DNA from: a virus
Taxonomy: Duplodnaviria > Caudoviricetes
DNA length: 64,000 nt
Direction: 5' to 3' (one strand)
IMG/VR virus record: IMGVR_UViG_3300012662_000009
Span: 32,001-96,000 of that record
The notes beneath the pieces are model-generated. The model did not search any database, was not told the DNA's origin, and worked only from the letters and a program-made list of their open reading frames with translations. Positions within the stretch are counted from its first letter, which is position 1. Every line of letters starts with the position of its first letter. This document shows, in pieces, positions 1 to 64,000 of this stretch. A program made the position numbers and the translations under genes.

Positions 1-588
1 ATCTGTTGTAGTAATATAAGCATATTTGCCGTCATTAAACTTTGCCGGTAATTGATCCGCATCTAACTTCCAGAAACGATTTGTATCATAAACGGTAGTA
101 ACATTTTTTGAAGTTGCATTTGATGTAAAAGTAGTAAAATCAGAATTTATTGTAGAGGGGAAAAATCCTATATATTGCACTTGTTCCGGATCTTTTTGTT
201 TATCCCCCTGCACAACTGGAGTTGCAGAATCTTCACTTTGAACCACAACCTTAGAGCCTTTTTTGGTACTTTGTCCAGATGTTGTAGTCTCAGCCAAATT
301 AAAAGGCTTGAGATTAAGAGCCAATATAGGTCCATTAGCAAGTGCTTGGATAGCCATTCTATGGAAGAAAATACCCTTACGCTCCAATTTTTTGCTTGTA
401 TTACCAAAAATATTTATAAAGTCTGTTGTATTATCGATGTATACAGGAGTATTAAAAGGACCCTTTTCAGAGTATCCTACCACGAGTCTTAAAGTTTCTG
501 CTTCTTGCGCAGGAACTACAGATTTATCCCAAACAAATCGATAAATACCTGAGGACTTTATTTTAGCTAAGTAATTAGGTAAACTCAT
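1..588 (-). CDS. gp18: Tail sheath protein, T4 gp18-like (partial; runs off the window start)
   Basis: Not in the ORF track. Manual translation from ATG at 588 gives MSLPNYLAKIKSSGIYRFVWDKS...LVVGYSEKGPFNTPVYIDNTTDFINIFG, the typical sheath N-terminus (SxG(V/I)Y...G..KGP...F...FG). The frame is open to position 1. Confidence 0.85.
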   Translation of the reverse strand, partial: MSLPNYLAKIKSSGIYRFVWDKSVVPAQEAETLRLVVGYSEKGPFNTPVYIDNTTDFINIFGNTSKKLERKGIFFHRMAIQALANGPILALNLKPFNLAETTTSGQSTKKGSKVVVQSEDSATPVVQGDKQKDPEQVQYIGFFPSTINSDFTTFTSNATSKNVTTVYDTNRFWKLDADQLPAKFNDGKYAYITTTD

Positions 589-671
589 TATTAATAATTT
601 TTTCTTTAATAATAAAAATTCCTTGACCTGAATTAAAAACTATTTTATTATTAGTATAAAAATCACTTAAA

Positions 672-1835
672 GTGGCTGTTTGTAATTTATTTAAGGAATT
701 AAGTAATAATACAGGAAATTTTCTGATGTTTTCACAATATTCAGAAGACCTTACAGAAAACTTCCTTAAACCAAATTCTTATCATATAACTCCATCGAAA
801 TTTATAGTACTGAATATAGATTATACAGGATATAATAATACTTCTCTCCCAAGATTTTTTCAGAATGTCTTTGAAAATGAATGTGCATACCTAAGAAGCC
901 TCGGTAATTGGTATCCATGGAAATCTCGCGAAATCTTCTGGGGATGTATGGCTCGAGGAGGATTTATGACGCCTTCTAATAGTAAATCTGAACAAATAGT
1001 TTATATAGGAGATATAAACATGCAGTCTTATGATGCTTATAACGGAATGGGTTATTCAGAAATTTATTGTTATATACCCAATAATGCACCTCGAGGGACT
1101 TATTCATTTCAAGGAACAGGTACTGCGGTGCAAATAAATTATCCTAATAAATACATCATGGGTTATGCTGCATCTGACAATGTCCCCTTAGGTGCAGAAT
1201 TGGGTGATAACGAAAAGACCTATAATGATGGAGTATTTTATAGTTTTAATAATTTTTTAGATCTAAGCAAACCAGAAAAATCTTTTGAATTTAATACAAT
1301 AGTTGTTTTATATAATATTGTCGATTCTGCAGGAGAAGTTATTTCATTAGGTAATAATACGTTACAAGATATTCCTCTCGGTATATATTTTACTGGCACT
1401 ATCACAAATGGCATAATGTCTAATAAAGTAACTAAATATGTATCCAATGACGATATTTTTGGCGCAGGTACAAGTTACGGTTTAAGGATTTGTTCAAGAT
1501 TTTCTTCTCAAGCGCGGGGTTCAGAAATAGTATCAGTAAATTCTGATGGATCTTCAGCCGGCTTAAGCGAAGCTCTATCTGAGATGTCAGAAACTATAAC
1601 AAAGATGAATGAAGTTGTGAATAATATACATTTATCACAATCTTATATAAAAGAAGCTCTTTCAATATTCAAAAATAATACTACCAATGTACCTTATATA
1701 AAGAAAGTAGGAGGTGATGATTATTGGTTTGTAAATGGCAAGCTCATAGGATCTGCAGCCGGTGTCGATGCAGCAGATGATTCTTATGTGGATCAAATCA
1801 TAGATGATTACGATGAAACTTTATTAAAAAATTAA
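672..1835 (+). CDS. Hypothetical protein, probably virion structural
   Basis: 387-aa ORF with GTG start, divergent from the sheath gene. It ends in a DDSYVDQIID motif like the fibre-gene C-termini. Confidence 0.6.
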   Translation: MAVCNLFKELSNNTGNFLMFSQYSEDLTENFLKPNSYHITPSKFIVLNIDYTGYNNTSLPRFFQNVFENECAYLRSLGNWYPWKSREIFWGCMARGGFMTPSNSKSEQIVYIGDINMQSYDAYNGMGYSEIYCYIPNNAPRGTYSFQGTGTAVQINYPNKYIMGYAASDNVPLGAELGDNEKTYNDGVFYSFNNFLDLSKPEKSFEFNTIVVLYNIVDSAGEVISLGNNTLQDIPLGIYFTGTITNGIMSNKVTKYVSNDDIFGAGTSYGLRICSRFSSQARGSEIVSVNSDGSSAGLSEALSEMSETITKMNEVVNNIHLSQSYIKEALSIFKNNTTNVPYIKKVGGDDYWFVNGKLIGSAAGVDAADDSYVDQIIDDYDETLLKN

Positions 1836-1843
1836 TTTAGTAC

Positions 1844-3298
1844 ATGGAATTTTTAGATGCAAATGGATTAAAGACTCTCTGTAATGAGATTAAAAAATAT
1901 ATAAGTAGTATAAAGGAGTCTTTAGAGCAAAATAATGTTAATTTAGAAAAGTTTAAGGCAACTGTTGGTGTTGATGCTGGAAAACCTTTAGATGACCCAC
2001 GTTTCCCTGGCGCGCCTTTTTCAAGAGGAGACGTCAACTCATGTTTACAGGAGTTTGCACAGAGTTTCGATACCCTTAATGAGTCAGCTATAAAAAAATC
2101 TAATATCTCAACCGAACTCATTAAACTCCTTAAAACAGTGGGTGGGCAATCTCTTATAAAGACTTCAGGGAGTGATTCTAATATTCCTATCGTAGATACT
2201 TCTAATTTTGTTACAAATAATTTATTTGAACAGGTTTTAGGTAATGATGACGTATTATATTATAATCCACTGGGAGCTGCTTCTGTGCAAGATATTGTAG
2301 ATAATATAGATGAACGAATATCTTCTATAGAGGAAAATCCTATGATCTTATTTGCTAATGCTAAATCCATTAGTAGAAGATCTCAATTAAGTGGTTTTGA
2401 AATTAATGATATAGTATATTGCCAGGGTGAACTTGACAAGGCCAATGCTGGTACTAATAAATCCACCATTAATAAATTCATTGTAATTAAACCTAATAAT
2501 ACATATGTACTTGCTCCCGCTCCTTATAATATATATAATGAAGATGGATCTATAGAAGTCAATGCTGATAATATATATATTACAAGACCTATAGATGGCG
2601 GTATATATGTCATTATGAAGAACCCATTCAATGGTACTGAAAAGGATTGGGTAAATATAAATGATTATCTTGTGGAACTTGTTGATTTTTATGATAACTT
2701 TGCTCCTGATTTTAATGCAATGTTTGGCCGAGAACTTGGGTCTTACTTTGAATTTGACAATAATTTAACAGATCTTCAAGCGATTTTAACAGATGTCTCA
2801 AATAATATAAACACATTCAAATCTAAATTAAATTATGTAGAAATTTTTATAGACACCTTACAGGATGGAATACCCCAGATAGATAAAGATACCCTTGAAA
2901 AAATCCATAATAATAATCCTTCTTATTTAATTATTAATGGATCCTGGTGTAAGTACTCCAATGATTCTTTTCAAGGACATTTTACTATAGCTGATTCCTA
3001 TGATGACTTCCATACAACTGTTTATTCAGGGCTCTTTGTAATTGATCCAAATAATGGATATATAGTAATTGATCAAGGAAACGCTGAAAATCTTGATGAT
3101 AAATTTCAGAGTAAATTCACCCACACATCTCAATTAGCAACTATCAATGGTTCTCCTCTGTATTATGGTGGGAGTCTGAGTGTAGTAGCAAATACAAGTG
3201 CTTTAGAGACTGCTATAAATGAACAAAAGGCCCGAATAGATGCTTTAGAGCAAAAGATAGATGCATTAACTGAAACTGTAAATAATTTAAGTAAATAA
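1844..3298 (+). CDS. Putative fibre/structural protein with C-terminal coiled coil
   Basis: 484 aa. N-terminal FLDANGL motif shared with the fibre genes; C-terminal heptads (RIDALEQKIDALTETVNNL). Confidence 0.55.
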   Translation: MEFLDANGLKTLCNEIKKYISSIKESLEQNNVNLEKFKATVGVDAGKPLDDPRFPGAPFSRGDVNSCLQEFAQSFDTLNESAIKKSNISTELIKLLKTVGGQSLIKTSGSDSNIPIVDTSNFVTNNLFEQVLGNDDVLYYNPLGAASVQDIVDNIDERISSIEENPMILFANAKSISRRSQLSGFEINDIVYCQGELDKANAGTNKSTINKFIVIKPNNTYVLAPAPYNIYNEDGSIEVNADNIYITRPIDGGIYVIMKNPFNGTEKDWVNINDYLVELVDFYDNFAPDFNAMFGRELGSYFEFDNNLTDLQAILTDVSNNINTFKSKLNYVEIFIDTLQDGIPQIDKDTLEKIHNNNPSYLIINGSWCKYSNDSFQGHFTIADSYDDFHTTVYSGLFVIDPNNGYIVIDQGNAENLDDKFQSKFTHTSQLATINGSPLYYGGSLSVVANTSALETAINEQKARIDALEQKIDALTETVNNLSK

Positions 3299-3305
3299 AT
3301 TACAT

Positions 3306-3815
3306 ATGAAGTCCATAAAAGAATTTATTAATGAAAACAATAGTACTGTTATGAGGCAATTTGTAGATACTGTAAATAATGCCCGTAGGAGTAATGAAGC
3401 ACATGAATTAATAAATGTTGCTATTCAAGATATTTTAGAAATCCTTGAGAAAATGCAGAAGAAAGCCAAAGATCTGAAGGTTATTAAAAATATTTTTAAT
3501 GTAAGGATAAATGATAAAAAAGAACTTCAGAAATATCAATATTTCATGTCAACCATTTTGACATACTTACATGATAATTTGGAAAGTACTAAAGTAAATA
3601 TAAAAGATCCATGGAATAGTTTTTTAATGTACTTAAATTTCACGGTTATAGAACATATGGAAAGTTCTGAGATGAATGAAATGATAGCTTCTGCTATAAG
3701 TGATGATATTTTGGGAGAAGATGCTGATTGGGATGATTACAAAGGTATTTTTATGCAAGCTCTTATGAATCTTAACCGTCTTTGTAAAATGGTGACAGGT
3801 AAGTATTGGAAGTAA
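3306..3815 (+). CDS. Hypothetical protein, paralogue family B, with capsid-targeting-like leader
   Basis: Starts MKSIKEFINE. C-terminus LNRLCKMVTGK matches 14277..14840. Confidence 0.75.
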   Translation: MKSIKEFINENNSTVMRQFVDTVNNARRSNEAHELINVAIQDILEILEKMQKKAKDLKVIKNIFNVRINDKKELQKYQYFMSTILTYLHDNLESTKVNIKDPWNSFLMYLNFTVIEHMESSEMNEMIASAISDDILGEDADWDDYKGIFMQALMNLNRLCKMVTGKYWK

Positions 3816-3837
3816 TTTGGTCAAAAATATATCTATA

Positions 3838-3867
3838 AAAAAAGAGATCCAAAAGGATCTCTTTTTT
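3838..3867. terminator. Bidirectional intrinsic terminator
   Basis: aaaaaagagatcc-aaaa-ggatctctttttt between convergent genes. Confidence 0.8.
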
Positions 3868-3901
3868 GTTGTATGTGAATAATTTAATTATATTATATTT
3901 A

Positions 3902-4762
3902 TTAGCGGCCACGATATCCTTTCGGTTTTAATTCAGGATTTTCATCAGTTTTTGTGCCATCTAACATAGCATATTTTAAGGACATGACTCCATTATCTCC
4001 AATATCAGATACATCCCAATTTGAAAGATCACAATCAAATTTTTTACAATCACAGAACATCCTCGATACATCTTGTGCTGAAGATATGTCCCATTTAGAA
4101 ACATCTGAATTGAACTCATAACAATTCTCAAACATACCACCGAAATTCTTGACATTGCTTACATCCCATTTAGAAACATCTGAATTGAAATATTCGCAAT
4201 GAGCAAACATATGATTCATATTTGTAACTTTAGATACTTTCCATTTAGAAACATCTGAATTGAAATATTCGCAATGAGCAAACATATGATTCATATCCGT
4301 AGCTTTAGATACATCCCACTTAGAAAGATCTGAATTGAAATATTTACAGCCAATAAACATACCACTAAAATTCTTGACATTGCTTACATCCCAATTTGAA
4401 AGATCACATGCGAAATTTTCAACTCCAGCGAAGGCCTCAGACATATTTGTAACTTTAGATACATCCCACTGAGACACATCATAATTATGCATCAAATACA
4501 TCTTCGGTAGTGTTTTGAATAATTCACCAATATCTGTTATTTTCGAAGTGTCTATTGTATTCAGATTAATAGTTTCATACTTTTGTTTCCGTTTAATAAG
4601 AGAAATCGTCTTTTTATACCATTTGTTGTTTTTTGATAATTGATCGCTGGTAGTAGCTCTTACGCAATCAACTAATTCCCTGAAATTTTTTGGCTGATAT
4701 GTTTTAAGCTCGGGTTCGGGTGTATAAAGTTTTTCTGTTATATAATTATCCAAATGTTTCAT
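3902..4762 (-). CDS. BspA-like / DUF285 (PARCEL) leucine-rich repeat protein
   Basis: About seven 25-aa repeats of the form WDVSxVTNMxxMFxxCxxFNSDxS. Leader MKHLDNYITE. Confidence 0.9.
   Translation of the reverse strand: MKHLDNYITEKLYTPEPELKTYQPKNFRELVDCVRATTSDQLSKNNKWYKKTISLIKRKQKYETINLNTIDTSKITDIGELFKTLPKMYLMHNYDVSQWDVSKVTNMSEAFAGVENFACDLSNWDVSNVKNFSGMFIGCKYFNSDLSKWDVSKATDMNHMFAHCEYFNSDVSKWKVSKVTNMNHMFAHCEYFNSDVSKWDVSNVKNFGGMFENCYEFNSDVSKWDISSAQDVSRMFCDCKKFDCDLSNWDVSDIGDNGVMSLKYAMLDGTKTDENPELKPKGYRGR
4166..4296. repeat. Exact 56-bp duplication at 75-bp period inside the LRR gene
   Basis: 4166-4221 is identical to 4241-4296 (ccatttagaaacatctgaattgaaatattcgcaatgagcaaacatatgattcatat). Confidence 0.9.
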
Positions 4763-5373
4763 AATATCACAATTTTATTATTCACTCGTCCTACGATCTT
4801 TCCATTAGCACTCTTCCAATTATTGCCAAGAACATATAAAGATTCGTTAAGTGATTTAATAGGACTATTACTTCTTAAACATTCTTTAATATGTTCTTCT
4901 CTACCATCTGTAGTAAGCTCTCTCAGAGGCTTAGGTATTTTTGATTCAGTTGTTGTATAAGCACTGGGTTCTTCATATTGACCTTCAAGTTCTTTTATAG
5001 GAACCAATACAGCTACTACATCACCATTTATATTATCTATTTTATAATCATATCCATAAAGATAAAAAAGGTCTATAGCAGAATATATTTCGATATCAGC
5101 AGCCCCTCTATAAGGATATGTATGAGACTTAAAATCAATGCCTCCCCAGTACTGACTGCATACAAAGTTATCAAATTTATCAGTCTTGACCATACTTCCA
5201 GTGATTATATATCTTCCATCAAAAAGCTTCGTCATATGAGTATCCGAAGGCATTCCAAAGATATTATTATAGAATCTCACCAAAGGGTCTTGAGTAGGAG
5301 TAACAGGAGCAGTATTAGTATACTCAAATTTGGCTACTCCAGATTTTATTAATTCAGAAAATTTATCTCTCAT
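4759..5373 (-). CDS. Hypothetical protein
   Basis: 204-aa ORF in a tightly packed minus-strand run, with an ATGA overlap to the next gene. Confidence 0.7.
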   Translation of the reverse strand: MRDKFSELIKSGVAKFEYTNTAPVTPTQDPLVRFYNNIFGMPSDTHMTKLFDGRYIITGSMVKTDKFDNFVCSQYWGGIDFKSHTYPYRGAADIEIYSAIDLFYLYGYDYKIDNINGDVVAVLVPIKELEGQYEEPSAYTTTESKIPKPLRELTTDGREEHIKECLRSNSPIKSLNESLYVLGNNWKSANGKIVGRVNNKIVIL

Positions 5374-5381
5374 ATATAAAA

Positions 5382-5621
5382 TTATTTCGAAAAAGAGACA
5401 TTAAACATACCGATGAGTTGCCCCCATTTATTATCTTTTACAAGTTTACTATTAGTTTTTAAGAAACCATCAATAGTATTTTTCATACGGTCTTCATCAA
5501 GTTTATCACCAAAGACAGTCTCAAATTTCTTTTTAGCTACTTCGCGAAAATCATCTTCATTCTTAATGGTTTCTTCTGCTTCATTGAGCTGTTCATTTAT
5601 AAAATCAATTAAGTCTATCAT
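5382..5621 (-). CDS. Small hypothetical protein with capsid-targeting-like leader
   Basis: 79 aa, starts MIDLIDFINEQLNE, packed between neighbours. Confidence 0.7.
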   Translation of the reverse strand: MIDLIDFINEQLNEAEETIKNEDDFREVAKKKFETVFGDKLDEDRMKNTIDGFLKTNSKLVKDNKWGQLIGMFNVSFSK

Positions 5622-5626
5622 ATTTC

Positions 5627-7009
5627 TTATTTATATTTCTTATAATAATTTTGTAGGTCCGACATATAATTAAGTAAATCTACATCAGTTTTCTTTTTCA
5701 TGTTCTCAGTCGGATATAAATTACTTAAAAATAGAATAATCAAATTCTTATTCTTCTTAAAGTTATTATCCAGGTATTCAAAGTCTCCTTTTAATATATC
5801 TATTAAAATCTTTTTATCTTTTTGATCAGGAATCATACTAAAAGTATCTCTCATAGCCTGATTAAAGACTGTTTTATAATTCCATTTAGTCAATTCCTCT
5901 AAAAGAATATACATGTCATCATTTATAAGGGTCTCAAAAATTTCTTCTTTAGTATAACCTAACATTTCTATCATCAGGGATTCTGTATACATATCTTGAA
6001 TATCTTGCAATATCTCCGAGGCCTTTCTGTCATTCTTGAGGAATTTTATCATCTTATTTATAATAGAATTTCTAATATTGCCCTCCGACATACCCATAGA
6101 TTTTGCTATATCCTTAGACTTCTCTCTTTTATAACCATTTAAGCCGAAATATCTATAGAATATATTAACATCTCTTTGCTTAAAATTATTTTCTAAAAGT
6201 TTATATAAGGATTGCCATGACTTCTCTTCATTTCTGGTAAGATCTTTATCTTCAATACCAAGAGCAGATAATTTATCAGAATCAATCTCGTCATCACCAG
6301 ACATCATACCATCTATTGAAACAGCATCTAAAAGACCTGCGCCATAGACTTTCGAAGCATACCAATTAGTACCCGATAATGTGTGTCCATATTCATTTAT
6401 ATCATTGAGTATCTGCTGTTTAACCCTAAATCCGGCATAAGTCTTAAAAGCAACTCTCTGACCTTCATCATCAGTTTTTCTCCAGTCATTCATGGCATCA
6501 GTAAACCCCTTGAGAGCTGCTGACATAAGTTCTTGTTTATCAAGTTTAGATTTACCTACGTAAGCATTTACTATTTTATATACCATAGGCATATACATCT
6601 TAGCAGCCGCAGATCTACCCACTTGACTATCAAGGTCTATAGTAAGGTCATCCATAGAAAGTTTACCTAATTCTATAGATTGTCTTTCTTGTTCAGTTTG
6701 ATATTGCGGGAGGAGCTTAATCTTATTTTTAAGGTCTTTAAGCATATTCCAAAGATCTTCTAATGAATCTTCGGATATATTATATTTTTTCGCGAGGTTT
6801 TTAAGCCCTCCTTTATTGGAATTTTTAATTTCTTCTATAGAAGCAATATCTAAGAGATTATATTTCTGAGTAAGATATATAACCCTCTTAACATTTTCAG
6901 GAATAACTCTATTGACCTTACTAAGATATTGATTAATCTCAGAAGATAATAAAGACCCCGAATTATAATTTTTTCTGGCTTCTAAAACGAAACTACTAAA
7001 ATTATCCAT
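5627..7009 (-). CDS. Sigma-70 family RNA polymerase sigma factor with N- and C-terminal extensions
   Basis: Region 2-like MVYKIVNAY...ELMSAALKGF...AFKTYAGFRVKQQI. Region 4 HTH IFYRYFGLNG...SKDIAKSMGMSEGNIRN. Confidence 0.8.
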   Translation of the reverse strand: MDNFSSFVLEARKNYNSGSLLSSEINQYLSKVNRVIPENVKRVIYLTQKYNLLDIASIEEIKNSNKGGLKNLAKKYNISEDSLEDLWNMLKDLKNKIKLLPQYQTEQERQSIELGKLSMDDLTIDLDSQVGRSAAAKMYMPMVYKIVNAYVGKSKLDKQELMSAALKGFTDAMNDWRKTDDEGQRVAFKTYAGFRVKQQILNDINEYGHTLSGTNWYASKVYGAGLLDAVSIDGMMSGDDEIDSDKLSALGIEDKDLTRNEEKSWQSLYKLLENNFKQRDVNIFYRYFGLNGYKREKSKDIAKSMGMSEGNIRNSIINKMIKFLKNDRKASEILQDIQDMYTESLMIEMLGYTKEEIFETLINDDMYILLEELTKWNYKTVFNQAMRDTFSMIPDQKDKKILIDILKGDFEYLDNNFKKNKNLIILFLSNLYPTENMKKKTDVDLLNYMSDLQNYYKKYK

Positions 7010-7063
7010 TCTTTTAAGTATTTTCTTTTGATTATAATAACACCAAAAATATAGAGATTAAAG

Positions 7064-7525
7064 ATGGTAATATTTAATTTTTTCAAATACTTATATATAC
7101 ATCTCAAATATTATAACATTATCAAAAAAGTATATAAAGAAGAATCCTTTATAGATAAGCTATCCCAGATGTTTAATATAAAATTTAAGAAGGATTGGAT
7201 AGGTCGTTTATACGCTGTTATAAATCCCAATATAAGCACTCCTCTCGGTGATCAAGTATTTGAATATAATGAAAAAGGATTGGATAATAAGACTTATATA
7301 GAAAAATGGGTTATGGATAGGATGAATGTATTAAATGAATTTATTCAATCTAATAATCTTTTTGATGTTCTTACATATAATATAAAGAAATTGGATGATT
7401 ATGATAATTATTTATTTATAATACAACCTATTACATTAGATGATTGTCTTAAATGGACTAAAAGATTCTTTATATTATTATTTGCGCTGGTATTAATTTT
7501 TGGAATAATTTCAATATTTATATAG
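7064..7525 (+). CDS. Hypothetical membrane protein
   Basis: 153 aa with a C-terminal hydrophobic helix (FFILLFALVLIFGIISIFI). Confidence 0.7.
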   Translation: MVIFNFFKYLYIHLKYYNIIKKVYKEESFIDKLSQMFNIKFKKDWIGRLYAVINPNISTPLGDQVFEYNEKGLDNKTYIEKWVMDRMNVLNEFIQSNNLFDVLTYNIKKLDDYDNYLFIIQPITLDDCLKWTKRFFILLFALVLIFGIISIFI

Positions 7526-7542
7526 AAAATATTTTTAATAAT

Positions 7543-8121
7543 ATGACAAGACAAGATTTAAAAGGAAAGAGTTATGATGAAATGCAAGCGATGCTCGAAG
7601 CGGAACTTGTAGCGTTTAGTGAAGAAATTTCAAATCCCGAATTGACTGAAGAAGATTTGCTTGCTAAGGAACAGGAAGTTATTAAGGAACTGAATGATTA
7701 TGACAATTATCTTAATAACGTAACTTATGAACTTCCAAAGGAACATGTTTTTGGTGATAAAAATGACCAGGAGAAATATACTCGTAATGATATTGCTAAA
7801 AAGATTATTTACTTCTTCTCAAAGATGGAAGTGGAATTCCAGTATACACTTGGAATGTATCAACTTGTAAATCTCTGGAAGGGTAATATAGAAAAGATCA
7901 ATTACAAGGCTTATGATAGTACTTTGCGATGCTTGGGTGGTCTGAAATTTAAAGGTTATAATGAATGGAAGGATATCCTGGCAGTGCATGATTATCTCTC
8001 TGAATGTCACGATGCTTATAAAATGGACCTTGCATGGTATATTTATTTAAGTACTAAGCACAATGCTATTCTAGATATCATGAAGAAACCTGAACCTGCT
8101 CCTGAAATGCCTGAAGCTTAA
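7543..8121 (+). CDS. Hypothetical protein (acidic, helical)
   Basis: 192-aa ORF followed by a terminator. Confidence 0.75.
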   Translation: MTRQDLKGKSYDEMQAMLEAELVAFSEEISNPELTEEDLLAKEQEVIKELNDYDNYLNNVTYELPKEHVFGDKNDQEKYTRNDIAKKIIYFFSKMEVEFQYTLGMYQLVNLWKGNIEKINYKAYDSTLRCLGGLKFKGYNEWKDILAVHDYLSECHDAYKMDLAWYIYLSTKHNAILDIMKKPEPAPEMPEA

Positions 8122-8139
8122 AAGTAAAGCTTGTAAGAT

Positions 8140-8172
8140 AAAAAAAGAGAGATCAAAGACCTCTCTTTTTTT
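8140..8172. terminator. Bidirectional intrinsic terminator
   Basis: aaaaaaagagag...ctctcttttttt between convergent genes. Confidence 0.75.
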
Positions 8173-8193
8173 GTTTATATAAGAACTTTTTTA

Positions 8194-10047
8194 TTAACCC
8201 AACAAATCTATATCACCGAATTTAGCTGCTTTGAAAACTTCACCATATTTTTTACCGAGGATTCTTAAACCTTCCATATAATTATGTTTTAAGGTATCTT
8301 CAATAGAAATATTCCATTGACTTAAGAACTTAGCATATAACTGTGTCTGTGTTTTGATAAAATCATCATAATCATCAGGACTTAAGGGAGATTTTTTGGC
8401 ATTACCTTCCTTAGCAACTCGTATCTTCTCACCCAGAGCCATAACAGTATCACGGTCATTATTCGATGTAAATACTCCCGCAAAGACTTCCTTAAATACA
8501 TCTAAGAAATATGCGCAAAGCGAAGAATTGTTCTGAGTGGTAATCCATGTACATGCGTTAGCAAATTCTTCAGTAGTAGGCAATGTATCACCATGAGCAG
8601 AACATAATAATTGTGAGAAAGGTATCTTGACTAAATCAAGATTCTTTTTATCAATCTTAAAAGACCCCTTTGTCCATATACCAGCAACAGCTGCATCAAA
8701 ATCGCCTATATTTCTAATAACCTCGAGAAATGCTATAAAAGAATCTACTGCAGAAGCAGGTACATAACTATTTAAGGTCATAGCTAAGATATCTGTGGGT
8801 ATATCAAATATTGTAAACCCCTCGAGATTACCGGTTTCTGAATACTCAGCAAGATCTCTCATGGCATTAGTCCAGGAGCGTGGCGTGCACATTAAACGGG
8901 TCGGAGCAACACTTTCCATGTCTTCATTAGGATCCATATAAAAGAACTTACCACCAGACATATTTTCTGATTCAGGCATTTCAAGCCATTTAGTAAGCAG
9001 CGGGGATATAAAGTTTTGTTTCTGGGCCCATGATGTCCAAGTTTTTACGCAAGGTTCATAATAAATATGTTTAAAGCGGTTTCCGAGAGCTGCGCCGATG
9101 TCAGACTGACCAGACATTTCGTCTTCCATACGGTTAGAAGCACATATAATAGTCCAACCAGAACCTAATTTATATCCATTGAAAATACCTTCATTTACAA
9201 GGGGAAGGACCACATTGAGTACCTGAGGAGTAGCACGAGATAACTCATCGACAAATAATAGACCTTTACCACAAGCCTTATCTAATTCAAGATCTTTGGA
9301 TGCATCACCAGTGGGTTTATATACAGGAAGCCATGTCTTAGGTACATCCATAGCTTTTTCTTGGCCATCTACTTCTACGTACTTAGGAAGTGTGAAGTTA
9401 TCAGGTGTTTCATTGGAGAGAGTCTTAACAACTAAGTTATAATCCTTAAAATCTTCATATTCATCAAGGACACTCATGAGAATAGCTGTTTTACCTATGC
9501 CAGGAGCTCCCCAGATCATAAGACGAGCTAATTTCTTATTGGTAAGAGCTAATTTAATATGCTTTTTAAGACCTTCATTATCAACTATAATATTATACTT
9601 AGCCTCAGGATCTTCTGTGTGCATCTTAACTTCGTTAATGGGTGTCTCAAAATTTTCTTCACATTCCTTAATCATTCTTTGCCAGTACTTAATAGAATTG
9701 CCAGACCCATAAAGTTTCTTAGCAGATTCAGGATTAGTACCCAGACCTACTATTTTCGAGCCTTCTTTATTCAGACATACAAGAGTACTTTCTTTGTTTA
9801 TAGCACCATCTTTATATGCTTGACCGGCAGTCAGGGGGGATATGGCATTCATAGGATCTCCTGCTTCATCTGTAGGAATGAAATATGACCCAAATTTGAC
9901 CACAATTCCTTTAAGATATGTGAAAACCTTCTTAAATTTTGCTTGGACATTTTTAAAGATATCTTTAAGCCCTTCGTTAATGTTCTCGGATTTAAGCATT
10001 TGAGAAATTGAAAGAGATTCATTAAAACATTCGGTAATATTTTTCAC
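8194..10047 (-). CDS. MoxR-like AAA+ ATPase
   Basis: Walker A GAPGIGKT, Walker B LLFVDELSRA, ICASN sensor, ALGNRF arginine finger, TPRSW. N-terminal extension of about 140 aa. Confidence 0.88.
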   Translation of the reverse strand: MKNITECFNESLSISQMLKSENINEGLKDIFKNVQAKFKKVFTYLKGIVVKFGSYFIPTDEAGDPMNAISPLTAGQAYKDGAINKESTLVCLNKEGSKIVGLGTNPESAKKLYGSGNSIKYWQRMIKECEENFETPINEVKMHTEDPEAKYNIIVDNEGLKKHIKLALTNKKLARLMIWGAPGIGKTAILMSVLDEYEDFKDYNLVVKTLSNETPDNFTLPKYVEVDGQEKAMDVPKTWLPVYKPTGDASKDLELDKACGKGLLFVDELSRATPQVLNVVLPLVNEGIFNGYKLGSGWTIICASNRMEDEMSGQSDIGAALGNRFKHIYYEPCVKTWTSWAQKQNFISPLLTKWLEMPESENMSGGKFFYMDPNEDMESVAPTRLMCTPRSWTNAMRDLAEYSETGNLEGFTIFDIPTDILAMTLNSYVPASAVDSFIAFLEVIRNIGDFDAAVAGIWTKGSFKIDKKNLDLVKIPFSQLLCSAHGDTLPTTEEFANACTWITTQNNSSLCAYFLDVFKEVFAGVFTSNNDRDTVMALGEKIRVAKEGNAKKSPLSPDDYDDFIKTQTQLYAKFLSQWNISIEDTLKHNYMEGLRILGKKYGEVFKAAKFGDIDLLG

Positions 10048-10136
10048 GTTATATAAATTTTTTTCTTTAATAATAATGCATTATAAGTATAATTCAAAAA
10101 GATATAGGTTATTTTAAGGATAAATATATAAAAAGA

Positions 10137-10685
10137 ATGACTATCATAGGCATTGACCCTTCTATTAATAGCACAGGCCTGTGTGTTAAAAAAGATAATA
10201 AAATAAAATACTATATAATACCTTCGAAGATGACAAAGAAAATGAAGGAATTTAATAATAAGTATATACAAATACTTCCTTATGAAAAATATGATATAAC
10301 AGGGCAAGAATATGTCGAAAAAGAATTTTCAAAGACCAATAATATATATAACATTTGTTTAATAATAGAATCCCTTATAAAAAAACATAAACCGGATATG
10401 ATTATTATGGAGGGTGTAGCGTATTCTTCTAATGGGTCAGTGGTTGATCTTGCGGGACTTAATTATTGTATCAGGATAACTTCTATGAAACATAACATAC
10501 CTTTTAAGATAGTTTCTCCTACTTCTGTTAAGAAATTTGCTGTGGCCAATGGACAGGCTACTAAAGATATTATTATAGACGCTTGGAAGAAATTAGATAA
10601 AAATATAAGAGATATTAGAGATATTAAAATAGATGATCTCGCGGATGCTTATTTTATAGCTAATTATCAAGACCTTGAAACATGA
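10137..10685 (+). CDS. ruvC: RuvC-like Holliday junction resolvase
   Basis: IIGIDPSINSTG, IMEG, PTSVKKFAVANGQATK, DDLADAY. Confidence 0.85.
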   Translation: MTIIGIDPSINSTGLCVKKDNKIKYYIIPSKMTKKMKEFNNKYIQILPYEKYDITGQEYVEKEFSKTNNIYNICLIIESLIKKHKPDMIIMEGVAYSSNGSVVDLAGLNYCIRITSMKHNIPFKIVSPTSVKKFAVANGQATKDIIIDAWKKLDKNIRDIRDIKIDDLADAYFIANYQDLET

Positions 10686-10722
10686 TATAAAAAGATTATT
10701 TTTTAATTAAGAAATTAATCTA

Positions 10723-11598
10723 ATGGAACAAGTTTTACAATCGGTCATCGCCCAGTGGGGTGTCTTCGGAGTGGTTTTAGCAGCCGCCGGATATATTATA
10801 TATGATAATATCAAGAATAGTAGCAAAAAAACAAATATATCAAATAAATTAGAAAATATATCAGATGACTTGTTGAACCTCAAGACTGACCTTCCGACGG
10901 TACAATCCAAATTAGAATATGTTGAGAAGAAAATTTCTTTGATAAGCAACAATTTCGAAGATAAACTTAAGCTCCATGTAGATAATTTATCAACCCGTAT
11001 AGATGATCTTGAGGATAAAGTTAATGAACAGCCCAATAATATTATATCATCACTTAATAAGAGAGACAATGAAATAGTTAAAAAGCACAATGAACAGATG
11101 CTTTCAAGAATTACTTTGGCACCTAAGATATATAAATCTATGAATGATTATATTGATAGAATTGGGTGTAATCATATATTTATAGGGTTGTTTCATAACG
11201 GAACTTCTTCAATATCAGGTGTGCCTTTCTATAAATTTGATATAATAGCAGAAAAATTCGACCCCACCAAAATTAAACATGATGTAGAATTTGCTCATAT
11301 GTATAAAGACATAGATATATTACGTCATGGTAATTTACCTATAGAACTTGTACAGAATAATAGTTTGTATTATGTTATCGATGCTGATAAAAAATCTGAT
11401 TTAGAGGATATAGATGAAATTTTATATCACAGAATGTGTGGCAGAGATATAAAACAATTAGCTATACACCTCTTACGAGATGATAATGGTATTCCTTTAG
11501 GATTTGTGGGGTGCATAAAATATGATTATATAAATTTAGATTTACAGGAGCTCAAAAAATGCGCTAAAGAATTAGAAAATATTTATATTGATAATTGA
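10723..11598 (+). CDS. Putative holin-like membrane protein (TM, coiled coil, GAF-like C-terminal domain)
   Basis: N-terminal TM (WGVFGVVLAAAGYIIY), a coiled coil, then FHNG...GVPFYKF and GFVG motifs. The topology resembles T4 holin T. Confidence 0.45.
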   Translation: MEQVLQSVIAQWGVFGVVLAAAGYIIYDNIKNSSKKTNISNKLENISDDLLNLKTDLPTVQSKLEYVEKKISLISNNFEDKLKLHVDNLSTRIDDLEDKVNEQPNNIISSLNKRDNEIVKKHNEQMLSRITLAPKIYKSMNDYIDRIGCNHIFIGLFHNGTSSISGVPFYKFDIIAEKFDPTKIKHDVEFAHMYKDIDILRHGNLPIELVQNNSLYYVIDADKKSDLEDIDEILYHRMCGRDIKQLAIHLLRDDNGIPLGFVGCIKYDYINLDLQELKKCAKELENIYIDN

Positions 11599-11623
11599 TA
11601 GTGTTATTATTAAAGAAAATATT

Positions 11624-11947
11624 ATGTACACTAAAAGCAAAATACAACAAGTTCTTGAATCTGTACAGGTTAAGAATAACCTTAAAGAAGGATTGAAGAA
11701 TCTTATGGATAAGTATAATATAGAAGATTCTGTATTTACAATTTATAATAACAATATTGTAGAGGTTACAAAGGGTTATTGTGTTCTTAAAGAAGAATTT
11801 AATAATCTTGATGAGGCTATTTCTAAAGGAAATATAATTCGAGTTATAAATAACTCTAAATTTTATGTCGTAGAACATTACAATAATCTTTCCGACTGTC
11901 CTAAAGAATCCCAAATATTTGATATAGAACAACTTAAATGTGTATAA
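11624..11947 (+). CDS. Hypothetical protein
   Basis: ORF 11588..11947; ATG at 11624 preferred as start. Confidence 0.6.
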   Translation: MYTKSKIQQVLESVQVKNNLKEGLKNLMDKYNIEDSVFTIYNNNIVEVTKGYCVLKEEFNNLDEAISKGNIIRVINNSKFYVVEHYNNLSDCPKESQIFDIEQLKCV

Positions 11948-12273
11948 TGATAGATTTGGATGCTTGCCTTAAAGAATCTGGTATAGTCAAAAAAGATATA
12001 TATATAAAAACTTTTGAAGAAACTGATCAAATAGCAAGAAAAGTTTCTAATGGGGAATTATATAATATAACTTTTGAGAAATCATCACTGAAATCGCGAT
12101 TCTTTATGATATTAAAAGAGCGTAGAAATGATCTATATATAATTAATTGTGATGCTAATAAATCTCGATTGAAGGAAGATATAGAAAATTCTTATGGTCT
12201 TATAATATATGATAATATAACTAAAGCACCCTACAAATCTTTATATTATTTAAATAAAACAACAATATGTTAA
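11947..12273 (+). CDS. Hypothetical protein
   Basis: Start overlaps the upstream stop (TAATG). Confidence 0.6.
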   Translation: MIDLDACLKESGIVKKDIYIKTFEETDQIARKVSNGELYNITFEKSSLKSRFFMILKERRNDLYIINCDANKSRLKEDIENSYGLIIYDNITKAPYKSLYYLNKTTIC

Positions 12274-12581
12274 AATCGGCCCTACCAAAGTTGCAAGGGG
12301 ACATTGAAAAGATTCTTATAGATAGTTTATATGAAGCTCAGATGTCAGTTTTTAAGGCTAATGGATCAGAACCCGTTATAGATACTTATTGCAATACAAC
12401 ATTACAAGAATCTGCTATGAGTTATGCTAAGAAAGCAGCTGAGAAAGCTTCTCAACCTCTTGCAGAAGCTATATATAATTTTGTAATGGAAATAGGTATT
12501 TTAGCTGTGCCAAAATCATTAACTGCTCCGAATGGCCCCGTATCAGGTGTTATAAATATGGTTGATTTTAAGGTTTCTTGA
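12267..12581 (+). CDS. Hypothetical protein, possibly virion/baseplate associated
   Basis: 104 aa, containing LAEAIYNFV...TAPNGPVSG. Confidence 0.55.
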   Translation: MLKSALPKLQGDIEKILIDSLYEAQMSVFKANGSEPVIDTYCNTTLQESAMSYAKKAAEKASQPLAEAIYNFVMEIGILAVPKSLTAPNGPVSGVINMVDFKVS

Positions 12582-12596
12582 AAAATATATTATACA

Positions 12597-13205
12597 ATGG
12601 AAGATAAAAAATGGGAAGATTATGATACTATTAAATGTCCTAATGGACAAATAATAGACATGCAGGCACTCTTAGCAGAGCAACAAAATGCTAAGGTGGC
12701 TCTCATAAGACTTATGCCATGGCTCGGTGGGTTCATAGGTCGTTTAAGATTTGTTTATACGTTCCGAGTTCAAACACAGGCAACTGATGGATATAATCTC
12801 TTTGTAAATCCTCAATTTACTTATAATCTAAATCTCTTACAAAAGACCTTTGTATTAGCTCATGAAGTTATGCATTGTTTATTAAATCACCTAAGACGAG
12901 CACAAGGTCGCGGAGACGATATGAACAGGGCTAATGTGGCAGCTGATTACGAAGCTAATATAACGCTTGCTGATGTCCCACCGTTCTCTGTAAGTATGAT
13001 TAAGGATATGCAAGCGCTTATAGATGAGAAATATCGTAAAATGTCTTATGAGGAAATTTATGATAAAGTGTCCAAAAGTAATGATTCTCAGCAAAATCAA
13101 CAAGGTGAAAAAGATGCTCAAAAGAACAATAGATACTCTTCTGATTATAAAGCTGGTTGGAATCAAGCTATGAAAGATTATAAAGAGGGTAAAATAAGTG
13201 TTTGA
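12597..13205 (+). CDS. DUF2201 N-terminal putative metallopeptidase domain
   Basis: TQATDG...NPQF...FVLAHEVMH...ANVAADYEAN (HEXXH motif). Confidence 0.85.
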   Translation: MEDKKWEDYDTIKCPNGQIIDMQALLAEQQNAKVALIRLMPWLGGFIGRLRFVYTFRVQTQATDGYNLFVNPQFTYNLNLLQKTFVLAHEVMHCLLNHLRRAQGRGDDMNRANVAADYEANITLADVPPFSVSMIKDMQALIDEKYRKMSYEEIYDKVSKSNDSQQNQQGEKDAQKNNRYSSDYKAGWNQAMKDYKEGKISV

Positions 13206-13207
13206 TT

Positions 13208-14269
13208 ATGGACAAGAAAGAATATGATAAAGGATATAAAGAAGCCATAGAAGCTATTAAAGCTGCTCTTAAAGGTACTCCTAACAGCCAAGGTCAAGGA
13301 AAGCAATTAGACCCTGATATGGAAATGCCTCCGCAGCAACCTAATAACAATCAACAGAATCAACCGGGATCTTCAGGAGAATCTAAAAGTTCTTCTCAAG
13401 ATCAACAAGGATCCTCGACAAATTCTAAAAACCAAGGAGTTGTACAACCAGAAGATTGCATAGGTCCTGATCAACTCAATAAAGTCCCTGCTAAAGAAGG
13501 TGCTATGATTGATAAAGGTACTGGTGATAAAATAGCTGAGCAGGAAGGATATGCTAAAGAAGGTGGAGGTCAAGACGCTGTTGAAAGAGAATGGAAAGAT
13601 GCTGCTATAAAAGCTGCCTCAAAAATGAAAGGTGATGCTATGGGTAATCTTAAATCAAAAATTTTAGGTGCTTATAGGACATCTACCGACTGGAAAAAAG
13701 AATTGAGGACTATAGTAGGTCATTCAATATCCCCTGAAGACAAAAGGCAAGCGTATGCTAATAAAAATATTTTAATATCTCAAGATCGCATTGCCAGAAC
13801 TGATAAAGATAAATATGATAATGTGGATTATATCATGGTGTGGATAGACTCCTCAGGTTCTATGTCTGATGATCAATTAAGATTGTGTTTATCAGAAGTT
13901 TATACAATGGCTCTTAAGAAAAAACCCTTAAAAGTAATAACTGTACAGTGTGATACCAAGATCCAAGAAATCAAAGAATATAGAACTCTCAGGGAAATGC
14001 AAAGAGATTTCAAACAAGCAACTGTAAAAGGCCGTGGTGGTACAGAATTAAAACCTTGCTGGGATTTATTAAAAAATGATCCAAGATATAAAAGAATCAA
14101 ACCCGAGCTTGTAATGATCTTTACAGATGGCTATTTAGATCAATATAAGAGAGATCCCAGAAACATGAAGAATCTTTGTTGGGTTATTATTGATAATCCA
14201 GGATTTAATTTAGAATATAAAGATATGAACACTAAGGTAATTTATTTAAACTCTGAAGATGTAAAATAA
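13208..14269 (+). CDS. VWA-like domain protein (DUF2201 C-terminal half)
   Basis: Q/S-rich linker, TDWKKELR, MIDAS motif DSSGSMS, QCDT, GRGGT, IFTDGY. Confidence 0.85.
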   Translation: MDKKEYDKGYKEAIEAIKAALKGTPNSQGQGKQLDPDMEMPPQQPNNNQQNQPGSSGESKSSSQDQQGSSTNSKNQGVVQPEDCIGPDQLNKVPAKEGAMIDKGTGDKIAEQEGYAKEGGGQDAVEREWKDAAIKAASKMKGDAMGNLKSKILGAYRTSTDWKKELRTIVGHSISPEDKRQAYANKNILISQDRIARTDKDKYDNVDYIMVWIDSSGSMSDDQLRLCLSEVYTMALKKKPLKVITVQCDTKIQEIKEYRTLREMQRDFKQATVKGRGGTELKPCWDLLKNDPRYKRIKPELVMIFTDGYLDQYKRDPRNMKNLCWVIIDNPGFNLEYKDMNTKVIYLNSEDVK

Positions 14270-14276
14270 TATATAT

Positions 14277-14840
14277 ATGAAAAATCTGAAAAATTCAATC
14301 TTAGAATCCTTAAATAACAAAACGAGGAGAATCAATGAGAGTGTTAATAAAAACAGTATTTTAGGAAAGCTCGAGTCTGATATTAATAAAGCTGTTTATG
14401 ATGAATCCATAGATCCGGATGATGCGATGGATCAGATCAATACAACTATTTATAAATTACAAAAAGTCTTTGAGAAGATGCGTAGAAAGACTGAGAATGA
14501 TGCTGTTATTGAGAATATTTATAAACAAGACATCGCAAACGAAGATGATGTAAAATATTATAAAAGTATCACCGAAATGTTATTAGATGTCATGATAGAT
14601 AATATTGAGTTGATTGATATTGATCTTGAAGAGCCCTTTGACAATGCATTACAATTTTATTTATATGAAGATAAAGAATTTTTAGAATCAGCTGAATTAG
14701 AAAATTTATGTGATCTTGCCAGCGGTGATGAGATTCTTGGAAGCGGAGCTGAAAAAGGAGATTACCAAAAATATTTTATAAATGCATGGATGCACTTAAA
14801 TGACCTTTGTAAGATAGCTACCGGTAAAGCTCTTCGATAA
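14277..14840 (+). CDS. Hypothetical protein, paralogue family B
   Basis: Starts MKNLKNSILE; C-terminus LNDLCKIATGK. Confidence 0.75.
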   Translation: MKNLKNSILESLNNKTRRINESVNKNSILGKLESDINKAVYDESIDPDDAMDQINTTIYKLQKVFEKMRRKTENDAVIENIYKQDIANEDDVKYYKSITEMLLDVMIDNIELIDIDLEEPFDNALQFYLYEDKEFLESAELENLCDLASGDEILGSGAEKGDYQKYFINAWMHLNDLCKIATGKALR

Positions 14841-14857
14841 TACACTTTTTAAGCACA

Positions 14858-14932
14858 TTTAGAAGCGATTTAACAGACTTTAATAGGCACCGATATAGAT
14901 TTATATATCTGAGCCTATTTTGTTGTGTTAGA
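14858..14932. repeat. Dispersed hairpin element, copy 1
   Basis: Core GATATAGATTTATATATC at 14892-14909 inside an aataggc...gcctatt stem. Confidence 0.9.
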
Positions 14933-14964
14933 GAGTAAATATAAGAGTCAATTCGTAAATAAAA

Positions 14965-14994
14965 AACCTAACTGCTTGAGAAAGTAGTTAGGTT
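14965..14994. terminator. GAGA-loop hairpin terminator, near-identical to 24670-24699
   Basis: aacctaactgctt-gaga-aagtagttaggtt, with an A-run on the left that is a U-tract for the minus strand. Confidence 0.75.
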
Positions 14995-15083
14995 ATAATA
15001 ATAGATGATATACGTGATTGAAACTATCAGTTTCTGTTATGTTTTTATATATTAAATCATATAAGAATATTTAGTTTTTCCTA

Positions 15084-15800
15084 TTATAAAATATTATCTA
15101 ACACTAAAACCTTTTTCTCATTTAATTGAAGTGCGTAAACATTATTATTTCGCATCTTAGTCAGGACATCTCTATATTTATTTACGAATTTCTTGGTTCT
15201 TAACTTCCCATGTTCTTTCGATAATTTTTGACCTAAATCGTTGTAATATAAAGTAATCTGATTTTGATCACTATATTTAGAAAACTTAATTTCAGTTAAT
15301 TGATCAATGTCTTTTACTCCTATCAATACTTCTGTATTAACATTATAAGTAATATTTTTTATATTTTCAGAGTTAATATTGGTCCAGTTATTTAATATTA
15401 AATTTTGAGTCTTATTATTTTGAAACTCTGCTATTCTATTAAATTTGTCTAATGGAATATTTTTTATATCCTTTTGAGATATAACATCATAATAAATGCA
15501 CGTCATGGTCCCTGACGCGGTCAGGGTGTTCATGCATGATTTCTCGTCAAATTTTATAAAACTTGGAGGTTGTTTATAATATTCTATATGATCACAACCA
15601 TGAGATATTTGAAATGATACTATACCTTTATCATCTATAGATAATACTTCTTTAGTTGGAATAGGATAGTAATATAATCTTTTAATAAATTTAACATTCT
15701 CATCAAACCATTCTATGATTGCATCTGTAGGAGTTTTATCAAGTAAATCATCTTCAGAATCGAAAAGCGACTCGTTTATATATTCTTTTATATTTTTCAT
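15084..15800 (-). CDS. Hypothetical protein, hypervariable family A
   Basis: MKNIKEYINESLFDSEDDLLDK...PSFIKFD...SQKD. Confidence 0.8.
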   Translation of the reverse strand: MKNIKEYINESLFDSEDDLLDKTPTDAIIEWFDENVKFIKRLYYYPIPTKEVLSIDDKGIVSFQISHGCDHIEYYKQPPSFIKFDEKSCMNTLTASGTMTCIYYDVISQKDIKNIPLDKFNRIAEFQNNKTQNLILNNWTNINSENIKNITYNVNTEVLIGVKDIDQLTEIKFSKYSDQNQITLYYNDLGQKLSKEHGKLRTKKFVNKYRDVLTKMRNNNVYALQLNEKKVLVLDNIL

Positions 15801-16045
15801 TATTTCTTAGATTTCTTTTCTTTCCATATACCAGTTATAGAAGTAACACCCAAAAGACATGCAGAGATTATTAATACAGTTTCTAATAAACTTTCTGTAA
15901 CTGAATTACCTCCCTCTTTTATGACAAGATATATAATACATGCTAATGCTATGAGCATAGATGACATGCCGGAAACTCTTTTAGCCGACACATCACCCAT
16001 GCCTGATAACATGTTTTTTATGAAATTTATAAGGTTCTTTTTCAT
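15800..16045 (-). CDS. Small two-TM membrane protein (holin-like)
   Basis: 81 aa, SAKR followed by two hydrophobic helices and a basic tail. Confidence 0.55.
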   Translation of the reverse strand: MKKNLINFIKNMLSGMGDVSAKRVSGMSSMLIALACIIYLVIKEGGNSVTESLLETVLIISACLLGVTSITGIWKEKKSKK

Positions 16046-17682
16046 ATTATATTAACTTTTTCCATTTCTTTAGTAAGAATATGGGCTTGATTAGGATGAA
16101 CTACATATCCGAGTTTTGAAAGTATGTCTCTGGTTAAGAGAAGATTAGTGGTCTTTTTATCTCTATGATTGACAATAGCCAGGGGAACTTTAACAGCTTT
16201 GCGTAAACCTAAGGTGAGCATAGGAATTTCTATAATAGGTCTTTTATAAGACTTATCACCAGCAATTGCATTCATATCACCTTTTTTATCAAATACTAAG
16301 GTCTTATCATCTATTTTAAAAGTAATTTTCTTACCATCATCTTTATAATCACCCACTTCGAGCGTTGAAGCCTTGGTTGAATTACCAGTATCGAGTTTAG
16401 CCAGGAATTGTTTTGAGACCTCACCAAAATCTAATGTAACAGATTCTATATAACCTGCTATTTTATCTTGTAACATAAATTCTGTAGGGTCATTAAGCTC
16501 ATTTAATAAAACATTGATAAAATTCACCCCTATAACTTCTGAAATACCTGCAGTACCAGGTGAAGCATTTATTTCAAGTACTACATTATCACCTATTTCT
16601 TTATTAGAACCTTTAACTAAAGGCATTATATCGACTGCACACCATGGAAGTTTTGATAATTTAGCTGTTTTAAGTGCTATTTGTTCTTGCTCATGAGTTA
16701 ATTTCACAGGTTCTGCAGAAGCACCTAAGGAAACATTAGAGCGGAAGTCTCCTCCAATCTTAACACGCTTCATGGCAGCTAATATAACTTGTTTTTCTCT
16801 AAGTGTTAAGACATGAACTCTTATATCACCACCATCAGCTTCTTCTTTCTTTTGTATTATAAGTCTTTGTTCAGGATTTACTGCAAAGACTAATTGAAGC
16901 CACGCATATAATCTTTTACCATCTATAACAGCTACTCCCGTACCACCATGACCATTAAGAATTTTTACAACACAATCAAAGTCTTTGTTTTTGTCAGGAT
17001 TTTTAATATCCCATTTAGGGAAAACATCATTCATAGCGTTTTTATAAGACTCCTCATCATAAAGTATTGATTTAGTCATTAATGTAAAACTGGGCTGTGG
17101 TATACCACCTTTCTGAAAAAGTATGGCTGAGTCATATTTATCACAAGCTAAGGCGGAATACTTAACCGGATTAAGGACTAAGAAACCTCGGTCTTGCAAG
17201 AGTTGTACTATATGTTCACATTGATCTTCTCCTTGAACTCCTAAACGAGAAAATATTAAGGTGTCTATATTAGATTCTTCCTTTATATAGATTTCTTCAT
17301 GATCATCCATAATTTTTATACCTGATTCATCTTCATCTGCTTCCATCTTAGCAGCTACAAAAACATGTATTTTAGGTATAATATCGCATTTAGCTTTTTT
17401 AAGGTTTTCTACAGCTTCATAAATATTTTTGAGTGTTTTATTACATTTTGGATCCCTATCATTTGTAAATACTACAATATGCTTAAAAATATTTGTAGGT
17501 GTAGATTTAAGATCGGAATATATAACATCATATTTATTGGAATTTTTAGCATCAGTTAATTCATCATTATCTTTGCTGATTTCTTCCACTTCTTGTTTAT
17601 CTTCTTTTATAAGATTTTTAGGCTTGAGACTATAATATTCCAAAAGTTCCTCAACAGAACCAAAATCTTTATAACTTTTCAC
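16042..17682 (-). CDS. RimK-family ATP-grasp ligase fused to a RimK-associated putative (retropepsin-like) protease
   Basis: ACDKY, VVKILNGHGGTGV, GDIRVHV, FRSNVSLG, AVDI, LEINASPG; C-terminal AKLDTGN. An in-frame GTG at 17682 (MKSYKDF) avoids overlap with the divergent rnh gene. Confidence 0.85.
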   Translation of the reverse strand: MKSYKDFGSVEELLEYYSLKPKNLIKEDKQEVEEISKDNDELTDAKNSNKYDVIYSDLKSTPTNIFKHIVVFTNDRDPKCNKTLKNIYEAVENLKKAKCDIIPKIHVFVAAKMEADEDESGIKIMDDHEEIYIKEESNIDTLIFSRLGVQGEDQCEHIVQLLQDRGFLVLNPVKYSALACDKYDSAILFQKGGIPQPSFTLMTKSILYDEESYKNAMNDVFPKWDIKNPDKNKDFDCVVKILNGHGGTGVAVIDGKRLYAWLQLVFAVNPEQRLIIQKKEEADGGDIRVHVLTLREKQVILAAMKRVKIGGDFRSNVSLGASAEPVKLTHEQEQIALKTAKLSKLPWCAVDIMPLVKGSNKEIGDNVVLEINASPGTAGISEVIGVNFINVLLNELNDPTEFMLQDKIAGYIESVTLDFGEVSKQFLAKLDTGNSTKASTLEVGDYKDDGKKITFKIDDKTLVFDKKGDMNAIAGDKSYKRPIIEIPMLTLGLRKAVKVPLAIVNHRDKKTTNLLLTRDILSKLGYVVHPNQAHILTKEMEKVNII

Positions 17683-17776
17683 TTCAACAGGTTTTCTTAT
17701 ATAATAATAGTTTATGTAGCCTACATAAAGATTATTACAACACCTCATATTTTTATATAAATTACTTTTTGTAAAG

Positions 17777-18850
17777 ATGAACAAATTGACACTTATAGTA
17801 GATTTCAATTGGCTTGCTATATCCCGTATGTCAGTCTTAGCCAAAGACTTTAATCTAAAAAACTCTAAAGAAACTCGACAATGGGCTTATAATAACTTAC
17901 AAGATCTTCTGGCAAGGTCTATAAATGTCATTCTTAATAGATTCCCTATTATAGACAATATTGTTATAGTATCAGACATGGGTTCTTGGAGAAAACGCTT
18001 AAAACAACCTAATATTATTAAAGATACTATATATAAAGGCAATAGAGAGTTCACTTCTGAACTTGATTGGGATCTTATATATAAAGCTTTTAATGACTCG
18101 TTCAATCAATATAAAAAAGCTGGTTTAACCTGCTCCAAATCTTTTGAATGTGAAGGTGATGACTGGGTGTGGTACTGGTCACAAAAACTTAATAAAGATA
18201 ATATAAATTGTCTTATATGGTCTTCAGATAATGATTTGAAACAACTTATAAACAAAAATTCTGATAATAACACTTTCACTGCATGGTATAATGATAAAAA
18301 TGGTTTATGGGTAGATTCTTCTTTTGATAAAGAATTTGATATAATGGACTTTTTCTTACATCCCGAGAATACCCAGCAGATCTTCGACGGGCTTAAAAAC
18401 AAGGTTAAACAAACATCTTATATAAATCCTCAGACTATAGTATTAAACAAGATCTTATGTGGAGATTCAGGTGATAATATTCAAGCGCTTGTAAAATATA
18501 CTAAGAACGGAAGGACTTATAAATTCTCTCAAAAAGATTATGATAATTTAATTAAGGATTTGAATATTAATACTATAAGTGATCTTATAAGTTCTTATGA
18601 AAGAATAGCTGAGTATATTATTAATATGAAAAAATATAGGCCTTACAAATTTATTAAAGAAGATTTAATAGAAATGTTAAAATACAACACTAAACTTGTA
18701 TGGCTAAATAAAGATATTATACCAGAGGATATACAAAATTCTATGTCAAAGAATGATTATATAGAATTTAATATAGATGACATAAGACATAATTATAAGG
18801 TCCTTTTAAAAGAAGATGATAATATACTTAATATATTTGAAGGAATATGA
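17777..18850 (+). CDS. rnh: T4 RNase H-like 5'-3' exonuclease / flap endonuclease
   Basis: LIVDFN, SWRK, YKGNR, EGDD, SSDNDLKQL, GDSGDNI. Confidence 0.88.
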   Translation: MNKLTLIVDFNWLAISRMSVLAKDFNLKNSKETRQWAYNNLQDLLARSINVILNRFPIIDNIVIVSDMGSWRKRLKQPNIIKDTIYKGNREFTSELDWDLIYKAFNDSFNQYKKAGLTCSKSFECEGDDWVWYWSQKLNKDNINCLIWSSDNDLKQLINKNSDNNTFTAWYNDKNGLWVDSSFDKEFDIMDFFLHPENTQQIFDGLKNKVKQTSYINPQTIVLNKILCGDSGDNIQALVKYTKNGRTYKFSQKDYDNLIKDLNINTISDLISSYERIAEYIINMKKYRPYKFIKEDLIEMLKYNTKLVWLNKDIIPEDIQNSMSKNDYIEFNIDDIRHNYKVLLKEDDNILNIFEGI

Positions 18851-19068
18851 CAATAAAACAATTAGAAACATTTCTTAAATTAAAAGGAATCAATCCAGAA
18901 AATATTATAAAGACTAAGCAAGGATATGAATTTGAAATTAATGATGTTTTAATGGCTCATAAATTTCGAGCAGAATTAAATTATAAGGTATTTGAAATAT
19001 CCAATAAAGAATATAAATTCGAGACAATATATATCAAAAAATTTGCCTGTAAGCTTATTAAGAAATAG
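18847..19068 (+). CDS. Hypothetical protein
   Basis: 73 aa, ATGA overlap with rnh. Confidence 0.6.
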   Translation: MTIKQLETFLKLKGINPENIIKTKQGYEFEINDVLMAHKFRAELNYKVFEISNKEYKFETIYIKKFACKLIKK

Positions 19069-19122
19069 TATATATTATATATATTTAATAGACATTAAAC
19101 AAATAAACTAAACAAAAAAATT

Positions 19123-20193
19123 ATGACAGATTTTATTGACGACATCATGGGCTTTGATCCCACAAATCTTGAAGTGTTTCATGAACCGGAAGCTAAACAG
19201 TATGATCAGAATGTTTACAAGACCAATCCTAAAGATTCGAAATCTGATGATGGACATTATCACTGCCGCTTGAAGATCATTTATAATCCTTTTGATATCA
19301 AGCGTTCGATTGTTCAACAGGCAACTTATGCAATGTATGATCAAGACGGGTTCTTTATGGTTCGATCAAAGCTCGGTAATGGAGATAAGGAGTGTCCTAT
19401 TTTCAAGTCTTGGAAGAAACTTTGGTTTTCTGGCGATGAATCTAAGAAAGCTTGGGCTAAAGAAATGTATGACAAAACAGAATCTCAGTGGTGCCTCGTG
19501 CAGATTCTTGAAGATGAAAATAAGCCTGAGCTCGTAGGTCAAATTAAGGTTATGAAACTCCCTAAGGCGATCTTTAATAAGATGAACGCCAAAATGAATC
19601 CTTCACCAGAATCTAAAAAAGCACCTGTTCCGGTTATGGATTATCTCATAGGCCTTCCCCTGGATATGGATGTGGTACCGGGTCCCGATGACCCTAAGGC
19701 ACCCGAGCGTAAACAGCGAGAGATTTCGTATGACATCTGTGATTTTGACACTGAATATGCTCCTATTACAAAAGTTGATGGAACACCTTTCTTCACAGAA
19801 TCGGAGCTGGAGATTATAGATGCTTTTGCAACTGCTAAGGCTGAGCTTGCTAAGGCTAAGACGGATGCCAAGAAAGTAACTGCACAAAAGAAATTGGAAG
19901 AAGTTTATGGGCCTATTAAAGAACTTTATAAGAAGGCTATGGATTATCTTAAAGAAAATTCGTTAAATCTTGTAGACGAATGTGCTTATAAAGAATGGGA
20001 TGAAGCTCTTACTCAACGCGTTAATCGATGGATCTCCACAGTAGCTACTATGAAAGACCCGAAATCTACTATGATTACAGAAACTTCCCATATACCTCTA
20101 ACAGAAACACCTGCAGTTGAAAATACTAATAAAGTTGACCCCACAGATCCCTTTGCAGAAGTTAGTGGTGATGATAATGGATTGCCTTTTTAA
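19123..20193 (+). CDS. gp32: Single-stranded DNA-binding protein, T4 gp32-like
   Basis: ECPIF..WKKLW, VQILEDENKPELVGQIKVMK, SYD..DF, and an acidic tail ending DDNGLPF. Confidence 0.7.
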   Translation: MTDFIDDIMGFDPTNLEVFHEPEAKQYDQNVYKTNPKDSKSDDGHYHCRLKIIYNPFDIKRSIVQQATYAMYDQDGFFMVRSKLGNGDKECPIFKSWKKLWFSGDESKKAWAKEMYDKTESQWCLVQILEDENKPELVGQIKVMKLPKAIFNKMNAKMNPSPESKKAPVPVMDYLIGLPLDMDVVPGPDDPKAPERKQREISYDICDFDTEYAPITKVDGTPFFTESELEIIDAFATAKAELAKAKTDAKKVTAQKKLEEVYGPIKELYKKAMDYLKENSLNLVDECAYKEWDEALTQRVNRWISTVATMKDPKSTMITETSHIPLTETPAVENTNKVDPTDPFAEVSGDDNGLPF

Positions 20194-20218
20194 GAATTAG
20201 AAAATACTATGAAAAAAC

Positions 20219-20247
20219 AAAAAGGACCTTTAATCGGTCCTTTTTTT
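20219..20247. terminator. Intrinsic terminator (bidirectional)
   Basis: aaaaaggacc-tttaatc-ggtccttttttt. Confidence 0.75.
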
Positions 20248-20406
20248 ATTTCTCTTAACTTTTTCTTTCTTAGCTTTAGCTGTAACTAATGGTTCGGATC
20301 CCGAGAGAGAATCTGTAGGGATCATTGGATTACCCATACCCATTGTATTACCTGATGTGGTAGCAATTCCACCATCACATTCTAAGTATTGTTTAAAAGT
20401 TTTCAT
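20230..20406 (-). CDS. 58-aa protein: capsid-targeting leader, major-capsid N-arm-like peptide and basic tail
   Basis: Below the ORF-track cutoff. MKTFKQYLECDGGIATTSGNTMGMGNPMIPTDSLSGSEPLVTAKAKKEKVKRNKKRTD; ATGA overlap with the upstream gene. Confidence 0.8.
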   Translation of the reverse strand: MKTFKQYLECDGGIATTSGNTMGMGNPMIPTDSLSGSEPLVTAKAKKEKVKRNKKRTD

Positions 20407-21302
20407 ATAAAAGAGCCATATTCAATTATTTTTCGACCATCTACAGTGTAATTCCATATCATTAATTCATTTGTTTTAGAATCTATAGACATTCTTAATG
20501 CCTTGGATCTCATATAAATAATATGTCGTATTCCATTATCATACATTTTTTTAAGATACGATTGAGCATCACCGAATAATTGCAAAGGTATATATTTCTC
20601 TTTATATTCCTTTTTATAGTCTTTGCATATATTATAAAATAATCTTTTAATATTTGGGCACGTCTCGCTTGCATTTATTATAGCAGAGCAATGATAATAT
20701 CCATCATCAGCACCAGATATTTTAATCTCCACAAGATCTTTCAATTGTATATTTGAATTCGGGATATTTATTATCAATTGAATCATATCCTTTGGGGTAT
20801 CTATTGTAAAATTTTTAATCGAATTGCAATTATACATAAATAATTTTGTACCTACTTTACTGGGGTTTGTCTTAATCTTTATATTATTAATATCCCCATA
20901 TACATAGGATATTGCACCATCAGGAACATCCTTTTGACTTTTAATATTATATTTTAGGCCAAAAATAATATCTCCGTTATTTATATCGTTTTTATTAAAT
21001 TTAATAAATGATGGTAGTGGTTTATATAGATGAATTAATAAATGTTCATTTTGAGCAACGGATAATTCACCCCCGGAATTTTGTGTAATTATGTCGTGAC
21101 CTAATGGAACGGTGGTCAAATAATTACTATGAACAATGTTTGCATTATCTTCATCAAAAATCCAATCCAATGCTGGTTCCTTCGGTGAAGAATTTAATAA
21201 ATCATCTTCAGAACCCAATAATCTTTCAGTGACCTTTAGGCTATCAAAGATACCTTTGCCAGTCATGAAACCGTCATTTATATACTCTTTTATAGACTTC
21301 AT
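20403..21302 (-). CDS. Hypothetical protein, hypervariable family A
   Basis: MKSIKEYIND...LLGSEDDLLN...PLPSFIKFN...KSQKDV. Confidence 0.8.
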   Translation of the reverse strand: MKSIKEYINDGFMTGKGIFDSLKVTERLLGSEDDLLNSSPKEPALDWIFDEDNANIVHSNYLTTVPLGHDIITQNSGGELSVAQNEHLLIHLYKPLPSFIKFNKNDINNGDIIFGLKYNIKSQKDVPDGAISYVYGDINNIKIKTNPSKVGTKLFMYNCNSIKNFTIDTPKDMIQLIINIPNSNIQLKDLVEIKISGADDGYYHCSAIINASETCPNIKRLFYNICKDYKKEYKEKYIPLQLFGDAQSYLKKMYDNGIRHIIYMRSKALRMSIDSKTNELMIWNYTVDGRKIIEYGSFI

Positions 21303-21380
21303 CTTTTTAAGATAATTACAATTAAATAATAAGGGCCCTTTATATATTTATTAAAACACAAACTATCAAAGAATACAATA

Positions 21381-24300
21381 ATGTCAGAATTGACTTTAGA
21401 TCAATCATTACAAGCATATCGGGTGATGAACACACCCACAAAATACTCTTGGAAGCAGCACTGGGCCCAGGAAGTGTTTTCTGATCCCGACCTTTTTAAA
21501 TGCAGTAAAGAAGAACGCCGACAATTTTCTAAGAGATTAAAAGAATGTACTATAACAATATGTTCTAATATTAAACAAACACAAGGCATATCATGTACTT
21601 TAGAAGATTTGGTAAAGTGTATTATATTACCTTCTAATAAAGATATATTAAAATCTAATAGAAAAGTAATATATAGTACTTCTAACGGAGAACGACCTAT
21701 AGGCAAAAAAGCTTTTAGTCTTTGGAATGGGTTTCAGGTTATAGATCTTGATATTAAAGACGAAGAACTTGTTAAGAAACTTAAATCCTATATTTTTAAT
21801 AAATTATACAAATGTAATTGGTTCTTAGGTGTTACTTTATCCTCTTCTGGAAGAGGATTGCATGTTTATACAAAGATTTCTATACCAGAATCAGAACAAA
21901 ATGACGAGAAGAAAAAGAAGTTATTATATCTCACCAATTTCCGACATAAATATTCTTTTGTATATTTATCTCTGATCTCCGGCATGTCTTTATATGGATA
22001 TTCTAAAGATGATATATTAAAATGGATGGACTTATCTATGTTCAAGCCACAACAGGGAGCTTTTATAGGTTATGATTCACATCCTTTAATAAATACTCAA
22101 TTCTTCGAAGATTTTATATATGTCAATTTTGATAATGTAGAAGACATCGGTCATCCTGATATAGACTGGGTTACATATCCCGATCTTAAGGAAATCTTTA
22201 AGAGATGGGAGTGGTTTGAAGACAATGATTCTAATGAAGATATTAATATAGAAGTTATAAAAGCTGATGATTTAAAATTTGATGCGCATAATAAAGTCCA
22301 TTATAAACACTTCGAACGATGGAAATTAGCTAATACATTGGTTAAGATCTATGGTATAGAGAAAGGTTTTAAGTATTTAAGATTGATATGTTCTAATAAT
22401 ATTAAGGATAAAGAATTACAAGCGGATTGCATAACAGCAGCTCGACATAATAAACCAGTCAATGCATGGGCTGTTAATAGGTTAAATGCTCATCATGGAT
22501 TTCAAATTAAACTTAATATACAAGATAGTGTTGTTGATGAATCCGAGATATTAAATTCTATGGATAAGATAGATAATCCCAATCTTATCAAGGAATCAAA
22601 ATATCTCAAGATATTTAATATAACCAAAGATGAATATTTAGGACATATAAGACACGACCTTATAAAGTCTTGTGGTAGGATTACTCTTATAGAAGCTGGT
22701 GCTGGTGTTGGCAAGACAGAAATGATCAAACAATTGGTTAAAGATGGTAAAAAAATTATGATGGTAATGCCTTTTACCAGTACCATTAAGTCTAAAGTAG
22801 AATCTGATAAAAACTGGGAATATAGCTACGGTAATAAACTCCCTAAATTAGATATCCTAGGAGGGCTTGCCCTGACTATAGATAAATTTTCTCATCTGAA
22901 TCTTATGGATGTTAAGACCCACGGATTTGATTATATAATTATTGATGAATCTCATTTGCTATTTCAATCGGAATATCGACCCGTCATGGCTAAAGTTGTA
23001 GAAATGATTAGAAATACTGAAGTACCTATAATACTCATGTCGGGTACTCCGTCGGGTGAAATAGTTTTCTTTCCTGAGATAGTTCATCTTAAGGTTATTA
23101 AAGAAGATATCCGTAAAAAAGAATTTAAGGTTAATCTTGTCGATTCTCCATCAGACCTTATGTTTATAATGTGTAAGAATATGGCAAAGGATCTAATGAA
23201 TGGCAAAAGAATCCTATTCCCAACTAATAAAGGAACTCTTTATAGTAAACAAATCAGGGCGGCAGTGACTTATTTCCTTCAAAATGATTGGGCCAACTTC
23301 GAAGAGGTCCGCTTAAAGTATTATAAAAAATCTAATTTGGGTGAAGCTTTTATGGATGATGTCAATTTTGAAAAAACTATCAAAGACACTCAGATTCTTA
23401 TGTGCACGAATTATTTAAGTGTTGGAGTAGATATCTTAGATAGATTTAATTTTTCTATATATTTCATTGATAATATCCTAGCGCAAGAACTTGAGCAATT
23501 TTCTAATAGGTTGCGTTCAAATGACCTATATATAAATTTTTACGCCTCTAAAAATGATGCAGAGGGAAATTCAAAGAATCTCCATAAATGCAAAGAAATG
23601 AATTTTAAACTCAATGATGAGGAGATTAAAAACGTTCATTCAATACTTCGTTTATGTAATGCTATGATCGAAAGAAATCCTATAGAATATAAATATAATT
23701 CCCTTATAGCATCTATTATAAACAACAATAAATTCATTGAATATAATGAGATTGAAAATAAATACTATCTCAATGAGATAGCTTATAAACTTATATACTT
23801 TGAAAGGAAATATCGCGAATATGCACAACAATTACCTGTTATCATGAAAGGCATGATGGCATATGGTTATAACATATCATCTCAAGACCTTGGAAGCATT
23901 CAAGTAGAAGGCATAGAAAACTTTAAGGATCTCAAGAATATGGTTAAACTGGCTTATGACGAACAATTACAACTCAATACAAACCATATAGAAGAACTTA
24001 TATCTCTTATCACAGAAGATCGTTTAGGATTATATAAAGAAGTCCTTAGAGGGTCTTTTGAAATTAAGAAAGGTGATGTTTGGAAAGAAGATATTACAAA
24101 ACATCAGATGATAGTAAAGAACATAGAAGTCTTTGAAAAGGTTGTACCTATATTTATTTCTATGTCTAAACAATATGCTATAAAAGATATTAGGGAGATC
24201 TTTGATTTTTGCAGAAATAAAAATAACACCTTTAACTTTGCAGCAATCAATCGTATAAAGATGCTTATAAATATTCTTTATAATGACAAAAATAAGCGAT

Positions 24301-24644
24301 TGGATTTGCCTATCAAAGAATTTATGATAAAGGCTTATGAATTTTCTGATAGGCGAAAAGTCAAAAGTATTGAATTACAAAAATTTATATCGGATTTTTC
24401 TCGTAATTATGCCATGAAAGAATCTGCTAATGGCATTAATATTGCTCTTGCGCAGATGACTATGGAAACATTATATAACACCTTTGAAAAGATCTTTAAG
24501 TGTCTTATAAACATATCAAGGCCTACTAAAGATGGTGTTATAGAAATGTCTCGAGTAGAATTGTTATGGAAAGAAAAAGAATATTACAACAGCACAGATC
24601 AAAATAATAAAGTATATGCATTGACAGAATTTTTAGAGTCTTGA
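21381..24644 (+). CDS. Primase-like (VirE-N/BT4734-type) domain, PriCT-like domain and SF2 helicase fusion
   Basis: NGFQVIDLD...LSSSGRGLHVY (prim-pol-like), HFERWKLANTL, Walker A GAGVGKT, IIIDESH, MSGT, SVGVDI, QFSNRLR. Confidence 0.75.
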   Translation: MSELTLDQSLQAYRVMNTPTKYSWKQHWAQEVFSDPDLFKCSKEERRQFSKRLKECTITICSNIKQTQGISCTLEDLVKCIILPSNKDILKSNRKVIYSTSNGERPIGKKAFSLWNGFQVIDLDIKDEELVKKLKSYIFNKLYKCNWFLGVTLSSSGRGLHVYTKISIPESEQNDEKKKKLLYLTNFRHKYSFVYLSLISGMSLYGYSKDDILKWMDLSMFKPQQGAFIGYDSHPLINTQFFEDFIYVNFDNVEDIGHPDIDWVTYPDLKEIFKRWEWFEDNDSNEDINIEVIKADDLKFDAHNKVHYKHFERWKLANTLVKIYGIEKGFKYLRLICSNNIKDKELQADCITAARHNKPVNAWAVNRLNAHHGFQIKLNIQDSVVDESEILNSMDKIDNPNLIKESKYLKIFNITKDEYLGHIRHDLIKSCGRITLIEAGAGVGKTEMIKQLVKDGKKIMMVMPFTSTIKSKVESDKNWEYSYGNKLPKLDILGGLALTIDKFSHLNLMDVKTHGFDYIIIDESHLLFQSEYRPVMAKVVEMIRNTEVPIILMSGTPSGEIVFFPEIVHLKVIKEDIRKKEFKVNLVDSPSDLMFIMCKNMAKDLMNGKRILFPTNKGTLYSKQIRAAVTYFLQNDWANFEEVRLKYYKKSNLGEAFMDDVNFEKTIKDTQILMCTNYLSVGVDILDRFNFSIYFIDNILAQELEQFSNRLRSNDLYINFYASKNDAEGNSKNLHKCKEMNFKLNDEEIKNVHSILRLCNAMIERNPIEYKYNSLIASIINNNKFIEYNEIENKYYLNEIAYKLIYFERKYREYAQQLPVIMKGMMAYGYNISSQDLGSIQVEGIENFKDLKNMVKLAYDEQLQLNTNHIEELISLITEDRLGLYKEVLRGSFEIKKGDVWKEDITKHQMIVKNIEVFEKVVPIFISMSKQYAIKDIREIFDFCRNKNNTFNFAAINRIKMLINILYNDKNKRLDLPIKEFMIKAYEFSDRRKVKSIELQKFISDFSRNYAMKESANGINIALAQMTMETLYNTFEKIFKCLINISRPTKDGVIEMSRVELLWKEKEYYNSTDQNNKVYALTEFLES

Positions 24645-24669
24645 TAATGACTCGCTTGGTAGTTTGTTT

Positions 24670-24703
24670 AACCTAATTGCTTGAGAAAGTAGTTAGGTTT
24701 TTT
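24670..24703 (+). terminator. GAGA-loop intrinsic terminator
   Basis: aacctaattgctt-gaga-aagtagttaggtt followed by a T-run. Confidence 0.8.
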
Positions 24704-24725
24704 ATTATATTATATAATATTTAAC

Positions 24726-25496
24726 ATGAAGTCTATAAAAGAATATATAATAGAAGGATTATTTGATAATGAAGATGATTTACTGGATAAAAAGAGTTCT
24801 CAAGAAATATTAGAATGGTTTGATAATTATAATAATATAATCATTAACCAGCGCTTTCTTAAGATTCTTGATAATGGCACTGTATCATTAACACAAAAAG
24901 TTGATGTGTGTTGGTATAAACGTCTTCCAGAATATATAAAATTAGATAAAGAATCCTGGGAAAAATATGCTACTAATACAATAGCTTTTGAACTTAAAAC
25001 CCAAAGAGATATTGAAGGCATATACGGTAATATTCAGGAAATATGTAATGCTGAATATCTGCAAAACATTAATATTCATACAGATAGTGTATTATCATTT
25101 AGAGCTTCTATTAAAGATTATAAAAATATAACATTAATAGGTGATAACTATAAAATATTAAGATTAGGAATATATAATACTATAAAGGATCCTGGTCAAC
25201 TTTTACAGTTTAATTATAAAAATATTAAATTTGTTCATCTCATCTGTTACGGATTAGATGATCTGTTTCTCAATTATAAAAAATATGCAGATCTTTTAAA
25301 CGGATTGATTAATAAAGGGGTTGTTATGATTACATTTTATAATAAAAACTCCCACAAATCCATGATTGCGGCATATATGGTTAAGGGAACGCGAAGATGG
25401 AATATTAATAAAGTAACAAAGGATCATTCTAAAGGTGAATGGTTATTATTTACAGATGATAGGGATTTTATATCAATCTTAGAAAATTATTATTAA
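24726..25496 (+). CDS. Hypothetical protein, hypervariable family A
   Basis: MKSIKEYIIEGLFDNEDDLLDK...LPEYIKLD...KTQRD. Confidence 0.8.
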   Translation: MKSIKEYIIEGLFDNEDDLLDKKSSQEILEWFDNYNNIIINQRFLKILDNGTVSLTQKVDVCWYKRLPEYIKLDKESWEKYATNTIAFELKTQRDIEGIYGNIQEICNAEYLQNINIHTDSVLSFRASIKDYKNITLIGDNYKILRLGIYNTIKDPGQLLQFNYKNIKFVHLICYGLDDLFLNYKKYADLLNGLINKGVVMITFYNKNSHKSMIAAYMVKGTRRWNINKVTKDHSKGEWLLFTDDRDFISILENYY

Positions 25497-25513
25497 AAAA
25501 ATCATATATAATA

Positions 25514-25921
25514 ATGAGAACCGCTAATATATCTCAATTATTTGGGACACTACAACAATCTGTAGTCAATTCATGGAAAAATCATCTCAAGACATCCAAA
25601 TACTCAGCACATATGGCTTTGGATGAATATTATAAAGAAATGCCTGAGCTTGTTGATACTATTATAGAAAATTATCAAGGCATATATGGCAAAATAGATG
25701 ATTATGAAAATATCTTAGATTTCAATGAAGATCCTATTAAATATCTCGGAGATCTTAGGGATATCTGTGTAAATTCCAGAGGATTGCTTCAACAAAATAC
25801 CGAATTGGAATCTGATATGGACAATATATTAACTCTTATAGATTCTACCTTATATAAATTAAAAGAACTAACTGAATCCTTTGTGTCACTTAAGGATTAT
25901 ATAAAAGAAAATTTAGAATAA
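25514..25921 (+). CDS. Ferritin/Dps-like four-helix protein (DUF5856-like)
   Basis: HLKTSKYSAHMALDEYY...VDTIIENYQG...LYKL. Confidence 0.7.
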   Translation: MRTANISQLFGTLQQSVVNSWKNHLKTSKYSAHMALDEYYKEMPELVDTIIENYQGIYGKIDDYENILDFNEDPIKYLGDLRDICVNSRGLLQQNTELESDMDNILTLIDSTLYKLKELTESFVSLKDYIKENLE

Positions 25922-26118
25922 TGCCATCAGTCTCCAAAGCACAACAAAAACTCATGGGAATGGCTTATGCAGTCCGAAAAGGAGAACTCAAGAGGTCCGA
26001 AGTAGATAAAGAAGTCCTTGATATAGTCGATGGAGATATGACTGATAAACAATTAAAGGCATTTGCTGCTACTAAAAGAAAATCTCTTCCAGATTATGTC
26101 AAAGAACATATTTCGTAA
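25921..26118 (+). CDS. Small DUF3008-like protein
   Basis: MPSVSKAQQKLMGMAYAVRKG...FAATKRKSLP. Confidence 0.65.
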   Translation: MPSVSKAQQKLMGMAYAVRKGELKRSEVDKEVLDIVDGDMTDKQLKAFAATKRKSLPDYVKEHIS

Positions 26119-26127
26119 AGATATCAT

Positions 26128-26215
26128 ACAACGCACATAAATATATCAAATTTCGCTCGAAATAGGCTCAGATATAGATTTATATATCTAAGCCTATTTT
26201 TCTTGTTAGAGCACA
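26128..26215. repeat. Dispersed hairpin element, copy 2
   Basis: Core at 26171-26188; flanks inverted relative to copies 3 and 4. Confidence 0.9.
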
Positions 26216-26286
26216 AGTATGAAAGTTAGAGTGTTTTTTGAGAGATTTGAAAGGATCTATTATTATTGTATATAAGAATATATATT

Positions 26287-28440
26287 ATGCCCAATAAATT
26301 ATTTAAAGGAACTAAAATATTACAAAGCAATCTTGTATCTAAGGTAAGATCTAACAGAGAATATCTTATATCACAAGAAATTTCTGAAGATCTTAATACA
26401 TATAATTATTTCGGTGTATTTAGATCTTATAATGATGCCCATAAAAGAAAATTTAAGATAGGTAATAAGCAATATCAGAAATATGCTTTAGATAAAGATA
26501 AGAAACCCAGAGCTTCCAAAGCCGGTAATATGAATATTATTGAAGAAGATTTTGATGGTGTAGAAGTGGGCTCTCCCGCAGTTAGATCAATATTCAATAG
26601 AGCGGGGGGTATGCTTATAGGTACTGATGGTGGGTTACCGCAAGATTTCACTAAAATCACCTCTGATGATTATATCCGAGATGGTGCATCTGGTTGGCGT
26701 ATATCTAATAATGTTCCTCTCATGGATTCGCCTTCTAATAGAGATAAAATCAGGAGTCATTCTGGTTGTTCTGTTAAAGAATTAGTACAGCAATCAGAAC
26801 AGGGTTTATTAGGCCGTGCTATATATTCTTATGCAGATTTTATGTATTGTAAATATTTAGGTAAGGTCCCTAATAATTATCTTATAACACTTCGGAGATT
26901 TCCTGTACCCCCCGGGGATTTTATTTCAACTTTGGGTACTGGTATAAACCAAAAGACTTTTGGTAAGAACAGTAATGGTCAGCAAATAGGATGTATGGTG
27001 ACCTGGTTGGGTACTCCTGGAAATGAAATAGGTAATATCCTAAAGTATTCATATAAAATGCCTTATAAGGAACAGAATGCTCAATGGGAAACTATGAATG
27101 ATAATGCTGATTCCGCACCAGGTCTCGCTAATAGTATTGCAGCTGCTTTTGACCCTGCTTATAGAAAACAATATATATCAGGTCATGGTGGTGCCGCTTA
27201 TAATGCTTATGTAGGTAAATTTTTTAAGGTTCCGGGTCTGGATAAACTTCATGGTGGTAGCGATACTGGTCCTTATCCTGCAGGTTTTCAAGAAGATCGT
27301 AATAAAGTTTACGGTCCTATTGATCGAGTTAAATCAACTATGATGCGTTCAGAAGATGGTCTTGAATTTAATCAAGAGGTTACTATAACTTTTGAATATG
27401 AATTGCGTGCTTATAACGGAATCAACACTCGTCAAGCAATGTTGGATTTACTTTCTAATATATTACAGGTGACTTATACAACAGGTGGTTTCTGGGGTGG
27501 TGGTTATAGGAGCACAGGTATGCATCAAAGTTCTATATTCAATAATTTACAGATCTTTAAGTGCCATGGTGGCTTTACAGATTTTATGGATGCCTTTGCA
27601 AATGATTATAGTACTGTAACAGCAAATATTCGTAATGGAATATCTGCTCAAGGGGGATTTTTAAATGCGTTGAAGAGCTTACTTAATCAATTAGGCGGTA
27701 TGATTTTAGGTGGTGCCTTGAATCAATTAGGGCGACCTCAAAGAGCTTTTGCTAATTCACTTTTGTCAGAACAACCTGTAGGAATGTGGCATTTAATGGT
27801 AGGTAATCCCAACCACCCCATAATTTCAATAGGTAATATGGTTTTAATGAATACGGAAGTGCAACATTATGGTCCTTTGGGACTTGATGATTTTCCCACG
27901 AATCTTAAGGTAACATGTACTCTCAAGAGAGGTAAACCCAGGGATCTTAGAGAAATTGAAAAGATGTATATGCATGGTAATGACCGAATATATTTTTCTA
28001 TGGGTCCTAAGGTAATGGATATGTATAAATCCGCTGCAGAATATAAAAGAAAACACACCAAATCTCCTGAAAATTATAATTCATTAGAAACCGATATAGA
28101 ACTGCAAAAATCTTATGCAGAGTTCTTAAAGAGCAAAGAAGTTTCAAGTGCTGATGATGAGGTTATAGCATTTGCTTCTACAGGAGAAGGTGGAGGGTCA
28201 ATGTTAAAAGATAATACTGCTGAAGCTGAAGAACTTGGCGCAGTATTCTTAACAGATCAAGAATTGGCCACTTGCGGTAATATTGTACAAAAATGGTTTG
28301 GTGAACATGATGATTATTCTATATACTTTGCCGCAGCTGAGCAAGAAAATGGTGCCTCGAAGAAAAAAGAGAAACCTATAGTCAATGGGTCAGAAAAGAC
28401 TAATAATGGCCAGAATACTAAAGGTAATAATACACAATGA
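26287..28440 (+). CDS. Probable virion structural protein (baseplate/tail-tube-initiator-like)
   Basis: About 717 aa. The C-terminal segment WHLMVGNP...LGLDDFPTNLKVTCTLK suggests a tube-fold protein; it lies next to gp4. Confidence 0.5.
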   Translation: MPNKLFKGTKILQSNLVSKVRSNREYLISQEISEDLNTYNYFGVFRSYNDAHKRKFKIGNKQYQKYALDKDKKPRASKAGNMNIIEEDFDGVEVGSPAVRSIFNRAGGMLIGTDGGLPQDFTKITSDDYIRDGASGWRISNNVPLMDSPSNRDKIRSHSGCSVKELVQQSEQGLLGRAIYSYADFMYCKYLGKVPNNYLITLRRFPVPPGDFISTLGTGINQKTFGKNSNGQQIGCMVTWLGTPGNEIGNILKYSYKMPYKEQNAQWETMNDNADSAPGLANSIAAAFDPAYRKQYISGHGGAAYNAYVGKFFKVPGLDKLHGGSDTGPYPAGFQEDRNKVYGPIDRVKSTMMRSEDGLEFNQEVTITFEYELRAYNGINTRQAMLDLLSNILQVTYTTGGFWGGGYRSTGMHQSSIFNNLQIFKCHGGFTDFMDAFANDYSTVTANIRNGISAQGGFLNALKSLLNQLGGMILGGALNQLGRPQRAFANSLLSEQPVGMWHLMVGNPNHPIISIGNMVLMNTEVQHYGPLGLDDFPTNLKVTCTLKRGKPRDLREIEKMYMHGNDRIYFSMGPKVMDMYKSAAEYKRKHTKSPENYNSLETDIELQKSYAEFLKSKEVSSADDEVIAFASTGEGGGSMLKDNTAEAEELGAVFLTDQELATCGNIVQKWFGEHDDYSIYFAAAEQENGASKKKEKPIVNGSEKTNNGQNTKGNNTQ

Positions 28441-28886
28441 ACATAAAAGACCTCAAACCCTCTAAAAGATCTCGTTACAATCAAGGATATATCAATACAA
28501 ATTCTTGTAAAAAACTCTTTCCTGGGCTTATAACTGAAAAGATTATATATAGGAGTTCTTATGAAAAGAAATTTATGCTCTGGTTGGAATCTAATAAAAA
28601 TATTAAACAATGGGGGTCTGAATGCGTCCCTATAAAATATTTTAATATATTAGATAATAAATATCATACTTATTATCCGGATTACTTAGTAGAAACTTTA
28701 GAAGGAGATTATATATTAATTGAAATAAAACCTCATAATCAAACTGTTAAGCCATTGCAAGAAAATTCATATGCTTATAAAGAATATGTAAAAAATATTT
28801 GTAAATGGAAGGCTGCTCAAGAATTTTGTAGAGCTCGCGGATATAAATTTAAGATATTAACAGAAAGAACTATAAATAAATTATAG
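28437..28886 (+). CDS. gp4: Head completion nuclease, T4 gp4-like (TnsA-like PD-(D/E)XK)
   Basis: IIYRSSYE..F...WGSE, YYPDY, IEIKP, KWKAAQEFC, FKILTE. Confidence 0.88.
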   Translation: MNIKDLKPSKRSRYNQGYINTNSCKKLFPGLITEKIIYRSSYEKKFMLWLESNKNIKQWGSECVPIKYFNILDNKYHTYYPDYLVETLEGDYILIEIKPHNQTVKPLQENSYAYKEYVKNICKWKAAQEFCRARGYKFKILTERTINKL

Positions 28887-28918
28887 AAAAATAGCAAGCA
28901 TATGCTTGCTATTTTTCT
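28885..28918. terminator. Perfect 34-bp palindrome, bidirectional terminator
   Basis: agaaaaatagcaagcat|atgcttgctatttttct between convergent genes. Confidence 0.8.
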
Positions 28919-28949
28919 TTAGAACTCAAACTAATTTATCAAATTATCA

Positions 28950-29231
28950 TTACAGTTTTCCCACTAATTCAGAAGCAATCGCTGTCTGTGTTACGTAAGT
29001 ACTTAAATTATCATTATCAAGGGTCTCAGGTGTAATTACTTGAGTCACAAACTTCTTTTCCTTAAGATCTTTAACATCTATAGGGTCCTTAGTAGGCTCT
29101 TCAGTGGGTTCCTGGGGATCTTTGGGTTGTTCCTCGCCAGTGGTACCTTGATCAGCACCAGATACCGGAGTCTCAACACTTTCGTTATCCTGCACAGCTA
29201 TTTTTTCGGTATTTTTTGTAGTCTTTGCCAT
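28950..29231 (-). CDS. Small acidic, low-complexity hypothetical protein
   Basis: 93 aa, E/P/T-rich. Confidence 0.65.
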   Translation of the reverse strand: MAKTTKNTEKIAVQDNESVETPVSGADQGTTGEEQPKDPQEPTEEPTKDPIDVKDLKEKKFVTQVITPETLDNDNLSTYVTQTAIASELVGKL

Positions 29232-29276
29232 TATTAGATTTTCTTATTTTTTATTATAATAAAATTTTATGGGATC

Positions 29277-30050
29277 TTATTTTATCTTTTCGCGCCATCT
29301 ACCTTTTCTGGGATCTATGGTTACAGTTTGATTTATATCAGTGAATTTAAGAATACTTCTTAATCTTCCCGCAGAACAAATTATTGTTGGGCATTTTAAT
29401 TTAGTAAGTAAGTGGTTAGAAAGGATTTCTCCATGTTTTGTAGAAAAACTTAATTTATCATAAGAATTCAGATCTTCTATATGTAATTCTACTCGAGTAT
29501 CTGTTGTCATGGAGATATTCATAATATCATCAGGTGTTGCACTATCAAGATATAATTCAAGCCAACTCGAAGGTTTCTTTGTCTTAAGTTTAATCTTATT
29601 AAAAGACCTTACATCAGACATATCAAAACTATCTTTAACCAGAAATGTTAAATTGGATACTTTATCAGTACATATAGCAGAGATAAAACCGGGTAATCTT
29701 TTCAATTGGTCTTGAGTGATATTATTATAACATAATATAAATCTTAAGGTATCACAAGATTTCTTATCAAAATTTATATAAGAAGGAAGTGGAGCATCGA
29801 GCTCAAAAGTTCGTCCTGAGGGATAATTATCATATATAATACCATCCTTAATAGAAAAATCCTTTTCAATGTTCCTTGTAGTATGACTATTATCAATACT
29901 TTTTAAATAATCATATATAGCTTGATCGGGGGTTTTGTTAAGTAAATCGTCTTCAGAATCAAATAATCCTTCTCTAACTGCTGTTAAGTTATCAAAGGTT
30001 TCTTTGCCCGCTGTTAAGCTATCATTTATATATTCTTTTATAGGTTTCAT
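29277..30050 (-). CDS. Hypothetical protein, hypervariable family A
   Basis: Start at MKPIKEYIND; GLFDSEDDLLNKTP...PLPSYINFDKKSC. Confidence 0.8.
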   Translation of the reverse strand: MKPIKEYINDSLTAGKETFDNLTAVREGLFDSEDDLLNKTPDQAIYDYLKSIDNSHTTRNIEKDFSIKDGIIYDNYPSGRTFELDAPLPSYINFDKKSCDTLRFILCYNNITQDQLKRLPGFISAICTDKVSNLTFLVKDSFDMSDVRSFNKIKLKTKKPSSWLELYLDSATPDDIMNISMTTDTRVELHIEDLNSYDKLSFSTKHGEILSNHLLTKLKCPTIICSAGRLRSILKFTDINQTVTIDPRKGRWREKIK

Positions 30051-30068
30051 GTAATGCAATTTCATAAA

Positions 30069-30878
30069 TTATAATGTATTTGGCATAAAGAAATAATCTG
30101 CAGCTCTATTGTTTTGAATCCATTCATCAATCTTTTCCATTTCTTCAGAAGCTTGATCAGAAAGATTAGAATAATTTATAGTAACTCCACCAGGAAGTTT
30201 AAATTCAAATATTCCATAAATAGTCGAAAGTGCTCTTTTACAGAGACATACAACATATCTAAAGAAATAATAATTATTATAAAGATCCTGGATGCGACAT
30301 CTTATTGAGCATGCTATTAAAAGATCTGACCATCCAAGATCACCTAATATCACTAATTTAGATGAATAAGTATTATAATTATATGTTAATGGGGGATTTA
30401 ATGTCTGATTAAAAGTATCTACTTCATACATAGAAGTAACTACATCATGTAATGTATAACCAACACCATTAATACCAAATCCCGATCCTATAGTACCTAC
30501 TCCGCCAAACATTGAGTACGAAGACATCATCATACGTTCTATAGAAAAATCTCCCATAGCACCATATTTAAGATGTTGCTGCATTTTATATACACCATGT
30601 ACACCTAAGATCTGATTAGGTAATTGAATAATTTTATTAAGTTTATTGCCTTTGCATATATCAGAGTTCTTAACTAAATAATGTCGTTCCTCAGCAGAAT
30701 AATCATCGTTCTGCCAAAAATATTGCGCTGCTTGTATAATAAACTCTGGTATACGCTCAATAGGCACAGCAAAGGGCAGCGCACATGACTGAGTAACCTC
30801 TGATTGTACTCTTAATATGAATTGATAATCAATTTCATCCTCCAATTCAGGAGTCCATATAATTCCATCTTTATCCAC
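30069..30878 (-). CDS. gp13: Neck protein, T4 gp13-like
   Basis: IIQLPNQILGV, YNYNTYSSKLVI, KLPGGVTINY...EEMEKI. Confidence 0.75.
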   Translation of the reverse strand: MDKDGIIWTPELEDEIDYQFILRVQSEVTQSCALPFAVPIERIPEFIIQAAQYFWQNDDYSAEERHYLVKNSDICKGNKLNKIIQLPNQILGVHGVYKMQQHLKYGAMGDFSIERMMMSSYSMFGGVGTIGSGFGINGVGYTLHDVVTSMYEVDTFNQTLNPPLTYNYNTYSSKLVILGDLGWSDLLIACSIRCRIQDLYNNYYFFRYVVCLCKRALSTIYGIFEFKLPGGVTINYSNLSDQASEEMEKIDEWIQNNRAADYFFMPNTL

Positions 30879-31025
30879 ATTTATATAATAAGTTATTATT
30901 AAGACATCATTAAATGGGTATATTAGGTTATATTTTTTAAGAAATTAATAAATTTTGAGCAAATTTTAACACATAATGGTAAAGAACCTTAATTAACAGG
31001 TTATATTAATGCATGTTTAAGAACT

Positions 31026-32219
31026 ATGGAAGAATACAAGGATAACTTACATAATTTTATTAAGAATAATGAAGAATTAATATCTGAATATGATTTAATA
31101 GATTCTGCAATACCTGTGGAATGTTGTGAAGAAGAAATTATAGGGATTTTCAAGAGTATTAAAAAGCTCAATAAAAAAGCAAGTTTTGATATAGTACTTA
31201 GTAGATCCCTTAATATGTCCGTAAAATATCAGGTGTCTATAATAGATAGTATGGAGTGTATCTTATCAAATCTGTCTATAGATGGATCTAAATCTAATAT
31301 AACACAAGCATATTTTAGAGAGATCAATGATATATATAAAAAGAACCACAATAATTATAATATAGATTTCGATCCGGAAAATCGGGATCAAATTATTAAA
31401 ATGAATCTTAAAACAGTTATATCTGTTGCGAAGAGATATCAAGGCCTTGGATTAAGTCTAAATGAACTCATATCAGCCGGTAATATGGGGTTGTGCATGG
31501 CTTTTGATAAATTTGATCCAACCAAATCAACATTAAGAGACGATGTATTAAACGCAGTCAGTACTCTTCCCGAAGTAGCTGATTTTGCTGATATAAAGAA
31601 TACTATAGAAGGATATTTTTCCTATGGTGATTTACAAAAGAAATTTGCATCATACTTTTATCCTGGTAATACATATCTTAAAAAAGATATAATTAAATGG
31701 GTTCGGAGCAACGTCTTTAATGCAAAATTCAATTCGGTTGCTGTAATGTGGATCCGTGCATATATCTTAATAGAACTCGATAATTTCTCCAGGGTAGTCA
31801 AAAAACCCAAAGCTGAAATTTATAAAGATAAAAAAGAAACGGGGACATATCAAAGAGAATCTATAGTAGATATTGATGCACCCGTTTCGGATGATTCCGA
31901 TACACCGATCTCAGGATTTTTTCAGTCTGAAAATGAAATAAATGATTTAGAAATATCTGAATCTTATGGGATTTTTAAGAAAGGTTTAAGTGTTCTTTTA
32001 GATGGTGTTAAACAACGCGACAGAAGTATTTTCCTCAAAAAATTCGGCATAGGACTTCCGAGACCTATGTTACCTAAAGAAATAGCTGAACAGGAAGGTC
32101 TTTCGATAGCGCGTATCTCGCAAATTTTTCAAACTGTTATAGAGCAGATGCAAAGAAATCAAGTGAAGTACAATGTAGACCCTAATGTACTTTTTGATGC
32201 TGTTAAAAAAATCTTATAA
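31026..32219 (+). CDS. Sigma-70 family (RpoD/RpoS-like) sigma factor with an insertion in region 2
   Basis: NLKTVISVAKRYQGLGLSLNELISAGNMGL..AFDKFDP, KFNSVAVMWIRAYI, and region 4 KFGIG...EIAEQEGLSIARISQI. Confidence 0.9.
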   Translation: MEEYKDNLHNFIKNNEELISEYDLIDSAIPVECCEEEIIGIFKSIKKLNKKASFDIVLSRSLNMSVKYQVSIIDSMECILSNLSIDGSKSNITQAYFREINDIYKKNHNNYNIDFDPENRDQIIKMNLKTVISVAKRYQGLGLSLNELISAGNMGLCMAFDKFDPTKSTLRDDVLNAVSTLPEVADFADIKNTIEGYFSYGDLQKKFASYFYPGNTYLKKDIIKWVRSNVFNAKFNSVAVMWIRAYILIELDNFSRVVKKPKAEIYKDKKETGTYQRESIVDIDAPVSDDSDTPISGFFQSENEINDLEISESYGIFKKGLSVLLDGVKQRDRSIFLKKFGIGLPRPMLPKEIAEQEGLSIARISQIFQTVIEQMQRNQVKYNVDPNVLFDAVKKIL

Positions 32220-32223
32220 TAAG

Positions 32224-33006
32224 ATGAAATATATAGGAGTAAGAGGTCATAGAGGTGCAGGTAAAGTGTCTATATCATATTTATTAGGCAATACGTTGAG
32301 CTACTTAATACATCATAAAGGAACTATTAATGATGATTTTGATGCATTATATGATAGATTAGTTGATGATGTTATGAATGATGAAAATTGCATATATGAA
32401 TCATCTCTTGATAATATCATATTTGAATCATTTTCTGGTAATATATTGTTTTTCATAGAATTATTAACAGGTATACCAAATGAATGTCTTATATCTGATT
32501 ATTATAAGGATCATATATTAATCAATTTGAAAGACTTTTCTTTTAATGAGTATAAAGAAATTCCACAGGATCTTAAAATATATTCCCATGAAAAAATTTA
32601 TGATGCTATTCCAAAAGATCTTCCACCAGCTAAAATAGCAGAGGATGTATATGTGCTTTTAAGAGATTTTATAATATATTTTGGTATGGATGTTATGCAA
32701 AGGTTCTTCGGTGTTAATGTTTGGGTTAAGTCATTAGAAGCTGGTTATAAGATTTTACCAGAGGATTGTTATAATGATTATAAAATATACTTTGATGTCA
32801 AGACCCCTGCAGAGGTTTCTTATATAAAGAATAAAGGAGGTCTTATAATAAATATAAATAGGTCTTTGAATAAAAAAGAATCCAAAGACCTAAATAAACT
32901 TAGTAAAGATATTCGTATAGATTATAATATAGAAATTAAGGGATCCTTAAAAGATCTTAAAAAAAGTTTAATTGACATTTGTCAAGATATTTATCATAAA
33001 TATTAA
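32224..33006 (+). CDS. Deoxynucleoside monophosphate kinase-like (T4 gp1-like)
   Basis: YIGVRGHRGAGK P-loop, FGMDVMQRFFGVNVWVK, DVKTPAE...KGGLIINI. Confidence 0.65.
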   Translation: MKYIGVRGHRGAGKVSISYLLGNTLSYLIHHKGTINDDFDALYDRLVDDVMNDENCIYESSLDNIIFESFSGNILFFIELLTGIPNECLISDYYKDHILINLKDFSFNEYKEIPQDLKIYSHEKIYDAIPKDLPPAKIAEDVYVLLRDFIIYFGMDVMQRFFGVNVWVKSLEAGYKILPEDCYNDYKIYFDVKTPAEVSYIKNKGGLIININRSLNKKESKDLNKLSKDIRIDYNIEIKGSLKDLKKSLIDICQDIYHKY

Positions 33007-33539
33007 AGAGTTATGTTGATCTTTTCAGGATATCCTGTTGTATAATCATAATTATTAATTTCTTCCTCCGTAGACAGAGCATTTACAGAACTTTTATGAG
33101 CTTCTGTGACATCAAAACACTCATCTGCATAAGCACTTACCAGATTTATAAGTTGTATACCCATATCAGGAGCAAGCTCTAATGTAAGACCTTGATAGAT
33201 AAGCTTAGTTTTTTCTTTACCGGCATCTTTTTCTCTCTGAAAACGATCTTTTATAACTATTCGCTCCTCTCTCGAAAGCCATAGAGCTATTCCCCCCACA
33301 TAAAAAGTATTTACCTCAGGAGACTTATCATAATCTTTAATTTCTTGTAATTTAAGATTTCTCAGATCCTCTATGGTAGGCTCGGGAAGAACATATTTAA
33401 TCCATCCATCAGCTAAAATCATTTCTTCGGTAGGATTAATAGTCTGATATTCTTCGCCATCCTCGGGGTCTATTGTTAATATTACTATTTGATCCCTATA
33501 TTTTCTTTGATCACCTTTAATATATAAATCCATAATCAT
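33003..33539 (-). CDS. DUF4376-like tail fibre assembly/chaperone protein
   Basis: KLQEIKDYDKSPEVNTF, YADECFDVTEAH, YDYTTGYPE. Confidence 0.75.
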   Translation of the reverse strand: MIMDLYIKGDQRKYRDQIVILTIDPEDGEEYQTINPTEEMILADGWIKYVLPEPTIEDLRNLKLQEIKDYDKSPEVNTFYVGGIALWLSREERIVIKDRFQREKDAGKEKTKLIYQGLTLELAPDMGIQLINLVSAYADECFDVTEAHKSSVNALSTEEEINNYDYTTGYPEKINITL

Positions 33540-34513
33540 TAAAACTTAGCTATAATAGCACATTTATTTAATACTGATAATTGATAATGAGTAGAAGCTT
33601 CTAATGTAGGAACTGCTCCATTCAACCAAGTTACACCAGAAGGCATTGTAATAGTAGGAGCAGTGGTGCCAGTAGTAAAATCTAAAACATACTCAGGTTC
33701 ACCCCTTCCAGGATTTTGAAATTTTATAGTGAATTTATCCGGAGCAGCCGCTGTGAGCTTATTAAAGTAATTACCCTTTAAATATATAGTACCACCAGAG
33801 GCAACCGAAGTTATTGTATTAACTAATTTACCGTTATATATAGTATTATTAATACTCGTAGTTAATGAGGTTTTTGTGTCATCTATAATATCATAAAGAT
33901 CATTATTATTAATACTATAAGGCATCTGAGATTGTGATAATGTAGCTGTTATATTACTTATTTTAATAAAGAAACCAAATATTGCTGTATCATCAGTGGT
34001 TTCAAATGCTATAAATAACTTATGATTAACAGTTCCGTTACCCGTTAAGGTTATTTTTGCTTGATAATAATTATAAGTATCAGAGAGTGTAAATGAATTG
34101 TCGGTTACAAAACTACTAATATTATTTGATAGACTATTATTCACCCAAGTGGATATAACTAATTTTGGTATAGCTAAATTTTCAATCTCATATTTAGCGG
34201 CATAGAAGTTGACGCAAATAGTATCTCCAGCCTTTAAATTTTCTGGGTGTATTAGAGGTACTTGTATACAAGATGCTATTGAGTTAATATCAAAACTATC
34301 TCCTTCTGCATAAAAGGTATCTAAACCATTTACTTGTTCATTCAATGGATAAAGATTACTTGTATAATCTTTTTCTAAGAATACCACAGAAGATCCTGAG
34401 AAGGTTTTTGACCCCGATATAATATTAGTATCAGAATTTTTAAGACTTTCAAGTTTCGATATAAGTTTACTGTTATTATATTCAAGACCTGTTAGATCAA
34501 GATATTTAGGCAT
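33539..34513 (-). CDS. Putative tail fibre/adaptor protein
   Basis: N-terminal KYLDLTGL; C-terminal FTTGTTAPTITMPSGVTWLNG..PTLEA..YQLSV. Confidence 0.6.
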   Translation of the reverse strand: MPKYLDLTGLEYNNSKLISKLESLKNSDTNIISGSKTFSGSSVVFLEKDYTSNLYPLNEQVNGLDTFYAEGDSFDINSIASCIQVPLIHPENLKAGDTICVNFYAAKYEIENLAIPKLVISTWVNNSLSNNISSFVTDNSFTLSDTYNYYQAKITLTGNGTVNHKLFIAFETTDDTAIFGFFIKISNITATLSQSQMPYSINNNDLYDIIDDTKTSLTTSINNTIYNGKLVNTITSVASGGTIYLKGNYFNKLTAAAPDKFTIKFQNPGRGEPEYVLDFTTGTTAPTITMPSGVTWLNGAVPTLEASTHYQLSVLNKCAIIAKF

Positions 34514-34617
34514 ATCTTTATTAAGTTTTATTTTATAATAATAGTTCTTTTGAAACCAATTAAATATGTTTAGGTGCTTTTATATATTAAAACAATTAAT
34601 CATTAAAACATTTTTAT

Positions 34618-36576
34618 ATGACAGCAAATAAAGTAGTTATTAGTCTTTCGGGGGGTCTTGATAGTACTTGTCTCCTATTGAAACTCCTAAGTGAAGGTAA
34701 AGAAGTTCATGCATATTCTTTTAAGTATGGCCAGAAGCATGAGATAGAACTTGCAAAAGTTAAAAAGAATATTAAATTCCTTCAGGATAAGGGATTCAAA
34801 GTCACTCATCAAGTCATTGACCTTACAGATGTCTTTTCAGATTCAGCATCATCTCTTCATCAAGGAGGTGAAGCAATACCTCATGGAGATTATCGTGAGG
34901 AGTCTATGAAGAGTACCGTTGTAGAAAATCGTAATGTAATTTTTGGATCTATTATATACAGTAAAGCTCTTTCATGGGCTAATAAGACTAACAGTAACGT
35001 CTTGATTACTTTAGGGTTACATGCTGGAGATCATTGTTTTACTGGTGATACAAAGATTATTACACCAGATGGATATAAAACTATTAATGACATTAAATCT
35101 GGTGACCCTATCTTTTCTTTTAATCCTAATACTCTCAAAATAGAAGTAGATAAGTGCATAGATATTATTGAAAAGGGGGTTAATAATGAAATTTTCAATA
35201 TTAATACAACAACAGGATTACTAAGGGTTACAGGAGAACATAAAGTATATGTTGTTTCTTATGGGGAATTAGATAGAAGTGGATATTCTAAAAATATTCA
35301 GGAGAAATCTGCAAAGGAACTTAAAATAGGAGACATTCTATTATCTACAAGTACACTACCCAGAAATATTGATCATAAAGTTAAAAATATTAATGTATTT
35401 AGTCCTATTAAAGATTTTATTAATAAAAATATTAATGGATATAACGTTGATATTGAAAATGGGGAGATTATCATTTATAATCCTAATGGTAAAACACTTA
35501 AACCTTGCAAAGAGGAGATGGATGCTAAATCTTTATTGAATCTAATGGCTTGGTATATTACGGAAGGAATGACTTCAAAGCAATATGAAAAGAACAATAA
35601 AGCTTCTCGATTCCTTAGTAGTTTTACTCAATCGGTTTATAAAAATTTAGAGAATTGTGAATCTATTAATGAAGATTTAAATAATCTTAATATAAATATT
35701 TCAGTATCTAAATCTAATAAACTGATTGATAATCTTCCTAAAGAATATACATATCAATTTACGGGGGCTATATCAGCGCTGATGCAAACATGTGGAAATG
35801 GATCTTCAAATAAGATAATTCCTAATTGGATTATGGAGTTTCTCAAGGAGAATAAAGAATATATATATGAATTTATAAATACTATGGTGTCTGGAGATGG
35901 ATATTATGATAAAATATCAGGTATGTATACATATTCTTCAAAATCAAAACAACTAATTGAAGATCTTACTTATCTTATTAAGTCTATTGGATTTTATGTT
36001 AAATATTCACAGAAAAAAAATATTTACATAATTCAATTCGGGAATAATACTCGTAAGCAAGGGCTTATAAGGTTTGGTGATGCTGCAATGACAAAAATTA
36101 CAGACATTACTATATCTCATGATGAAGAGAAAGTATATGATATAACAGTTGAAAAAAATCATAATTTCTTTGCAGGGGAATTTGGTAATGTACTAATATC
36201 CAATTCAATTTACCCGGATTGTCGTCCCGAATCTCAACAAGCAGCTGAGCATCTCTTTAAGATTTCCAATTGGGGATCTGAAAAAGTTGATTATATAGCA
36301 CCTTTTATAAATATCGATAAGATGCATGTGCTAGAAGAGGGTGTGAATGCTATGAACGATCTTAAATTTACTCAAGAAGAAATTATGGAGGTGCTTAAAA
36401 ACACTCATACATGTTATGATCCAGATTCTGAAGGAAGATCTTGTGCTAAATGCGGATCGTGTGTCGAACGCGAAGAGTCTTTCGCGTATGTAGGGTTTAT
36501 GGATCCTATAGAGTACCAAGATCCTGAATATGCAAAGAAAAAATATGAGGAGTTTTATAAGAAGTATCATGAATAA
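34618..36576 (+). CDS. queC: 7-cyano-7-deazaguanine (preQ0) synthase QueC, intein-containing
   Basis: PP-loop SGGLDS, YGQKH, RN, H..DH/YPDCRPE and zinc motif CY...CAKCGSC. The spliced product would be about 262 aa. Confidence 0.93.
   Translation: MTANKVVISLSGGLDSTCLLLKLLSEGKEVHAYSFKYGQKHEIELAKVKKNIKFLQDKGFKVTHQVIDLTDVFSDSASSLHQGGEAIPHGDYREESMKSTVVENRNVIFGSIIYSKALSWANKTNSNVLITLGLHAGDHCFTGDTKIITPDGYKTINDIKSGDPIFSFNPNTLKIEVDKCIDIIEKGVNNEIFNINTTTGLLRVTGEHKVYVVSYGELDRSGYSKNIQEKSAKELKIGDILLSTSTLPRNIDHKVKNINVFSPIKDFINKNINGYNVDIENGEIIIYNPNGKTLKPCKEEMDAKSLLNLMAWYITEGMTSKQYEKNNKASRFLSSFTQSVYKNLENCESINEDLNNLNINISVSKSNKLIDNLPKEYTYQFTGAISALMQTCGNGSSNKIIPNWIMEFLKENKEYIYEFINTMVSGDGYYDKISGMYTYSSKSKQLIEDLTYLIKSIGFYVKYSQKKNIYIIQFGNNTRKQGLIRFGDAAMTKITDITISHDEEKVYDITVEKNHNFFAGEFGNVLISNSIYPDCRPESQQAAEHLFKISNWGSEKVDYIAPFINIDKMHVLEEGVNAMNDLKFTQEEIMEVLKNTHTCYDPDSEGRSCAKCGSCVEREESFAYVGFMDPIEYQDPEYAKKKYEEFYKKYHE
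35035..36204 (+). mobile_element. Intein (390 aa) with a LAGLIDADG-type homing endonuclease domain
   Basis: Begins CFTGDT after AGDH; block B VTGEHKV; WYITEG and MVSGDG endonuclease helices; block F VYDITVEKNHNF; ends VLISN before Ser+1. Confidence 0.92.
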
Positions 36577-36593
36577 TTATTAACATTTATTGA

Positions 36594-36626
36594 ATAAGGG
36601 GGTGCTAAAAAAGCATTCCTTTTTTT
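36594..36626 (+). terminator. Intrinsic terminator after queC
   Basis: aagggggtgct-aaaaa-agcattcctt followed by a T-run. Confidence 0.65.
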
Positions 36627-36641
36627 ATATATAATATTATT

Positions 36642-38429
36642 ATGAAATTGAAAGAGGATTATAATAATAATTATAGGATAAAAAAAGATGAATATTATAT
36701 CAGAATCAATTATCCTGATGATTATTTAAACATTAAACAAGTATCGGGGAGATTCTGGAAAGAACAGGTATATCTGTATTTACATGATCTTCCCGGAATA
36801 CCAAAATGCGCTACCTGTGGAAAAGAATTGAAATTTAATCCGAAGAGAACCCCAGCATATCCCACATACTGTTCTTTAAAATGCGCAAATTCTAATAAGA
36901 ATAAAAAACAAAAAACCATCCAAACATGCCTTAAAAAATATGGTGTAGAAAACCCATTTGCTAATGAAGATGTTAAAAAAACCATTAGAAAAACATGTCT
37001 TAAAAAGTACGGCACTGAAATCGCATCCCAATCCAATATTGTAAAGCAACATGTCATTGAAAATAATTTAAAAAAATACGGTGTAGGGCATACTGCTTCT
37101 TTACCCTCTGTAAAGGCTAAAATTGAAAAATCTATTGTTAAAAATTGGGGATCTAAAAAGAACTGGATTAAAAATGTTATGGATTCGACTCATGCAACAA
37201 ATTTAGAACGATATGGAGATCCTTTATATAATAATAGAGAAAAATATAAGAAAACATGTTTGGAGCGCTATGGGGTTGATCATGTATTTAAGGCAGAAGA
37301 AATAAAAGAGAAACTTAGGAAAACTTGTATTGAAAAATATGGATATTATAGTAAACAGATAGCAAAAGCAGCTCAAACATATCCTGATTTTATTTCTTCC
37401 GATGGTACTTCATGGAAAATGAAATGTCCTCATCCTGAATGTAATAAATGTTCTGAAAAGTTCTATACCACAAAATGCCAAATATATTATAGTCGAAATA
37501 AAATAGGAGCTGAACAATGTACGAAAATTCATCCTATTGCTCTCAATATTAGTTCAGAAGAAATAATGATTAAGAGTTGGTTAGATGAATATAATATTGA
37601 ATATATAGAAAATTGTCGAGATATTATACCACCATTGGAACTTGACATTTATATACCTTCAAAGAACATTGCAATAGAATGTAATGGTATTTACTGGCAT
37701 TCAACAGAAAATAAAAATAAGAAATATCATATAGACAAATTTATTAAATGTCAAGAAAAAGGTATACAATTATTATCGATATGGGAGGATCAAATTAAGA
37801 ATAAACCAAATATTGTTAAATCATTGATACTTTCAAAATTAGGTATATATAAAGAAAGAATATATGCCCGTAAATGTACTATTAAAAAAGTAAATAGTAA
37901 AGAAAGCAATATATTTTTAAATCAAAATCACTTGCAAGGAAAAATAAATTCTTCTATTAGATATGGTTTATATTATAAAGATGAATTAATATCTCTTATG
38001 ACATTTAATAAAAGAAGAGTTGGGTATGGTGGTAAATTTAAAGAAGGGCAATATGAATTGTCAAGATTCTGTAATAAATTAAATATGCAAGTAATTGGTG
38101 GTGCATCGAAACTTCAAAAGCAATTTATAAGGGATTATAATCCAGACAGTATATTATCATGGTCTTCAAATGATATTTCTAATGGTCACTTGTATAAATC
38201 ATTAGGATACATATGTTCAGGTAATATACAGGAATCTTATTGGTATATTAATTGTGACAATCATAGATATCATAGGTACACATTTAGTAAAATAAATATA
38301 CAAAAAAAAGGTTGGGCTCCAGATGCTGAAAATTGGACGGAGCAAGAAGTAATGAGAACCAAAGGATTCTACCAAATATATGATTCTGGTACTCAAAGAT
38401 GGGAATTGCCACTAAATATTCACCCATAA
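36642..38429 (+). CDS. Putative free-standing endonuclease (Zn ribbon, KYGV repeats, Vsr/PD-(D/E)XK-like domain, GNAT/Mom-like C-terminal domain)
   Basis: CATCGK..YCSLKC, repeated TCLKKYGV, ELDIYIPSKNIAIECNGIYWH, YELSRFC...GGASKL...YDSG. Confidence 0.75.
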   Translation: MKLKEDYNNNYRIKKDEYYIRINYPDDYLNIKQVSGRFWKEQVYLYLHDLPGIPKCATCGKELKFNPKRTPAYPTYCSLKCANSNKNKKQKTIQTCLKKYGVENPFANEDVKKTIRKTCLKKYGTEIASQSNIVKQHVIENNLKKYGVGHTASLPSVKAKIEKSIVKNWGSKKNWIKNVMDSTHATNLERYGDPLYNNREKYKKTCLERYGVDHVFKAEEIKEKLRKTCIEKYGYYSKQIAKAAQTYPDFISSDGTSWKMKCPHPECNKCSEKFYTTKCQIYYSRNKIGAEQCTKIHPIALNISSEEIMIKSWLDEYNIEYIENCRDIIPPLELDIYIPSKNIAIECNGIYWHSTENKNKKYHIDKFIKCQEKGIQLLSIWEDQIKNKPNIVKSLILSKLGIYKERIYARKCTIKKVNSKESNIFLNQNHLQGKINSSIRYGLYYKDELISLMTFNKRRVGYGGKFKEGQYELSRFCNKLNMQVIGGASKLQKQFIRDYNPDSILSWSSNDISNGHLYKSLGYICSGNIQESYWYINCDNHRYHRYTFSKINIQKKGWAPDAENWTEQEVMRTKGFYQIYDSGTQRWELPLNIHP

Positions 38430-38440
38430 TTTGTTATATC

Positions 38441-38484
38441 AATACATAACTAATATAAATGTATATATGAGTATTTTTGATGAT
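38441..38484 (+). repeat. 44-bp exact direct repeat with 54463-54506
   Basis: aatacataactaatataaatgtatatatgagtatttttgatgat, covering the upstream region and start of a family A gene. Confidence 0.9.
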
Positions 38485-39114
38485 GATATGATAAATAGAA
38501 CTTCTGACGAGGGTATTTTACAGCAACTCACGAAGTTCTTTGATAATCCAAATATAGATGGTTATTGTAGTGTATCCAATGGAATAATTTCCATAAAAGA
38601 TCATTATACGCATAGCATATATATCAAAAAAAGATTCCCTGAATACTTTAAATTTGACGGGTTCTGGGATAAAACCGCATGTATTATACAAAGTACTTAT
38701 GGTGATATTACATCTCAAGATGATATAAAGAATATTAAAGGTCCTATTGTGGATGTTGATGTAAATATCAGTAATTGTACATTAAAAATAAAAGATTTCC
38801 TAAAAATTACCAAAAAATTTAAGAATATTAATTTATATTGTGACCAGTGGGTTAGAATAAACGTTTATATTTATAAATTAAATTCTATAGGAGACCTTAG
38901 GCAAATTAAAAGTAATAAAAATAAATTAAGTTGTATTATTCCATTAGATTTATATACAAATATAAAAGACCTATTATGTTCTGATGTTAACATATATAAA
39001 AATCTTATGGCGACATTATACTATCAAAATAATATAATAGAAATAATATCTCCTTCGGGATCAACAATATACTTAGAAAATATCTTACATGGGAAAGATC
39101 AGATCAAATCCTAA
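38467..39114 (+). CDS. Hypothetical protein, divergent family A member (no leader)
   Basis: MSIFDDDMIN...KRFPEYFKFD...ITSQDD. Confidence 0.7.
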   Translation: MSIFDDDMINRTSDEGILQQLTKFFDNPNIDGYCSVSNGIISIKDHYTHSIYIKKRFPEYFKFDGFWDKTACIIQSTYGDITSQDDIKNIKGPIVDVDVNISNCTLKIKDFLKITKKFKNINLYCDQWVRINVYIYKLNSIGDLRQIKSNKNKLSCIIPLDLYTNIKDLLCSDVNIYKNLMATLYYQNNIIEIISPSGSTIYLENILHGKDQIKS

Positions 39115-39160
39115 ATAAATACACATATTCATAATATCACAACAAAAAAGTAAAAACGTG

Positions 39161-39253
39161 TTTAGATGCGATTTAACACAACAAAATAGGCTCGGATATA
39201 GATTTATATATCTAAGCCTGTTTTCATTGAAATTTGATATGTTTATGAGCGTT
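39161..39253. repeat. Dispersed hairpin element, copy 3
   Basis: Core at 39195-39212. Confidence 0.9.
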
Positions 39254-40158
39254 TAATAAGTACTTGCTGACCATTTAGATGGTTTGGCATTAATGACAGT
39301 GGAGAAATTTCCTCCGGTGGGATAATACAAGGTACCGGAAGTTGTTATATTAGCGAACATATTAGTAGTGTTTGTAACGGCTCCCATATTATATCCAAAA
39401 CGAACCGATGTAAGAGTATTACAATTATTAAACATATGACTTGCATTGGTAACTCCTGAGAAATTAAAACACCTTAAATCAAAACCTGTGGTGGTCTTGC
39501 AGCCGTAAAACATAGCATAAGTATTTGTAAGTTTAGACGAGGTCTTGATATTATTAAAATTAAAAGATATTCCTGGGTGGTTCTGTGCATGACACATTCC
39601 CTGCATTGTTGTTACATTACTTAAGTCACATCCTGACATATTGAGTGATGTGAGTGCAGAAGTAGCAGTTTCATCAGGATTCCAAAGCATATATGCACAA
39701 TTGGTTACTTTAGAAGTATCTTTACCGGATAAATTAAGTGATTGTAGGGATGTTGCTGAGTGCCATGTAGAATATAATGAGGTGCAATTAGATAAGTCTA
39801 TATGGGATAGGTCACAGGAAATTAAAGAAGTACATCCTCTGAACATAAAAGCCATTGAATTGAATTTGCTCATGTCCATGATGAAGTCTACATAAAAAGT
39901 AGAACCAGGTTCAACTGCATATGGAGTAAATTCATTATAACCCCAAATACGGGATGGTTCATATACTAACTCAATACCTGAACCTGGTACTCTAATAACC
40001 ATTAAATATATCTGAGATAAATCAAATAATTCAGGTTCATCTAATATTCTATACGTTCCTACCTCATAATATCCATTATATTGACATGTTATATACTCTC
40101 CCTCTCTATACACAAGTTGTTTCTTTGGATTTTGAGTCATTAAATATCTTCTTCTCAT
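39253..40158 (-). CDS. BspA-like / DUF285-type LRR protein (candidate receptor-binding or adhesin)
   Basis: MRRR start; repeats DTSKVTNC, DLSNVTTMQGM, FSGVTNASHMF; C-terminal SGTLYYP...PSKW. Confidence 0.75.
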   Translation of the reverse strand: MRRRYLMTQNPKKQLVYREGEYITCQYNGYYEVGTYRILDEPELFDLSQIYLMVIRVPGSGIELVYEPSRIWGYNEFTPYAVEPGSTFYVDFIMDMSKFNSMAFMFRGCTSLISCDLSHIDLSNCTSLYSTWHSATSLQSLNLSGKDTSKVTNCAYMLWNPDETATSALTSLNMSGCDLSNVTTMQGMCHAQNHPGISFNFNNIKTSSKLTNTYAMFYGCKTTTGFDLRCFNFSGVTNASHMFNNCNTLTSVRFGYNMGAVTNTTNMFANITTSGTLYYPTGGNFSTVINAKPSKWSASTY

Positions 40159-40224
40159 GTATATATAATAAAAAATAGGACCTATAAAGATCCTATTTTT
40201 ATTTATATAGAGATTCTAATTATC

Positions 40225-41823
40225 TCATGCAAAGAGCGCATCAATGTCGTCGGTGGTAATTGTAACGAAATCTGTTATATTAGCTTTATTAGCAAGACTT
40301 GTAGTTACATCAGCTGCCTTAGCATAAGTTGTTGGAATAGCATCCAATTCATCTTCTACAGCTTTAAACCAATTGCCAGTCTTACCATCTACATCATCCT
40401 CGGTCTGGAAACCTATGCCAAATTCACGTTTAATATCACCTGTCGGAAGTGCAGTAATATTTAATGTCTGGTAAATTCCCCAGGAACCTCGAGTTTCGGA
40501 ATTATAACCAGTACCACCAATAGCAGCGGTATCTATATAAGGATATGCATTTTCAGCACTTATATAAACATCTTCCTTACCAGCATCTTTGTTCCAAGTG
40601 AATTTAAAATACTTACCTGCAGGTCTTTCATCAGTAGCATCAGCAGTAGCTATGGTTACTAATGTTACAGAATCTAAATCGGAATCTTTAACAAGAGCAC
40701 TTGCATCGAAATCGGACAGGACAGTTTCACCAGATTTTAATTGAACCTTCTTAGTGTCTGCATCATAATTTACATCGAGAGTTAAATCAGCGTTCTTAGA
40801 AGCATCTACTGTGAAAGAGGCTTTCTTGCTATTTAAGCTAATGGTTTCGATCTTATTGGGTTCACCACCGGCTGTTACAAGACTGTCAACTTTTTCTTCA
40901 AGAGTATCTACATCTGCAGCCTTAGCATAAGTTGTCGGAACAGCATCCAGTTCTTCATCAACTTTTGTAAACCAAGAACCATCAGCAAGAGAACCACCAG
41001 ACTTAACCCTAATAGTTCCATCGGAATCAGTAGTAGCTGTTAAAGTATCTGTTATCTTAACATTACCGCGGGTTGCACTGTGAAGACTAATGCCATCAGC
41101 ACTTCCGGCAAAAGTATATTCTTTGATAATATCCTTTACAGGAATATAAGTAGCTTCTTTACCAGCGTCTGTATTCCAAGTCAGCTTGATGTACTTACCT
41201 GCGGGGCGATCAACAGTAGCTTCTTCACCATCAGAAGGAACTGTGATGATCTCAGCGGAATTTAACATACCGTCCTTGATAAAGGCACTTGCATCAAATG
41301 ATGAAAGAATTGTATTGCCAGATTTCAAACGAACTTTCTTGGTGGTAGTATCATAATCCACATCAAGGGTTAAATCAGCGTTCTTAGCAGCATCTACTGT
41401 AAAGGATACTGCTTTACTATTTAAGCTAATTGTATCGATCTTATTGGGTTCACCGCCAGCTGTTACAAGACCGTCTACTTTGGAACTTAATTCTGAAAGA
41501 TTGTTGGTATTATTTTGAATATTTAATTTGTCCTGAGACGACATCAAACCATACTGATAGCCATCGAAAGTCGTAGGAGCTGCATTCGGAGTGTTAATCT
41601 TAAAGGTAGTAGTTTTTGATGCACCTTTGTTATCCTTATAGGAAATAACAAATTCGTCGGTGTTACCACCATTACTTGCAAAATCTTTTTGAGTCACACT
41701 TGTAATCTCCATTGCAGGAATAGCATCTACACCGGCTGCTACCTTAGAATCTATAACACCTTTGATCTTACCATCATAAGTGGTTAAGCCACCAAGATCT
41801 AAATATTTTACTTTATCTGCCAT
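40225..41823 (-). CDS. Putative fibre/decoration protein with an internal ~196-aa duplication
   Basis: KYLDLGGL start, YGLMSSQDK, two copies of LVTAGGEPNKI...PTTYAKAADV, ends ITTDDIDALFA. Confidence 0.65.
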   Translation of the reverse strand: MADKVKYLDLGGLTTYDGKIKGVIDSKVAAGVDAIPAMEITSVTQKDFASNGGNTDEFVISYKDNKGASKTTTFKINTPNAAPTTFDGYQYGLMSSQDKLNIQNNTNNLSELSSKVDGLVTAGGEPNKIDTISLNSKAVSFTVDAAKNADLTLDVDYDTTTKKVRLKSGNTILSSFDASAFIKDGMLNSAEIITVPSDGEEATVDRPAGKYIKLTWNTDAGKEATYIPVKDIIKEYTFAGSADGISLHSATRGNVKITDTLTATTDSDGTIRVKSGGSLADGSWFTKVDEELDAVPTTYAKAADVDTLEEKVDSLVTAGGEPNKIETISLNSKKASFTVDASKNADLTLDVNYDADTKKVQLKSGETVLSDFDASALVKDSDLDSVTLVTIATADATDERPAGKYFKFTWNKDAGKEDVYISAENAYPYIDTAAIGGTGYNSETRGSWGIYQTLNITALPTGDIKREFGIGFQTEDDVDGKTGNWFKAVEDELDAIPTTYAKAADVTTSLANKANITDFVTITTDDIDALFA

Positions 41824-41834
41824 TTATATAAATT

Positions 41835-42911
41835 TTATTTTGTATTTACAATATTATCTATTTCGGCTGCAGTAATTGAATTAATTTTAATAACACCAGA
41901 TTCTGTTAAAGAAACTTCAGAAGAACCTCCTTCGGCATCAGCATCTTCTACTACAGCTACCGCTTTGACATCTACTGTTTTATCGTCAGAAGGAGTTAGT
42001 TTAGTACCACCAACAGATACATAATCGATAACATTAGGTTCACCACCTACTTCAGTGATTTCCTTGATCTTATTTTCAATAGTCGTTACTTTAGTAGTGA
42101 GGTTTCCAAGATTAGTTTCAATAGTATCAACGCGAGTACCTAAACCAGTTATCTGTTGTTGAAGATCTGCAGGATCAAAGGCCACATCGAGTTCTCCCAG
42201 TTGCTCCCAGGTGTCATTTACATAAATATATTCTTTATATTTATTCTTATCACCTTGATGTTGAGCGTCTGCGAGTACTAAATAAATAGTCTTGGCGTTG
42301 ATTTCTGCAATGCCTTCCAAGGAATCAACTACTTCGAGCTTCCAAGTTTCTATAGCATTAAGCTTGCCTTCTAAGGATGTTTTAATACCATCTACGAAGT
42401 CATAAACCGCCTTAGTGGTGGGTGCTGTGGTAGTGGAGTCCTTAGCAGTTGTTACATCAGCGTCATAAGTAGGCGTCTCAATGGTTATATCAACAGCTTT
42501 GTCATTGATATCCAAAGCCTTACCATTAACCTTTACAACTTCTATCTTATTTTCAAGAGCTGTATGATCAATAGACTTAAGGGCATTTACATCAGTTTCG
42601 AGGGCCCCTACTTTTTGCTGGAGTTCTTCTATAGAAGCAGCTGCGTCAGAACCTATCTTTACAAGTGTACCCGCTTCGGAAGCTGTACCGATTTTAGAAA
42701 CGAAGTATATACCATTTTTGGAGGTATCTGTATCAGCTATAACAGATAATTGAAGACCTGCTATAGCGCTATCATTGGCGTCATCAACATAAGCCTGGGC
42801 ATCTGCAAGGGTGTCAAAGATTCTCTTGGAGATAGCAGGAGCTTTGCCTGTCATATTAAGGGTTAGACCCCAGCCATAATTTACTTGTGCATCAAAAATT
42901 TTTTCTGCCAT
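41835..42911 (-). CDS. Putative fibre protein
   Basis: Coiled coils, ENKIEVVKVNG, TIYLV...YKEYIYVNDTWEQLG, ends ITAAEIDNIV. Confidence 0.65.
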   Translation of the reverse strand: MAEKIFDAQVNYGWGLTLNMTGKAPAISKRIFDTLADAQAYVDDANDSAIAGLQLSVIADTDTSKNGIYFVSKIGTASEAGTLVKIGSDAAASIEELQQKVGALETDVNALKSIDHTALENKIEVVKVNGKALDINDKAVDITIETPTYDADVTTAKDSTTTAPTTKAVYDFVDGIKTSLEGKLNAIETWKLEVVDSLEGIAEINAKTIYLVLADAQHQGDKNKYKEYIYVNDTWEQLGELDVAFDPADLQQQITGLGTRVDTIETNLGNLTTKVTTIENKIKEITEVGGEPNVIDYVSVGGTKLTPSDDKTVDVKAVAVVEDADAEGGSSEVSLTESGVIKINSITAAEIDNIVNTK

Positions 42912-42930
42912 TTTCTTATATAAAATTTAT

Positions 42931-44139
42931 TTAAGCCTTAGCTAAGGTCATATTCTTGAACTCTACGGGGGAGTTATTGGTTATAGGATATATGTAAACA
43001 TTATAATTCTCCTTAACATCACCTGCAAGAGCAACCTCTACAGTACCAGTAACACTAAAAAGACCTAAGATATCAGCACCGAGGCCATTAGCTACAGAAG
43101 CAAGTTTATACTTGGCAGGACATGCTACGATGATAGATTTACCATTAGAAGTCACTGCAGTAGCATTTACAATAGTTGTAGTACCGTTAACTACACACCA
43201 CCCGGTCTTTGCATTGAGTGATCGGATAGCAGTGGAATCGAGTTGTGCTATTGTAGTAGCCTCGGCATAGCCCATAAAATATTTATAATTACCTGTAAAG
43301 GATATACCGTTGGAAGAAGTAACAGTACCAGCTGCAATAGTCACAGAAGATTCTGTACCGAAATTGGTAACAGGTTTAGCTGTGGATGCTCCATAAGCAC
43401 TCGAACATTTGTATGTTGTAGTACCTTCAGCAAGAACTACTGAATCTGTATTACCTGTAAGGTTTGCATTGCCTTTCTTATAAGTTACAGCGCCTTGCTC
43501 ACAACCTGCATCTAAAGTGTAACTATAACCCGTTTGACCTGTGAATTTACCGTCCGTATAAGTATTGCCTAATGTCACAGAAATTTCCGTACCGACTTCA
43601 TAAGTACCTGCAGTAGTGCCTGTAGAAGTAATTTTTACAGAAGGTTTAGTAGCAGTTACATCAATTTCCTTCATAAGAATCTGTGTAAGGATCTGGTCCA
43701 GAGTCATACCAGCGGTCAAAGTAGTACCATCAGCGAGATTACCAACGGTTACACCAGTAACGGTGATATCCTTAGAAAGTTCTGTATTGGCTGTAGAGGG
43801 GGATACCGCTATGTCTTCAAGGGCTACATAATCAGTCTTGGAACCACCATCAGTATTCCATAAGAACTTAATAAATTTACCAGAGGTCTTTTCCTCGCCA
43901 TTATAAGAAATTTTATTGTCCTCAGAAGCTTCTACTATAGATACATCCTCAAGCATTCCATCCTTGATAAAAGGAGATGCGTCTATAGTACCAGCGTCTT
44001 CACCATTAACTGTTAACTTAATAGAACCGTCTGTGTAACTGAGTTTTACATTCTCTTTTAATTCATTATTATCAACGAATTTCGACTCAATTTGTCCCCA
44101 GAGGTGTTTAAGTCCGGTTTCATCTAAATATTTTGTCAT
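42931..44139 (-). CDS. Putative fibre/structural protein
   Basis: KYLDETGL start, T/G-rich beta sequence, shares DAS.FIKDGML with 40225..41823. Confidence 0.65.
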   Translation of the reverse strand: MTKYLDETGLKHLWGQIESKFVDNNELKENVKLSYTDGSIKLTVNGEDAGTIDASPFIKDGMLEDVSIVEASEDNKISYNGEEKTSGKFIKFLWNTDGGSKTDYVALEDIAVSPSTANTELSKDITVTGVTVGNLADGTTLTAGMTLDQILTQILMKEIDVTATKPSVKITSTGTTAGTYEVGTEISVTLGNTYTDGKFTGQTGYSYTLDAGCEQGAVTYKKGNANLTGNTDSVVLAEGTTTYKCSSAYGASTAKPVTNFGTESSVTIAAGTVTSSNGISFTGNYKYFMGYAEATTIAQLDSTAIRSLNAKTGWCVVNGTTTIVNATAVTSNGKSIIVACPAKYKLASVANGLGADILGLFSVTGTVEVALAGDVKENYNVYIYPITNNSPVEFKNMTLAKA

Positions 44140-44154
44140 TGTTCTTTAATAAAT

Positions 44155-44997
44155 TTAATTATATTGGTTAATTATATCATCTATTTCATCAGTACTTATT
44201 GAATCTGTCACTGTTGTCTTCAAAATATCTTTCATATTCACTTCAGTGCCTTCTTCATTGGTCACATACACATCATCCTTAAAATGTAAATCGGAAGTAT
44301 AATTATAAGAGCCGTCCTCTTGTTTTGTAAAGGGTACTCCTGTAGGATTCAATTCGGCAGATATAGTATTATTCCTATTATTAATATCCATAAGAATAGT
44401 GTCAGTATCTTTACTTGTATATTGTGAACCACCCGCATTGTTTATAAGAGCTGCGCAAGAAATATATATAGGTTCTTGTTTAGAGGCTAAGAAAAGTCTT
44501 ATATAATATTCTGAAGGATTCAATCCTGATTTTATACCTGTTTCTGGATAATTCGGATTTTGATATTGATCTGTTCCATTATCAGAAGCTTTTATAATAT
44601 CTCCACTGAGAACCGAAGGAAGAGAGGGTAAGATATTTTCAAAGAGTTTATTAAAAACTTCTTGAGCACTTGTACCTGCTGGAATAGTATCTATATCCGG
44701 GTCATTATCTATATTATAAGGAGGTCTTAAATCATTCGTTGTAGTGGCTTCTGTATTAGCCGAAATAGTGTATTTATCGCCATCCTTAACAATCTTTATA
44801 CCAAGTCCTCCCTCTAAGACAATATTCTTAGTTGTCGTCAATTGATCTTTTATAATACTAGGATAATCACAAGGACATGTTCCTTCAGGCACAGTTCCAC
44901 CAGCTGCTATTATAGCATCTCTCAATTCTTCATCAAAATTATTAAATATCGAGTGTTCTACTAAACTGGCCATGTTTATTTCATTTTTCTTAATCAT
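44155..44997 (-). CDS. Putative fibre/structural protein
   Basis: 280 aa, ends ISTDEIDDII. Confidence 0.6.
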   Translation of the reverse strand: MIKKNEINMASLVEHSIFNNFDEELRDAIIAAGGTVPEGTCPCDYPSIIKDQLTTTKNIVLEGGLGIKIVKDGDKYTISANTEATTTNDLRPPYNIDNDPDIDTIPAGTSAQEVFNKLFENILPSLPSVLSGDIIKASDNGTDQYQNPNYPETGIKSGLNPSEYYIRLFLASKQEPIYISCAALINNAGGSQYTSKDTDTILMDINNRNNTISAELNPTGVPFTKQEDGSYNYTSDLHFKDDVYVTNEEGTEVNMKDILKTTVTDSISTDEIDDIINQYN

Positions 44998-45063
44998 ATA
45001 ATAAAAAAAATCAAGTCAAGGTTTCCTGGCTTGATTTTATGTATATTATATGTTTTATGGGTG

Positions 45064-45588
45064 TTATTCATATGTATCTTCTAAAAGATCTTTAAGTTTT
45101 TCATCATGAATAACAAGTTTTGTTAATATATATTTTTTTATCCTCTTAAACTCAAAATTAAATCTCATGCCTTTATATATAGATTCAAGTTCTTTATAGG
45201 TTTTATCATAACAAAAATGATCTATCCAGGCGCTTGTTATAGATGCTCCAAATTTACTTTTAATAGCCTCAGTAAGGTATTTATATAAATTATCTATGCT
45301 TATATTATAAGGTTCATCTATAATTTCTATATCATAATTTATGGGACCTATAAATATTTTCTTGCTTTGTACTTGCTTTAATTTATTTAGATAAGCCACC
45401 CATAAATATTTTACACATTGATTTTTATTAAACCCTCTATTACATGTTCCTTTAATACATCTTAAATAAACGTCTATAAAAATATCCTCATCAAACATAT
45501 ATCCGTGTTTGATTATATCATCTTGAAATTTTTCTTTAATATTTTCAAAGTCCATGGATAATATATCATTATGGTCGTCATCATCCAT
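45064..45588 (-). CDS. Hypothetical protein, weak ECF-sigma-like pattern
   Basis: EDIFIDVYLRC...YLWVAYLN...DKTYKELE; the size fits an ECF sigma. Confidence 0.35.
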   Translation of the reverse strand: MDDDDHNDILSMDFENIKEKFQDDIIKHGYMFDEDIFIDVYLRCIKGTCNRGFNKNQCVKYLWVAYLNKLKQVQSKKIFIGPINYDIEIIDEPYNISIDNLYKYLTEAIKSKFGASITSAWIDHFCYDKTYKELESIYKGMRFNFEFKRIKKYILTKLVIHDEKLKDLLEDTYE

Positions 45589-45590
45589 AA

Positions 45591-45932
45591 TTACCTAAAT
45601 GTATTTATAACATCTTCTTTAGTTATTCGAAGTGCTTTGTCGGGTAATATAGATTTTATAAAATCACTTTTAATCCAATTTCTTAGGTCGAGCACTATTC
45701 CATCAGACCCTAATATATTAGAATATTCTTCTATAATAGTTTTTGTGTCGATCTCACCATTTTCATCTGAAAAGAATTCTAAGAGATTATCAAATTTATG
45801 TTGGTTCTGTTTTACAACTATTTTTAATGTTGAATTTATAAGCCTCTCGCTAATACTTTTAGAACCAAAATAGTCATCTATAAGGTTATTAATACCATTT
45901 ACTGTCTTTATTTTAAATTCTGAAACTTTCAT
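45591..45932 (-). CDS. Hypothetical protein
   Basis: 113 aa, within an operon. Confidence 0.7.
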   Translation of the reverse strand: MKVSEFKIKTVNGINNLIDDYFGSKSISERLINSTLKIVVKQNQHKFDNLLEFFSDENGEIDTKTIIEEYSNILGSDGIVLDLRNWIKSDFIKSILPDKALRITKEDVINTFR

Positions 45933-45934
45933 AA

Positions 45935-46420
45935 TTATTTACCTTGCTTTAATTGTTTATATTCATTAAATGTTAAATCGGAGTAATTCTTTATATAATC
46001 ATTAAGTTCTGATAAATTCTTTTTATCTTTTTCAGTATGTTCTTTAGAGGTATTACTTATTATCTCCTTAAGTCTATTAATCTTCTGCACAGCTTCCGGA
46101 TTAGTGTTTATCTGCCATTTAACAGCCCTCATAATCTCACTTTGTATTAATTGTTGTATATATGCATTAAGCTGTACAAATTCTTCATTTTGTGCTAAGG
46201 AATCATTTATAGAACAGTCTAAATTCTTTAACAAATTATCAAGATCCCCCAAATGATCTTTTTGAGAAGGTTTATCGGGATACTGTGCTTGCATATTTTG
46301 ATATTGCAGAGCCATCATATCAATTTGTCTTTTGAGATCTTCAGGTTGTATATTGGAATGATTTTGAGGTATCATTTGACTATAAAGTAATGGATCCGAT
46401 CCAAAAACAAAGTTATTCAT
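45935..46420 (-). CDS. Hypothetical helical protein
   Basis: 161 aa, Q-rich N-terminus. Confidence 0.7.
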   Translation of the reverse strand: MNNFVFGSDPLLYSQMIPQNHSNIQPEDLKRQIDMMALQYQNMQAQYPDKPSQKDHLGDLDNLLKNLDCSINDSLAQNEEFVQLNAYIQQLIQSEIMRAVKWQINTNPEAVQKINRLKEIISNTSKEHTEKDKKNLSELNDYIKNYSDLTFNEYKQLKQGK

Positions 46421-46498
46421 ATTTATATATAAGTTTTTTTAATAAAACATATAGGGACCAGGATAACCCAATCCCTATATGTATTTTAAGAAGGTTTA

Positions 46499-47134
46499 TT
46501 AATTAGTTGTAGTAGTTGAGGTATTATTACAGGAGCAGCAACAATAACTGGGGTAACCTGTTACAGTGGGAGTAGAGGGTAATACAAGTTCACCATTAAT
46601 CATTCGAGCCGTTCTACGGAAGAGATTAAATTCTCCTACTAAACTTGCATTCTCGATTTTAGCGTTGATAAGAGCATCTTGATAGGGCCTTACAGCAGCC
46701 ATCATATCAACTTTCTTGTCAACTTCACCTATCTTCGCTAACAGATCATCTTTATTATCTCGTTGACCCTTATATAATGCAAAAGAGTCGTTTATATGAT
46801 TCTTATACAATCCCCATGCAGTATCAACATTCATCTTATAAAGATCAAAGAAGTTTTTATTCATCTGCTCACGATCAGCCATTTGTCCTTCGTAGTACTG
46901 TTTTGTCAGATCTATATAATCTTGACATTCTTTACGCTCTAAATAAAGATCTTCGCCAGCTTGTGCTATTTGAGCGTTTGAAGGCCCACCTAAACCCAAG
47001 AGACCACAACCTCTACCGAGACCACCAAGAGTTAAAAGACCCGCTAAAGAAGTACCTATAATACCAGTTGTAAGAGCAGCATTGACTTTTGCATTCGAAG
47101 GAGTTTCCTTATGATTTTCCATTACTTCAGCCAT
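46499..47134 (-). CDS. Hypothetical protein (Gly-rich hydrophobic N-terminus, coiled coil, Cys-rich tail)
   Basis: ALTTGIIGTSLAGLL; PSTPTVTGYPSYCCCSC. Confidence 0.75.
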   Translation of the reverse strand: MAEVMENHKETPSNAKVNAALTTGIIGTSLAGLLTLGGLGRGCGLLGLGGPSNAQIAQAGEDLYLERKECQDYIDLTKQYYEGQMADREQMNKNFFDLYKMNVDTAWGLYKNHINDSFALYKGQRDNKDDLLAKIGEVDKKVDMMAAVRPYQDALINAKIENASLVGEFNLFRRTARMINGELVLPSTPTVTGYPSYCCCSCNNTSTTTTN

Positions 47135-47260
47135 AATTTTTGTGTTTTTTTAATTTTTTTGTAATATTTTTGTAAAAGAGCTCTTTGATAATATAACTCT
47201 TTAGGATCTCCAATAATCCCAAACATATATATAACAATTAAAAAAGAAAAAGGACTATAA

Positions 47261-47284
47261 AAAAAGGAGCTTTCGCTCCTTTTT
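47261..47284 (-). terminator. Intrinsic terminator
   Basis: aaaaaggagc-tttc-gctccttttt. Confidence 0.8.
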
Positions 47285-47310
47285 ACAAAAATATTACAAA
47301 AAATTCTAAT

Positions 47311-48270
47311 TTACCACTCCATTCGTTCGTATAAGTATCTTGACCAGTCTCTTAGAGCATCATTTATGTAATTTTTATAGCCTTTTGTAGAATCATCTAT
47401 GATATACTGAAGTGCTTGGGAAAGTCTTCTTAAAATCAATTGCATAGCTGCTTGTTCATCTGTCTTGTCACAACCACAGTCTACAAAGTCTGATATATAA
47501 TCACATTTAGTTAATTTGAAGTTGCATTGCAGGATGTTATCTATATATTTTTTGAATTCCTTAATAAATTCTTTGGGATACTTCGTCCAAAAATCTACAG
47601 GAGAGAACATCTCAACCATTTTATTATAAATATTTCTTCTATATATAGCCAGAGTATCGCATATAGATAAAGAAGTGTTATATAAAGAACTTAAATTGGA
47701 ATTGCCGGCACATCCACAAGAACTTGTATTAATAGTATTTAAGTTTATATCAGTCTGACCAAATTCTGATAAGTATTTTACTACGAGATCATACATACCA
47801 TTCTTATAATATTCTAAGACATGGGTTTCTTCTTCAGTGTACATTTCATGGCATTGTTCTTCTTTATTATTCTCATCGAATTTAAGAAGTTGTGTAGCAA
47901 GCCATGAGCGGAATTTTTTGAGTTCGTCAATAGTTATGTCGTCATCCGAAACATATTCATTATGTAATCTATATAAAGTGGTGCAATTGATTTTATCAGT
48001 TTCCGCGATGTCAATATATTTTGTTATATTACACCCACAGGATTCATACATATCTATATAAGGGCAACCATAAGGCTTTGGATATGTACCGTCTTCTTTT
48101 TTAAGGAGTTTCGTGATATCCTCTTCACAGGCAACATATCCTTCATGTCTCATTAAGTCAAGGGGTACTATATATCTCATATGAATCCAATAAGCATATC
48201 TTCCTTTGAGATATTTATTGTAAAATTCGTCTCCTTCTTTTATAATATCTTTGAGTTTTATTAAATTCAT
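47311..48270 (-). CDS. Hypothetical protein with CxC motifs
   Basis: 319 aa containing SCGC, SCGC and DCGC. Confidence 0.7.
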   Translation of the reverse strand: MNLIKLKDIIKEGDEFYNKYLKGRYAYWIHMRYIVPLDLMRHEGYVACEEDITKLLKKEDGTYPKPYGCPYIDMYESCGCNITKYIDIAETDKINCTTLYRLHNEYVSDDDITIDELKKFRSWLATQLLKFDENNKEEQCHEMYTEEETHVLEYYKNGMYDLVVKYLSEFGQTDINLNTINTSSCGCAGNSNLSSLYNTSLSICDTLAIYRRNIYNKMVEMFSPVDFWTKYPKEFIKEFKKYIDNILQCNFKLTKCDYISDFVDCGCDKTDEQAAMQLILRRLSQALQYIIDDSTKGYKNYINDALRDWSRYLYERMEW

Positions 48271-48296
48271 TATATATAAATATTTTTTATTTCTTT

Positions 48297-49514
48297 TTAT
48301 GGAATACTGGGCGAGATTGGATTAGTTATTGTTACTGGTATATTAATATTTGATGTAGAAGACATTAATACATCGGTTGAAGGAATCATTTGCGTAGCAC
48401 TTGAAAGCTCTCCTGTAATAGATCCTATTTCGGAAGTAGCAAGTTCTGTCATAGTTCCAGCCATTTCAGTTATAGTTGTTGCATTCTTAGCGAGTCCCTC
48501 TGCATTGGCTATTACACTTAATGAATCTGCTATGATTTGATTGGCTTTACTAATCATTTCAGTTACTTGTGAGGCATATCCCTGGAGTTTTTCAATGCCA
48601 TTTTTAATACTTCCTAAGATACTATTTTTCTCGCTTAATTTTTTCGCAAGGTAATCTTCTGCTTTCTGTATTTGTTTCTTTATCCATTCTTCAACAGTCT
48701 TGAGCTGTTTTTGTATCCAGTCAGAGACTATTTTAATATATTTTTTAATCTTTTCTTTAATCTTCCTAATCTGCTCCTGAACCCATACTATAGAATGAGT
48801 CATCGAAGTCTGTAATTTTGAGATTGTTTTATTCGTACTTAAAAAATATATGGGTACTTCATCTTCACAACTATAATCATCTTCAAAAACTATATTAGGT
48901 TCTGCTACAGTACCTCCTTCTTGTGATGGAAGTGATGCCTCGTATTTTTTAACAGCTTCTATTTGTTCATTAAGATATCCTATATGTTCATCTGTCTTGG
49001 CAGCGGCATTATCAACCATAGCCGCAGCAACATCTAAGAAAGTAGTAGATGTGGTATTTGTAGGGCTTTTTGGTTGTGCTTTTATCCGCGATAGATCATC
49101 TTTCTGAACATTAAAGCATGGACATTGTTTTGTGTGATCAAATTCATTATGTCCATGTATAGTAGCATTAGGATATTTATTCTTGAGTTTTTGTACAAGA
49201 TTTTTTAACGATGCTATTTGCGCTGGCGTGCGGGTGTCTCCATATATATGATTATCTTTAGTACTACCCCTTAGCAATCCACCCACATAAGCTATTCCTA
49301 TAGAATGAGAATTATATCCTCTTGTATGAGCACCTATCTCAGATTCTGGTCGACCTGCGTGTACAGAGCCATCTTGATATATAACATAATGATATCCTAT
49401 TTTAGCAAATTTCTTCTCAGGGCCCCTATGATATCGATCAATATCAGCTACAGTAATCTTTGAATCCTGATAGTTTTCTGTGCAGTGTATTATAATTCTA
49501 TCTATGCGTCTCAT
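48297..49514 (-). CDS. N-acetylmuramoyl-L-alanine amidase (T7 lysozyme-like) with a long helical C-terminal extension
   Basis: IIIHCT, IGYHYVI, IGAHTRGYN, GHNEF...CPCF, followed by about 260 aa of mostly coiled-coil sequence. Confidence 0.85.
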   Translation of the reverse strand: MRRIDRIIIHCTENYQDSKITVADIDRYHRGPEKKFAKIGYHYVIYQDGSVHAGRPESEIGAHTRGYNSHSIGIAYVGGLLRGSTKDNHIYGDTRTPAQIASLKNLVQKLKNKYPNATIHGHNEFDHTKQCPCFNVQKDDLSRIKAQPKSPTNTTSTTFLDVAAAMVDNAAAKTDEHIGYLNEQIEAVKKYEASLPSQEGGTVAEPNIVFEDDYSCEDEVPIYFLSTNKTISKLQTSMTHSIVWVQEQIRKIKEKIKKYIKIVSDWIQKQLKTVEEWIKKQIQKAEDYLAKKLSEKNSILGSIKNGIEKLQGYASQVTEMISKANQIIADSLSVIANAEGLAKNATTITEMAGTMTELATSEIGSITGELSSATQMIPSTDVLMSSTSNINIPVTITNPISPSIP

Positions 49515-49924
49515 AAATTAATAAGTTCAGATTTCTGTACATCAAAAGAAGGGCATGCTTTATTGGCATATTCTCTATGACCGTGTATAGTAGCTTTAGG
49601 GTATTTCTTTTTAAGATCTTTTATAAGTTTTATTAAAGATTCTTTTTGAGCGGCTGTCCGAGTGTCTTTAGGTGTTTTACCATCTTTTGCTACACCACCA
49701 ATATAACACACCCCTATAGAATGTGCATTATGACCTAAGCAATGGGCTCCTATTTGAGACTCAGGACGACCTGCATGTATAGACCCATCAAGATATATAA
49801 CATAATGATATCCTATACATCTAAAACCTCTTTGTTTATGCCATTTATCAATATCTTCCACGGTTACGTTACGACCTTCGGGAGTAGCTGAGCAGTGTAT
49901 TATAATTTCGTTAATAGTTCTCAT
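49511..49924 (-). CDS. N-acetylmuramoyl-L-alanine amidase (endolysin, Amidase_2)
   Basis: IIIHCSAT, IGYHYVI, GAHCLGHN, GHREY..KACPSFDV. Start at MRTINE. Confidence 0.92.
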   Translation of the reverse strand: MRTINEIIIHCSATPEGRNVTVEDIDKWHKQRGFRCIGYHYVIYLDGSIHAGRPESQIGAHCLGHNAHSIGVCYIGGVAKDGKTPKDTRTAAQKESLIKLIKDLKKKYPKATIHGHREYANKACPSFDVQKSELINL

Positions 49925-50085
49925 TCTTATTCTTTTATAATATATATAATAAGATATCATGCAAATCTTATATAATACATTTTATGGGACTTACAAATGA
50001 CTTAAAACATTCTTTTATAATGTCTTAACAAAGATTTAATGGTTATTTTATTATTTAAGAAAAATTTCTAAATAAATTTTATAAT

Positions 50086-51804
50086 ATGTTACTTACAGAA
50101 AATTCACAAAAATGGTCTCAGATTATCAAGGAGGAACTTGGTGTAACTGATTCCAAGAAACTTGACTGGATGTCGCAGTACGCCCAGAATCATGAAGTTT
50201 ATGAAGGTCTGCAGACAGGTTCTGTTGACGGAGGTATTTATACAACTCCGCTGAATACTATTGGTATGGGTAACCCCATGATGCCTAATGGTGTAGGTTT
50301 TGACAAGGGTGGAGCTGGTGTTGGTAATACTGGTGCTGATTTCCATAATCATGCTTATCAGGTAGGTTCGGGTGATGTTCCCATGAGCACCTTAACCATG
50401 GCCCTTGAAGTTGCTGCTGTGACTATTGGTCTTGAGCTCGTGCCTGTAATACCTGCTAACGGCCCCTGGGCAATGCTTTCGTATATGGATTTCCCGTATG
50501 CTGGTGGTAAACTCGGTCGTATCAATGAAACTTCTCTTGATGGTAAGGGTGAAGGTACTGAAAACAAGCCTATATATATTAAGGTGTCGGGTGATCTGAA
50601 CGATGTTAAAGCTGTTCATGATAAGCTCGTGGGTAAGACTGGTGAGGAACTGACCTTTACCGGTGGTGATAAGACCCTTACAGCTACTTATATCGGCAAG
50701 TCGCGTATCGATAACGGTATTGTTGTTAAGGTTGTTAAGTGTGGTGACGCAAATACTTCGATCGCCGATGTCTTTGGTCAGGATGTAACGGTTACTTCTG
50801 CAACTATTACCAGTGCTGTTACTATTACTAAGGCTGTTGCTGACCTTGTTGCTGCCGCTGCTGATCACGTACAGGGCTTCTCGAATTTCTTCGACGGCAA
50901 GGATGACCCCATGACTCGCGCGCAGAATGAGACTGGCGTAGGTAACACTATCGGTGCTCGCATGTTCACCAAGCTTGTTCAAATGGGTTCGTATGAAGTA
51001 ACTGGTTCGGTAACTCGTCAGCAATTACAGGATATGCCTTTATATGGTGTTGATGTTATTGGTAAGGTTCTGGAGGCGATGCAGAATGAAATTTCGCAGG
51101 CTATTAATAACCGTATCCTGGATCGTCTGTTCAAGCTCGGTGTAACCAATGCAAAGATTCAGAAGGATTACCAGGGTGTTGACCTGAACCTCTTCTTCGG
51201 TGCTTCGACAACAGCTACTAAGGATCTTAAGGATTTCACCGGTGCTTCGAAGTATGTTGATATCCATGAGAAGAACGTTGCAACTGACTGGGGTGCTATT
51301 AAGAACGCTACCCAGAATACTGCTGCTGAGAACTTTACCACACACCAGCGCAGAATCATGAGTCGTTGCTTAGCAGCCGCTAACTTAATCGCTAATGTAT
51401 CGCGTTTCGGTCGCGGTCAGTTCATCGTAACAAATACCCAGATCTTATCCGCTCTTCAGGACTGTGCGGGTTTCGTGGTAGCTCCGATGGTAAATACTCT
51501 TACTCAAGACGGTTCTAACAGCCTTTACTTCGCAGGTTCGATAGCAGGCTTAAATGTCTATGTAGATCCTTATATGAACTGGGATGACACTCGTGTATTA
51601 GTTGGTCGTAAGTCCGATGGAAATACTCCTGGCGTTGTATTCATGCCTTACATACTATGCGACACCGTTCAGACTGTAGTAGAAGGCACGATGGCTCCTA
51701 AGTTGCTGGTTAACAGTCGATTCGCCGTGGTATCGGCGGGATTTCATCCCGAACAAAGTTACTACACATTCATGGTAGATACCGATGGTGCTTATCTCCT
51801 CTAA
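50086..51804 (+). CDS. gp23: Major capsid protein, T4 gp23-like
   Basis: KW..I N-terminus, LELVPVIP, QLQDM..YGVD, EISQAIN..IL, VYVDPY, GVVFMPY, PKLLVNSRFA. Strong codon bias and a strong terminator follow. Confidence 0.9.
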   Translation: MLLTENSQKWSQIIKEELGVTDSKKLDWMSQYAQNHEVYEGLQTGSVDGGIYTTPLNTIGMGNPMMPNGVGFDKGGAGVGNTGADFHNHAYQVGSGDVPMSTLTMALEVAAVTIGLELVPVIPANGPWAMLSYMDFPYAGGKLGRINETSLDGKGEGTENKPIYIKVSGDLNDVKAVHDKLVGKTGEELTFTGGDKTLTATYIGKSRIDNGIVVKVVKCGDANTSIADVFGQDVTVTSATITSAVTITKAVADLVAAAADHVQGFSNFFDGKDDPMTRAQNETGVGNTIGARMFTKLVQMGSYEVTGSVTRQQLQDMPLYGVDVIGKVLEAMQNEISQAINNRILDRLFKLGVTNAKIQKDYQGVDLNLFFGASTTATKDLKDFTGASKYVDIHEKNVATDWGAIKNATQNTAAENFTTHQRRIMSRCLAAANLIANVSRFGRGQFIVTNTQILSALQDCAGFVVAPMVNTLTQDGSNSLYFAGSIAGLNVYVDPYMNWDDTRVLVGRKSDGNTPGVVFMPYILCDTVQTVVEGTMAPKLLVNSRFAVVSAGFHPEQSYYTFMVDTDGAYLL

Positions 51805-51837
51805 TGAATTAATTAACAATATCTTATAGCTTTTTTT

Positions 51838-51874
51838 AAGTGCTGGCTGCTTCGGTGGTCGGCACTTATTTTTT
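51838..51874 (+). terminator. Strong intrinsic terminator (cUUCGg loop) after the MCP gene
   Basis: aagtgctggctgc-ttcg-gtggtcggcactt-atttttt. Confidence 0.85.
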
Positions 51875-51972
51875 GCTCGGCCAAATTTTGCATCACCCAT
51901 TTCAAAAAGTTTCTTATAAAAAACTTAAAATATGGCGTGACTTTTATTATTTTATATAAAAAGTTATAAGAA

Positions 51973-54141
51973 ATGAAAGCCCCAAAGTATGAAGACTTAA
52001 ATTGCTGTACATGCAAAGAGTCTTATATGAAAAAGCATAATCCTAAATTTTGGAATTATATCAATTCACATTACGCAAATATCAATAAGTGGTCAGAAAA
52101 ACTTTATTGGTATTATAGCAAGCTCACAGAATATCCTAAATGTCCTATGTGTGGAAAAGTCCCGGAATTTCAATCGTTCAATAGAGGATATAGGACATTC
52201 TGTAGTCATAAATGTTTAAATAACTATCAAAAGATTAAAGATAAAAAAGAAAAAACATGTCTTGAAAAATATGGTGTAAAAAACGCCATGCAAAATAAAG
52301 AAATAGCAAGAAAAAGAAAACTTAGGAAGAAAAGGAAAGAAGTAATCCCTATAAAAAATTATGATATAACTTATATATATTATAATGATAAACAGATTAA
52401 AGCTCCTCTCAAATCTTATTTTATCCCAGGACGATCAGCTGAAACCAGTTTAAGATGTCATTTTCCTGAATTTTTAGAGTATCTTAATAACACATATCCG
52501 AAAGATTTAAGTGTTAAGGAGAAACTTTATTGGTATTATAATGGATTGACTGATTATCCAAGATGTCCGACTTGCGGCAAACCAACCAATTATATAAATA
52601 TCAATGAAGGATATCGCGATTATTGCTGTTATAAATGTATGAATGGTAGTAGTGCTAAAGTCGAAAAAACTAAACAAACATGTTTAGCAAAATTTGGTTG
52701 TATAGCGCCTGCACAATCTGAAGAAATTAAGCAAAAAGCTCGTCAAACATGCTTAGAACGCTATGGTGTTGAAAATTCTACACAATCTGAAGAAATTAAG
52801 CAAAAGATTCGCAGTACTATTATAGAAAGATATGGAGGTGTAGGAAATGCTTCTCCTGAGATATTAGAAAAATATAAAAAATCTAATATTGAAAAGTATG
52901 GTGTTGAGAACATACTTTGTGATCCAGGATATAAAGAAAAAATTAAACAGACTTGGATTGATAAGTGTGGTGTAGATCACCCCAGTAAGAATAAAGATAT
53001 TATAAATAAAATAATAGATAGCAGGCGAAAAACAGAAATAAACAAACATGATTATCTCATAGGTTATACTGAGAATGGGGAATGGATTTGTAAATGCCCA
53101 CATCCAGAATGCAATAAGTGCTCTGAGAAGTTTTATATTATACCAGTAAACAGATTTACAGATAGGAAGTATGATCACACCGAACCATGCACAAGATTAT
53201 TACCGATTGGAAAAGATAATACTAAGAATACTTCTATTGAATTATTCGTACAACGATTGCTTGATAAATATAATATAGAATATATAGCCAATGACCGAAG
53301 TATAATCAAACCCAAGGAACTCGATATATATATTCCCTCTAAGAACTTAGCAATTGAATGTAATGGAATATTCTCACATAGTGACAGATATAAAGATCCT
53401 GATTATCACCTCAACAAATCCCTTCTCTGCAAATCTCATGGAATAAGGCTTATACATATTTGGGAAGACTGGATAAGAAACAAACCAGATATTGTAGAAT
53501 CCCTTCTCCTCTCCAAAATAGGTATTAAACAGGGTCTTACAACGGTTTATGCAAGGCAAACTCAAATAGAACTCTGCACCAATAGGAAAGAATATCTCCA
53601 GTTTATGGACAGAAATCATATCCAAGGCCGTTCAGGATTTCAAGAAGCTTATGGATTAAGATGTAATGGAGAACTCATAAGCATCATGACCTTTGGTCAT
53701 AAAAGAGGATGCGTAGGAAATTACAAAAAATCTTCCAATGAAAATGAATGGGAACTTTTAAGATTCTGCTCCAAACTCGGATATCACATTCCAGGAGCCG
53801 CATCGAAACTCCTCAAGCATTTCATAAAAGACTTTGGTCCACAATTAATATACTCATATGCTTCTAATGACATCTCTGAAGGAAATGTTTATGAAAAACT
53901 CGGATTTGTAAGCACAGGCAAGACCAATCAATCATATTGGTACATAGACATTGAGACCGGTAAAAGATATCATAGATCTGCCTTTACAAAAAATTCTATA
54001 GTCAAACGGGGTTGGAAAGAGGTCAATGATTCCTCCTGGACTGAACGACAAGTTATGGAACAAATGGGTTATGTGCGATTAAATGATGCCGGTCAGACTC
54101 GTTGGGATTTAGATATAAAAAATTTCCGCAGTACTTGTTAA
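51973..54141 (+). CDS. Putative free-standing endonuclease, paralogue of 36642..38429
   Basis: Two Zn ribbons, KYGV repeats, CPHPECNKCSEKFY, LAIECNG, WELLRFC...GAASKLL...NDAG. Confidence 0.75.
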   Translation: MKAPKYEDLNCCTCKESYMKKHNPKFWNYINSHYANINKWSEKLYWYYSKLTEYPKCPMCGKVPEFQSFNRGYRTFCSHKCLNNYQKIKDKKEKTCLEKYGVKNAMQNKEIARKRKLRKKRKEVIPIKNYDITYIYYNDKQIKAPLKSYFIPGRSAETSLRCHFPEFLEYLNNTYPKDLSVKEKLYWYYNGLTDYPRCPTCGKPTNYININEGYRDYCCYKCMNGSSAKVEKTKQTCLAKFGCIAPAQSEEIKQKARQTCLERYGVENSTQSEEIKQKIRSTIIERYGGVGNASPEILEKYKKSNIEKYGVENILCDPGYKEKIKQTWIDKCGVDHPSKNKDIINKIIDSRRKTEINKHDYLIGYTENGEWICKCPHPECNKCSEKFYIIPVNRFTDRKYDHTEPCTRLLPIGKDNTKNTSIELFVQRLLDKYNIEYIANDRSIIKPKELDIYIPSKNLAIECNGIFSHSDRYKDPDYHLNKSLLCKSHGIRLIHIWEDWIRNKPDIVESLLLSKIGIKQGLTTVYARQTQIELCTNRKEYLQFMDRNHIQGRSGFQEAYGLRCNGELISIMTFGHKRGCVGNYKKSSNENEWELLRFCSKLGYHIPGAASKLLKHFIKDFGPQLIYSYASNDISEGNVYEKLGFVSTGKTNQSYWYIDIETGKRYHRSAFTKNSIVKRGWKEVNDSSWTERQVMEQMGYVRLNDAGQTRWDLDIKNFRSTC

Positions 54142-54191
54142 AAATCCTGATAAATTATATATTATTAATCATGAAAGAAAATAATAAGAAG

Positions 54192-54353
54192 ATGAAAAAG
54201 TTAGTTTTAATGATGGCCGTTTTGATGAGTATGGCCTTTGTATCTTGCGGAAAAGGTGCAAGTGCAGATGTTAATGACACAACAAAAGTAGATACTGTTG
54301 ACAGTGCTGTACAACTTTCGGATACATGCGTAGTTGATACGGTCAATATCTGA
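54192..54353 (+). CDS. Small lipoprotein with a Bacteroidetes-type SPII signal
   Basis: MKKLVLMMAVLMSMAFVS/CGKG followed by D-(S/T)-X repeats; it has its own terminator. Confidence 0.75.
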   Translation: MKKLVLMMAVLMSMAFVSCGKGASADVNDTTKVDTVDSAVQLSDTCVVDTVNI

Positions 54354-54389
54354 TGGAAGAATAGAAAGAATTTTAGAAGAATGATGAGG

Positions 54390-54424
54390 AATAGAGGTCG
54401 TTGTGAAACGATCCCTATTTTTTT
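54390..54424 (+). terminator. Intrinsic terminator
   Basis: aatagaggtcgtt-gtga-aacgatccctatt followed by a T-run. Confidence 0.7.
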
Positions 54425-54488
54425 ATATATAAACTAAATTTATAGGACCTATTTAGTATATAAATACATAACTAATATAAATGTATAT

Positions 54489-54617
54489 ATGAGTATTTTT
54501 GATGATAATATTTTAGACAGGGTTCCAGAAGAAATGATTTGGAATTGGCTTGAAAATACACAAAATATTTCTTTTTATATTCAAGATGAAGAAGTTAAAA
54601 TAAAGTATCTTAATTAA
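54489..54617 (+). pseudogene. Truncated family A remnant (42 aa)
   Basis: MSIFDDNILDRVPEEMIWNWLEN...; shares a 44-bp exact upstream/start sequence with the 38467 gene. Confidence 0.65.
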
Positions 54618-54645
54618 TTATTATATAAATATCAAAAAAAATTCA

Positions 54646-55152
54646 ATGAAAAATCTTAAAAACTCTATTTTAGAAGCACTTGATATGAATGTCCCTGAAA
54701 TGGGTATACATGCTCAAACTATTGTTGACAAAATAGCATGTTATATTGATATGGAGGACTACGATGTCACTAAACAATTCATGGAAGAAGTTTGCGCTGA
54801 ACTGGATAAGAAAGTTAAAGCCCCTGTAATTAAGAAAGTATTTGGGGTAACTGATAAGCATGAGCAAGAAATATATATGAATATAATTGGTATCTTTACC
54901 AGTACATTGACAGGCATTGACGATTATGAAGATCGTTATGAAAAACAACCTGATGATGTATTGAGATTTATTGAAAATACTGCAGAAATTCATAATAAAG
55001 ATTGGGCCGACGTTGATAACGATATATATGAGCATATAGTAGATAATTATGACGATTTTGATAGTGACCAAATATCTACAATGATTCAAAATGTGCATAA
55101 AAATTGGAATAATTTATGTCATACAGTATTAAGAGTTTTGTGGGCTTCTTGA
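54646..55152 (+). CDS. Hypothetical protein, paralogue family B
   Basis: MKNLKNSILE start identical to the 14277 gene; C-terminus WNNLCH. Confidence 0.7.
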   Translation: MKNLKNSILEALDMNVPEMGIHAQTIVDKIACYIDMEDYDVTKQFMEEVCAELDKKVKAPVIKKVFGVTDKHEQEIYMNIIGIFTSTLTGIDDYEDRYEKQPDDVLRFIENTAEIHNKDWADVDNDIYEHIVDNYDDFDSDQISTMIQNVHKNWNNLCHTVLRVLWAS

Positions 55153-55178
55153 TAATATAAATTATATTATATATAAAC

Positions 55179-55208
55179 AAAAAAGAGATGCATATGCATC
55201 TCTTTTTT
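55179..55208. terminator. Perfect 30-bp palindrome, terminator
   Basis: aaaaaagagatgcat|atgcatctctttttt. Confidence 0.75.
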
Positions 55209-55271
55209 TTTTATTATAGGTACTTAAACGATATTTATAAACCTTATTATTATATAATAAAAAGTTATATA

Positions 55272-58200
55272 ATGGCCAGTGTTACAGATTGCTTAGTGCA
55301 ATTACAACAACTCACAAGACAAAATCTCGATATACTCCAAGCTATTAATGACGCTTTCCTTTCTAATCAGACACACTTAACTGCTAAGATAGGAGATGTT
55401 AAATATGCTATACCGTCTTTTCTGTCCTTAGAAAATAAAATCAATAACCTCCAAGATAATTTCAATAACCTTATAAATGCACCCAAGACGGGTGAAGCGA
55501 CTTTTAATCTTGATGGAAATTCTCGTTCGATCGAAGTGCGAGGTTATACACATGCTCCTAATAGAGTTGTATTAAGTGAAGTTAATGAATTTGGGATAGA
55601 ACAAAATGATATATTCAAAGACTTCTTAACACCTGTGCCTTATATAACATTCTCGCTCAAGGATTTACCTAATGACATTACATCAGTAAATATTAAGAAG
55701 ATAATCCCTAAAACTGACGAGCTCGAAGCCTTTTTCGTGGGATTAATAGATAAGAATACTGCTTCTAAATCATATTCGTATGCGGATTTATATAAAAAAC
55801 TTTATATATATGAAGAAGATAAAGATTATATTGAATATGATACCGTCAAGAAACTTCCTATAAGAAAAAATATAGGATCATCAACATATGTCATAGGTTC
55901 TATTAAATCAGATAATATAGACGAAAATCTTGATGAATATATAACTCTCCAGTTACGGAGCGATTTGAATATAGAAAATGATCCCAATTACACCAATAAA
56001 TTGACTTATAGACTCTTTGATGAGACTATAGAAAAACCTTTAAAAATAGGGGATCAATTAGTAACCTTTGATGACTCCGCCAAAGTTGAGATAACGGAAA
56101 TCCAACAGAATACTAATACTATCACTGTTAAAGTCCTCAGTGGTGAATATCTCAATCTCATGGAAGATTCTACTAATATGGACGTTTATAATATCTCGGA
56201 TCTCGCCAAACTAAAATTTTATTCCCCTATAGATTTTGATAATGATAAATATATAAGAGTTCCACTGGAAGAAGACCAGTATGTATTTATAGCCATAGCA
56301 CCTCTCAATGATAGAATGAATATTCAAGCTCCATGGGGTACTGGTGTAGTTCTGAATACATATAACTTAATGAATAATGATCAAAATTTTAAAGATTATT
56401 ATCAAAAAAACGTTCGTAATATAGGCGATGCATTAAATGAACTTGTAATGGTCTCACCCGGAGAACTCACTAAATTATCTGGTGAGGACTTTCAAAATCT
56501 ACAAAGCATCAAACCAAGTATTGATACAGATCTTTTAAAGGTGGTCCAGATCAATAAACATCTTAATGATACTGCCACTGTTAAGAATATCAAATCTTTA
56601 TATGCGCAGAAATTAAAATATAATGCCGATCTACAAGATATTCAGAATAAGATAGCTGATATAAACAGCAAATTATCATCAGTGTCTTTTGATGATACTT
56701 CGAACATCAAAACGGTTTATACTCAACAACTCGCCGAATATACCAAAACAAAAAATTCTTTGGTAACATCCCTGCAAAAGATCGTGGATGAGATATCACT
56801 TGCAGCAAATTCTTCTGATATTCCTATAGAAAATGCTAAGTATCATATCAGAGGGTTCTTTGATTATAAATCTTTCGCTGAAATAAATAATATAGATGAA
56901 AGCCATATAAAGGGTATACAGGTTCAGTACCGTTATAAGAATATGGATAAAGCTGTTGGTAATGCAACTACCATAGCAGACAAATTCTTGTTCTCTGACT
57001 GGACTGAAATGAAAGGTTTTATGAATACCAAAGAAGTATCCTGGGACAATGGTTATCAATTTAATGTTAAGGAAGATACTTCTAATCAAAATGAACCTTC
57101 TTTTAATCAAATAGATATTGCTATATCTCAGGGAGAAACCGTTGACATTCGCTTGAAGGTTATATATGATTATGGTTATCCTTATGCAGAGGTAACGACA
57201 CAATGGTCAGAAGCGGTCAATATAGAATTTCCTCAGGAATTTCTCAAGGATGTTCAAGTGCTTGATATAATTTCAGAGAATAATTCTGATATCGAAACAA
57301 ATAGATTCAATAATATTCTTGTAGAACAAGGTATCACAGAACATATTGGAGATAAAATACAGGATCAAGATGTAACTTATTATCATAAACCAGAAAACAT
57401 CTCTTCAGGATTTTATACTTCTGAGAGACGAGTTATTCCCTTAAAAGACAAGCTCGCAGAATTTTCAAATCTCCTGTCACAACTTAAAGATGAAGTGCTC
57501 GGTACTAATTCATCTGCACTGTCAGTTTCTGTGGGTGTAGGTGATATCTCTAATAAAATATATCCTTTACAATCTAATAACATTCTCGTAGAAGGTTATG
57601 CTGATTTGGTTAAGGATAACGGTACAAAAAATACTACTATAAATAATTATACTATAGATGAAAATCAAGTTATAAGCACTCTCTTGAATATATCTATTAC
57701 TAATAATTCAGAACATACTATGAAACTTTATCCCATGTTCCCTGGTAGTTCTAATGAGATTATTAATAATAAGCCAAACTTTAAATACAATGCTGCAGAG
57801 TATACTCTGGGTGCTTTTGTGTCTTCCGGTGATATTGCCCAGCAATTTAGTGAGTTACAAGAATTTATAAATAATCTTAGAGATAAAAATAATCAAGAAC
57901 ATGATAAGTTCAAACAAGATATAACAAGTTTATACGATTTAATCCGAACAGAAGGTATAAAATTTGATGCAGAATTTGTTAAGACCCAGGCCTTAGGTAT
58001 TAAAAATATTATATATAATGTATCTACAAAAGATAGAACATTAACCACTGAAAGAATAGGTGATACTATTTATGCCGATTTTTGGACTGAAAATAAAGTC
58101 CCTGCTCAAAATATTAGTGCAGATGATCTAAAAAAGGTAAACAACATTTGTAAAGGGTTTATGAGTGAAGTTGAATTCCACTTCCAGTTATCCCGTGATA

Positions 58201-59249
58201 TATCATCCAATGACATTGTTATTTCCAAATATAAAATAATAGGAATTAAGTATTACCCTTATATTGTAACAAAGGAAAATGGAAATATAACGGATGGTAA
58301 AAAATTGTTCAATGATCCTATAGAGATAAGTGGTCTTAATATAGAATTTTCCTCTGGTGGCGCCGGTGAGTTTAATATAGATGACAACAACATATCTATA
58401 ATAGATTTCAAACCTCTATATTATTTGGATAACTCAAAGTTTAATGTGAAACCGGCGGATATTGCTATTGGTTATGATAAATCACGCATTTATTATTTAA
58501 AATCTCCTAATGAAGGTATAACTTTTACAATAGAAGAAAAATCAACTGATGAGAATAATAGGGCAAACACCACCTCTACAAGTATTCCAGTAACCTTAAG
58601 TAATACTAATGATTCTACAAATAATTCCAATATAACAACCCCAGTTATATTCCCCAGTGGAAATGAAACACTTGATAGTAAGGGTGTTTGGATGAGAATA
58701 GGTGAATCTGGTTATATACTTCAGAGATGTAATCAATTTATGAATTTTAGAACAAGTAGTATTATAGGTACAACTAAATATTATACTAAAAATCCTACTA
58801 ATGATACATATCAAGAAAATAATGAATTAGCTGGAGCATTAAACAGATATATAGATCTTGATAAAGAAAATTTTGGTGTTACTTTATACCCCAGCATATC
58901 TAATGAAAAGTCCCTTATATGTAATAATATAGGTACCATATCATATCAATTATTAAATCCTGGTGATACTATAGTAATTCCAATATTGTTAAAGTATAAA
59001 AATGGTCAATGGGTAACTAAAAAAGTTAACGGGAAAGATGAGACAATATTTGAAAGTAAGTTAAAAGATGATAAATTACAAATATCCAAAACAATATCTT
59101 TTGACCTCTTACCATCTCTTTATCAAGATCCTATAAATTATGAATTTACTGTCATATGTAAAAATAAATTAACAGATCAAGATAGGGCTTTGATGAATAA
59201 TAGAAAGTACACGGAAGATATTAAGTATACTACAACAGTTACTAAATAA
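55272..59249 (+). CDS. Large virion structural protein (baseplate/tail region)
   Basis: About 1325 aa, upstream of gp15-like and gp5-like genes; central coiled coil. ATG 55272 lies after the terminator. Confidence 0.55.
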   Translation: MASVTDCLVQLQQLTRQNLDILQAINDAFLSNQTHLTAKIGDVKYAIPSFLSLENKINNLQDNFNNLINAPKTGEATFNLDGNSRSIEVRGYTHAPNRVVLSEVNEFGIEQNDIFKDFLTPVPYITFSLKDLPNDITSVNIKKIIPKTDELEAFFVGLIDKNTASKSYSYADLYKKLYIYEEDKDYIEYDTVKKLPIRKNIGSSTYVIGSIKSDNIDENLDEYITLQLRSDLNIENDPNYTNKLTYRLFDETIEKPLKIGDQLVTFDDSAKVEITEIQQNTNTITVKVLSGEYLNLMEDSTNMDVYNISDLAKLKFYSPIDFDNDKYIRVPLEEDQYVFIAIAPLNDRMNIQAPWGTGVVLNTYNLMNNDQNFKDYYQKNVRNIGDALNELVMVSPGELTKLSGEDFQNLQSIKPSIDTDLLKVVQINKHLNDTATVKNIKSLYAQKLKYNADLQDIQNKIADINSKLSSVSFDDTSNIKTVYTQQLAEYTKTKNSLVTSLQKIVDEISLAANSSDIPIENAKYHIRGFFDYKSFAEINNIDESHIKGIQVQYRYKNMDKAVGNATTIADKFLFSDWTEMKGFMNTKEVSWDNGYQFNVKEDTSNQNEPSFNQIDIAISQGETVDIRLKVIYDYGYPYAEVTTQWSEAVNIEFPQEFLKDVQVLDIISENNSDIETNRFNNILVEQGITEHIGDKIQDQDVTYYHKPENISSGFYTSERRVIPLKDKLAEFSNLLSQLKDEVLGTNSSALSVSVGVGDISNKIYPLQSNNILVEGYADLVKDNGTKNTTINNYTIDENQVISTLLNISITNNSEHTMKLYPMFPGSSNEIINNKPNFKYNAAEYTLGAFVSSGDIAQQFSELQEFINNLRDKNNQEHDKFKQDITSLYDLIRTEGIKFDAEFVKTQALGIKNIIYNVSTKDRTLTTERIGDTIYADFWTENKVPAQNISADDLKKVNNICKGFMSEVEFHFQLSRDISSNDIVISKYKIIGIKYYPYIVTKENGNITDGKKLFNDPIEISGLNIEFSSGGAGEFNIDDNNISIIDFKPLYYLDNSKFNVKPADIAIGYDKSRIYYLKSPNEGITFTIEEKSTDENNRANTTSTSIPVTLSNTNDSTNNSNITTPVIFPSGNETLDSKGVWMRIGESGYILQRCNQFMNFRTSSIIGTTKYYTKNPTNDTYQENNELAGALNRYIDLDKENFGVTLYPSISNEKSLICNNIGTISYQLLNPGDTIVIPILLKYKNGQWVTKKVNGKDETIFESKLKDDKLQISKTISFDLLPSLYQDPINYEFTVICKNKLTDQDRALMNNRKYTEDIKYTTTVTK

Positions 59250-59258
59250 TATTTTATA

Positions 59259-60029
59259 ATGATAGATTCGAAAACACTGGCAATGAAGATTCGAAAGGGA
59301 GAGATCGACTGCAATAATCAGGATCTCTTCTTTTCAATCCTCATAAAAGGCCTCATAAATAAACTTGATGATGATATTTCTATAAGGGATATTAAGGTAC
59401 CTCATATGATTCTTCATACCGGAGATGAACAAATGTACCTTAATGTCAAAGGACAGGACAATTCTATAGAGCCTTATGAAGTATCTAATGAAGATTATGT
59501 TTATAATATTATCCCCAGGTGCATAGTAAGTCCCTCTAATGTTGATTTAATACCTGATCAAGTAACTAATCCATATTCAAGGGGTCTTTTACAATATGAA
59601 TCAGAAGATTCTATATATACCCTCTCAGCTGAATTTCGTAGGATGCCTGTTAAATTAACTTCTGAATTAAAATATTATATAGGTTCTTATACAGATATGC
59701 TTGAATTAATTCAACAAATAATTTCTAAATTATCTTTTATAAGAACTTATAACATAACTTATATGGGGCAAGTTATAAAATGTTCTTATAGAATACCTGA
59801 TAATTTTTCTGGAGAACATTTAGTTGATATAGATGAAACCACTCAAGATAACAGGTGTCGAGTCCTTACATTATCTTTAGAAGTCGAGTCTAATTTCCCC
59901 GTTTTTTCAAATAAAACTATCATATCAACGGATCAGATTATTAGAAAAATCAGTAGTAATATTAATATACATGAAACAGGAGATATTGATAAATCTCCCA
60001 TAGATTCAAATAATGATATTATATCATGA
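59259..60029 (+). CDS. Tail terminator / sheath stabiliser, T4 gp15-like
   Basis: IIPRCIV, MPVKLTSELKYYI..YTDMLELIQQII, LSLEVESNFP. Confidence 0.55.
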   Translation: MIDSKTLAMKIRKGEIDCNNQDLFFSILIKGLINKLDDDISIRDIKVPHMILHTGDEQMYLNVKGQDNSIEPYEVSNEDYVYNIIPRCIVSPSNVDLIPDQVTNPYSRGLLQYESEDSIYTLSAEFRRMPVKLTSELKYYIGSYTDMLELIQQIISKLSFIRTYNITYMGQVIKCSYRIPDNFSGEHLVDIDETTQDNRCRVLTLSLEVESNFPVFSNKTIISTDQIIRKISSNINIHETGDIDKSPIDSNNDIIS

Positions 60030-60700
60030 AATTCGCCAACGCCATATTACGACCAGGAATAGTAGAAGAAGTACTTATAGACGGGCAGATTAAAGCTTCT
60101 GCACCAGGGCTTTTTTCTGCTGAGGATTTGGATAATCTCCCTCCGATATATCCCTTCTTCGGAGGCCATGCAAATACTTATTCAGAACCCACTGTGGGGG
60201 ATGAAGTATGGGTTCTTAATGTACTTGATAATAATAGGCAATTGTATTGGTTTCGCAAGGATAATATACAAGAAGCCAATGGTGGTCTTATACAAGAAGG
60301 TGATGTGGAAGTTTTATGTAACCGGGAATTCGGGGGGGGCCTATGGGCTACTATATATTTCTCTGATGGATCTGGTTGGGTTATTAAAAGAGATGACAGT
60401 AAAATTCAAATAGATCCCGATGGAAATATTATATTGGATACAGGATTTCCTTATAGATGTATAGATGTAAATCTTTCAGGTATTTCATTAGGCTCTCGAG
60501 GAGAATCATCACACCCAGCTGCTTATGGAGATAAAATTGAAGATACTTTATTATATATTTATACGGCCCTCGAAGCAATTCAATTAGCTGCTGATACAAA
60601 TCCTTATACAAAAGGCATTTCAATGGCTCTACAAGCACAATTGCCTAAAATAGAGCAAACAATACCTCAAATAAGTTCTCCTAATGTAACTTTAGAATGA
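60026..60700 (+). CDS. Baseplate hub/spike protein (gp5/gpV OB-fold-like)
   Basis: GIVEEV...GQIKA...PTVGDEVWVL, followed by short beta repeats and AYGDK. Confidence 0.6.
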   Translation: MKFANAILRPGIVEEVLIDGQIKASAPGLFSAEDLDNLPPIYPFFGGHANTYSEPTVGDEVWVLNVLDNNRQLYWFRKDNIQEANGGLIQEGDVEVLCNREFGGGLWATIYFSDGSGWVIKRDDSKIQIDPDGNIILDTGFPYRCIDVNLSGISLGSRGESSHPAAYGDKIEDTLLYIYTALEAIQLAADTNPYTKGISMALQAQLPKIEQTIPQISSPNVTLE

Positions 60701-60942
60701 TGATTATAAATACTTCTGGAACTCGATATAAGAGATATAAAGGTCTTGAAAAGACAGGAGAGCAAGCCTATGACTATGAAAAAAATGGCTTGCTCAATAA
60801 ACTTATGTCACATACTATTATAGAATCTAATAATGAAATTCTTAAAAGTATCTTATCTTTCTTTGAGAAATCTATGATATTCCTTATGAAATATACAAAA
60901 GAACTGCAAAATTTCAAAAATATACATTATAAAAATAGATGA
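60697..60942 (+). CDS. Hypothetical protein
   Basis: 81 aa with ATGA overlaps on both sides. Confidence 0.65.
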   Translation: MMIINTSGTRYKRYKGLEKTGEQAYDYEKNGLLNKLMSHTIIESNNEILKSILSFFEKSMIFLMKYTKELQNFKNIHYKNR

Positions 60943-61335
60943 ATCCACTGAATAAATATATATCTGAAGGGTTATTTGATGACGAAGATGATTTACTGGA
61001 TAAGAAACCTTCCGCAGCATCTCTTAATTGGTTCTTAGATGAGAATAATGTTATATTCCCTGATGAAAATTCCGAGAATTTAAATATAAATAATACAGGA
61101 GAATTAATCGTTAAAAGGCCCCCGCACAGGTCTTATAATCACGAATCTCCTCAATCCTATACCTGATTGGGTTGATACAAATAAAAACAATTGGGATGAA
61201 TTTGTATGGTTTAATATCATGTATCCTGTTAAATCTCAAAAAGATCTTCCTGTGGTAGGCAATATACAATACTTAAGTGGTTTTGCGCCAAGGTTCGCAC
61301 TGGAGAATGCGCAAATTCCTTACGAATTAAGATAG
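60939..61335 (+). pseudogene. Frameshifted, truncated family A member
   Basis: MNPLNKYISEGLFDDEDDLLDK...; homology continues in the +1 frame after aaaaggccccc (~61113-61123) as NPIPDWV...VKSQKDL up to TAG at 61335. Confidence 0.7.
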
Positions 61336-61339
61336 ACAT

Positions 61340-61384
61340 ATGAAAGATATAAAAGATATAAAAGATATGAAAGATATAAAAGAT
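61340..61384 (+). repeat. 5 x 9-bp tandem repeat (atRaaagat) encoding MKDIKDIKDMKDIKD
   Basis: Read directly from the sequence. Confidence 0.85.
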
Positions 61385-62116
61385 TTTTTATTTGAAAGAA
61401 ATTATATAGGTGATTTACCCTTTACTTTTGAAGATCTATGTGATTTTATAAGAAATATTTGGGATGATGAATCGGAATCTTATATAAAAATGCAACAGTG
61501 TATAACGGATAATTACGGTGAAAGAGCCTGGTCTGGATTTCATGGATGGATCGAAAGCAAATCTAACATAGATCCGATGTCTTTATATATTAAACTTCAA
61601 AAATTCCCTGCAGATAGACTACCCAGGATTTTAGGATCTGGTTCTTATGGATCTGTATTTACTATAGGAAATGATAAAATTATAAAATGGTTTAATCTAC
61701 CTCCTGAAAAAAATGATATAATATTTTATAAATATTGTTTGAATAATAAATCGAAGTATTTCCCTAAAATATATAAATACAATGATAAATATTGTATTAT
61801 GGAGAAATTAAAAGATAATACTCAAAAATGTAAATTATATTCGAAGACCATTAATAAATATTTTAAGATCAACGGTAAAAATACTTCTATATGGGATATT
61901 GTAAATCAAATCATGAAAGGAGAAAAAATCACAAAAAAGGATCAAATAGAAATTGACAAATATATAAAAAATTTATCCAGTGATGATAAAGTAATATATG
62001 AATGGTTTTATAATGCTATGCAAGAAGCCCAGGATAATGGGTTTATAGCAGTGGATATGAAATCTTCTAATATAGGCGAAAGATCCGACGGTGATATTGT
62101 GTGGTTTGATATATAA
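61340..62116 (+). CDS. Protein kinase-like protein
   Basis: LGSGSYGSVF glycine loop, IIKW, IMEKL, VDMKSSNIG, WFDI. Confidence 0.75.
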   Translation: MKDIKDIKDMKDIKDFLFERNYIGDLPFTFEDLCDFIRNIWDDESESYIKMQQCITDNYGERAWSGFHGWIESKSNIDPMSLYIKLQKFPADRLPRILGSGSYGSVFTIGNDKIIKWFNLPPEKNDIIFYKYCLNNKSKYFPKIYKYNDKYCIMEKLKDNTQKCKLYSKTINKYFKINGKNTSIWDIVNQIMKGEKITKKDQIEIDKYIKNLSSDDKVIYEWFYNAMQEAQDNGFIAVDMKSSNIGERSDGDIVWFDI

Positions 62117-62132
62117 AAATAGAATAAATTCA

Positions 62133-62224
62133 TAGATGTGATTTAACAAAGAGAAATAGGCTCGATATAGATTTATATATCCGAGCCTATTTTGATCGAA
62201 ATTTGATATATTTATGCGCGTTGT
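62133..62224. repeat. Dispersed hairpin element, copy 4
   Basis: Core at 62164-62181. Confidence 0.9.
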
Positions 62225-62287
62225 AAGACTATGTTTTGATTGTTAAATTGCGTTATGCAAATATACAATCAAGATATTATTATATAT

Positions 62288-62830
62288 CTATGTTTTGATT
62301 GTTATAACATCTATTCCAAATACTTTTTCAAGAGCCTTAGCCGATTCGAGGTTTTTTTCGCTGTCATCAAAGAATATGAATGTAGTATATCCTCTATGAT
62401 ATAATATAGATATTACTTCAGATTTCCTTTGATTAACCGTACCGGAAAGACCCAGTTTAGGATCATCTGTGGCAAATATAAGATTTTTGTCAAGATCTAT
62501 ATTATGTTTCTTGAGAAATTTCTTAATACCACTACATGAATTCCTGGCGGTGAGGATACCTATTTGTGATCCTTTTTTATATTCCCTTTTAAGTGTATCT
62601 AAATATTTTGTGGGAATTTCTTTTTCAAGCCATTTATAATCAGAAAATTCAGTGAAGTCAAAGGATTCGCCTGGTTTTAGATTGTAATTATTAAATTTTT
62701 TATTAGATATTCTTTTAGTTATTATACCATCCTTTATAATGCCTATACGAGCTGTGGTGTGGACAAGTGTATCATCCACATCAAATAAAAGTATCCTACC
62801 GTTATTTCTATACTCACTAAAGGTTTTCAT
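62288..62830 (-). CDS. HAD-superfamily phosphatase
   Basis: LLFDVDDTL, ILTAR, RK, FFDDSEKNL. Confidence 0.8.
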   Translation of the reverse strand: MKTFSEYRNNGRILLFDVDDTLVHTTARIGIIKDGIITKRISNKKFNNYNLKPGESFDFTEFSDYKWLEKEIPTKYLDTLKREYKKGSQIGILTARNSCSGIKKFLKKHNIDLDKNLIFATDDPKLGLSGTVNQRKSEVISILYHRGYTTFIFFDDSEKNLESAKALEKVFGIDVITIKT

Positions 62831-63341
62831 TTAATAAAGTGTTTCTTAGAATATTATAATATCTTTTTAAGGGAGTTATTTTACTAAATCCTTGAATATC
62901 ATCTTCTTTAATCAATCTCCTGGCTTCAGTGGCTGATATATCATCAGAGGTTCTTTTAATTTCTGTTATAGTAAAATCTTCTGAAAGATTAGCCTGTTCA
63001 TGATAGTTCTTAGACATTCTTTTATAAGACTCATATCTGTCTGTACCACATACCCAAGAAGAAACTTGATATCCCTGTTTATTAAGTTCTTCAGAGATAG
63101 TTATAATATTGGCGTTTTTTATTAATATAATCCCTTCAATCTCCTTATAAGCCTTAAGTGCTTCATTGTAAATGGGTAAAAGTAAAGAAGATTTATAAGG
63201 ATTCTTTGTGGTAGGATTAATAGTATCTATCATAAGGATTATTGTCTTGAGATGTTTTTCCTGATATATATTTTGAATGCATTTCAAGTGGCCATATGTA
63301 AATGGCTGAAAACGACCTATTATGATATTTACTTTTTGCAT
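62817..63341 (-). CDS. Cytidyltransferase-like (HxGH) nucleotidyltransferase
   Basis: IIGRFQPFTYGH, KNPY, VCGTDR, ISATEAR. Confidence 0.85.
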   Translation of the reverse strand: MQKVNIIIGRFQPFTYGHLKCIQNIYQEKHLKTIILMIDTINPTTKNPYKSSLLLPIYNEALKAYKEIEGIILIKNANIITISEELNKQGYQVSSWVCGTDRYESYKRMSKNYHEQANLSEDFTITEIKRTSDDISATEARRLIKEDDIQGFSKITPLKRYYNILRNTLLNENL

Positions 63342-63419
63342 TATAAGTTAGTTTTAATCTTCATGTATTGATATATTAAATCGGTAGGAAATATTTAGTA
63401 GAATGATTATTATATTAAT

Positions 63420-64000
63420 ATGAAAAACTATAAATTATATAGTACTAATCTCCTCCTGGGTGGTAATATGAAATATGATTTGATATTAAATAAAAATAAT
63501 ATCAATGATATCATTGATATCAATGATATTCATATAACTCCTATAACTGAATTGTCGTCTTATAATAAGTATATAGATGAAAATCTCTTAAATTATACCC
63601 ATCAGGAGAATCTCTCAAGGTATTATAAGAATAATATAGAATCCTTTTATGAGGATGGTATAGATCCTTTATTAAAATCTAATTGGCCTATAAAATCCGA
63701 TGATGATTTTATAAAAAATTATGATGATACTTTTATAATGGGTGCTAAGAGGCCCCATTACAGTGTATATAATAAACAATGTGAGGTCCTGGTACCTCTT
63801 TGGTTGGAGCAAGTAAAGGATAGTTTAATTATATATATAAAATTAAAAGATGCTTCTAAGAGTTATGTTATGGGTTCTATAGAAGTACCTGTTATAGGGC
63901 ACAATTTTAATTACTTTAAGGATTATATAAAGGATATAGGTCTTAATGAAGGTGATGATAAAGTAATGTATATAAACCTCGAAAATAAACAAGCTTCTAT
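63420..64000 (+). CDS. Hypothetical protein (partial; runs off the window end)
   Basis: ATG at 63420, MKNYKLYSTNLLLGGNMKYDLIL..., open to 64000. Confidence 0.7.
   Translation, partial: MKNYKLYSTNLLLGGNMKYDLILNKNNINDIIDINDIHITPITELSSYNKYIDENLLNYTHQENLSRYYKNNIESFYEDGIDPLLKSNWPIKSDDDFIKNYDDTFIMGAKRPHYSVYNKQCEVLVPLWLEQVKDSLIIYIKLKDASKSYVMGSIEVPVIGHNFNYFKDYIKDIGLNEGDDKVMYINLENKQAS

Follow-up and report, generated by a model that had tools for sequence, protein, structure and literature searches.

The window that we analysed, a stretch of 64,000 nucleotides from the 158.6-kb genome (G000) of an uncultured, T4-like phage, carries 14-15 of the ~25 genes of that genome (out of 170; 15% of genes) whose products start with a 10-residue tag that is nearly identical to the signal loading proteins into the T4 capsid (Table 1; positions preceded by w are those of the window and by g those of the genome). 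The genome, which has a GC content of 31% and is almost devoid of Shine-Dalgarno (SD) sites, also encodes an S77 prohead protease of the gp21 type (G000 22789-24222, minus strand; PF03420, 36.6 bits against a cut-off of 27 bits; phrog_207, E 9.5e-39) and a gp23-type major capsid protein (MCP). Four related phages (G001-G004; 37-41% GC) were used for comparison, with PTm1 (29.7% GC), PAU (31% GC) and T4 (NC_000866) as controls.

Table 1. Tagged genes and other features, in window positions; a slash marks the predicted cut and PWM stands for the position weight matrix of the leader.
Feature	Position	Strand	Evidence or upstream element
Leader protein MKSIKEFINE, 169 aa, family B (paralogue of w14277)	3306..3815	+	PWM, paralogy
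Leader protein MKHLDNYITE, 286 aa, DUF285 (BspA-type leucine-rich repeats)	3902..4762	-	Pfam PF03382 E 2.7e-62; PWM 18.3
Leader protein MIDLIDFINE, 79 aa	5382..5621	-	TTATTAT 27 nt upstream
Leader protein MDNFSSFVLE, 460 aa, long sigma-70-family paralogue	5627..7009	-	TTATTAT 31 nt upstream
Leader protein MKNITECFNE, GTG start, 617 aa, AAA_5/MoxR-type ATPase	8194..10047	-	Pfam PF07728; phrog_1297 E 1e-31; TTATTAT 29 nt upstream
Borderline leader MIDLDACLKE, 108 aa, not in the earlier list	11947..12273	+	PWM 10.7
Leader protein MKNLKNSILE, 187 aa, family B	14277..14840	+	PWM, paralogy with w3306
Family A member MKNIKEYINE/SLFDSEDDLLDK	15084..15800	-	
RimK-type ATP-grasp protein, partial leader VKSYKDFGSVE/E from GTG start	16042..17682	-	Pfam PF08443
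58-aa protein: 9-residue leader MKTFKQYLE, then copy of mature MCP N-arm, Lys-rich tail	20230..20406	-	
Family A member, Asp10 (MKSIKEYIND)	20403..21302	-	TTATTAT 30 nt upstream
Family A member MKSIKEYIIE/GLFDNEDDLLDK	24726..25496	+	TTATTAT 24 nt upstream
Family A member, Asp10 (MKPIKEYIND), second site V-R-E just ahead of GLFDSEDD	29277..30050	-	
Leaderless family A member	38467..39114	+	Motif E upstream, not TTATTAT
gp23-type MCP	50086..51804	+	PF07068 E 9e-26
Leaderless family A fragment (M-SIFDD)	54489..54617	+	Motif E upstream
Leader protein MKNLKNSILE, 168 aa	54646..55152	+	PWM; TTATTAT 28 nt upstream
Family A N-terminal fragment, 75 aa, MNPLNKYISE/GLFDDEDDLLDK	60939..61166	+	
Leader protein MKDIKDFLFE, 249 aa, kinase-like	61367..62116	+	Motifs GxGxxG..K, D-x-K-x-x-N, FD
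HAD-type phosphatase, leader-like MKTFSEY without Glu10	62288..62830	-	Orthologues start MKSLSSYLKL

An earlier note on this DNA had described the leader on about 16 unrelated proteins of the window. The complete leaders that it quoted, which are all those of Table 1 except the borderline one, were found on the strands and at the positions listed there, and the leader was indeed missing from replication, QueC and fibre genes. The word "unrelated" holds only in part: because five of the tagged genes belong to one family of LRR-like paralogues (family A) and two to a second family (family B), they reduce to about nine independent families, and about half of them are paralogues. As for its two partial matches, the start proposed for the RimK-type protein at w17682 (as MKSYKDF) is supported, since the G003 orthologue begins MKGYNDFNSVEE, but its codon is GTG and the leader is partial; the MKTFSEY of the HAD protein is present but lacks the Glu site. 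The sigma identity of the w7009 product, a protein with extensions of ~130 aa (N-terminal) and ~120 aa (C-terminal), was borne out by profile searches: a profile of the long and short sigma paralogues matches SigA/FliA/RpoD region 2 (E 1.6e-11), the w7009 sequence by itself matches RpoS region 3/4 (E 0.005) and the short paralogue matches phrog_351 (E 4e-13). The label "kinase" given to the w61367 product is a motif-based call: the motifs are there and are kept among four homologues, but Pfam and PDB sequence searches gave no match, and its AF2 model is poor (pLDDT 63). The start of this protein is an internal ATG of the ORF that opens at 61340, where its 86%-identical homologue P0026 also begins, and the leader is found on the G001 and G002 orthologues too.

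Other orthologues keep the leader as well, namely those of w5621 in G001, G002 and G004 and that of the AAA ATPase (w10047) in G004, while the orthologues of w11947 have no clear leader; the 58-aa protein (w20406) has orthologues in G001 and G002. The products of w54646 and w14277 share an identical leader, yet their bodies display no BLAST-detectable similarity. A Pfam search with the w3306 protein gave no match.

Family A has 15 members genome-wide, 12 of them tagged, including w15800, w21302, w24726, w30050 and w60939 in the window. The first 48 coding nucleotides of w15800 are identical to those of g16708 and near-identical to those of g98347; its intact N-terminal peptide is EYINESLFDSEDDLLDK and its predicted mature start, at residue 11, is SLFDSEDDLLDK. 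In w21302, a second site (V-T-E) lies 16 residues further on, just ahead of a conserved LLGSEDD. Leaderless family A genes begin M-S[IL]F, and w38467 begins M-SIFDD, exactly at the predicted mature N-terminus. The AF2 model of the w24726 protein (pLDDT 82.9; residues 1-13 below 50) suggests an LRR-like solenoid preceded by a low-confidence leader that is probably flexible. Its top VIA-align matches are nearly all LRR proteins, but with Z scores of only 5-6.5, and neither Foldseek (at E <= 0.001) nor Pfam returned anything for this solenoid.

Frequency and portability of the leader

The consensus M-K-x-[IL]-x-x-[YF]-[IL]-x-E was found on 15 proteins versus 0.9 expected, and [FY][ILV]xE ending at residue 9-11 occurred 15 times versus 0.87 expected from its internal rate. 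Comparison with shuffled N-termini of unchanged composition, which the earlier note had suggested as a check, confirmed the enrichment (mean 0.75 and maximum 6 in 2000 shuffles versus 15 observed), and 8 matches versus 0.53 expected were left when only one representative per family was counted. With a PWM, 22 N-termini scored at least 8 (0.09 expected), while only 9 of 44,169 internal positions scored at least 10; this matrix was built solely from the G000 N-termini that it then scored, a circularity that is mitigated by the T4-derived regular expression and by the T4, PTm1 and PAU controls. At the position following the leader Glu (P1'), 56-100% of leaders have S, G or A versus 16-18% in the background, and an extended E/[SG][LI]F is frequent in the leaders of this phage.

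Each of the four related phages encodes 10-19 tagged proteins, and the 91 tagged proteins of the five genomes fall into 57 BLAST clusters. In these relatives, the leader is kept at the peptide level, with varied codons and unrelated upstream DNA. Inside orthologue groups, it is gained or lost exactly at the Glu boundary, as in MSGLSGHM versus MKTLSQYIIE/GGASGHM. PTm1 and PAU, which are AT-rich and the closest cultured relatives by their MCP, gave PWM scores at noise level; the tag should therefore either be old, with frequent losses, or have converged on that of T4.

Predicted cut sites and a shared upstream motif

When the density of [ILVMFY]xE[SGA] was compared among proteins, the protease and one putative scaffold protein of 413-436 aa came out on top in all five genomes of the clade, and the same count in T4 ranked gp22, gp21 and gp67 first. 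Two sites in the MCP propeptide are conserved across the five genomes, an I-x-E at residue 16 and, at residue 40, a [VM]-[YF]-E/[GA] that is a putative cut site of the hydrophobic-x-Glu type.

Genes with the heptamer TTATTAT upstream include those of the portal, protease, tube, sheath, MCP and scaffold candidate. Among the tagged genes with an upstream gap of their own, 22 of 29 have it as well, compared to 137 of 525 other genes (p = 8e-8). Judging from the genes that it precedes, the tagged genes may be expressed late, together with head and tail genes. A different element of 20 bp, motif E (TTGTTATATCAATACATAAC), is found upstream of early-looking genes.

Readings of the leader

We consider it likely, on the basis of these sequence comparisons, that the leader represents a capsid targeting sequence (CTS) of the T4 type, in the form of a portable propeptide that would be cut by the gp21-family protease and used far beyond what is seen in T4. 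The earlier note's proposal of a T4-like address tag in wider use than in T4 was supported by every computational test that we ran (machinery, positions, PWM, relatives, cut motif and TTATTAT). Given how closely the tag resembles the T4 loading signal, the tagged proteins are probably packed, trimmed and delivered with the DNA. According to this model, the hydrophobic residues 4 and 7 would bind the core of the assembling prohead, and [IL]8-x-E10 followed by a small residue would let the S77 protease cut after Glu10, freeing the mature protein inside the head. A TTATTAT-type promoter would co-express the tagged genes with the head and tail genes, presumably late. The cargo would comprise the LRR-like family A (12 tagged copies, lineage-specific), the DUF285 LRR protein, the long sigma-70 paralogue, the AAA+ ATPase, the kinase-like protein and many small proteins, which would be present in virions and then ejected into the host. 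Ejection through the tail is an assumption of the model, because several of these proteins are large (52-68 kDa) and their mature forms are not basic, unlike T4 internal proteins (IPs).

The tag may also address the prohead while many of its carriers, especially family A and the neighbours of the protease, are core or scaffold parts, degraded or structural like T4 gp67 and gp68, rather than injected effectors. Indeed, two tagged genes, g24280 (family A) and g24996, immediately precede the protease gene, with the portal gene ~11 kb away on the opposite strand; in T4, gene 21 likewise has genes 67 and 68 immediately ahead of it. Family A proteins have no enzymatic signature, and the mature proteins are not basic. 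We nevertheless find this rather unlikely: with 12 hypervariable tagged copies scattered over the genome, the family looks more like the cargo of an arms race than like a conserved scaffold, its proteins are not rich in internal cut sites, unlike the protease and g157124, and its leaderless copies, which have another element upstream, suggest a role outside the head too.

It is less probable still that the leader serves another machinery, such as a RiPP-type modifying enzyme, degradation or membrane targeting, or a chaperone. One probable radical-SAM gene, at 105293, could speak for it; from its N-terminus alone, we guess that this gene may be QueE, and we would assign it to the deazaguanine pathway only because the earlier note had placed QueC at w34618. 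The tag has no co-varying partner enzyme and neither the hydrophobic stretch nor the Cys typical of export signals; it matches the experimentally defined T4 CTS at each position, and ends in a motif that also marks the protease, the scaffold candidate and the MCP. Finally, that the shared N-terminus has no function and reflects descent, gene conversion or recombination of duplicates, or an A/T-rich, K/I/N/E-rich start bias without SD sites, is hardly credible and already largely refuted: 15 genes do form one family, three copies are near-identical in DNA over their first ~45 nt and the genome is AT-rich and nearly SD-free, but the tag occurs on 57 BLAST-unrelated clusters, persists at 37-41% GC while the equally AT-rich PTm1 and PAU lack it, is missing from the most highly expressed structural genes, and was never approached in number by composition-keeping shuffles.

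Building on the targeting-sequence reading, we tentatively propose that this rumen/gut-type T4-like clade could use the CTS to send a whole set of host-takeover proteins, made in advance, to the head. Having been packaged late and injected with the DNA, the sigma-70 paralogue might steer the host RNA polymerase to phage early promoters, for which motif E is a candidate, while a dozen hypervariable LRR-like binders, the AAA+ ATPase and the kinase-like enzyme might hit host defences before any phage gene expression. To our knowledge, no sigma factor has been described that is delivered by virions. If the targeting-sequence reading is true, sequence would directly reveal which proteins an uncultured phage injects, a set far larger and richer in enzymes than in T4, and the packaged sigma factor, ATPase, kinase-like protein and LRR binders would be testable candidates for takeover in the first minute of infection. 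It would also imply that CTS-to-core recognition is older than the split of very distant branches of the T4 superfamily, or evolved twice. The ~90 natural leader variants would then make up a panel for engineering protein delivery with T4-type capsids.

Comparison with known systems

In T4, the CTS of IPII and IPIII (MKTYQEFIAE/A) and of IPI (19-residue propeptide) is removed by gp21 (Mullaney and Black 1996, reviewed in PMC9026906 and PMC3012670), and genetics assigned residues 4 and 7 to targeting and residues 8 and 10 to processing (PMC9026906). The conserved positions 4, 7, 8 and 10 of the leader coincide with these, and it resembles the T4 CTS in its 10 residues, Lys2, hydrophobic residues 4 and 7, I/L8, Glu10 and small P1'. 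As in T4, it sits on otherwise unrelated proteins in a phage encoding a gp21-family protease and a gp23-family MCP, even if the likeness of this MCP to gp23 is only remote. It also comes in long variants: in T4, Asp10 blocks cutting and IPI has a distal site, like the V-x-E second sites of the two Asp10 family A paralogues. On the G000-derived PWM, IPII and IPIII score 10.6 and IPI 5.7; when the first 150 kb of the T4 record were scanned, only three matches came up (IPII, IPIII and gp61.1), the last having the same layout as the 58-aa protein of w20406. Compared to these three, ~25 proteins are tagged here, and the best reading is that this phage would use the CTS at about eight times the scale of T4. 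Whereas T4 IPs are small, basic and DNA-associated, the putative cargo here extends to enzymes and regulators of large size, namely the sigma-70 paralogue, the AAA+ ATPase, the kinase-like protein and the LRR arrays.

T-even internal-protein sets consist of a few small proteins encoded at one hyperplastic locus in close relatives of T4, unlike the tagged genes described here, which are spread genome-wide. These polymorphic sets have only a CTS in common (PMC3012670 ref. 23; PMC9026906 ref. 69), and the present set is similar in combining a conserved CTS with diverse, fast-evolving cargo that varies among related phages. In the literature, we found no printed description of such a CTS expansion beyond the T-even internal proteins. 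In phiKZ, 201phi2-1 and SPN3US, many head-internal proteins, among them transcription machinery (vRNAP), enter the head and are processed after Glu by a protease related to gp21, and phiKZ-type propeptides are mostly longer than 100 residues, share no common short tag and have the motif [AS]-x-E (PMC5694885, PMC10052503). In contrast to these phages, the one described here displays a uniform, T4-like tag of 10 residues.

Leader-bearing proteins and their families

Judged from sequence, the phage is a member of the T4 superfamily, with portal, tail tube, sheath, large terminase and DNA polymerase identified via PHROGs and a major capsid protein (MCP) of the gp23 family. Its genome (IMG/VR, 158,646 bp, 31% GC; G000), of which positions 32,001-96,000 make up the window, has 169-171 genes at a coding density of 93.5% according to our own ORF caller, and Shine-Dalgarno sites are almost absent. 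Among cultured phages, the most similar MCPs (36-38% identity) belong to Tenacibaculum phages PTm1 and pT24, Sphingomonas phage PAU and the Prevotella Lak megaphages, and we also used the complete records of four uncultured relatives (G001-G004; ~70% MCP identity, 131-240 kb, 37-41% GC). Two islands of 38% GC (w40001-44000 and w48001-52000, in window coordinates) coincide with fibre-like genes and the MCP gene in a genome otherwise at 30-31% GC; for the block of fibre genes that precedes the MCP gene (w40225-44139), the phage collection contained no nucleotide match, and relatives exist at the protein level only. At least five large paralogues of an HNH-type homing endonuclease (phrog_3339; w52027-54141 on the plus strand and G000 13838, 26299, 28696 and 142949) adjoin core genes, namely those for MCP, portal, tail tube and terminase.

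An earlier note had proposed a capsid-targeting-like leader on about 16 unrelated proteins, and every N-terminus that it quoted was recovered in its place. Its motif can be written M-K-x-[IL]-x-x-[YF]-[IL]-x-E. With the T4-derived expression [FY][ILV]xE ending at residue 9-11, we found 15 G000 proteins when 0.87 were expected from the internal frequency, while shuffling residues 2-14 of every protein averaged 0.75 over 2000 trials and never exceeded 6; the enrichment is real. When each paralogue family was represented by a single member, 8 proteins remained (0.53 expected), and a matrix derived from the N-termini themselves retrieved 22 N-termini at a score of at least 8 (0.09 expected). About 25 G000 genes carry the leader once three mis-called starts are taken into account, and the tagged mature products sum to 744 kDa at one copy each. 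BLAST of bodies with leaders removed showed that the proteins are unrelated only in part: about eleven are tagged singletons, but others belong to an LRR-like family of 15 genes (family A; 12 tagged and 3 leaderless) or to a second paralogue family (family B).

Features of the phage genome discussed here (w, window coordinate; G000, whole-genome coordinate)
Feature	Position	Strand	Remarks
MCP, gp23 family	w50086-51804	+	PF07068, E 9e-26
Prohead protease, gp21-family S77	G000 22789-24222	-	long C-terminal extension
Scaffold candidate, 413 aa	G000 157124-158365	+	10 [ILVMFY]xE[SGA] sites vs 2.0 expected; TTATTAT upstream; orthologues in G001-G004
58-aa protein	w20230-20406	-	MKTFKQYLE leader, near copy of mature MCP N-arm (DGGI..T.GMGNPM.P), Lys-rich tail
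Family A members within the window	w15800, w21302, w24726, w30050, w60939, w38467, w54489
Family B members	w3306, w14277
DUF285/BspA-type LRR protein	w3902-4762
Sigma-70-family paralogue	w5627-7009		profile E 1.6e-11 to SigA/FliA/RpoD
AAA_5 ATPase	w8194-10047
RimK-type ATP-grasp ligase	w16042-17682	-	leader-like N-terminus, conserved in clade
MATCAP-family (PF08014) carboxypeptidase-like protein	G000 147872-149017	+	leader-like N-terminus, conserved in clade
Kinase-like protein	w61367-62116		candidate by conserved motifs
Motif E (20 bp, ~12 copies)	w38431-38450	+	TTGTTATATCAATACATAAC
Motif E	w54453-54472	+
Motif E	w63360-63379	-
Motif E, ~9 more copies	G000 100-155 kb

A peptide signal at the N-terminus

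The leader is best explained as a T4-type capsid-targeting and processing propeptide present on ~15% of genes in this clade. Cleavage after Glu10 would generate mature N-termini from residue 11, such as SLFDSEDDLLDK and GLFDNEDDLLDK, the uncut tryptic form being EYINESLFDSEDDLLDK; leader cleavage, packaging, timing and ejection are what we infer for the tagged proteins. Within this reading, the main alternative is that some of the tagged proteins, those of family A above all, would make up the prohead core rather than injected cargo. An artefact of composition or translation starts was ruled out by the shuffled N-termini, by the freely varying codons at conserved leader positions (I/L4 is spelled by seven codons) together with the lack of conservation in DNA upstream of tagged genes, and by PTm1 and PAU, which are as AT-rich as G000 and stay at noise level (2 and 0 matrix matches; 2 and 0 regular-expression matches when 1.5 and 1.2 were expected). 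The same freedom of codons and upstream DNA rules out a DNA-level repeat. Since the four relatives nevertheless retain the leader at 37-41% GC (10-19 tagged proteins each), we consider it to be a signal at the peptide level.

BLAST groups the 91 tagged proteins of the five genomes into 57 clusters, and the leader is gained or lost precisely at the Glu boundary inside orthologue groups: G000_112374 begins MSGLSGHM and its G003 orthologue MKTLSQYIIE/GGASGHM (slash, presumed cut). Tagged and untagged forms both occur for an NDK-like protein (named by its VIKPGF N-terminal motif alone) and for the MATCAP-like protein, and the three leaderless family A genes begin M-S[IL]F, which is the predicted post-cleavage start of tagged members. 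Only five IMG/VR contigs, G004 among them, matched the exact degenerate DNA pattern for MKxIKEYINE, and tags spelled in this way thus seem to be uncommon there.

Predicted cut sites, expression class and cargo

S, G or A occupies P1', the position that follows Glu10, in 56-100% of leaders, compared to 16-18% in the background, and [LI]-F often comes next. As an independent check, [ILVMFY]xE[SGA] sites were counted per protein: the top ranks in T4 went to the gp22 scaffold, gp21 and gp67, which are known substrates of the gp21 prohead protease, while in all five clade genomes the protease ranked first or second (11-14 sites, 2.2-2.9 expected). The other top-ranked protein, again in all five, is conserved and 413-436 aa long (9-13 sites, 2.0-2.5 expected); we read the G000 member, which had no PHROG match, as a likely gp22-type scaffold. 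The MCP propeptide has conserved sites at I-x-E (residue 16) and [VM][YF]E/[GA] (residue 40), and the protease starts with ...LIYE-9, the T4 gp21 counterpart being LIE-9 (PMC9026906).

In G000, TTATTAT is located 13-38 nt ahead of the genes for portal, protease, tube, sheath and MCP (38 nt for the last), and TTATTAT[AT] precedes the start codons of 35 genes at this distance, when 7.3 were expected. The relatives have it up to ~50 nt upstream of MCP, protease and scaffold-candidate genes, and it is conserved before head genes in these four phages. It was not found before DNA polymerase, SbcC-like, RuvC-like and probable ribonucleotide-reductase genes (the last two named by N-terminus only). Counting only genes whose own upstream spacer is 25 nt or longer, it precedes 22/29 tagged and 137/525 other genes when the five genomes are pooled (odds ratio 8.9, p = 8e-8), or 8/11 and 22/84 in G000 alone (p = 0.004), and several further tagged genes are located within TTATTAT-led operons. 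Motif E lies 17-90 nt upstream of small early-looking genes without assigned function, the short sigma gene and the two leaderless family A genes that the window contains. TTATTAT may serve as a late promoter in this clade and motif E as an early promoter or operator, labels given because of gene content only.

The family A model (pLDDT 82.9), whose low-confidence leader is probably flexible, resembled LRR solenoids at modest Z when compared with known folds by VIA-align and gave no significant Foldseek match; the family profile had no match in G001-G004 and, out of 5.8 billion proteins, drew just 21 clusters, all unnamed, and we regard the family as lineage-specific. A short untagged sigma (211-223 aa) is present in every one of the five phages. 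The long paralogue (~460 aa) is tagged in G000 and G004 and has a degenerate tag in G002; no copy was detectable in G003, and G001 has only a leaderless 341-aa copy at a contig end.

The protein that the earlier note called a kinase (w61367) does conserve kinase-like motifs, but databases lent no support (no Pfam, PHROG or PDB match and only two homologues), and its AF2 model was poor. Just upstream of its leader, an in-frame MKDIKDIKD repeat (w61340-61366) varies in length: a near-identical database copy has one more MKD, and in a homologue of 86% identity the leader itself forms the N-terminus. The partial matches proposed for RimK (GTG start) and HAD are leader-like but lack a canonical cut site and stay ambiguous. 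The RimK-type ligase and the MATCAP-family protein may form an amino-acid ligation/removal pair.

Likeness to T4 internal proteins

When T4 N-termini (NC_000866) were scored on the matrix built from this phage alone, IPII and IPIII (MKTYQEFIAE/A) reached 10.6, only 9 of 44,169 internal positions scoring at least 10, and IPI (MKTFKEF...ITE/A, 19 residues) reached 5.7. Scanning every ATG ORF within the initial 150 kb of the T4 record gave three matches (IPII, IPIII and gp61.1), compared to 24 in this phage. In T4 IPIII, residues 4 and 7 direct targeting and residues 8 and 10 processing, and Asp10 blocks processing while leaving targeting intact (PMC9026906); positions 4, 7, 8 and 10 are also those conserved in the leader of this phage. 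Family A members w21302 and w30050, which have Asp10, carry a second V-x-E site 16-17 residues on, directly before a conserved G/R-L-[FL] block, and this is the layout of IPI. In the literature searched, such tags were described only for T-even internal proteins, and otherwise as long propeptides of phiKZ-like phages.

The 58-aa protein has the same layout as T4 gp61.1 (54 aa, MKTFKEFIKE/...; NC_000866 18966-19130, minus strand). Its orthologues occur in G001 and G002. T4 gp61.1 presumably echoes the mature gp23 N-arm through a TSGAV motif, and the two proteins may represent an ancient conserved microprotein of the capsid interior.
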